Shown in pieces: positions 1 to 64,000 of a stretch of 64,000 bases of DNA (its first letter is position 1; each line of letters begins with the position of its first letter). The stretch is taken from NCBI RefSeq assembly GCF_009914755.1, contig NC_060933.1; one strand, given 5' to 3'. The notes beneath the pieces were generated by a model that was not told the DNA's origin, ran no database searches, and saw nothing but the letters and a program-made list of their open reading frames with translations. The DNA is from the human T2T-CHM13v2.0 reference genome, Homo sapiens. Both the position numbers and the translations under genes were made by a program.

Positions 1-825
1 GATTCCATTGCTTTGCATTCCATTCCATTCCTTTCCATTCCGGATGATTCCATTCCATTGCATTCCATTCCATTCCATTCCTCTCCATTCCATTGCACTC
101 GGGTTGATTCCATTCCATTCCATTCCATTCCATTCCATTCCATTACATTACATTACATTACATTCCGTTCCTTTCTACTCGGGTTGATTCCATTCCATTG
201 CATTCCATTCCATTCCATTACATTACATTCCATTCCCTTCCATTCCATTCCGTTCCATTCCATTACATTCGGATTGATTCAATTCAACTCCCTTACTCTC
301 CATTACATTCCATTCCATTCGGGTTGTTCCATTCCATTCCATTACATTCCACTCCATTCCATTGCGCTCCGGTTGATTCCATTCCATTCCATTCCATTCC
401 ATTCCATTCCATTCCATTCCGGATGATTCCATTCCATTGAATTCCGTCCCATTACATTCCCTTGCACTCGGGTTGATTCCATTCCATTCCATTCCATTCC
501 ATTCGATTCCATTCCATTCCAATTCTTTCCATTCCATTCTATTCCGTACCATTCCATTCCATTCCATACAATTCCATTCCATTCCATTGCACTCCGTTCC
601 GTTCCTTTCCGTTCTGTTCCGTTCCATTCCATTCCATTCCATTCTATTCGGTTTAATTCCATTCCATTCCATTCCATTCCATTCCATTCTATTCCATTCC
701 ATTGCAATCGAGTTGAATCCATTGCATTCCATTCCATTCCATTCCATTCCATTCCATTCCATTCCATTCCATTCCATTGTACTCGGGTTGATTCCATTCC
801 ATTGCATTCCATTCCATTCCATTCC

Positions 826-1753
826 ATTCCGGAAGATTCCATTCCATTGCATTCCATTCCATTCCATTCCCCTTCACTCGCGTTGATTCCATTCCATTCC
901 ATTCTATTCCATTCCATTCCCTTCCTTTCCGTTCCATTCCATTCCATTCCATTCCATTCCCCTGCACTCGCGTTGATTCCATTCCATTCCATTCTATTCC
1001 ATTCCATTCCCTTCCTTTCCGTTCCATTCCATTCCATTCCATTCCGTTCCGTTCCATTCCATTCCATTCCATTCTATTCTGGTTAATTCCATTCCATTCC
1101 ATTCGATTGCAATCGAGTTGATTCCATTCCATTCCATTCCATTCCATTCCATTCCATTCCATTCCATTCCTTTCCTTTCCATTACGGATGATTCCATTCC
1201 ATTGCATTCCATTCCATTCCATTCCCCTGTACTCGGGTTGATTCCATTCTATTCCATTCCAATCCATGCCATTCCACTCGTGTTGATTCCATTCTTTCCA
1301 TTCCATTCAAGTTGAATCCATTCCATTGCATTCCATTCCATTCGATTCCATTCGATTGCACTCGGTTTGATTCCATTCCATTGCATTCCATTCCATTCCA
1401 TTCCATTCCATTCCGTTCCATTCCATTCCATTACATTCGGATTGATTCTATTCAATTCCCTTACACTCCATTACATTCCATTCCATTCGGGTAGTTTCCA
1501 TTCCATTCCATTCCATTCCTCTCCATTCCATTGCACTCGGGTTGATTCCATTCCATTGCATTCCATTCGATACCATTCAATTCCATTCCGTTCCATTCCA
1601 TTCCATTACATTCGGATTGATTCTATTCAACTCCCTTACACTCCATTACATTCGATTCCATTCGGGTTGTTCCATTCCATTCCATTCCATTCCTCTCCAT
1701 TCCATTGCACTCGGGTTGATTCCATTCCATTCCATTCCATTCCGGAAGATTCC
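826..1753 (-). promoter_or_regulatory. Two perfect heat-shock-element matches (826-840, 1739-1753)
   Basis: attccggaagattcc, the reverse complement of gGAAtcTTCcgGAAt. Confidence 0.55.
876..1040 (-). repeat. 90-bp tandem duplication
   Basis: actcgcgttgattccattccattccattctattccattccattcccttcctttccgttcc at 876 and 966. Confidence 0.88.
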
Positions 1754-2329
1754 ATTCCATTGCATTCCATTAAATTCCATTCCCCTGTACTCGCGTTGAT
1801 TCCATTCCATTCCATTCCATTCCTTTGCATTCCATTGCATTCCATTGCATTCCATTCCCCTGCACTCAGGTTGATTCCATTCCATTCCATTCCATTCCAT
1901 TCCATTCTATTCACGTTAATTCCATTCCACTCCATTCCATTACATTCCATTGCAATCGACTTGATTCCATTCCATTCCATTCCATTCCATTCCATTCCAT
2001 TCCATTCCCTTCCATTCCACTCTGGTTGATTCCATTCCTTTCCATTCTACTCGATTGCATTCCCTTCTATTCCACTCGGATTGATTCCATTCCATTCCGT
2101 TCCATTCCATTCCATTTCGTTCCATTCCATTCTATTCCATTCCATTCCATTCCATTCCTTTCCATTCCATTCCGTTCCATTCCATTCCATTCCATTCCAT
2201 TTCTTTGCATTCCATTCTATTCCATACCATTCCATTCCATTCCGTTCCATGCCATTCCACTCGGGTTGATTCCATTGCTTTCCATTCCATTTGGGTTGAA
2301 TCCATTCCATTCCATTCCATTCCATTCCA

Positions 2330-5300
2330 TTCCATTCCGTTCCATTCCATTCCATTACATTCGTATTGATTGTATTCAATTCCCTTACACTCCATTACAT
2401 TCCATTCCATTCGGGTTGTTTCCATTCCATTCCATTCCATTCCACTCCATTCCATTGCAGTCGGGTTGATTCCATTCCATTCCATTCCATTCCCTTCCAT
2501 TCCATTTCGTTCCATTCCATTCTATTCCATACCATTCCATTCCATTCCATTCCATTCCATTCCATTCCATTCCATTCCATTCCATGCCATTCCACTCGGG
2601 TTGATTCCTTTCCATTCCATTCCATTCGGGTTGAAACCATTCCATTCCATTCAATTCCATTCCATTTCGGATGATTGCATTCCATTGCCTTCCATTCAAT
2701 TGCATTCCCCTGCACCCGGGTTGATTCCATTCAATTCCATTCCATTCCATTCCGTTCCATTCCATTCCATACCATTCCATTCCATTCCATTCCATTCTAT
2801 TTGGGTTAATTCCATTCCATTCCATTCCATTCCATTCAGTTTCATTGCAATCGGGTTGATTCCATTCCGTTCCATTCCATTGCATTCCATTCCATTCCAT
2901 TCCATTCCATTCCATTCCATTCCATTCCATTCAACTCGGGTTGATTCCATTCCTTTCCATTCCATTCGGGGTGAAGCCTTTCCATTCCATTCCATTCCTT
3001 TCGATTCCATTCCATTGCACTCGGGTTGATCCCATTCCTTTGCATTCCATTCCATTCCATTCCATTCCATTCCATTCCATTCCGTTCCATTCAATTCCAT
3101 TACGTTCGGATTGATTCTATTCAATTCCCTTACAATCCACCACATTCCTTTCCATTCGGGTTGTTTCCATTCCTTTCCATTCCATTCAATTCCATTCCAT
3201 TCCATTCCATTCCGTATGATTCCATTCCATTGCATTCTATTCCATTCCATTCCCCTGCACTCGGGTGGATTCCATTCTATTCCATTCCATTCCATTCCAT
3301 TCCATTCCATTCCATTCCATTCCATTGAAATCGAGTTGATTCCATTCCATTCCATTCCATTCAATTCCATTCCATTCCATTCTATTCTGGTTAATTCCAT
3401 TCCATTCCATTCCATTCCCTTCCATTCCATTCCATTCTATTCCATTCCATTCCATTCTATTAGGGTTAATTCCATTCCATTCCATTCCATTCCATTCCAT
3501 TCCATTCCATTCCATTCCATTCCTTTGCAATCGAGTTTATTCCATTCCATTCCATTCCATTCCATTCCATTCAATTCCATTGAACTCGGGTTGATTCCAT
3601 TCCATTCCATGCCATTCCATTTCATTCCAATCCATTGCCTTCCATTCCATTCCATTCCTCTGCACTCGGGTTGATTCCATTCCTTTCCATTCCATTCGAT
3701 TCCATTCCATGCCATTCCACTCGGGTTGATTCCATTACTTTCCATTCCATTCGAGTTGAATCCATTCCATTCGATTCCATTCCATTCGATTCCATTCCAT
3801 TGCTCACGGGTTCATTCCATTCCATTCCATTCCATTCCATTCTATTCCATTTCATTCCATTTCGTTCCATTCCATTCTCTTCCGTACCATTCCATTCCAT
3901 TCCATTCCACTCCATTCCATGCCATTCCACTCGGGTTTATTCCATTCCTTTCCATTCCATTCGGGTTGAATTCATTCCATTCCATTCCATTCCATTCCAT
4001 TCCATTCTATTCCATTGCACTCGGGTTGATTCCATTCCATTCCATTACATTCCACTCCATTCCATTGCACTCGGGTTGATTCCATTCCTTTCCATTCCAT
4101 TCCAGTTGAACCCATTCCATTCTATTCCATTCCATTCCATTCCATTCCATTTCATTCCTTTGCACACGGGTTCATTCCATTCCATTCCATTCCATTCCAT
4201 TCCATTCCATTTCGTTCCATTCCATTCTATTCCTTACCATTCCATTCCATTCCATTCCCTTCCATGCCATTTCACTCGGGTTTATTCCATTCCTTTCCAT
4301 TCCATTCGGGTTGAATCCATTCCATTCCATTCCATTCCATTCCATTCCATTCCATTCCATTCCATTGAACTCGGGTTGATTCCATTCCATTCCATGCCAT
4401 TCCATTTCATTCCATTCCATTCCATTCCGTTCCATTCCATTCCATTCCTTTCCGTTCAATTCCATTACATTCGGATTGATTCTTTTTAATTCCCTTACAC
4501 TCCATTACATTCCATTCCATTCGGGTAGTTTCCATTCCATTCCATTCCATTCCTCTGTATTCTATTGCACTCGGGTTGATTGATTCCATTCCATTGCATT
4601 CCATTCCATTCAGGATGATTCCATTCCATTGCATTCCATTCCATTCCATTCCCCTGCACTCGTGTTGATTCCATTCCTTTCCATTCCATTCCATTCCGTT
4701 CCATTCCATTCCATTACATTCGTACTGATTGTACTCAATTCCCTTACACTCCATTACATTCCATTCCATTCGGGTTGTTTCCATTCCATTACATTCCATT
4801 CTACTCCATTCCATTGCACTCAGGTTGATTCCATTCCATTCCATTCCATTCCATTCCATTTCGTTCCATTCCATTCTATTCCGTACCATTCCATTCCATT
4901 CCATTCCATTCCATGCCATTCCACTCAGGTTTATTACATTCCTTTCCATTCCATTCGGGTTGAATCCATTCCATTCCATTCCATTCCATTCCATTCCATT
5001 CCTTTGCACTCGGGTTGATTCCATTCCATTCCCTGCCATTCCATTTCATTCCATTCCATTCCATTCCATTCCATTCCATTCCATTCCATTCCATTCCGTT
5101 CCATTCCATTCCATTACATTCGGATTGATTGTATTCAATTCCCTTACACTCCATTACATTCCATTCCATTCGGGTTGTTTCCGTTCCATTACATTCCATT
5201 CCACTCCATTCCATTGCACTCAGGTTGATTCCATTCCATTCCATTCCATTCCATTCCATTCCATTTCGTTCCATTCCATTCTATTCCGTACCATTCCATT

Positions 5301-8300
5301 CCATTCCATTCCATTCCATTCCATGCCATTCCACTCGGGTTGATTCCATTCCTTTCCATTCCATTCGGATTGAATCCATTCCATTCCATTCCATTGCATT
5401 CCGTTCCATTCCATTCCCCTGCAATCGGGTGGATTCCATTCTATTCCATTCCATTCCATTCATTCCATTCCATTCCATTCCATTTCGTTCCATTCCATTC
5501 TATTCCCTACCTTTCCATTCCATTCCATTCCATTCCATTCCATTCCATGCCATGCCATTCCACTCGAGTTGATTCCATTCCTTTCCATTCCATTCTAGTT
5601 GAATCCATTCCATTGCATTCCATTCCATTCGATTCCATTCAATTGCACACGGGTTCATTCCATTCCATTCCATTCCATTCCATTCCATTCCATTCCATTC
5701 CATTTCGTTCCATTCCATTCTATTCCGTACCATTCCCTTCCATTCCATTCCATTCCACTCCATTCCATGCCATTCCACTCGGGTTTATTCCATTCCTTTC
5801 CATTCCATTCGGGTTGAATCCATTCTATTCGGGTTGAATCCATTCCATTCCATTCCATTCCATTCCATTCCATTCCATGCCATTCCACTCGGGTTGATTC
5901 CATTCCTTTCCATTCCATTCGAGTTGAACCCATTCCATTCCATTCCATTCCATTCCATTCCATTCCATTCCATTGCTCACGGGTTCATTCCATCCAATTC
6001 CATTCCATTCCATTCCATTCCATTCCATTTCGTTCCATTCCATTCTACTCCGTACCATTGCATTCCATTCCATTCCCTTCCATGCCATTTCACTCGGGTT
6101 TATTCCTTTCCTTTCCATTCTATTCGGGTTGAATCCATTCCATTCCATTCCATTGCATTCCATTCCATTCCATTCCCCTGCAATCGGGTGGATTCCATTC
6201 TATTCCATTCCATTCCATTCCATTCCATTCCGTTCCATTCCATTCCATTACATTCGTATTGATTGTATTCAATTCCCTTACACTCCATTACATTCCATTC
6301 CATTCGGGTTGTTTCCATTCCATTCCATTCCATTCCACTCCATTCCATTGCAGTCGGGTTGATTCCATTCCATTCCATTCCATTCCCTTCCATTCCATTT
6401 CGTTCCATTCCATTCTATTCCATACCATTCCATTCCATTCCATTCCATTCCATTCCATTCCATTCCATGCCATTCCACTCGGGTTGATTCCTTTCCATTC
6501 CATTCCATTCGGGTTGAAACCATTCCATTCCATTCAATTCCATTCCATTTCGGATGATTGCATTCCATTGCCTTCCATTCAATTGCATTCCCCTGCACCC
6601 GGGTTGATTCCATTCAATTCCATTCCATTCCATTCCGTTCCATTCCATTCCATACCATTCCATTCCATTCCATTCCATTCCATTCTATTTGGGTTAATTC
6701 CATTCCATTCCATTCCATTCCATTCAGTTTCATTGCAATCGGGTTGATTCCATTCCGTTCCATTCCATTGCATTCCATTCCATTCCATTCCATTCCATTC
6801 CATTCCATTCCATTCAACTCGGGTTGATTCCATTCCTTTCCATTCCATTCGGGGTGAAGCCTTTCCATTCCATTCCTTTCCTTTCGATTCCATTCCATTG
6901 CACTCGGGTTGATCCCATTCCTTTGCATTCCATTCCATTCCATTCCATTCCATTCCATTCCGTTCCATTCAATTCCATTACATTCGGATTGATTCTATTC
7001 AATTCCCTTACAATCCATCACATTCCTTTCCATTCGGGTTGTTTCCATTCCTTTCCATTCCATTCAATTCCATTCCATTCCATTCCATTCCGTATGATTC
7101 CATTCCATTGCATTCTATTCCATTCCATTCCCCTGCACTCGGGTGGATTCCATTCTATTCCATTCCATTCCATTCCATTCCATTCCATTCCATTCCATTC
7201 CATTGAAATCGAGTTGATTCCATTCCATTCCATTCCATTCAATTCCATTCCATTCCATTCTATTCGGGTTAATTCCATTCCATTCCATTCCATTCCCTTC
7301 CATTCCATTCCATTCTATTCCATTCCATTCCATTCTATTAGGGTTAATTCCATTCCATTCCATTCCATTCCATTCCATTCCATTCCATTCCATTCCTTTG
7401 CAATCGAGTTTATTCCATTCCATTCCATTCCATTCCATTCCATTCAATTCCATTGAACTCGGGTTGATTCCATTCCATTCCATGCCATTCCATTTCATTC
7501 CAATCCATTGCCTTCCATTCCATTCCATTCCTCTGCACTCGGGTTGATTCCATTCCTTTCCATTCCATTCGATTCCATTCCATGCCATTCCACTCGGGTT
7601 GATTCCATTTCTTTCCATTCCATTCGAGTTGAATCCATTCCATTCGATTCCATTCCATTCGATTCCATTCCATTGCTCACGGGTTCATTCCATTCCATTC
7701 CATTCCATTCCATTCTATTCCATTTCATTCCATTTCGTTCCATTCCATTCTCTTCCGTACCATTCCATTCCATTCCATTGCACTCCATTCCATGCCATTC
7801 CACTCGGGTTTATTCCATTCCTTTCCATTCCATTCGGGTTGAATTCATTCCATTCCATTCCATTCCATTCTATTCCATTGCACTCGGGTTGATTCCATTC
7901 CATTCCATTCCATTCCACTCCATTCCATTGCACTCGGGTTGATTCCATTCCTTTCCATTCCATTCCAGTTGAACCCATTCCATTCCATTCCATTCCATTC
8001 CATTCCATTCCATTCCATTTCGTTCCATTCCATTCTATTCCTTACCATTCCATTCCATTCCATTCCCTTCCATGCCATTTCACTCGGGTTTATTCCATTC
8101 CTTTCCATTCCATTCGGGTTGAATCCATTCCATTCCATTCCATTCCATTCCATTCCATTCCATTCCATTCCATTGAACTCGGGTTGATTCCATTCCATTC
8201 CATGCCATTCCATTTCATTCCATTCCATTCCATTCCGTTCCATTCCATTCCATTCCTTTCCATTCAATTCCATTACATTCGGATTGATTCTTTTTAATTC

Positions 8301-9660
8301 CCTTACACTCCATTACATTCCATTCCATTCGGGTAGTTTCCATTCCATTCCATTCCATTCCTCTGTATTCTATTGCACTCGGGTTGATTGATTCCATTCC
8401 ATTGCATTCCATTCCATTCAGGATGATTCCATTCCATTGCATTCCATTCCATTCCATTCCCCTGCACTCGTGTTGATTCCATTCCTTTCCATTCCATTCC
8501 ATTCCGTTCCATTCCATTCCATTACATTCGTACTGATTGTACTCAATTCCCTTACACTCCATTACATTCCATTCCATTCGGGTTGTTTCCATTCCATTAC
8601 ATTCCATTCTACTCCATTCCATTGCACTCAGGTTGATTCCATTCCATTCCATTCCATTCCATTCCATTTCGTTCCATTCCATTCTATTCCGTACCATTCC
8701 ATTCCATTCCATTCCATTCCATGCCATTCCACTCAGGTTTATTACATTCCTTTCCATTCCATTCGGGTTGAATCCATTCCATTCCATTCCATTCCATTCC
8801 ATTCCATTCCATTCCTTTGCACTCGGGTTGATTCCATTCCATTCCCTGCCATTCCATTTCATTCCATTCCATTCCATTCCATTCCATTCCATTCCATTCC
8901 ATTCCGTTCCATTCCATTCCATTACATTCGGATTGATTGTATTCAATTCCCTTACACTCCATTACATTCCATTCCATTCGGGTTGTTTCCGTTCCATTAC
9001 ATTCCATTCCACTCCATTCCATTGCACTCAGGTTGATTCCATTCCATTCCATTCCATTCCATTCCATTCCATTCCATTCCATTTCGTTCCATTCCATTCT
9101 ATTCCGTACCATTCCATTCCATTCCATTCCATTCCATTCCATGCCATTCCACTCGGGTTGATTCCATTCCTTTCCATTCCATTCGGGTTGAATCCATTCC
9201 ATTCCATTCCATTGCATTCCGTTCCATTCCATTCCCCTGCAATCGGGTGGATTCCATTCTATTCCATTCCATGCCATTCATTCCATTCCATTCCATTCCA
9301 TTTCGTTCCATTCCATTCTATTCCCTACCTTTCCATTCCATTCCATTCCATTCCATTCCATTCCATGCCATGCCATTCCACTCGAGTTGATTCCATTCCT
9401 TTCCATTCCATTCTAGTTGAATCCATTCCATTGCATTCCATTCCATTCGATTCCATTCAATTGCACACGGGTTCATTCCATTCCATTCCATTCCATTCCA
9501 TTCCATTCCATTCCATTCCATTTCGTTCCATTCCATTCCATTCCATTCCATTCCCTTCCATTCCATTCCATTCCACTCCATTCCATGCCATTCCACTCGG
9601 GTTTATTCCATTCCTTTCCATTCCATTCGGGTTGAATCCATTCTATTCGGGTTGAATCCA
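2330..9660 (-). repeat. ~3.85-kb tandem duplication (copy 1 ~2330-6225, copy 2 ~6225-9660, incomplete)
   Basis: Rare variants recur in order: tcgtattg 2361/6254, ttgaaacc 2631/6514, gtgaagcc 2971/6854, tcctctgtat 4551/8359, ttccctacc 5503/9321 (offsets 3893 falling to ~3810). Confidence 0.9.
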
Positions 9661-9835
9661 ATCCATTCCATTCCATTCCATTCCATTCCATTCCATTCCA
9701 TTCCATTGCACTAGGTTTGATTCCATTCTGCTGCATTCCATTCCATTCCATTCCGTTCCATTCCATTCCTTTACATTCGGATTGATTGTATTCAATTCCC
9801 TTACACTCCATTACATTCCATTCCATTCGGGTTGT

Positions 9836-9877
9836 TTCCATTCCATTCCATTCCGTGTGCAATGGAATGGAATGGAA
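9836..9877. other. Strand-switch (inversion) junction 1, CATTC->GGAAT; perfect 17-bp inverted repeat with 8-nt loop
   Basis: ttccattccattccatt(9836-9852)-ccgtgtgc-aatggaatggaatggaa(9861-9877). The CC at 9853-9854 is shared by attCC (left) and aacCCgtgtgc (right; intact homologues at ~12281 and ~17588). ORF 9786..9995 switches from IPFHS to MEWNG here. Confidence 0.96.
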
Positions 9878-10631
9878 TGGAATGGAATGGAATGGAATGG
9901 GTTCAACTAGAATGGAATGGAAAGGAATGGAATCAACCCGAGTGGAATGGCATGGAATGGAATGGAATGGAATGGAATGGAAAGCAATGGAATGAAATGG
10001 AATGGAAGGGAATGGATTGAAATGGAATGGAATGGAATGGAATCAACCCGAGTGCAATGTAATGGAATTGAATGGAATGGAATGGAATGCAATGGAATGA
10101 ATTCAACCCGAATGGAATGGAAAGGAATGGAATAAACCCGAGTGGAATGGCATGGAATGGAGTGGAATGGAATGGAATGGAATACTACGGAAGAGAATGG
10201 AATGGAACGAAATGGAATGGAATGGAATGGAATGGAATGGAATGGAATGAACAAGTGAGCAATTGAATGGAATCGAATGGAATAGAATGGAATGGAATGG
10301 ATTCAACTCGAATGGAATGGAAAGGAATGGAATCAACCCGAGTGGAATGGCATGGAATGGAATGGAATGGAATGGAACGGAATGGAATGGAATCAACTCG
10401 ATTGCAAAGGAATGTAATGGAATGGAATGGAACGGAATTAACGCAAATAGAATGGAATGGAAAGGAATGGAACGGAATGGAATGGAAAGAAATGGAATGG
10501 AATCAATCTGAGTGCAGGGGAATGCAATGGAATGGAATGCAATGGAATGGAATGGAATGGAATGCAATGGAATCACCTCGATTGCAATGGGATGGAATGG
10601 AATGGAATGGAATGGAAGGGAATGGAATGGA

Positions 10632-13600
10632 ATGGAATTAACCTGAACAGAATGGAATGGAATGGTATGGAATGGAATGGAATGGAATGGAATGGAATGC
10701 AATGGAATGGAATCAATCAACCCGAGTGCAATAGAATGCAGTGGAATGGAATGGAATGGAATGGAATGGAATGGAATGGAATGGAATGAAATGGAATGGC
10801 AGGGAATGGAATGGAATCAACCCGAGTGCAAAGGAATGGAATGGAATGGAATGGAATGGAATGGATTCAACCCGAATGGAATGGAAAGGAATGGAATAAA
10901 CCTGAGTGGAATCGCATGGAATGGAATGGAATGGAATGGAATGGAATGGAATGGTACGGAATAGAATGGAATGGAAAGTAATGGAATGGAATGGAATGGA
11001 ATGGAATGGAATCAACCTGAGTGCAATGGAATGGAGTGGAATGGAATGTAATGGAATGGAAACAACCCGAATGTAATGGAATGTAATGGAGTGTAAGGGA
11101 ATTGAATACAATCAATCCGAATGTAATGGAATGGAATGGAACGGAATGGAATGGAATGGAATGCAGTGGAATGGAATCAAACCTAGTGCAATGGAATGGA
11201 ATGGAATGGAATGGAATGAAATGGAATGGAATGGAATGGAATGGAATGGAATGGATTGGATTCAACCCAAATGGAATGGAAAGCAATGGAATCAACCCGA
11301 GTGGAATGGCATGGAATGGAATGGAATGGAATGGAATGGAATGGAATGGTACAGAATAGAATGGAATGGAATGAAATGGAATGGAATGGAATGGAATGGA
11401 ATGGAATGGAACGGAATGGAATGGAATCAACTCGATTGCAATGGAATGTAATGGAATGGAATGGAATGGAATTAACGCGAATAGAATGGAATGGAATGTA
11501 ATGGAACGGAATGGAATGGAATGGGATGGAATGGAATCAATCTGAGTGCAGGGGAATGGAATGGAATGGAATGCAATGGAATGGAATGGAATGGAATGGA
11601 ATGCAATGGAATCAACTAGATTGCAATGGGATGGAATGGAATGGAATGGAATGGAAGGGAATGGAATGGAATGGAATTAACCTGAACAGAATGGAATGGA
11701 ATGGAATGGAACGGAATGGAAGGGAATGGAATGGAATGGAATTAAGCTGAAGAGAATGGAATGGAATGGAATGGAACGGAATGGAATGGAATGGAATGGA
11801 ATGGAATGCAATGGAATGGGATCAACCCGAGTGCAGGGGAATGGAATGGAATGGAATGCAATGGAATGGAATCAATCAACCCGAGTGCAATAGAATGCAG
11901 TGGAATGGAATGGAATGGAATGGAAAGTACCCGAATGGAAAGGAATGTAATGGAGTGTAAGGGAATTAAAAAGAATCAATCCGAATGTAATGGAATGGAA
12001 GGGAACGGAATGGAATGGAATGGAATGGAATGGAATGGAATGGAATGGAATGAAATGGAATGGCATGGAATGGAATGGAATCAACCTGAGTTCAATGGAA
12101 TGGAATGGAATGGAATGGAATGGATTCAACCCGAATGGAATGGAAAGGAATGGAATAAACCCGAGTGAAATGGCATGGAAGGGAATGGAATGGAATGGAA
12201 TGGTAAGGAATAGAATGGAATGGAACGAAATGGAATGGAATGGAATGGAATGGAATGGAATGGAATGGAATGGAATGAACCCGTGTGCAATGGAATGGAA
12301 TGGAATGGAATGGAATGGAATGGAATGGAATGGGTTCAACTAGAATGGAATGGAAAGGAATGGAATCAACCCGAGTGGAATGGCATGGAATGGAATGGAA
12401 AGGAATGGAATGGAATGGAATGGAATGGAATGGAATGGAATGAAATGGAATGGAAGGGAATGGATTGAAATGGAATGGAATGGAATGGAATCAACCCGAG
12501 TGCAATGTAATGGAATTGAATGGAATGGAATGGAATGGAATGGAATGAATTCAACCCGAATGGAATGGAAAGGAATGGAATAAACCCGAGTGGAATGGCA
12601 TGGAATGGATTGGAATGGAATGGAATGGAATACTACGGAAGAGAATGGAATGGAACGAAATGGAATGGAATGGAATGGAATGGAATGGAATGAACACGTG
12701 AGCAATGGAATGGAATCGAATGGAATGGAATGGAATGGAATGGATTCAACTCGAATGGAATGGAAAGGAATGGAATCAACCCGAGTGGAATGGCATGGAA
12801 TGGAATGGAATGCAATGGAATGGAATGGAATGGAATGGAATCAACTCGATTGCAAAGGAATGTAATGGAATGGAATGGAACGGAATTAACGCAAATAGAA
12901 TGGAATGGAAAGGAATGGAAAGGAATGGAATGGAAAGGAATGGAATGGAATCAATCTGAGTGCAGGGGAATGGAATGGAATGGAGTGCAATGGAATGGAA
13001 AGGAATGGAATGCAATGGAATCACCTCGATTGCAATGGGATGGAATGGAATGGAATGGAATGGAAGGGAATGGAATGGAATGGAATTAACCTGAACAGAA
13101 TGGAATGGAATGGTATGGAATGGAATGGAATGGAATGGAATGGAATGCAATGGAATGGAATCAATCAACGCGAGTGCAATAGAATGCAGTGGAATGGAAT
13201 GGAATGGAATGGAAAGTACCCGAATGGAATGGAATGGAATGGAGTGTAAGGGAATTAAAAAGACTCAATCCGAATGTAATGGAATGGAATTGAAAGGAAA
13301 GGAATGGAATGGAATGGAATGGAATGGAATGGAATGAAATGGAATGCCATAGAATGGAATGGAATCAACCCGAGCGCAATGGAATGGAATGGAATGGAAT
13401 GGATTCAACCCGAATGGAATGGAAAGGAATGGAATAAACCCGAGTGAAATGGCATGGAAGGGAATGGAATGGAATGGAATGGTACGGAGTAGAATGGAAT
13501 GGAACGAAATGGAATGGAATGGAATGGAATGGAATGGAATGGAATGGAATGGAATGAACCCGTGAGCAATGGAATGGAATGGAATGGAATGGAATGGAAT

Positions 13601-16600
13601 GGGTTCAATTCGAATGGAATGGAAAGGAATGGAATCAACCCGAGTGCAATGGCATGGAATGGAATGGAATGGAATGGAATGGAATGGAATGGATTCAACC
13701 CAAATGGAATGGAAAGGAATGGAATAAACCCGAGTGGAATGGCATGGAATGGAGTGGAATGGAATGGAATGGAATGGAATGGAATGGAATGGAATTAACC
13801 CTAATAGAATGGAATGGAATCGAATGGAATGGAATAGAAGGGAATGGAATGGAATGGAATGGAATGGAATTAACCCGAATAGAATGGAATGGAATGGAAT
13901 GGAATGGAATGGAATGGAATCAACTCGATTTCATTGGAATGGAATGGAATGGAATGGAATGGAAGGGAATGGAATGGAATGGAATGAAATTAACCTGAAT
14001 AGAATGGAATGGAATGGAATGGAATGGAATGGAATGGAATGGAATGGAATAGAATGTAATTCAACCGAGTGCAGGGGAATGGAATGGAATGGAATGCAAT
14101 GGAATGGAATCATACGGAATGGAATGGAATGGAATGGAATGCAATGGAATGGAATGGAATCAACCCGATTGCAATGGAATGGAGTGGAAAGGAATGTAAT
14201 GGAATGGAAACAACCCGAATGGAATGGAATGGAAAGGAATCGAATGGAATCAACCTGAGTGCAGGGGAATGGAATGGAATGGAATGCAATGGAATGGAAT
14301 GGAATGGAATGCAATGGAATGTAATGGAATGGAATGCAATGGAATCAACCCGAGTGCAATGTAATGGAATCGAATGGAATGGAATGGAATGGAATGGATT
14401 CAACCCGAATGGAATGGAAAGGAATGGAATAAACCCGAGTGGAATGGCATGGAGTGGAGTGGAATGGAATGGAATGGAATAGAATGGAATGGTACGGAAT
14501 AGAATGGAATGGAACGAAATGGAATGGAATGGAATGGAATGGAATGGAATGGAATGGAATGGAATCAAACCGAGTGCAGGGGAATGGAATGGAATTGAAG
14601 GCAATGGAATGGAATCATCCGGAATTGAATGGAATGGAATGGAATCAACTCGATTGCAATGGAATGGAATGGAATGGCATGGAATGGAATGGAATGGAAT
14701 GCAATGCAATGGAATGCAATGGAATGGAATGGAATTAACCCGAATAGAATGGAATGGAATGGAATGGAAGTAAATGGAATGGAAGGTAATGAACCCGAGT
14801 GCAGGGGAATGGAATGGAATGGAATGCAATGGAATGGAGTCATCCGGAATGGAACGGAAAGGAATGGAATGGAACCAACCCGTGTGCAATGGAATTGAAA
14901 GGAATGGAATGGAATGGAATGGAATGGAATGGAATGGAATGGATTCAACCCGAATGGAATGGAAAGGAAGGGAATCAACCCAAGTGGAATGGCATGGAAT
15001 GGAATGGATTGGAATGGAATGGAATGGAATGCTACCGAATAGAATGGAATGGAACGAAATGGAGTAGAATGGAATGGAATGGAATGCAATCAACCCGAGT
15101 GCAATGGAATGGAGTGGAATGGATTGGAATGGAATGGAAACAACCTGAATGGAATGGAATGAAATGGAGTGTAAGGGAATTGAATACAATCAAACCGAAT
15201 GTAATGGAATGGAATGGAACGGAATGGAATGGAATGGAATGGAATGGAATGCAGTGGAATGGAATCAAACCTAGTGCAATGGAATGGAATGGAATGGAAT
15301 GGAATGGAATGGAATGGAATCAATTCGATTGCAATGGAATGGAATTGAATGGAATGGAATGGAATGGAATGGGTTCAACTCGAATGGAATGGAAAGGAAT
15401 GGAATCAACCCGAGTGGAATGGCATGGAATGGAATGCAATGGAATGGAATGGAATGGAATGGAATGCAATGGAATGGAATGGAATGCAATGGAATCAACC
15501 CGAGTGCTATGTAATGGAATTGAATGGAATGGAATGGAATGGAATGGAATGGAATGGAATGGATTCAACCCGAATGGAATGGAAAGGAATGGAATAAACC
15601 CGAGTGGAATGGCATGGAATGGAGTGGAATGGAATGGAATGGAATGGAATGGAATGGAATGGTACGGAATAGAATGGAATGGAACGAAATGGAATGTAAT
15701 GTAATGGAATGGAATGGAATGGAATGAACCCGTGTGCAATGGAATGGAATGGAAAGGAATGGATTGGAATGGAATGAACCCGTGTGCAATGGAATGGAAT
15801 GGAATGGAATGGAATGGAATGGAATGGATTCAAGTCGAATGGAATGGAAAGGAATGGAATCAACCCGAGTGGAATGGCATGGAATGGAATGGAATGAAAT
15901 GGAATGGAATGGAATGGAATGGTAAGGAATAGAACGGAATGAAACGAAATGGAATGGAATGGAATGGAATGGAATGGAATGGAATGGAATGGAATGGAAT
16001 GGAAAGGAATTAACCTGAACAGAATGGAATGGAATGGAATGGAATGGAATGGAATGCAATGGAATGGAATCAATCAACCCGAGTGCAATAGAATGCAGTG
16101 GAATGGAATGGAATGGAATGGAATGGAATGGAATGGAATGGAATGAAATGGAATGGCAGGGAATGGAATGGAATCAACCCGAGTGCAAAGGAATGGAATG
16201 GAATGGAATGGAATGGATTCAACCCGAATGGAATGGAAAGGAATGGAATAAACCTGAGTGGAATCGCATGGAATGGAATGGAATGGAATGGAATGGAATG
16301 GTACGGAATAGAATGGAATGGAAAGTAATGGAATGGAATGGAATGGAATGGAATGGAATCAAACTGAGTGCAATGGAATGGAGTGGAATGGAATGTAATG
16401 GAATGGAAACAACCCGAATGTAATGGAATGTAATGGAGTGTAAGGGAATTGAATACAATCAATCCGAATGTAATGGAATGGAATGGAACGGAATGGAATG
16501 GAATGGAATGCAGTGGAATGGAATCAAACCTAGTGCAATGGAATGGAATGGAATGGAATGGAATGAAATGGAATGGAATGGAATGGAATGGAATGGAATG

Positions 16601-19600
16601 GATTGGATTCAACCCAAATGGAATGGAAAGCAATGGAATCAACCCGAGTGGAATGGCATGGAATTGAATGGAATGGAATGGAATGGAATGGAATGGTACA
16701 GAATAGAATGGAATGGAATGAAATGGAATGGAATGGAATGGAATGGAATGGAATGGAACGGAATGGAATGGAATCAACTCGATTGCAATGGAATGTAATG
16801 GAATGGAATGGAATGGAATTAACGCGAATAGAATGGAATGGAATGTAATGGAACGGAATGGAATGGAATGGGATGGAATGGAATCAATCTGAGTGCAGGG
16901 GAATGGAATGGAATGGAATGCAATGGAATGGAATGGAATGGAATGGAATGCAGTGGAATCAACTAGATTGCAATGGGATGGAATGGAATGGAATGGAATG
17001 GAAGGGAATGGAATGGAATGGAATTAACCTGAACAGAATGGAATGGAATGGAATGGAACGGAATGGAAGGGAATGGAATGGAATGGAATTAAGCTGAAGA
17101 GAATGGAATGGAATGGAATGGAACGGAATGGAATGGAATGGAATGGAATGGAATGCAATGGAATGGGATCAACCCGAGTGCAGGGGAATGGAATGGAATG
17201 GAATGCAATGGAATGGAATCAATCAACCCGAGTGCAATAGAATGCAGTGGAATGGAATGGAATGGAATGGAAAGTACCCGAATGCAAAGGAATGTAATGG
17301 AGTGTAAGGGAATTAAAAAGAATCAATCCGAATGTAATGGAATGCAAGGGAACGGAATAGAATGGAATGGAATGGAATGGAATGGAATGGAATGGAATGA
17401 AATGGAATGGAATGGAATGGAATGGAATGGATTCAACCCGAATGGAATGGAAAGGAATGGAATAAACCCGAGTGAAATGGCATGGAAGGGAATGGAATGG
17501 AATGGAATGGTAAGGAATAGAATGGAATGGAACGAAATGGAATGGAATGGAATGGAATGGAATGGAATGGAATGTAATGGAATGAACCCGTGTGCAATGG
17601 AATGGAATGGAATGGAATGGAATGGAATGGGTTCAACTAGAATGGAATGGAAAGGAATGGAATCAACCCGAGTGGAATGGCATGGAATGGAATGGAAAGG
17701 AATGGAATGGAATGGAATGGAATGGAATGGAATGGAATGGAATGAAATGGAATGGAAGGGAATGGATTGAAATGGAATGGAATGGAATGGAATCAACCCG
17801 AGTGCAATGTAATGGAATTGAATGGAATGGAATGGAATGGAATGGAATGAATTCAACCCGAATGGAATGGAAAGGAATGGAATAAACCCGAGTGGAATGG
17901 CATGGAATGGATTGGAATGGAATGGAATGGAATACTACGGAAGAGAATGGAATGGAACGAAATGGAATGGAATGGAATGGAATGGAATGGAATGAACACG
18001 TGAGCAATGGAATGGAATCGAATGGAATGGAATGGAATGGAATGGATTCAACTCGAATGGAATGGAAAGGAATGGAATCAACCCGAGTGGAATGGCATGG
18101 AATGGAATGGAATGGAATGGAATGGAACGGAATGGAATGGAATCAACTCGATTGCAAAGGAATGTAATGGAATGGAATGGAACGGAATTAACGCAAATAG
18201 AATGGAATGGAAAGGAATGGAAAGGAATGGAATGGAAAGGAATGGAATGGAATCAATCTGAGTGCAGGGGAATGGAATGGAATGGAGTGCAATGGAATGG
18301 AAAGGAATGGAATGCAATGGAATCACCTCGATTGCAATGGGATGGAATGGAATGGAATGGAATGGAAGGGAATGGAATGGAATGGAATTAACCTGAACAG
18401 AATGGAATGGAATGGTATGGAATGGAATGGAATGGAATGGAATGCAATGCAATGGAATGGAATCAATCAACGCGAGTGCAATAGAATGCAGTGGAATGGA
18501 ATGGAATGGAATGGAAAGTACCCGAATGGAATGGAATGGAATGGAGTGTAAGGGAATTAAAAAGAATCAATCCGAATGTAATGGAATGGAATTGAAAGGA
18601 AAGTAATGGAATGGAATGGAATGGAATGGAATGGAATGGAATGGAATGAAATGGAATGGCATAGAATGGAATGGAATCAACCCGAGCGCAATGGAATGGA
18701 ATGGAATGGAATGGAATGGAATGGAATGGAATGGATTCAACCCGAATGGAATGGAAAGGAATGGAATAAACCCGAGTGAAATGGCATGGAAGGGAATGGA
18801 ATGGAATGGAATGGTACGGAGTAGAATGGAATGGAACGAAATGGAATGGAATGGAATGGAATGGAATGGAATGGAATGGAATGAACCCGTGAGCAATGGA
18901 ATGGAATGGAATGGAATGGAATGGAATGGAATGGAATGGGTTCAATTCGAATGGAATGGAAAGGAATGGAATCAACCCGAGTGCAATGGCATGCAATGGA
19001 ATGGAATGGAATGGAATGGAATGGAATGGAATGGAATGGATTCAACCCAAATGGAATGGAAAGGAATGGAATAAACCCGAGTGGAATGGCATGGAATGGA
19101 GTGGAATGGAATGGAATGGAATGGAATGGAATGGAATGGAATTAACCCTAATAGAATGGAATGGAATCGAATGGAATGGAATAGAAGGGAATGGAATGGA
19201 ATGGAATGGAATGGAATGGAATTAACCCGAATAGAATGGAATGGAATGGAATGGAATGGAATGGAATGGAATGGAATCAACTCGATTTCAATGGAATGGA
19301 ATGGAATGGAATGGAATGGAATGGAAGGGAATGGAATGGAATGGAATGAAATTAACCTGAATAGAATGGAATGGAATGGAATGGAATGGAATGGAATGGA
19401 ATGGAATAGAATGTAATCCAACCGAGTGCAGGGGAATGGAATGGAATGGAATGCAATGGAATGGAATCATACGGAATGGAATGGAATGGAATGGAATGCA
19501 ATGGAATGGAATGGAATCAACCCGATTGCAATGGAATGGAGTGGAATGGAATGGAATGGAATGGAAACAACCCGAATGGAATGGAATGGAAAGGAATCGA

Positions 19601-21315
19601 ATGGAATCAACCTGAGTGCAGGGGAATGGAATGGAATGGAATGCAATGGAATGTAATGGAATGGAATGCAATGGAATCAACCCGAGTGCAATGTAATGGA
19701 ATCGAATGGAATGGAATGGAATGGAATGGATTCAACCCGAATGGAATGGAAAGGAATGGAATAAACCCGAGTGGAATGGCATGGAGTGGAGTGGAATGGA
19801 ATGGAATGGAATAGAATGGAATGGTACGGAATAGAATGGAATGGAACGAAATGGAATGGAATGGAATGGAATGGAATGGAATGGAATGGAATGGAATCAA
19901 ACCGAGTGCAGGGGAATGGAATGGAATTGAAGGCAATGGAATGGAATCATCCGGAATTGAATGGAATGGAATGGAATCAACTCGATTGCAATGGAATGGA
20001 ATGGAATGGCATGGAATGGAATGGAATGGAATGCAATGCAATGGAATGCAATGGAATGGAATGGAATTAACCCGAATAGAATGGAATGGAATGGAATGGA
20101 AGTAAATGGAATGGAAGGTAATGAACCCGAGTGCAGGGGAATGGAATGGAATGGAATGCAATGGAATGGAGTCATCCGGAATGGAACGGAAAGGAATGGA
20201 ATGGAACCAACCCGTGTGCAATGGAATTGAAAGGAATGGAATGGAATGGAATGGAATGGAATGGAATGGAATGGAATGGATTCAACCCGAATGGAATGGA
20301 AAGGAAGGGAATCAACCCAAGTGGAATGGCATGGAATGGAATGGATTGGAATGGAATGGAATGGAATGCTACCGAATAGAATGGAATGGAACGAAATGGA
20401 GTAGAATGGAATGGAATGGAATGCAATCAACCCGAGTGCAATGGAATGGAGTGGAATGGATTGGAATGGAATGGAAACAACCTGAATGGAATGGAATGAA
20501 ATGGAGTGTAAGGGAATTGAATACAATCAAACAGAATGTAATGGAATGGAATGGAACGGAATGGAATGGAATGGAATGGAATGGAATGCAGTGGAATGGA
20601 ATCAAACCTAGTGCAATGGAATGGAATGGAATGGAATGGAATGGAATGGAATGGAATCAATTCGATTGCAATGGAATGGAATTGAATGGAATGGAATGGA
20701 ATGGGTTCAACTCGAATGGAATGGAAAGGAATGGAATCAACCCGAGTGGAATGGCATGGAATGGAATGCAATGGAATGGAATGGAATGGAATGGAATGCA
20801 ATGGAATGGAATGGAATGCAATGGAATCAACCCGAGTGCTATGTAATGGAATTGAATGGAAAGGAATGGAATGGAATGGAATGGATTCAACCCGAATGGA
20901 ATGGAAAGGAATGGAATAAACCCGAGTGGAATGGCATGGAATGGAGTGGAATGGAATGGAATGCAATGGAATGGAATGGAATGGTACGGAATAGAATGGA
21001 ATGGAACGAAATGGAATGTAATGTAATGGAATGGAATGGAATGGAATGAACCCGTGTGCAATGGAATGGAATGGAAAGGAATGGATTGGAATGGAATGAA
21101 CCCGTGTGCAATGGAATGGAATGGAATGGAATGGAATGGAATGGAATGGATTCAAGTCGAATGGAATGGAAAGGAATGGAATCAACCCGAGTGGAATGGC
21201 ATGGAATGGAATGGAATGAAATGGAATGGAATGGAATGGAATGGTACGGAATAGAACGGAATGAAACGAAATGGAATGGAATGGAATGGAATGGAATGGA
21301 ATGGAATGGAAAGGA
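10632..21315 (+). repeat. ~5.3-kb tandem duplication (copy 1 ~10632-16005, copy 2 ~16006-21315)
   Basis: atcgcatgg 10911/16263, attaagctgaagag 11741/17088, tactacggaagag 12631/17933, cgagcgca 13371/18683, gctaccga 15031/20368, caagtcga 15831/21153 (offsets 5302-5352). Confidence 0.92.
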
Positions 21316-23699
21316 ATGGAATGGAATCAACCCGAGTGCAGGTGAATGGAATGGAATGGAAGGCAATGGAATGCAATCATCCGGAATTGAATGGAATGGA
21401 ATGGAATGGAATGGAATCAACTCGATTGCAATGGAATGTAATGGAATGGAATGGAATGGAATTAACCCTAATAGAATGGAATGGAATGGAATGGAAGGGA
21501 ATGGAATGGAATGGAATGGAATGGAATTAACCGGAATAGAATGTAATGGAATGGAATGGAATGTAATGGAATGGAATGGAATGAAATGGAATCAACTCGA
21601 TTTCAATGGAATGGAATGGAATGGAATGGAATGGCATGGAATGGAATGAAATTAACCTGAATAGAATGGAATGGAATGGAATGGAATGGAATGGAATGGA
21701 ATGGAATGGAATGGAATGGAATAGAGTGGAATGGAATGGAATGGAATAGAATGGAATCCACCCGAGTGCAGGGGAATGGAATGGAATGGAATGCAATGGA
21801 ATGGAATCATACGGAATGGAATGGAATGGAAAGGAATGGAATCAACCCGATTGCAATGGAATGGAGTGGAATGGAATGGAATGGAATGGAAACAACCCGA
21901 ATGGAATGGAATGGAATGGAATGGATTGTAAGGGAATTGAATAGAATCAATACGAATGTAATGGAATGGAATGGAACGGAATGGAATGCAATGGAATGGA
22001 ATGGAATCCAATGGAATGGGTTCAACCCGAGTGCAATGGAATGGAATCGAAAGTAAAGGAATGGAATGGAATGGATTCAACACGAATGGAATGGAAAGGA
22101 ATGGAATCAACCCGAGTGGAATGGAATTTAATGGAATGGAATGGAATGGAATGCAGTGAAATGGAATCAAACCTAGTGCAATGGAATGGAATGGAATGGA
22201 ATGGAATGGAATGGAATGGATTAGATTCAACCCAAATGGAATGGAAAGCAATGGAATCAACCCGAGTGGAATGGCATGGAATGGAATGGAATGGAATGGA
22301 ATGGAAAGGTACGGAATAGAATGGAATGGAACGAAATGGAATGGAATGGGATGGAATGGAATGGAATGGAATGGAATGGAATAGAATGGAATCCACCCGA
22401 TTACAGGGGAATGGAATGGAATGGAATGCAAAGGAATGGAATGGAATGGATTCAACCCGAATGGAATGGAAAGGAAAGGAATAATCCCGAGTGAAATGGC
22501 ATGGAAGGGAATGGAATGGAATGGAACGGTACGGAGTAGAATGGAATGGAACGAAATGGAATGGAATGGAATGGAATGGAATGAACCCGTGAGCAATGGA
22601 ATGGAATGGAATGGAATGGAATGGAATTTGTTCAACTCGAATGGAATGGAAAGGAATGGAATCAACCCGAGTGGAATGGCATGGAATGGAATGGAATGGA
22701 ATGTAATGGAATGGAATGGAATGGAATGGATTCAACCCGAATGGAATGGAAAGGAATGGAATAAACCCGAGTGGAATGGCATGGAACGGAGTGGAATGGA
22801 ATGGAATGGAAGGGAATGGTACGGAATAGAATGGAATGGAACGAAATGGAATGGAATGGAACGGAATGGAATGGAATGGAATGGAAAGGAATGAACCCGT
22901 GTGCAATTGAATGGAATCGAATGGAATGGAATGCAATGGAATGGGTTCAACTAGAATGGAATGGAAAGGAATGGAATCAACCCGAGTGGAATAGCATGGT
23001 ATGGAATGGAATGGAATGGAATGGAATGGAAAGGTACGGAATAGAATGGAATGGAACGAAATGGAATGGAATGGAATGGAATGAATGGAATGGAATGGAA
23101 TAGAATGGAATCCACCCGATTGCAGGGTAATGGAATGGAACGGAATGCAATGGAATGGAATGGAATGGATTCAACCCGAATGGAATGGAAAGGAATGGAA
23201 TCAACCCGAGTGGAATGGCATGGAATGGAATGGAATGGAATGGAATAGTACGGAATAGAATGGAATGGAACGAAATGGAATGGAATGGAATCAACCTGAG
23301 TGCAATGGAATGGAGTGGAATGGAATGTAATGGAACGGAAACAACCCGAATGGAATGGAATGTAATGGAGTTTAAGGGAATTGAATACAATCAATCCGAA
23401 TGTAATGGAATGGAATGGAACGGAATGGAATGGAATGGAATGGAATGGAATGGAATGGAATGAAATGGAATGGCAGGGAATGGAATGGAATCAACCCGAG
23501 TGCAAAGGAATGGAATGGAATGGAATGGAAGGGAATGGAATGGAATGGATTCAACCCGAACGGAATGGAAAGGAATGTAATAAACCTGAGTGGAATGGCA
23601 TGGAATGGAATGGAATGGAATGGAATGGTACGGAATAGAATGGAATGGAACGAAATGGAATGGAATGGAATGCAATGGAATGGAATCAACCTGAGTGCA

Positions 23700-24030
23700 A
23701 TGGAATGGAGTGGAATGGAATGAAATGGAATGGAAACAACCCGAATGGAATGGAATGTAATGGAGTGTAAGGGAATTGAATACAATCAATCCGAATGTAA
23801 TGGATTGGAATGGAACGGAATGGAATGGAATGGAATGGTATGGAATGGAATGGAATGGTATGGAATAGAATGGAATGGAACGAATTGGAATGGAATGGAA
23901 TGGAGTGGAATGGAATGAAATGGAATGGAAACAACCCGAATGGAATGGAATGTAATGGAGTGTAAGGGAATTGAATACAATCAATCCGAATGTAATGGAT
24001 TGGAATGGAACGGAATGGAATGGAATGGAA
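23700..24030 (+). repeat. 195-bp-period local duplication
   Basis: gagtggaatggaatgaaatggaatggaaacaacccg...tacaatcaatccgaatgtaatggattgg is repeated at offset 195 (pseudo-ORF starts 23730/23925). Confidence 0.85.
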
Positions 24031-27000
24031 TGCCGTGGAATGTAATCAAACCTAGTGCAATGGAATGGAATGGAATGGAATGGAATGGAATGGAATGGAA
24101 TGGAATGGATTGGATTCAACCCAAATGGAATGGAAAGCAATGGAATCAACCCGAGTGGAATGGCATGGAATGGAATGGAATGGAATGGAATGGAATGGAA
24201 TGGAATGGTACAGAATAAAATGGAATGGAACGAAATGGAATGGAATGGAATGGAATGGAACGGAATGGAATGGAATCAACTCGATTGCAATGGAATGTAA
24301 TGGAATGGAATGGAATGGAATTAACGCGAATAGAATGGAATGGAATGTAATGGAACGGAATGGAATGGAATGGGATGGAATGGAATCAGTCTGAGTGCAG
24401 GTGAATGGAATGGAATGGAATGCAATGGAATGGAATGGAATGGAATGGAATGCAATGGAATCAACTAGATTGAAATGGGACGGAATGGAATGGAATGGAA
24501 TGGAAGGGAATGGAATGGAATGGAATTAACCTGAACAGAATGGAATGGAATGGAATGACACGGAATGGAAGGGAATGGAATGGAATGGAATTAACCTGAA
24601 CAGAATGGAATGGAATGGAATGGAACGGAATGGAATGGAATGGAATGGAATGGAATGGAATGGAATGCAATGAAATGGGATCAACCCGAGTGCAGGGGAA
24701 TGGAATGGAATGGAATGCAATGGAATGGAATCAATGAACCCGAGTGCAATAGAATGCAGTGGAATGGAATGGAATGGAATGGAAAGTACCCGAATGGAAT
24801 GGAATGGAATGGAGTGTAAGGGAATTAAAAAGAATCAATCCGAATGTAATGGAATGGAATGGAACGGAATGGAATGGAATGGAATGGAATCAACTCGATT
24901 GCAATGGAATGGAATGGAATGGAATGGAATGGAATGGAATGGAATGGAATGGAATGGAATTAACCCGAATAGAATGGAATGGAATGGAATGGAATGGAAT
25001 GGAATGGAATGGAAGGGAATGGAATGTAATGGAATGGAATGGAATTAACCCGAATAGAATGGAATGGAACGGAAAGGAAGGGAAAGGAATGGAATGTAAT
25101 CAACTCGAGTGCAGGGGAAAGCAATGCAATGGAATGAAATGGAATGGAGTCATACGGAATGGAAGGGAATGGAATGGAATCAACCAGAGTGCAATGGAAT
25201 GGAGTGGAATGGAATGGAATAGAATGGAAACAACACGAATGGAATAGAATGTATTGGAGTGTAAGGGAATTGAATAGAATCAATCCGAATGTAATTGAAT
25301 AGAACGGAAAGGAATGGAATGGAATGGAATGGAATGGAATGGAATGAAACGGAATGGCATGGAATGGAATGGAATCAACCCGAGTTCAATGGAATTGAAT
25401 GGAATGGAATGGAATGGAATGGAATGGAATGGAATGGAATGGAATTAACCCTACTAGAATGGAATGGAATGGAATGGAATGGAATAGAATGGAATGGAAT
25501 GGAATGGAATAGAATGGAATGGAAGGGAATGGAATGGAATGGAATGGAATGGAATTAACCCGAATAGAATGGAATGGAATGGAATGGAATGGAATGGAAT
25601 GGAATGGAATGGAATGGAATGGAATCAACTCGATTTCAATGGAATGGAATGGAATGGAATGAAATGCAATGGAAGGGAATGGAATGGAATGGAATGAAAT
25701 TAACCCGAATAGAATGGAATGGAATGGAATGGAATGGAATGGAATGGAATGGAATAGAATGGAATCCACCCGAGTGCAGGGGAATGGAATGGAATGGAAT
25801 GCAATGGAATGGAATCATACGGAATGGAATGGAATGGAATGGAATGCAATGGAATGGAATGGAATCAACCCGATTGCAATGGAATGGAGTGGAATGGAAT
25901 GGAATGGAATGGAAACAACCCGAATGGAATGGAATGTAATGGAGAGTAAGGGAATTGAATAGAATCAATACGAATGTAATGGAATGGAATGGAACGGAAT
26001 GGAATGCAATGGAATGGAATGGAATGCAATGGAATGGGATCAACCCGAGTGAAATGGAATGGAATCGAAAGGAATGGAATGGAATGGAATGGTTTCAACC
26101 CGAACGAAATGGAAAGGAATGGAATCAACCCGAGTGGAATGGAATGGAATGGAATGGAATGGAATGGAATGGAATGGGTTCAACTCGAATGGAATGGAAA
26201 GGAATGGAATCAACCCGAGTGGAATGGCATGGAATGGAATGGAATGGAATGGAATGGAATGGAAGGGAATGGAATGGAATGGAATTAACCTGAACAGAAT
26301 GGAAGGGAATGGAATGGAACGGAACGGAATGGAATGCAATGGAATGGAATGGAATGGAATGGAACGAAATGGAATGGAATGAAATGGAATGGAATGGAAT
26401 GGAATTAACCCGAATAGAATGAAAAGGAATGGAATGGAATGGAATGGAATGGAATGGAATGGAATGGAATGGAATGGAATGGAACGGAATAGAATGGAAT
26501 GGAACGAAATGGAATGGAATGAAATGGAATGGAATGGAATGGAATGGAATGGAATGGAATCAACCCGAGTGCAGGGGAATGGAATGGAATTGAAGGCAAT
26601 GGAATGGAATCATATGGAATTGAATGGAATGGAATGGAATCAACTCGATTGCAATGGAATGGAATGGAATGGAATGGAATGGAATGGAATGGAATGGAAT
26701 TAACCCGAATAGAATGGAATTGAATGGAATGGAATGGATTGGAAGTAAATGGAATGGAATGTAATGAACCCGAGGGCAGGGGAATGGAATGGAATGGAAT
26801 GCAATGGAATTGAGTCATCCGGAATGGAACAGAAAGGAATGGAATGGAATCAACCCGTGTGCAATGGAATGGAAAGGAATGGAATGGAATGGAATGGAAT
26901 GGAAAGGATTCAAACCGAATGGAATGGAAAGGAAGGGAATCAACCCAAGTGGAATGGCATGGAATGGAATGGAATGGAATGGAACGGAATGGTACCGAAT

Positions 27001-30000
27001 AGAATGGAATGGAACGAAATGGAATAGAATGGAATGGAATGGTATGGAAACAACCCGAATGGAATGGAATGAAATGGACTGTAAGGGAATTGAATACAAT
27101 CAATCCGAATGTAATGGAATGGAATGGAACGGAATGGAATGGAATGGAATGGAATGCAGTGGAATGGAATCAAACCTAGTGCAATGGAATGGAATGGAAT
27201 GGAATGGAATGGAATGGAATGGAATGGAATGGAATGGATTCAACCCAAATGGAATGGAAAGCAATGGAATCAACGTGAGTGGAATGGCATGGAATGGAAT
27301 GGAACGGAATGGAATGGAATGGAATGGAATGGAATGGAATGGTACGGAATAGAATGGAATGGAACGAAATGGAATGGAATGGAATGGAATGGAACCGAAA
27401 GGAATGGAATCAACTCGATTGCAATGGAATGCAATGGAATGGAATGGAATGCAATTAAAGCGAATAGAATGGAATGGAATGGAACGGAATGGAATGGAAT
27501 GGAATGGAATGGAATCGAATGGAATCAACCTGAGTACAGGGGAATGGAATGGAATGGAATGCAATGGAATGTAATGGAATGGAATGCAATGGAAACAACT
27601 CGATTGCAATGGAATGGAATGGAATGGAATGGAAGGGAAAGGAATGGAATGGAATTAACCTGAACAGAATGGAATGGAATGGAATGGAACGGAATGGAAT
27701 GGAATGGATTCAAACCGAATGGAATGGAAAGGAATGGAATAAACCCGAGTGGAATGCCATGGAATGGAATGGAATGGAATGGAATGGTACGGAATAGAAT
27801 GGAATGGAACGAAATGGAATGGAATGGAATGGAATGGAATGGAATGCAATCAACCTGAGTGCAATGGAATGGAATGGAATGGAATGGAACGGAATGGAAA
27901 CAACCCGAATGGAATGTAATGTAATGGAGTGTAAGGAATTGAATACAATCAATCCGAATGTAATGGAACGGAATGGAACGGAATGGAATGGAATGGAATG
28001 CAGTGGAATGGAATCAAACCTAGTGCAATGGAATGGAATGGAATGGAATGGAATGCAATGGAATGGATTGGATTCAACCCAAATGGAATGGAAAGCAATA
28101 GAATCAACCCGAGTGGAATGGCATGGAATGGAATGGAATGGAATGGAATGGAATGGAATGGAATGGAATGGAATGGTACGGAATAGAATGGAATGGATCG
28201 AAATGGAATGGAATGGAACGGAATGGAACGGAATGGAATGGAATCAACTCGATTGCAATGGAATGTAATGGAATGGAATGGAATGGAATGGAATGGAATT
28301 AACGCGAATAGAATGGAATGGAAAGGAATGGGATGGAATGGAATCAATCTGAGTACAGGGGAATGGAATGGAATGGAATGCAATGGAATGGAATGGAATG
28401 GAATGGAATGCAATGGAATGGAATGGAATGGAATGGAATGCAATGGAATGGAATGGAATGGAATGGAATGGAAAGGAACGGAACGGAACGGAACGGAACG
28501 GAACGGAACGGAATGGAATGGAATGGAATGGAATTGTATGGAATGGAATGGAATGGTACGGAATAGAATGGAATGGAAAGAATTGGAATGGAATGGAATC
28601 GAATGGAATGGAATGGAATGGAATGGAATCAACCCGAGTGCAGGGGAATGTAATGGAACGGAATGTAATGGAATGGAGTCATCTGGAATGGAATGGAATG
28701 GAATGGAATGGAGTGGAATGGAATGGAATGGAATGGAATCAAGCTGAGTGCAATGGAATGGAGTGGAATGGAATGGAATGAAATGGAACAACCCGAATGG
28801 AATGGAATGTAATGGAGAGTAAGGGAGTTGAATAGAATCAATCCGAATGTAATGGAATGGAATGGAACGGAATGGAATTGAATGGAATGGAATGGAATGC
28901 AATGGAATGGTATCAACCCGAGTGCAATGGAATGGAGAGGAATGGAATGGAATGGAATGGAAACTACCCGAATGGAATGGAATGTAATGGAGTGTAAGGG
29001 AATTGAATAGTATCAATCCGAATGTAATGGAATGGAATGGAACGGAATGTAATGGAATGGAATGGAATGGAATGGAATGGAATGGAATCGTTCCGAGGGG
29101 AATAGGAGAGAATGTATTCGAGTGGAATGGAAAGGAATGGAATCAACCAGAGTGGAATGGAAGGGAATGGAATGGAATGAAAACTAATAGATTAGATTGG
29201 AATCAACCCGAATGGAATGGAATGGAAAGGACTGAAATGGAATGGAATGGAATGGAATGGAATCAACTCGATTGTAATGGAATGGAATGGAATGGAATGG
29301 AACGGAATGCAATGGAATGGAACGGAATGGGTTCAACCCGAGTGCACGGGAATGGAATGGAATGGAATGCAATGGAATGGAATCATCCGGAATGGAATGG
29401 AATGCAAAGCAATGGAATCAACTCGATTGCAATGGAAAGGAATGGAATGGAAAGGAATAGAATGGAATCAACCTGATTGGAATGGAATGGAAAGGACTGG
29501 AATAGAGTGGAATGGAATGGAATGGAATGGAATGCAATGGAATGGTATGGAATGGAATGGAATGGTACGGAATAGAATGGAATGGAACGAATTGTAATGG
29601 AATGGAATTCAATGGAATGGAATGGAATGGAATGGAATCAACGAGAGTGCAGGGGAATGTAATGGAACGGAATGCAATGGAATGGAATCATCCGGAATGG
29701 AATGGAATGGAATGGAATGGAATGGAATGGAATCAACCCGAGTGCAATGGAATGGAGTGGAATGGAATGGAATGGAATGGAACAACCCGAATGGAATGGA
29801 ATGTAATGGAGAGTAAGGGAGTTGAATAGAATCAATCAGAATGTAATGGAATGGAATGCAACGGAATGGAATGGAATGGAATGGAATGGAATGCAATGGA
29901 ATGGAATCAACCCGAGTACAATGGAATGGAATGGGATGGAATGGAATGCCATCAAACCGAATGGAATGGAAAGGAATGGAATCAACACGAGTGGAATGGA

Positions 30001-32718
30001 ATGGAATGGAATGGAATGGAATGGAATGGAATGATACGGAATAGGATGGAATGGAACGAAATGGAATGGAATGGAATGGACTGGAATGGAATGGAATGGA
30101 ATGGAATCGTTCCGAGTGGAATAGGAGGGAATGTATTCGAGTAGAATGGAAAGGAATGGAATCAACCAGAGTGGAATGGAAGGGAATGGAATGGAATGGA
30201 AACTAATAGAATGGAATCAACCCTAGTGGAATGGAATGGAAAGGCCTGGAATGGAAAGGAATGGAATGGAATGGAATGGAATGGAATGGAATCAACGCGA
30301 GTACAGGAGAATGGAATGGAATCGAATGGCATGGAATGGAATGGAATCAACCCGAGTGCAGGGGAATGTAATGGAACGGAATGCAATGGAAAGGAATCAT
30401 CCGGAATGGAATGGAATGGAATGGAATGGAATCAACCCGAGTGCAATGGAATGGAGTGGAATGGAATGGAATGGAATGGAACAACCCGAATGGAATGGAA
30501 TGTAATGGAGAGTAAGGGAGTTGAAAAGAATCAATCCGAATGTAATGGAATGGAATGGAACGGAATGGAATGGAATGGAATGGAATGGAATGGAATGCAA
30601 TGGAAAGGAATCAACCCGAGTACAATGGAATGGAATGGAATGGAATGGAATGGAACGGAATGGAATGGAATGGAATGGAATGGAATGGAATCTTCCGTAA
30701 TGGAATGGAATGGAATGGAATGGAATGCAATGGATTCAACTCGATTGCAATGGAATGGAATAGAATGGAATGGAATGGAATGGAATGGAATGGAATGGAA
30801 TGGAATTTAACCGAATAGAATGGAATGGAATGGAATGGAATGGAACGGAACGGAACGGAACGGAACGGAGTGGAATGGAATGGAATGGAATTGTATGGAA
30901 TGGAATGGAATGGTACGGAATAGAATGGAATGGAATGAATTGGAATGGAATGGAATGGAATGGAATGGAATGGAATGGAATGGAATCAACCCGAGTGCAA
31001 TGGAATGGAGTGGAATGGAATGGAATGGAATGGAAAAACCCGAATGGAATGGAATGTAATGGAGAGTAAGGGAGTTGAATAGAATCAATACGAATGTAAT
31101 GGAATGGAAAGGAATGGAATGGAATGGAATGGAATGGAATGGAATGGAATGGAATGCAATGGAATGGAATCAACCAGAGTACTATGGAACGGAATGGAAT
31201 GCAATGGAATGGAATGGAATGGAATGGAATGGAATGGAATGGAATCAACCCGAGTGCAATGGAATGGAGAGGAATGGAATGGAATGGAATGGAAACTACC
31301 CGAATGGAATGGAATGTAATGGAGTGTAAGGGAATTGAATAGAATCAATCCGAATGGAATGGAATGGAATGGAACGGAATGTAATGGAATGGAATGGAAT
31401 GGAATCAACCCGAGTGCAGGGGAATGGAATGGAATGGAATGCAATGGAATGGAATCATCCGGAATGGAATGGAATGGAATGCAATGGAATGGAATCAACC
31501 CGAGTAGAATGGAATGGAATGGAATGGAATGGAATGGAATGTCTTCAAACCGAATGGAATGGAAAGGAATGTAATCAACACGAGTGGAATGGAATGGAAT
31601 GGAATGGAATGGAATGGAATGATACGGAATAGAATGGAATGGAACGAAATGGAATCGAATGGAATGGAATGGAATGGAATGGAATGGAATCGTTCCGAGT
31701 GGAATAGGAGGGAATGTATTCGAGAGGAATGGAAAGGAATGGAATCAGCAGAGTGGAATGGAAGGGAATGGAATGGAATGGAAACTAATAGAATGGAATC
31801 AACCCGAGTGGAATGGAATGGAAAGGACTACAATGGAATGGAATGGAATGGAATGGAATCAACTCGATTGTAATGGAATGGAATGGAATGGAATGGAATG
31901 GAATGGAATTAACCCGAATACAATGGAATGGAATGGAATGGAATGGAATGGAGTGGAATGGAATGGAATCAACCCGAGTGCAGGGGAATGGAATGGAATG
32001 GAATGCAATGCAATGGAATCATCCGGAATGGAATGGAATGGAATGGAATGCAAAGCAATGGAATCAACTCGATTGCAATGGAATGGAATGGAATGGAAAG
32101 GAATACATTGGAATCACCCCGAGTGGAATGGAATGGAAAGGACTGGAATGGAGTGGAATGGAATGGAATGAAATGGAATGGAATCAACTCGATTGGAATG
32201 GAATGGAATGGAATGGAATGGAATGGAATTAACCCGAATAGAATGGAATGGAATGTAATGGAACGGAACGGAACGGAACGGAATGAAATGGAATGGAATG
32301 GAATGGAATGGAATGGAATCAACCCGACTGCAGGGGAATGGAATGGAATGGAAAGCAATGGAATAGATTCAACTTGAATGGAATGGAAAGAATGGAATCA
32401 ATACGAGTAGAATGGCATGGATTGGAATGGAATGGAATGGAATCAACCCGAGTACAGGGGAAAGGAATGGAATGGAATGCAAAGGAATGGAATCATCCGT
32501 AATGGAATGAAAAGGAATGGAATGGAATGGAATGGAATGGAATGGAATGGAATGGAATGGAATCAACTCGATTGCAATTGAATGGAATGGAATGGAATTA
32601 ACCCGAATAGAATGGAATGGAATGGAATGGAACGGAACGGAACGGAACGGAATGGAATGGAATGGAATGGAATGGAATGGAATGGAAAGGAATGGAATGG
32701 AATGGAATGGAATGGAAT

Positions 32719-35700
32719 GGAATCTTCCGGAATGGAATGGAATGGAATGGAATGGAATGGAATGGAATTGAATGGAATAAACCCGAGTGCAATGGAATGG
32801 AGTGGAATGTAATGGAATGGAATGGAACAACCCGAATGGAATGGAATTTAATGGAGAGTAAGGGAGTTGAATAGAATCAATCCGAATGTAATGGAATGGA
32901 ATGGAACGGAATGGAATTGAATGGAATGGAATGGAATGCAATGGAATGGAATCAACCCGAGTGCAATGGAATGGAGAGGAATAGAATGGAATGGAAACTA
33001 CCCGAATGGAATGGAATGTAATGGAGTGTAAGGGAATTGAATAGAATCAATCCGAATGTAATGGAATGGAATGGAACGGAATGGAATGGAATGGAATGGA
33101 ATGGAATGGAATGCAATGGAATGGAATCAACCCGAGTGCAATCGAATGGAATCGAATGGAATGGAATGCAATGGAATGGATTCAACTTGAGTGGAATGGA
33201 AAGAATGGAATCAACACGAGTGGAATGGCATGGATTGGAATGGAATGGAATGGAATCAACCGGAGTACAGGGGAATGGAATGGAATGGAATGCAATGGAA
33301 TGGAATCATCCGTAATGGAATGGAAAGGAATGGAATGGAATGGAATGGAATGGAATGAAATGGAATGGAATCAATTCGATTGCAATCGAATGGCATGGAA
33401 TGGAATTAACCCGAATAGAATGGAATGGAATGGAATGGAACGGAACGGAATGGAATGGAATGGAATGGAATGGAACGGAACGGAACGGAACGGAATGGAA
33501 TGGAATGGAATGGAATGGAATGGAATCAACGCGAGTGCAGGGGAATGGAATGGAATGGAATGCAATGGAATGGAATCTTCCGGAATGGAATGGAATGGAA
33601 TGTAATGGAATGAAATGCAATGGATTCAACTCGATTAAAATGGAATGGAATAGAATGGAATGGAATGGAATGGAATTAACCCGAATAGAATGGAATGGAA
33701 TGCAATGGAACGGAATGGAACGGAATGGAATGGAATGGAATGCAATGGAAGGGTATGGAATGGAATGGAATGGTACGGAATAGAATGCAATGGAACGAAT
33801 TGTAATGGAATGGAATTGAATGGAATGGAATGGAATGGAATGGATTCAACGCGAGTGCAGGGGAATGTAAGGGAACGGAATGCAATGGAATGGAATCATC
33901 CGGAATGGAATGGAATGGAATGGAATGGAATGGAATGGAATCAACCCGAGTGCAATAGAATGGAGTGGAATGGAATGGAATGGAATGGAACAACCCGAAT
34001 GGAATGGAATGTAATGGAGCGTAAGGGAGTTGAATAGAATCAATCCGAATGTAATGGAATGGAATGCAACGGAATGGAATGGAATGGAATGGAATGGAAT
34101 GCAATGGAATGGAATCAACCCGAGTACAATGGAATGGAATGGAATGGAATGAAATGGAATGGAATGGAATGGAATAGAATGCCTTTAAACCGAATGGAAT
34201 GGAAAGGAATGGAATCAACACGAGTGGAATGGAATGGAATGGAATGGAATGGAATGGAATGGAATGATACGGAATAGAATGGAATGGAACGAAATGGAAT
34301 GCAATGGAATGGAATGTAAGGGAATGGAATGGAATGGAATCGTTCCGAGTGGAATAGGAGGGAATGTATTCGAGTGGAATGGAAAGGAATGGTATCAACC
34401 AGAGTGGAATGGAAGGGAATGGAATGGAATGGAAACTAATAGAATGGAATCAACCCGAGTGGAATGGAATGGAAAGGACTGGAATGGAATGGAATGGAAT
34501 GGAATCAACTCGATTGTAATGGAATGGAATGGAATGGAATGGAATGGAATGGAATGGAATTAACCCGAATACAATGGAATGGAATGGAATGGAACGGAAT
34601 GGAGTGGAATGGAATGGAATCAACCCGAGTGCAGGGGAATGGAATGGAATGGAATGCTATTGAATGGAATCATCCGGAATGGAATGGAATGGAATGGAAT
34701 GCAAAGCAATGGAACCAACTCGATTGCAATGGAATGGAATGGAATGGAAAGGAATACATTGGAATCAACCCGAGTGGAATGGAATGGAAAGGACTGGAAT
34801 GGAGTGGAATGGAATGGAATGGAATGGAATGGAATCAACTCGATTGGAATGGAATGGAATGGAATGGAATGGAATTAACCCGAATAGAATGGAATGGAAT
34901 GGAATGGAACGGAACGGAATGCAATGGAATGTAATGTAATGGAATGGAATGGAATGGAATCAACCCGACTGCAGGGTAATGGAATGGAATGGAATGCAAT
35001 GGAATGGATTCAACTTGAATGGAATGGAAAGAATGGAATCAACACGAGTGGAATGGCATGGATTGGAATGGAATGGAATGGAATCAACCCGAGTACAGGG
35101 GAATGGAATGGAATGGAATGCAATGGAATGGAATCATCCGTAATGGAATGGAAAGGAATGGAATGGAATGGAATAGAATGGAATGGAATCAACTCGATTG
35201 CAATCGAATGGAATGGAATGGAATTAACCCGAATAGAATGGAATGGAATGGAATGGAACGCAACGGAACGGAATGGAATGGATTGGAATGGAATGGAATG
35301 GAATGGAATGGAACGGAAAAGAATGGAATGGAATGGAATGGAATGGAATGGAATGGAATGGAATCAACGCGAGTGCAGGGGAATGGAATGGAATGGAATG
35401 CAATGGAATGGAATCTTCCGGAATGGAATGGAATGGAATGGAATGGAATGGAATGGAATCAACCCGAGTGCAATGGAATGGAGTGGAATGGAATGGAATG
35501 GAATGGAACAACCCGAAAGGAATCGAATGTAATGGAGAGTAAGGGAGTTGAATAGAATCAATCCGAATGTAATGGAATGGAATGGAACGGAATGCAATTG
35601 AATGGAATGGAATGGAATGCAATGGAATGGAATCAACCCGAGTGCAATGGAATGGAGAGGAATGGAATGGAATGGAATGGAAACTACCCGAATGGAATGG

Positions 35701-38700
35701 AATGTAATGGAGTGTAAGGGAATTGAATAGAATCAATCCGAATGTAATGGAATGGAATGGAACGGAATGGAATGGAATGGAATGGAATGGAATGGAATGG
35801 AATGCAATGCAATGGAATGGAATCAACCCGAGTACAATGGAATGGAATGGAATGGAATGGAATGGAATGGAATGGAATGCCTTCAAACCGAATGGAATGG
35901 AAAGGAATGGAATCAACACGAGTGGAATGGAATGGAATGGAATGGAATGGAATGGAATGATACGGAATAGAATGGAATGGAACGAAATGGAATGGAATGG
36001 AATGGAATGGAATGGAAAGGAATGGAATGGAATGGAATGGAATCGTTCCGAGTGGAATACGAGGGAATGTATTCGAGTGGAATGGAAAGGAATGGAATCA
36101 ACCAGAGTGGAATGGAAGGGAATGGAATGGAATGGAAACAAATAGAATGGAATCAACCCGAGTGGAATGGAATGGAAAAGACTGGAATGGAAATGAATGG
36201 AATGGAATGGAATGGAATGGAATGGAATGGAATGGAATGGAATGGAATCAACGCGAGTGCAGGGGAATGGAATGGAATCGAATGGAATGGAATGGAATGG
36301 AATGGATTCAACCCGAGTGCAGGGGAATGTAATGGAACGGAATGCAATGGAATGGAATCATCCGGAATGGAATGGAATGGAATGGAATGGAATCAACCCG
36401 AGTGCAATGGAATTGAGTGGAATGGAATGGAATGGAATGGAACAACCCGAATGGAATGGAATGTAATGGAGAGTAAGGGAGTTGAAAAGAATCAATCCGA
36501 ATGTAATGGAATGGAATGGAACGGAATGGAATGGAATGGAATGGAATGGAATGCAATGGAATGGAATCAACCCGAGTACAATGGAATGGAATGGGATGGA
36601 ATGGAATGGAATGGAATGGAATGGAATGATACGGAATAGAATGGATTGGAACGAAATGGAATGGAATGGAATGGAATGGAATGGAATGGAATGGAATGGA
36701 ATCGTTCCGAGTGGAATAGGAGGGAATGTATTCGAGTGGAATGGAAAGGAATGGAATCAACCAGAGTGGAATGGAAGGGAATGGAATGGAATGGAATCTA
36801 ATAGAATGGAATCAACCCGAGAGGAATAGAATGGAAAGGACTGGAATGGAATGGAATGGAATGGAATCAACTCGATTGTAATGGAATGGAATGGAATGGA
36901 ATGGAATGGAATGGAATTAACCCGAATACAATGCAATGGAATGGAATGGAACGGAATGGAGTGGAATGGAATGGAATCAACCCGAGTGCAGGGGAATGGA
37001 ATGGAATGGAATGCAATGGAATGCAATCATCCGGAATGGAATGGAATGGAATGGAATGCAAAGCAATGGAATCAACTCGATTGCAATGGAATGGAATGGA
37101 ATGGAAAGGAATACATTGGAATCAACCCGAGTGGAATGTAATGGAAAGGACTGGAATGGAGTGGAATGGAATGGAATGGAATGGAATGGAATCAACTCGA
37201 TTGGAATGGAATGGAATGGAATGGAATGGAATGAAATGGAATTAACCCGAATAGAATGGAATGGAATGGAATGGAACGGAACGGAACGGAACGGAATGGA
37301 ATGGAATGGAATGGAATGGAATGGAATGGAATGGAAACAACCCGACTGCAGGGGAATGGAATGGAATGGAATGCAAGGGAATGGATTCAACTTGAATGGA
37401 ATGGAAAGAATGGAATCAACACGAGTGGAATGGCATGGATTGGAATGGAATGGAATGGAATCAACCCGAGTACAGGGGAATGGAATGGAATGGAACGCAA
37501 TGGAATGGAATCATCCGTAATGGAATGGAAAGGAATGGAATGGAATGGAATGGAATGGAATGGAATGGAATCAACTCGATTGCAATCGAATGGAATGGAA
37601 TGGAATTAACCCCAATAGAATGGAATGGAATGGAATGGAACGGAACGGAACGGAACGGAATGGATTGGAATGGAATGGAATGGAATGGAATTGAATGGAA
37701 TGGAAAGGAAAGGAATGGAATGGAATGGAATGGAATGGAATGGAATGGAATGGAATGGAATGGAATCAACGCGAGAGCACGGGAATGGAATGGAATGGAA
37801 TGCAATGGAATGGAATCTTCCGGAATGGAATGGAATGGAATGGAATTGAATGGAATGCAATGGAATAAACCCGAGTGCAATGGAATGGAGTGGAATGGAA
37901 TGGAATGGAATGGAACAACCCGAATGGAATGGAATGTAATGGAGAGTAAGGGAGTTGAATAGAATAAATCCGAATGTAATGGAATGGAATGGAACGGAAT
38001 GGAATTGAATGGAATGGAATGGAATGCAATGGAATGGAATCAACCCGAGTTCAATGGAATAGAGAGGAATGGAATGGAATGGAATGGAAACTACCCGAAT
38101 GGAATGGAATGTAATGGAGTGTAAGGGAATTGAATAGAATCAATCCGAATGTAATGGAATGGAATGGAAAGGAATGGAATGGAGTGGAATGGAATGGAAT
38201 GGAATGGAATGGAATGCAATGGAATGGAATCAACCCGAGTGCAACCGAATGGAATCGAATGGAATGGAATGCAATGGAATGGATTCAACTTAAATGGAAT
38301 GGAAAGAATGGAATCAACACGAGTGGAATTGCATGGATTGGAATGGAATGGAATGGAATCAACCCGAGTACAGGGGAATGGAATGGAATGGAATGCAATG
38401 GAATGGAATCATCCGTAATGGAATGGAAAGGAATGGAATGGAATGGAATGGAATGGAATGGAATGGAATGGAATGGAATCAACTCGACTGCAATCGAATG
38501 GAATGGAATGGAATTAACCCGAATAGAAAGGAGTGGAATGGAATGGAACGGAACGGAATGGCATGGAATGGAATGGAATGGAACGGAAAGGAAGGGAATG
38601 GAATGGAATATAATGGAATGGAATCAACTCGATTGCAATGGAATGGAATGGAATGGAATTAACCCGAATAGAATGGAATGGAATGGAATGGAACGGAACG

Positions 38701-41700
38701 GAACGGAATGGAATGGATTGGAATGGAATGGAATGGAATGGAATGGAACGGAAAGGAATGGAATGGAATGGAATGGAATGGAATGGAATGGAATGGAATC
38801 AACGCGAGTGCAGGGGAATGGAATGGAATGGAATGCAATGGAATGGAATCTTCCGGAATGGAATGGAATGGAATGGAATGGAATCAAACCGAGTGCAATG
38901 GAATGGAGTGGAATGGAATGGAATGGAATGGAACAACCCGAAAGGAATCGAATGTAATGGAGAGTAAGGGAGTTGAATAGAATCAATCCGAATGTAACGG
39001 AATGGAATGGAACGGAATGGAATTGAATGGAATGGAATGGAATGCAGTGGAATGGAATCAACCCGAGTGCAATGGAATGGAGAGGAATGGAATGGAATGG
39101 AATGGAAACTACCCGAATGGAATGGAATGTAATGGAGTGTAAGGGAATTGAATAGAATCAATCCGAATGTAATGGAATGGAATGGAACGGAATGGAATGG
39201 AATGGAATGGAATGGAATGGAATGGAATGATACAGAATAGAATGGAATGGAAAGAAATGGAATGGAATGGAATGGAATGGAATGGAATGGAATGGAATGG
39301 AATGGAATGGAATGCAATGGAATCGTTCCGAGTGGAATAGGAGGGAATGTATTCGAGTGGAATGGAAAGGAATGGAATCAACCAGAGTGGAATGGAAGGG
39401 AATGGAATGGAATGGAAACTAATAGAATGGAATCAACCCGAGTGGAATGGAATGGAAAAGACTGGAATGGAAAGGAATGGAATGGAATGGAATGGAATGG
39501 AATGGAATGGAATGGAATGGAATGGAATCAACGCGAGTGCAGGGGAATGGAATGGAATCGAATGGAATGGAATGGAATGGAATCAACCCGAGTGCAGGGG
39601 AATATAATGGAACGGAATGCAATGGACTGGAATCATCCGGAATGGAATGGAATGGAATGGAATGGAATCAACCCGAGTGCAAAGGAATGGAGTGGAATGG
39701 AATGGAATGGAATGGAACAACCCGAATAGAATGGAATGTAATGGAGAGTAAGGGAGTTGAAAAGAATCAATCCGAATGTAATGGAATGGAATGGAACGGA
39801 ATGGAATGGAATGGAATGGAATGGAATGGAATGCAATGGAATGGAATCAACCCGAGTATAATGGAATGGAATGGAATGGAATGGAATGGAATGGAATGGA
39901 ATGGAATGGAATGCAATGGAATGGAATCTTCCGGAATGGAATGGAATGGAATGGAATGGAATGCAATGGATTCAAATCGATTGCAATGGAATGGAATAGA
40001 ATGGAATGGAATGGAATGGAATGGAATGGAATGGAATTAAACCGAATAGAATGGAATGGAATGGAATGGAACGGAATGGAACGGAACGGAACGGAACGGA
40101 GTGGAATGGAATGGAATGGAATTGTATGCAATGGAATGGAATGGTACGGAATAGAATGGAATGGATAGAATTGGAATGGAATGGAATCGAATGGAATGGA
40201 ATGGAATGGAATCAACCCGAGTGCAGGGGAATGTAATGGAACGGAATGCAATGGAATGGAATCATCCGGAATGGAATGGAATGGAATGGAATGGAATGGA
40301 ATGGAATGGAATGGAATCAATCCGAGTGCAATGGAATGGAGTGGAATGGAATGGAATGGAATGGAACAACCCGAATGGAATGGAATATAATGGAGAGTAA
40401 GGGAGTTGAATAGTATCAATCCGAATGAAATGGAATGGAATGCAACGGAATGGAATGGAATGGAATGGAATGGAATGCAATGGAATTGAATCAACCCGAG
40501 TACAATGGAATGGAATGGAATGGAATGGAATGGAATGGAATGGAATGGAATGGAATGGAATGGAATGGAATGATACGGAATAGAATGGAATGGAACGAAA
40601 TGGAATGGAATGGAATGGAATGGAATGGAATGGAATGGAATGGAATGGAATGCCTTCAAACCGAATGGAATGGAAAGGAATGAAATCAAAACGAGTGGAA
40701 TGGAATGGAATGGAATGGAATGGAATGTAATGATACGGAATAGAATGGAATGGAACGAAATGGAATGGAATGGAATGGAATGGAATGGAATGGAATGGAA
40801 TGGAATGGAATGGAATGGAATCGTTCCGAGTGGAATAGGAGGGAATGTATTCGAGTGGAATGGAAAGGAATGGAATCAACCAGAGTGGAATGGAAGGGAA
40901 TGGAATGGAATGGAAACTAATAGAATGGAATCAACCCGAGTGGAATGAAATGCAAAGGACTGGAATGGAAAGTAATGGAATGGAATGGAATGGAATGGAA
41001 TGGAATGGAATGGAATCAACGCGAGTGCAGGGTAATGGAATGGAATGGAATGGAATGGAATGGAATGGAATGGAATTTAATCAACCCGAGTGCAGGGGAA
41101 TGTAATGGAACGGAATGCAATGGAATGGAATCATCCGGAATGGAATGCAATGGAATGGAATGGAATCAACCCGAGTGCAATGGAATGGAGTGGAATGGAA
41201 TGGAACTGAATGGAACAATCCGAATGGAATGGAATGTAATGGAGAGTAAGGGAGTTGAAAAGAATCAATCCGAATGTAATGGAATGGAACGGAATGGAAT
41301 GGAATGGAATGGAATGGAATGGAATGGAATGGAATGCAATGGAATGGAATCAACCCGAGTACAATGGAATGGAATGGAATCGAATGGAATGGAATGGAAT
41401 GGAATGGAATGGAATGGAATGATACGGAATAGAATGGAATGGAACGAAATGGAATGGAATGGAATGGAATGGAATGGAATGGAATGGAATCGTTCCGAGT
41501 GGAATAGGAGGGAATGTATTCGAGTGGAATGGAAAGGAATGGAATCAACCAGAGTGGAATGGAAGGCAATGGAATGGAATGGAAACTAATAGAATGGAAT
41601 CAACCCGAGTGGAATGGAATGGAAAGGAATGGAATGGAATGGAATGGAATGGAATGGAATCAACTCGATTGTAATGGAATGGAATGGAATGGAATGGAAT

Positions 41701-54000: not shown

Positions 54001-57000
54001 TTCTTTCCATTCCATTCAAGTTGAATTCATTCCATTGCATTCCATTCCATTCCATTCCCCTGCAGTCTGGTTGTTTCCATTCCATTCCATTCAATTCCGT
54101 TCCGTTCCATTCCATTCCATTCCATTCTATTCGGGTTAATTCCATTCCATTCCATTCCTTTCCATTCCATTCCATTCCAATCGAGTTGATTCCATTCCAT
54201 TCCATTCCATTCCATTCCACTCCATTCCAGTCCTTTCCATTCCATTCCACTCGGGTTGATTCCAATGTATTCCTTCCCATTCCATTCCATTCCATTGCAA
54301 TCGAGTTGAATCCATTGCTTTGCATTCCGTTCTATTCCATTCCATTCCGGATGATTCCATTCCATTGCATTCCATTCCATTCCATTCCCCTGCACTCGGG
54401 TTGATTCCATTCCATTCCACTCCATTCTGTTCCATTCCATTCCATTGCATTGTATTCGCGTTAATTCCATTCCATTCCATTCCATTCCATTCCATTCCAT
54501 TACAATCGAGTTAATTCCATTCCATTCCATTCCATTCCAGTCCTTTCCATTCCATTCCTCTCGGGTTGATTCCATTCTATTAGTTTCCATTCCATTCCAT
54601 TCCCTTCCATTCCACTCTGGTTGATTCCATTCCTTTCCATTCCACTCGAATACATTCCCTCCTATTCCACTCGGAACGATTCCATTCCATTCCACTCCAT
54701 TCCATTCCATTCTATTCCATTCCATTCCATTTCGTTCCATTACATTCTATTCCGTATCATTCCATTCCATTCCATTGCATTCCATTGCATTCCATTCCAT
54801 TCCATTGTACTCGGGTTGATTCAATTCCATTGCATTCCATTCCATTCCATTCCATTCCATTCTGTTGCATTCCATTCCATTACATTCGGATTGATTCTAT
54901 TCAACTCCCTTACTCTCCATTACATTCCATTCCATTCGGGTTGTTCCATTACATTCCATTCCATTCCACTCCATTCCATTGCACTCGGGTTGATTCCATT
55001 CCATTCCATTCCATTCCATTCCATTCCATTCCATTCCATTCCGGATGATTCCATTCCATTGCATTCCGTTCCATTACATTCCCCTGCACTCGCGTTGATT
55101 CCATTCCATTCCATTCCATTCCATTCAATTCCATTCCATTACAATTCGTTCCATTCCATTCTATTCCGTACCATTCCATTCCATTCCATTCCATACCATT
55201 CCATTCCATTCCATTCCATTCCATTCCGTTCCATTCCGTTCCATTCCATTCCATTCCATTCTATTCGAATTAATTCCATTCCATTTCATTCCATTCCATT
55301 CTATTCCATTCCATTGCAATCGAGTTGAATCCATTGCATTTCATTCAATTCCATTCCATTCCATTCCATTCCGGAAGACTCCATTCCATTGCATTCCATT
55401 CCATTCCATTCCCCTGCACTCGCGTTGATTCCATTCCATTCCATTCCATTCCATTCCATTCCATTCCATTCCATTCCATTCCATTCCATTCCGTTCCGTA
55501 CCATTCTATTCTATTCGGGTTAATTCCATTCCATTCCATTCGATTGCAATCTCGTTGATTCCATTCCATTCCATTCCATTCCATTCCATTCCTTTCCATT
55601 CCATTACGGATGATTCCATTCCATTGCATTCCATTCCATTCCATTCCCCTGTACTCGGGTTGATTCCATTCCATTCCATTCCAATCCATGCCATTCCACT
55701 CGTGTTGATTCCATTCTTTCCATTCCATTCAAGTTGAATCCATTCCATTGCATTCCATTCCATTCGATTCCATTCGATTGCACTCGGGTTGATTCCATTC
55801 CATTGCATTCCATTCCATTCAATTCCATTCCATTCCATTCCATTCCGTTCCATACCATTCCATTACATTCGGATTGATTCTATTCAATTCCCTTACACTC
55901 CATTACATTCCATTCCATTCGGGTAGTTTCCATTCCATTCCATTCCATTCCTCTCCATTCCATTGCACTCGGGTTGATTCCATTCCATTGCATTCCATTC
56001 CATTCCATTCAATTCCATTGCGTTCCATTCCATTCCATTACATTCGGATTGATTCTATTCAACTCCCTTACTCTCCATTACATTCCATTCCATTCGGGTT
56101 GTTCCATTCCATTCCATTCCATTCCACTCCATTCCATTGCACTCGGGTTGATTCCATTCCATTCCATTCCATTCCATTCCATTCCGGAAGATTCCATTCC
56201 ATTACATTCCATTCCATTCCATTCCCCTGCACTCGTGTTGATTCCATTGCATTCCATTCTATTCCATTCCATTCCCTTCCTTTCCGTTCCACTCCATTCC
56301 ATTCCATTCCATTCCATTCCGTTCCGTTCCATTCCATTCCATTCCATTCTATTCGGGTTAATTCCATTCCATTCCATTCGATTGCAATCGAGTTGATTCC
56401 ATTCCATTCCATTCCATTCCATTCCATTCCATTCCATTCCATTCCTTTCCATTCCATTACGGATGATTCCATTCCATTGCATTCCATTCCATTCCATTCC
56501 CCTGTACTCGGGTTGATTCCATTCCATTCCATTCCAATCCATGGCATTCCACTCGTGTTGATTCCATTCTTTCCATTCCATTCAAGTTGAATCCATTCCA
56601 TTGCATTCCATTCCATTCGATTCCATTCGATTGCACTCGGGTTGATTCCATTCCATTGCATTCCATTCCAGTCGATTCCATTCCATTCCATTCCATTCCA
56701 TTCCATTCCGTTCCATTCCATTCCATTACATTCGGATTGATTCTATTCAATTCCGTTACACTCCATTACATTCCATTCCATTCGGGTAGTTTCCATTCCA
56801 TTCCATTCCATTCCTCTCCATTCCATTGCACTCGGGTTGATTCCATTCCATTCCATTCCATTCAATTCCATTCCGTTCCATTCCATTCCATTACATTCGG
56901 ATTGATTCTATTCAACTCCCTTACTCTCCATTACATTCCATTCCATTCGGGTTGTTCCATTCCATTCCATTCCATTCCACTCCATTCCATTGCACTCGGG

Positions 57001-60000
57001 TTTATTCCATTCCATTCCATTCCATTCCATTCCATTCCGTTCCGTTCCATTCCATTCCATTCCATTCTATTCGGGTTAATTCCATTCCATTCCATTCCAT
57101 TCCATTCCAATCGAGTTGATTCCATTCCATTCCATTCCATTCCATTCCACTCCATTCCAGTCCTTTCCATTCCATTCCACTCGGGTTGATTCCAATGTAT
57201 TCCTTTCCATTCCATTTCATTCCATTGCAATCGAGTTGATTCCATTGTTTTGCATTCCATTCCTTTCCATTCCATTCCGGATGATTACATTCCATTGCAT
57301 TCCATTCCATTCCATTCTCCTGCACTCGGGTTGATTCCATTCCATTCCACTCCATTCCGTTCCATTCCATTCCATTCCATTGTATTCGGGTTAATTCCAT
57401 TCCATTGCATTCCATTCCATTCCATTCCATTACAATCGAGTTGATTCCATTCCATTCCATTCCATTCCAGTCCTTTCCATTCCATTCCACTTGGGTTGAT
57501 TCCATTCTATTAGTTTCCATTCCATTCCATTCCCTTCCATTCCACTCTGGTTGATACCTTTAATTTCCATTCCACTCGAATACATTCCCTCCTATTCCAC
57601 TCGGAACGATTCCATTCCATTCCATTCCATTCCATTCCATTCCATTCCATTCCATTCCATTGTACTCGGGTTGATTCAATTCCATTGCATTCCATTCCAT
57701 TCCATTCCATTCCATTCCGTTGCATTCCATTCCATTACATTCGGATTGATTCTATTCAACTCCCTTACTCTCCATTACATTCCATTCCATTCGGGTTGTT
57801 CCATTCCATTCCATTCCATTCCACTCCATTCCATTGCACTCGGGTTGATTCCATTCCATTCCATTCCATTCCATTCCATTCCGGATGATTCCATTCCATT
57901 GCATTCCGTTCCATTACATTCCGCTGCACTCGCGTTGATTCCATTCCATTCTATTCCATTCCATTCAATTCCATTCCATTACAATTCGTTCCATTCCATT
58001 CTATTCCGTACCATTCCATTCCATTCCATACCATTCCATTCCATTCCATTCCATTCCATTCCGTTCCATTCCGTTCCATTCCATTCCATTCCATTCTATT
58101 CGGATTAATTCCATTCCATTCCATTCCATTCCATTCCATTCTATTCCATTCCATTGCAATCGAGTTGAATCCATTGCATTTCATTCCATTCCATTCCATT
58201 CCATTCCATTCCGGAAGATTCCATTCCATTGCATTCCATTCCATTCCATTCCCCTGCACTCGCGTTGATTCCATTCCATTCCATTCCATTCCATTCCATT
58301 CCGTTCCGTTCCATTCCATTCCATTCCATTCCATTCCATTCCGTTCCGTTCCATTCCATTCCATTCCATTCTATTCGGGTTAATTCCATTCCATTCCATT
58401 CGATTGCAATCGAGTTGATTCCATTCCATTCCATTCCATTCCATTCCATTCCATTCCTTTCCATTCCATTACGGATGATTCCATTCCATTGCATTCCATT
58501 CCATTCCATTCCCCTGTACTCGGGTTGATTCCATTCCATTCCATTCCAATCCATGCCATTCCACTCGTATTGATTCCATTCTTTCCATTCCATTCAAGTT
58601 GAATCCATTCCATTGCATTCCATTCCATTCGATTCCATTCGATTGCACTCGGGTTGATTCCATTCCATGGCATTCCATTCCATTCCATTCCATTCCATTC
58701 CATTCCGTTCCATTCCATTACTTTCGGATTGATTCTATTCAATTCCCTTACACTCCATTACATTCCATTCCATTGGGGTAGTTTCCATTCCATTCCATTC
58801 CATTCCTCTCCATTCCATTGCACTCGGGTTGATTCCATTCCATAGCATTCCATTCCATTCCATTCAATTCCATTCCGTTCCATTCCATTCCATTACATTC
58901 GGATTGATTCTATTCAACTCCCTTACTCTCCATTACATTCCATTCCATTCGGGTTGTTCCATTCCATTCCATTCCATTCCACTCCATTCCATTGCACTCG
59001 GGTTGATTCCATTCCATTCCATTCCATTCCATTCCATTCCATTCCATTCCATTGCATTCCATTCCATTCCATTCCCCTGCACTCGCGTTGATTCCATTCC
59101 ATTCCATTCCATTCTATTCCATTCCATTCCATTCCATTCCATTCCATTCCATTCCTTTCCGTTCCATTCCATTCCATTCCATTCCATTCCAATCCATTCC
59201 ATTCCGTTCTGTTCCGTTCCATTCCATTCCATTCCATTCTATTCGGTTTAATTCCATTCCATTCCATTCGATTGCAATCGAGTTGATTCCATTCCATTCC
59301 ATTCCATTCCATTCCATTCCATTCCTTTCCATTCCATTACGGATGATTCCATTCCATTGCATTCCATTCCATTCCATTCCCCTGTACTCGGGTTGATTCC
59401 ATTCCATTCCATTCCAATCCATGCCATTCCACTCGTGTTGATTCCATTCTTTCCATTCCATTCAAGTTGAATTCATTCCATTGCATTCCATTCCATTCCA
59501 TTCCCCTGCAGTCTGGTTGTTTCCATTCCATGCCATTCCATTCCGTTCCGTTCCATTCCATTCCATTCCATTCTATTCGGGTTAATTCCATTCCATTCCA
59601 TTCCTTTCCATTCCATTCCATTCCAATCGAGTTGATTCCATTCCATTCCATTCCATTCCATTCCACTCCATTCCAGTCCTTTCCATTCCATTCCACTCGG
59701 GTTGATTCCAATGTATTCCTTCCCATTCCATTCCATTCCATTGCAATCGAGTTGAATCCATTGCTTTGCATTCCGTTCTATTCCATTCCATTCCGGATGA
59801 TTCCATTCCATTGCATTCCATTCCATTCCATTCCCCTGCACTCGGGTTGATTCCATTCCATTCCACTCCATTCCCTTCCATTCCATTCCATTGCATTGTA
59901 TTCGCGTTAATTCCATTCCATTCCATTCCATTCCATTCCATTCCATTACAATCGAGTTAATTCCATTCCATTCCATTCCATTCCAGTCCTTTCCATTCCA

Positions 60001-62954
60001 TTCCTCTCGGGTTGATTCCATTCTATTAGTTTCCATTCCATTCCATTCCCTTCCATTCCACTCTGGTTGATTCCATTCCTTTCCATTCCACTCGAATACA
60101 TTCCCTCCTATTCCACTCGGAACGATTCCATTCCATTGCACTCCATTCCATTCCATTCCACTCCATTCCATTCCATTTCGTTCCATTACATTCTATTCCG
60201 TATCATTCCATTCCATTCCATTCCATTCCATTCCATTCCATTGCATTGTACTCGGGTTGATTCAATTCCATTGCATTCCATTCCATTCCATTCCATTCCA
60301 TTCTGTTGCATTCCATTCCATTACATTCGGATTGATTCTATTCAACTCCCTTACTCTCCATTACATTCCATTCCATTCGGGTTGTTCCATTACATTCCAT
60401 TCCATTCCACTCCATTCCATTGCACTCGGGTTGATTCCATTCCATTCCATTCCATTCCATTCCATTCCATTCCGGATGATTCCATTCCATTGCATTCCGT
60501 TCCATTACATTCCCCTGCACTCCCTTTGATTCCATTCCATTCCATTCCATTCCATTCAATTCCATTCCATTACAATTCGTTCCATTCCATTCTATTCCGT
60601 ACCATTCCATTCCATTCCATTCCATACCATTCCATTCCATTCCATTCCATTCCATTTCGTTCCATTCCGTTCCATTCCATTCCATTCCATTCTATTCGAA
60701 TTAATTCCATTCCATTTCATTCCATTCCATTCTATTCCATTCCATTGCAATCGAGTTGAATCCATTGCATTTCATTCAATTCCATTCCATTCCATTCCAT
60801 TCCGGAAGACTCCATTCCATTGCATTCCATTCCATTCCATTCCCCTGCACTCGCGTTGATTCCATTCCATTCCATTCCATTCCATTCCATTCCATTCCAT
60901 TCCGTTCCGTACCATTCCATTCTATTCGGGTTAATTCCATTCCATTCCATTCGATTGCAATCGAGTTGATTCCATTCCATTCCATTCCATTCCATTGCAT
61001 TCCATTCCATTCCTTTCCATTCCATTACGGATGATTCCATTCCATTGCATTCCATTCCATTCCATTCCCCTGTACTCGGGTTGATTCCATTCCATTCCAT
61101 TCCAATCCATGCCATTCCACTCGTGTTGATTCCATTCTTTCCATTCCATTCAAGTTGAATCCATTCCATTGCATTCCATTCCATTCGATTCCATTCGATT
61201 GCACTCGGGTTGATTCCATTCCATTGCATTCCATTCCATTCCATTCCATTCCATTCCATTCCATTCCATTCCGTTCCATACCATTCCATTACATTCGGAT
61301 TGATTCTATTCAATTCCCTTACACTCCATTACATTCCATTCCATTTGGGTAGTTTCCATTCCATTCCATTCCATTCCTCTCCATTCCATTGCACTCGGGT
61401 TGATTCCATTCCATTGCATTCCATTCCATTCCATTCAATTCCATTGCGTTCCATTCCATTCCATTACATTCGGATTGATTCTATTCAACTCCCTTACTCT
61501 CCATTACATTCCATTCCATTCGGGTTGTTCCATTCCATTCCATTCCATTCCACTCCATTCCATTGCACTCGGGTTGATTCCATTCCATTCCATTCCATTC
61601 CATTCCATTCCCTTCCTTTCCGTTCCACTCCATTCCATTCCATTCCATTCCATTCCATTCCATTCCGTTCCGTTCCATTCCATTCCATTCCATTCTATTC
61701 GGGTTAATTCCATTCCATTCCATTCGATTGCAATCGAGTTGATTCCATTCCATTCCATTCCATTCCATTCCATTCCATTCCTTTCCATTCCATTACGGAT
61801 GATTCCATTCCATTGCATTCCATTCCATTCCATTCCCCTATACTCGGGTTGATTCCATTCCATTCCATTCCAATCCATGCCATTCCACTCGTGTTGATTC
61901 CATTCTTTCCATTCCATTCAAGTTGAATCCATTCCATTGCATTCCATTCCATTCGATTCCATTCGATTGCACTCGGGTTGATTCCATTCCATTGCATTCC
62001 ATTCCATTCCATTCCGTTCCATTCCATTCCATTCCGTTCCATTCCATTTCATTACATTCAGATTGATTCTATTCAATTCCCTTACACTCCATTATATTCC
62101 AATCCATTCTGGTTGTCTCCATTCCATTCCATTCCATTTCACTCCATTCCATTGCTCTCGGGTTGATTCCATTACATTCCATTCCATTGCATTCCATTCC
62201 ATTCCATTCCGGATGATTCCATTCCATTGCATTCCATTCCATTCCATTCCCCTGCACTCGGGTTGATTCCATTCCATTCCATTACATTACATTCCGTTCT
62301 ATTCCATTCCATTCCATTCGGATTGATTCTATTCAATTCCCTTACACTCCATTACATTCCATTCCATTCGGGTAGTTTCCATTCCATTCCATTCCATTCC
62401 TCTCCATTCCATTGCACTCGGGTTGATTCAATTCCATTCCATTCCGTTCCATTCCATTACATTACATTACATTACATTCCGTTCCATTGTACTCGGGTTG
62501 ATTCCATTCCATTGCATTCCATTCCATTCCATTCCATTCCATTCCGTTCCATTCCATTACATTCGGATTGATTCTGTTCAACTCCCTTACTCTCCATTAC
62601 ATTCCATTCCATTCGGGTTGTTCCATTCCATTCCATTCCATTCCACTCCATTCCATTGCGCTTGGGTTGATTCCATTCCATTCCATTCCATTCCATTCCA
62701 TTCCAATTCTTTCCATTCCATTCTATTCCGTACCATTCCATTCCATTCCATACAATTCCATTCCATTCCTTTCCACTCCGTTCCGTTCCGTTCCGTTCTG
62801 TTCCATTCCATTCCATTCCATTCCATTCTATTCGGTTTAATTCCATTCCATTCCATTCCATTCCATTCCATTCTATTCCATTCCATTGCAATCGAGTTGA
62901 ATCCATTGCATTCCATTCCATTCCATTCCATTCCATTCCATTCCGGAAGATTCC
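48091..62954 (-). promoter_or_regulatory. Series of 7 perfect heat-shock-element matches (attccggaagattcc) in block 3
   Basis: Starts at 48091, 49504, 50336, 52742, 56181, 58208 and 62940; degenerate copies (attccggaagactcc) at 55368 and 60799. Confidence 0.6.
50870..61680 (-). repeat. ~5.45-kb tandem duplication (copy 1 ~50870-56330, copy 2 ~56330-61680), each a dimer of ~2.5+2.9 kb sub-units
   Basis: ttccgttacac 51290/56751, ctggttgatacctttaatttcc 52081/57547, tgcagtctggttg 54061/59507, ccggaagact 55371/60802, aattccattgcgtt 56011/61437 (offsets 5426-5466). Confidence 0.92.
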
Positions 62955-64000
62955 ATTCCATTGCATTCCATTCCATTCCATTCCATTCCATTCCATTCCA
63001 TTCCATTGTACTTGGGTTGATTCCATTCCATTGCATTCCATTCCATTCCATTCCATTCCATTCCATTCCGTTCCATTCCATTCCATTACATTCGGATTGA
63101 TTCTTTTCAACTCCCTTACTCTCCATTACATTCCATTCCATTCGGGTTGTTCCATTCCATTCCATTCCATTCCACTCCATTCCATTGCACTCGGGTTGAT
63201 TCCATTCCATTACATTCCATTCCATTCCGGATGATTCCATTCTATTGCATTCCGTTCCATTACATTCCCCTGCACTCGGGTTGATTCCATTCCATTCCTT
63301 TCCATTCCATTCGATTCCATTCCATTCCCCTGCACTCGCGTTGATTCCATTCCATTCCATTCCATTCCATTCCATTCCATTCCATTCCTTTCCGTTCCAT
63401 TCCATTCCATTCCATTCCATTCCGTTCCGTTCCATTCCATTCCATTCCATTCTATTCGGGTTAATTCCATTCCATTCCATTCGATTGCAATCGAGTTGAT
63501 TCCATTCCATTCCATTCCATTCCATTCCATTCCATTCCATTCCATTCCTTTCCATTCCATAACGGATGATTCCATTCCATTGCATTCCATTCCATTCCAT
63601 TCCCCTGTACTCAGGTTGATTCCATTCCATTCCATTCCAATCCATGCCATTCCACTCGTGTTGATTCCATTCTTTCCATTCCATTCAAGTTGAATCTATT
63701 CCATTGCCTTCCATTCCATTCCATTCCCCTGCAGTCGGGTTGATTCCATTCCATTCCATTCCATTCCATTCCATTCCATTCCATTCCATTCCGTTCCGTT
63801 CCATTCCATTCCATTCCATTCTATTCGGGTTAATTCCATTCCATTCCATTCCATTGCATTCCAATCGAGTTGATTCCATTCCATTCCATTCCATTCCAGT
63901 CCATTCCAGTCCTTTCCATTCCATTCCACTCGGGTTGATTCCAATGTATTCCTTTCCAATCCATTCCATTCCATTGCAATCGAGTTGATTCCATTGCTTT

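What the first reader, a model, noticed from the sequence alone, without database searches (positions are those of the whole stretch)
826..62954. A perfect canonical heat-shock element is built into one satellite dialect only
Seen: the variant GGAATCTTCCGGAAT is an exact three-unit inverted HSE (nGAAnnTTCnnGAAn), which plain (GGAAT)n cannot form because all its GAA units point the same way. I count 17 perfect copies: 826, 1739, 32719, 33572, 35410, 37812, 38845, 39923, 44117, 44955, 48091, 49504, 50336, 52742, 56181, 58208 and 62940, roughly one per 2 kb of domain B. I found none in ~26 kb of domain A (2.1-28.4 kb). Domain A has only the one-mismatch sister GGAATCATCCGGAAT (e.g. 14611, 19923). 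Known: HSF1 trimers bind such elements, and HSF1 drives Sat III transcription and nuclear stress bodies at 9q12. Inference: a single A>T change, spread by higher-order duplication, may have created an HSF1 landing array, dividing the satellite into responsive (B) and non-responsive (A) domains.
Basis: partly seen in the sequence, partly recalled or inferred. Interest (0 to 1): 0.85.

Follow-up and report, generated by a model that had tools for sequence, protein, structure and literature searches.

The report
Heat-shock elements in chromosome 9 satellite
A one-letter variant of the chromosome 9 satellite repeat spells a perfect heat-shock element, occurs 12,700 times in the genome, and likely marks where the stress factor HSF1 binds best when nuclear stress bodies form; HSF1 motifs in this satellite are already reported, but we did not find this exact sequence in print.

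Summary
It occurs 12,700 times genome-wide, 17% of all perfect cores, and appears confined to the chr9 HSat3B5 array. Dialect restriction holds in 20 other chr9 stretches: 100 HSEs in 150 B-like kb, 0 in 19 A-like kb. The T allele sits on one derived module haplotype (91 of 93), which supports a single A>T origin.

Corrections: B is the rule (about 75% of the sample) and A is a minority patchwork. The ATCC sister is mainly a B feature (28 of 30) and may itself bind HSF1. DYZ1 on Y reaches a similar HSE density with unrelated sequences, while six other HSat3 stretches have none. This matches the known primary stress-body sites. Franklin et al. already report HSF1 motifs and ChIP signal in HSat3 sub-regions. 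The exact k-mer, count and origin were not found in print. Binding was not tested here.

The parts
826..840 (-). Perfect three-unit HSE (GGAATCTTCCGGAAT)
1739..1753 (-). Perfect three-unit HSE
32719..32733 (+). Perfect three-unit HSE
33572..33586 (+). Perfect three-unit HSE
35410..35424 (+). Perfect three-unit HSE
37812..37826 (+). Perfect three-unit HSE
38845..38859 (+). Perfect three-unit HSE
39923..39937 (+). Perfect three-unit HSE
44117..44131 (+). Perfect three-unit HSE, in the typical module downstream of the CAACGCGAG spacer
44955..44969 (+). Perfect three-unit HSE
48091..48105 (-). Perfect three-unit HSE
49504..49518 (-). Perfect three-unit HSE
50336..50350 (-). Perfect three-unit HSE
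52742..52756 (-). Perfect three-unit HSE, inside the first copy of a 5.45-kb tandem duplication
56181..56195 (-). Perfect three-unit HSE
58208..58222 (-). Perfect three-unit HSE, duplicate of the one at 52,742
62940..62954 (-). Perfect three-unit HSE
1..2070 (-). HSat3 dialect B, left part (2 HSEs, 2 exact ATCC sisters); boundary approximate
2070..28340 (.). HSat3 dialect A: no perfect HSE, 2 exact ATCC sisters, 6 CATAC forms; 3.85-kb and 5.3-kb duplications; boundaries approximate
28340..64000 (.). HSat3 dialect B, right part (15 HSEs, 26 exact ATCC sisters)
14611..14625 (+). One-mismatch sister GGAATCATCCGGAAT in domain A
19943..19957 (+).
9850..9864 (.). Strand switch (ATTCC to GGAAT) inside dialect A
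45965..45976 (.). Strand switch (GGAAT to ATTCC) inside dialect B

Best explanation
The 15-mer is a perfect three-unit heat-shock element carried by the majority dialect of the chr9 HSat3B5 array, about one per 2.2 kb, and it is likely the strongest class of HSF1 site at 9q12. Shown: the motif, its count, its restriction to dialect B and its linkage to one module haplotype. Inferred origin: a CATCC pentamer, one change from the HSat3B spacer CAACC, gained an A>T change once on the CAACGCGAG haplotype, and satellite duplication and inversion copied it to about 12,700 places. Inferred function: on stress, HSF1 trimers would bind these sites preferentially, with weaker help from the ATCC sisters and plain GGAAT runs. 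The density over 27.6 Mb would nucleate the HSF1 focus and Sat III transcription. A-type patches are predicted to be local dips in HSF1 occupancy within one responsive array, not silent domains. Yq12 likely reached a similar HSE density with unrelated sequences. Selection is not needed to explain any of this.
For: Exact match to nGAAnnTTCnnGAAn with the preferred pyrimidine-purine step (CG) between TTC and GAA (preference from Feng et al. PMC8379338, passages). 12,700 copies against 3 for the reversed control. 89 copies in 20 chr9 stretches of 10 kb, 19 of 20 positive, extrapolating to 12,282 (bootstrap 9,384-15,180) over 27.6 Mb (array size). Two rare-flank subsets fall 44 of 44 and 12 of 12 on chr9. 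A classifier blind to the motif gives 100 HSEs in 150 B-like kb, 3 in 31 intermediate kb and 0 in 19 A-like kb. Haplotypes of 344 modules: C-A 211, G-A 40, G-T 91, C-T 2; chr17 and chr20 HSat3 carry the C spacer 17 of 17 times. No perfect HSE in 6 other HSat3 stretches (24 kb, 12.4 expected at chr9 density) or in 2 HSat2 stretches. 3 in 4 kb of DYZ1, one of them with 4,895 copies. Chr9 and Y are the primary stress-body sites (Penin et al. PMC7889540, passages). HSF1 ChIP-seq follows motif density in HSat3 (Franklin et al., section 5).
Against: No binding data were analysed here. Position 7, the A>T site, has only modest base preference in Drosophila HSF sites with a relaxed middle pentamer, a class that makes up 33% of sites (Guertin et al. 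PMC3315474, section 9). The chr9 clone pHuR98 binds HSF1 in vitro although Jolly et al. describe its NGAAN units as non-canonical in arrangement (PMC2173303, section 8). An HSF1 DNA-binding domain was crystallised on head-to-tail Sat III (cited; original paper not seen). HT1080 cells form no chr9 focus although their 9q12 binds HSF1 in vitro, so sequence is not sufficient. The chr9 samples share large duplications and are not fully independent. The sample of other arrays is small.
Confidence: 0.62

Rival explanations
1. The whole C[A/T]TCC module is the landing site. ATCC and TTCC both bind HSF1 well, and the A>T change only tunes affinity. Dialect B is favoured because it holds many more intact modules of either kind.
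For: ATCC outnumbers TTCC 20,563 to 12,700. The first 100 of 130 copies of a rare-flank ATCC subset are all on chr9, so ATCC may explain chr9 specificity equally well. Sites with at most one mismatch: 1.79 per kb in B against 0.41 in A. Position 7 is tolerant in Drosophila HSF sites.
Against: DYZ1, the other primary site, has perfect HSEs and no ATCC module in the 4 kb sampled. Franklin et al. see ChIP signal following HSF1 motif density in sub-regions, whereas exact ATCC does not track the dialect score across the chr9 sample (rho 0.03) and perfect HSEs do (rho -0.35).
Confidence: 0.22
2. HSF1 gathers on 9q12 through low-affinity binding to plain head-to-tail GGAAT units, array size, chromatin opening and condensation. 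The perfect HSEs are incidental.
For: GAA units at 10-bp spacing occur 64-67 times per kb in both dialects. pHuR98 binds HSF1 in vitro. Heat-induced reads map across the whole chr9 array (Rabeler et al. PMC11622622, passages). Cell-type differences exist.
Against: The 8-Mb chr15 array (size) has 37-41 such spaced units per kb and no perfect HSE in 12 kb sampled, and is not named as a primary site. ChIP signal is uneven and follows motifs. The strand around one HSE forms no notable hairpin (z +0.93), which does not favour a structure-based reading there.
Confidence: 0.1
3. One reading: A and B are separate functional domains, and A is neither bound nor transcribed on heat shock.
For: A has no perfect HSE over 26 kb here and none in 19 A-like kb elsewhere. 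Motif-poor sub-regions show less ChIP signal.
Against: A-like patches elsewhere are mostly 3-6 kb and interleaved with B, similar to or shorter than Sat III transcripts of 2-5 kb and more (Vourc'h et al. PMC9032817, passages). Upregulation is reported across the entire array, with the caveat of short-read multi-mapping.
Confidence: 0.06

Closest known systems
HSF1 motif-dense sub-regions of HSat3 (Franklin et al., bioRxiv 10.1101/2024.10.22.616524, Fig. 2b)
   Same: HSF1 motifs are uneven inside HSat3 arrays, and heat-shock HSF1 ChIP-seq follows them (section 5 read).
   Different: The text read names no k-mer, count, allele pair, haplotype or chromosome restriction. The figure and supplements were not seen and may hold per-array values.
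Perfect HSEs in the Yq12 DYZ1 repeat (Penin et al. 2021, PMC7889540)
   Same: Canonical HSEs interspersed in Sat III at a primary stress-body site; four reported per 3,564-bp unit. Three were found here in 4 kb.
   Different: The Y elements have unrelated sequences in a fixed 3.55-kb unit on one strand. The chr9 element is one 15-mer in an irregular, often inverted array.
Putative HSEs at 9q12 (Vourc'h et al. 2022 review, PMC9032817)
   Same: States that putative HSEs exist over Sat III stretches of 9q12.
   Different: Given as an unpublished observation, with the total number of sites called unknown. No sequence is given in the passages seen.
pHuR98 / D9Z3 binding by HSF1 (Jolly et al. 2002, PMC2173303)
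   Same: Direct HSF1 binding to chr9 Sat III, competed by a consensus HSE.
   Different: The authors argued that the NGAAN arrangement is non-canonical and suggested DNA structure. The complete array holds thousands of canonical elements.
Canonical three-unit heat-shock element
   Same: Three alternating nGAAn pentamers with a pyrimidine-purine step in the tail-to-tail pair.
   Different: It sits in constitutive heterochromatin at about one per 2.2 kb over megabases, with no annotated gene, and has a CpG at the dyad.

Membership tests
Canonical three-unit HSE | Three contiguous, alternating inverted nGAAn pentamers | tested here: met
   17 of 17 copies match GAAnnTTCnnGAA; definition
Canonical three-unit HSE | Pyrimidine-purine step between TTC and the following GAA | tested here: met
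   The step is CG in all copies; preference stated
Canonical three-unit HSE | Bound by an HSF1 trimer, better than mismatched controls | not testable with these tools
   No ChIP reads or binding assay on hand; region-level support only
Canonical three-unit HSE | Drives heat-induced transcription nearby | not testable with these tools
   Array-level induction is published; element-level not tested
HSat3B5 (chr9 pericentric array) | Location within hsat3_9_3(B5) on T2T-CHM13 chr9 | tested here: met
   Window is chr9:60.39-60.45 Mb, inside the B5 region shown at 52.7-73.0 Mb
HSat3B5 (chr9 pericentric array) | GGAAT pentamer-rich satellite with frequent strand switches | tested here: met
   56% exact pentamers; two switches in the window; over 200 breakpoints reported for this and the beta satellite arrays
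HSat3B5 (chr9 pericentric array) | Assignment by the published subfamily k-mer sets, for dialects A and B separately | not tested
   The published k-mer sets were not obtained
Micro-inverted pentamer (GGAAT to ATTCC) origin | Abundant ATTCC middle unit as the parent form | tested here: not met
   All non-C first-base forms total 424 against 12,700; haplotypes place CATCC as the parent

The most novel reading that the evidence does not exclude
One point mutation, amplified 12,700-fold, is the main cis reason that 9q12 is the primary nuclear stress body site. Yq12 converged on a similar HSE load with unrelated sequences, so two satellites hold roughly 40% of all perfect HSE cores in a male haploid assembly. 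The copy number of this 15-mer would then predict stress-body size and HSF1 titration across people and apes.
Probability: 0.35. Interest if true: 0.72.

Novelty: new member of a known kind. Interest (0 to 1): 0.45.

Why it matters
Why HSF1 picks 9q12 out of many GGAAT arrays was left open in 2002, when the repeat was judged non-canonical, and a 2022 review still called the number of sites unknown. A single 15-mer and its natural one-base sister give an alignment-free test in existing ChIP data (for example GSE209667, named) that avoids multi-mapping. It also gives a countable marker for variation between people. It shows how a neutral satellite variant can create about a sixth of a factor's perfect sites in the genome. 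The general picture, HSF1 motifs in parts of HSat3 with matching ChIP signal, is already in a preprint, which limits the surprise.

Tried and rejected
Chance: rejected, 17 against a shuffle maximum of 8, though copies are duplicates and not independent events. Assembly quirk of this window: rejected, the motif recurs in 19 of 20 stretches. Micro-inversion origin of the middle pentamer: not supported. Dialect A as an older layer: not supported. It shares no more informative 14-mers with chr17, chr20 or array-edge HSat3 than B does, and its duplications are as young as B's youngest (0.4% against 0.6%). Hairpin at the element: none of note. Dialects defined by inversions: rejected, both strand switches lie inside a dialect. 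A literal search of papers for the motif gave 842 papers holding a 10-mer; the 30 listed were unrelated by title, none of them held the 13-mer, and the rest were not seen. VAMPIRE uses HSE for human-specific expansion and is irrelevant. 10.64898/2026.02.12.705659, PMC13705371 and PMC13634412 showed nothing on HSE sequence in HSat3 in the passages seen. Of 18 stretches taken outside chr9 at recalled coordinates, 9 missed HSat2/3 and were left out of the satellite counts; one of these (chr13, non-satellite) held one perfect HSE. A full per-chromosome count was not possible because only the first 100 places of a search are listed. No ape genomes were on hand.
Full report
Observation. The window is HSat3 throughout, with ATTCC on + up to about 9,850, GGAAT on + to about 45,965 and ATTCC again to the end. 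All 17 listed positions carry GGAATCTTCCGGAAT, 8 on + and 9 on -. They are the only GAAnnTTCnnGAA matches; 100 shuffles give a mean of 2.9 and at most 8. The motif reads G-GAA-TC-TTC-CG-GAA-T, an exact three-unit HSE, with the pyrimidine-purine step that HSFs prefer between TTC and GAA (Feng et al., PMC8379338, passages).

The two dialects. The first principal component of informative 12-mers splits the window into A and B without using the motif as a label. Boundaries fall near 2,070 and 28,340, so neither strand switch marks a dialect edge. Among sites within two mismatches of the module, 0 of 19 between 2.1 and 28.7 kb carry T, against 20 of 73 elsewhere (Fisher p 0.0099). A is poor in the whole module, not only in the T allele: 2 of 30 exact ATCC copies lie in A, and sites with at most one HSE mismatch run at 0.41 per kb in A and 1.79 in B. 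A is built of 3.85-kb and 5.3-kb duplications about 0.4% diverged, so its 26 kb are far fewer independent bases.

Genome-wide count. The 15-mer occurs 12,700 times (6,460 + 6,240; reversed control 3) and the ATCC sister 20,563 times. Listings run in contig order, and both strands start at chr9:49 Mb, so chromosomes 1-8 hold none. Twenty 10-kb stretches across the chr9 array hold 89 copies, in 19 of 20 stretches; only the array-edge stretch has none. Scaled to 27.6 Mb (Altemose et al., 10.1101/2021.07.12.452052, passages) this gives 12,282 (bootstrap 9,384-15,180), which accounts for the total. Two rare-flank subsets, short enough to list whole, lie 44 of 44 and 12 of 12 on chr9 between 49.6 and 76.4 Mb. 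Many are copies of each other, so this is support and not proof. Perfect GAAnnTTCnnGAA cores number 76,189 genome-wide (reversed control 43,994), so this one 15-mer is 16.7% of them, or about 19% with its variants (extrapolated).

Replication of the dialect rule. A 12-mer classifier trained on the window, with motif-overlapping words removed, was applied to 200 1-kb bins of the chr9 sample. B-like bins (150) held 100 perfect HSEs, intermediate bins (31, about half from the array edge) held 3, and A-like bins (19) held none. So the rule holds, but B is the bulk of the array. A-like sequence appears there as patches of about 3-6 kb interleaved with B (L006, L008, L009, L013, L019). Stretches were limited to 10 kb, so longer A blocks like this window's cannot be counted.

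Origin. The T allele sits at the same place in the same module as the A allele, after GCAAT and downstream of a CAAC[C/G]CGAGTGCAGG spacer. Of 344 modules matched in the window and the 20 stretches, 211 are C-A, 40 G-A, 91 G-T and 2 C-T. HSat3 from chr17 and chr20 has the C spacer in 17 of 17 cases, and domain A in 102 of 104. The simplest order is C-A, then G-A, then G-T: one A>T change on a derived background, with rare conversion or recurrence. CATCC differs from GGAAT at all five positions but from the spacer start CAACC at one, so the element is likely two steps from an ordinary HSat3B spacer. A micro-inversion route through ATTCC is not supported: all forms with another first base total 424. 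Spread by duplication is visible in the window, where 52,742 and 58,208 are copies within a 5.45-kb tandem pair. CpG decay at the dyad keeps the element perfect (6 of 103 HSEs in the sample). Nothing here shows selection.

Other arrays. Of 18 stretches taken outside chr9, 9 hit HSat2 or HSat3, judged by pentamer content. Six HSat3 stretches on chr14, 15, 17 and 20 (24 kb) have no perfect HSE, where chr9 density predicts 12.4; two HSat2 stretches on chr1 and 16 have none. One DYZ1 stretch has three, all unrelated to the chr9 15-mer. One of them occurs 4,895 times, and 99 of the first 100 listed are on chrY at about 3.55-kb spacing. If the other two are as well kept, Y holds about 14,700, and chr9 plus Y hold about 39% of perfect cores (an extrapolation). 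Chr9 and Y are the two primary stress-body sites (Penin et al., PMC7889540, passages).

Mechanism. I commit to this: the 15-mer is likely the strongest HSF1 site class at 9q12, and its density over megabases would nucleate the focus and Sat III transcription (0.62). The motif, counts, dialect rule and linkage are shown; binding and function are inferred. Against a clean switch: in Drosophila HSF sites a relaxed middle pentamer is common (33%), and positions 7 and 8 are then loosely held (Guertin et al., PMC3315474, section 9). The A>T change is at position 7, so ATCC may be a weaker true site. The clone pHuR98 binds HSF1 at four-fold higher protein amounts than a consensus HSE, although its units were judged non-canonical (Jolly et al., PMC2173303, section 8); its sequence was not seen. 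HT1080 cells lack a chr9 focus unless HSF1 is overexpressed, so chromatin or cofactors matter. Heat-induced reads map over the whole array (Rabeler et al., PMC11622622, passages), which argues against silent A domains, with a multi-mapping caveat. Whether methylation of the central CpG matters is untested; T is common at that position in genomic HSEs (listing), so tolerance is a reasonable guess.

What is known. Franklin et al. (bioRxiv 10.1101/2024.10.22.616524; section 5 and passages) report HSF1 motifs in sub-regions of HSat3 arrays with matching ChIP-seq enrichment. Vourc'h et al. (PMC9032817, passages) mention putative HSEs at 9q12 as unpublished and the site number as unknown. Penin et al. 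report four perfect HSEs per DYZ1 unit. Ten searches found no paper that names this 15-mer, its count, its chr9 restriction or its haplotype. The library lacks most subscription papers, and the figures and supplements of Franklin et al. were not seen and may bear on this.

Verdict. The feature is real and reaches well beyond the window. It is a canonical HSE at a locus long known to bind HSF1, so it is a new member of a known kind. The base-level identity, the single origin and the natural TTCC/ATCC pair make an old question testable with existing reads. Interest 0.45; the bold reading has probability 0.35 and would merit 0.72.

Noticed in passing
window 9,850-9,864 and 45,965-45,976: Two strand switches, one inside dialect A and one inside dialect B. 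Undoing a single 36-kb inversion would join A to B at both ends, so two separate events (for example inverted duplications) look more likely.
   Followed up: partly
window 55,368 and 60,799 (-); 30,687 (+): T-allele modules broken in an outer unit (GGAGT first unit, copied by the 5.45-kb duplication; GTAAT third unit), leaving two-unit elements.
   Followed up: partly
window 2,100-28,400 versus 28,800-64,000: CpG density is lower in A (19.7 per kb) than in B (25.8). TCCGGA sites, shared by both alleles of the module, run at 0.23 against 1.31 per kb, so a methylation-sensitive digest could separate the dialects (enzyme choice from general knowledge).
   Followed up: no
domain B and chr9 stretches L002-L020: A third common module allele, GGAATCATCCGTAAT, makes up 104 of 342 near-exact A-allele sites and has two HSE mismatches.
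   Followed up: no
G000:C9, places listed: Rare variants recur in the same order at distant places (about 56.3-57.0 and 67.0-67.6 Mb; 57.5-57.7 and 68.1-68.3 Mb; 54.0 and 62.8 Mb), which points to megabase-scale duplications inside the chr9 array.
   Followed up: no
L001 (chr9:49.10-49.11 Mb) and most of L002: The centromere-side edge of the array is a third dialect, neither A nor B, with no perfect HSE in L001. The first minus-strand copies are 126 kb apart there.
   Followed up: partly
whole genome: Perfect HSE cores are strand-biased (45,122 forward, 31,067 reverse). The excess of about 14,000 fits the single-orientation DYZ1 array on Y.
   Followed up: partly
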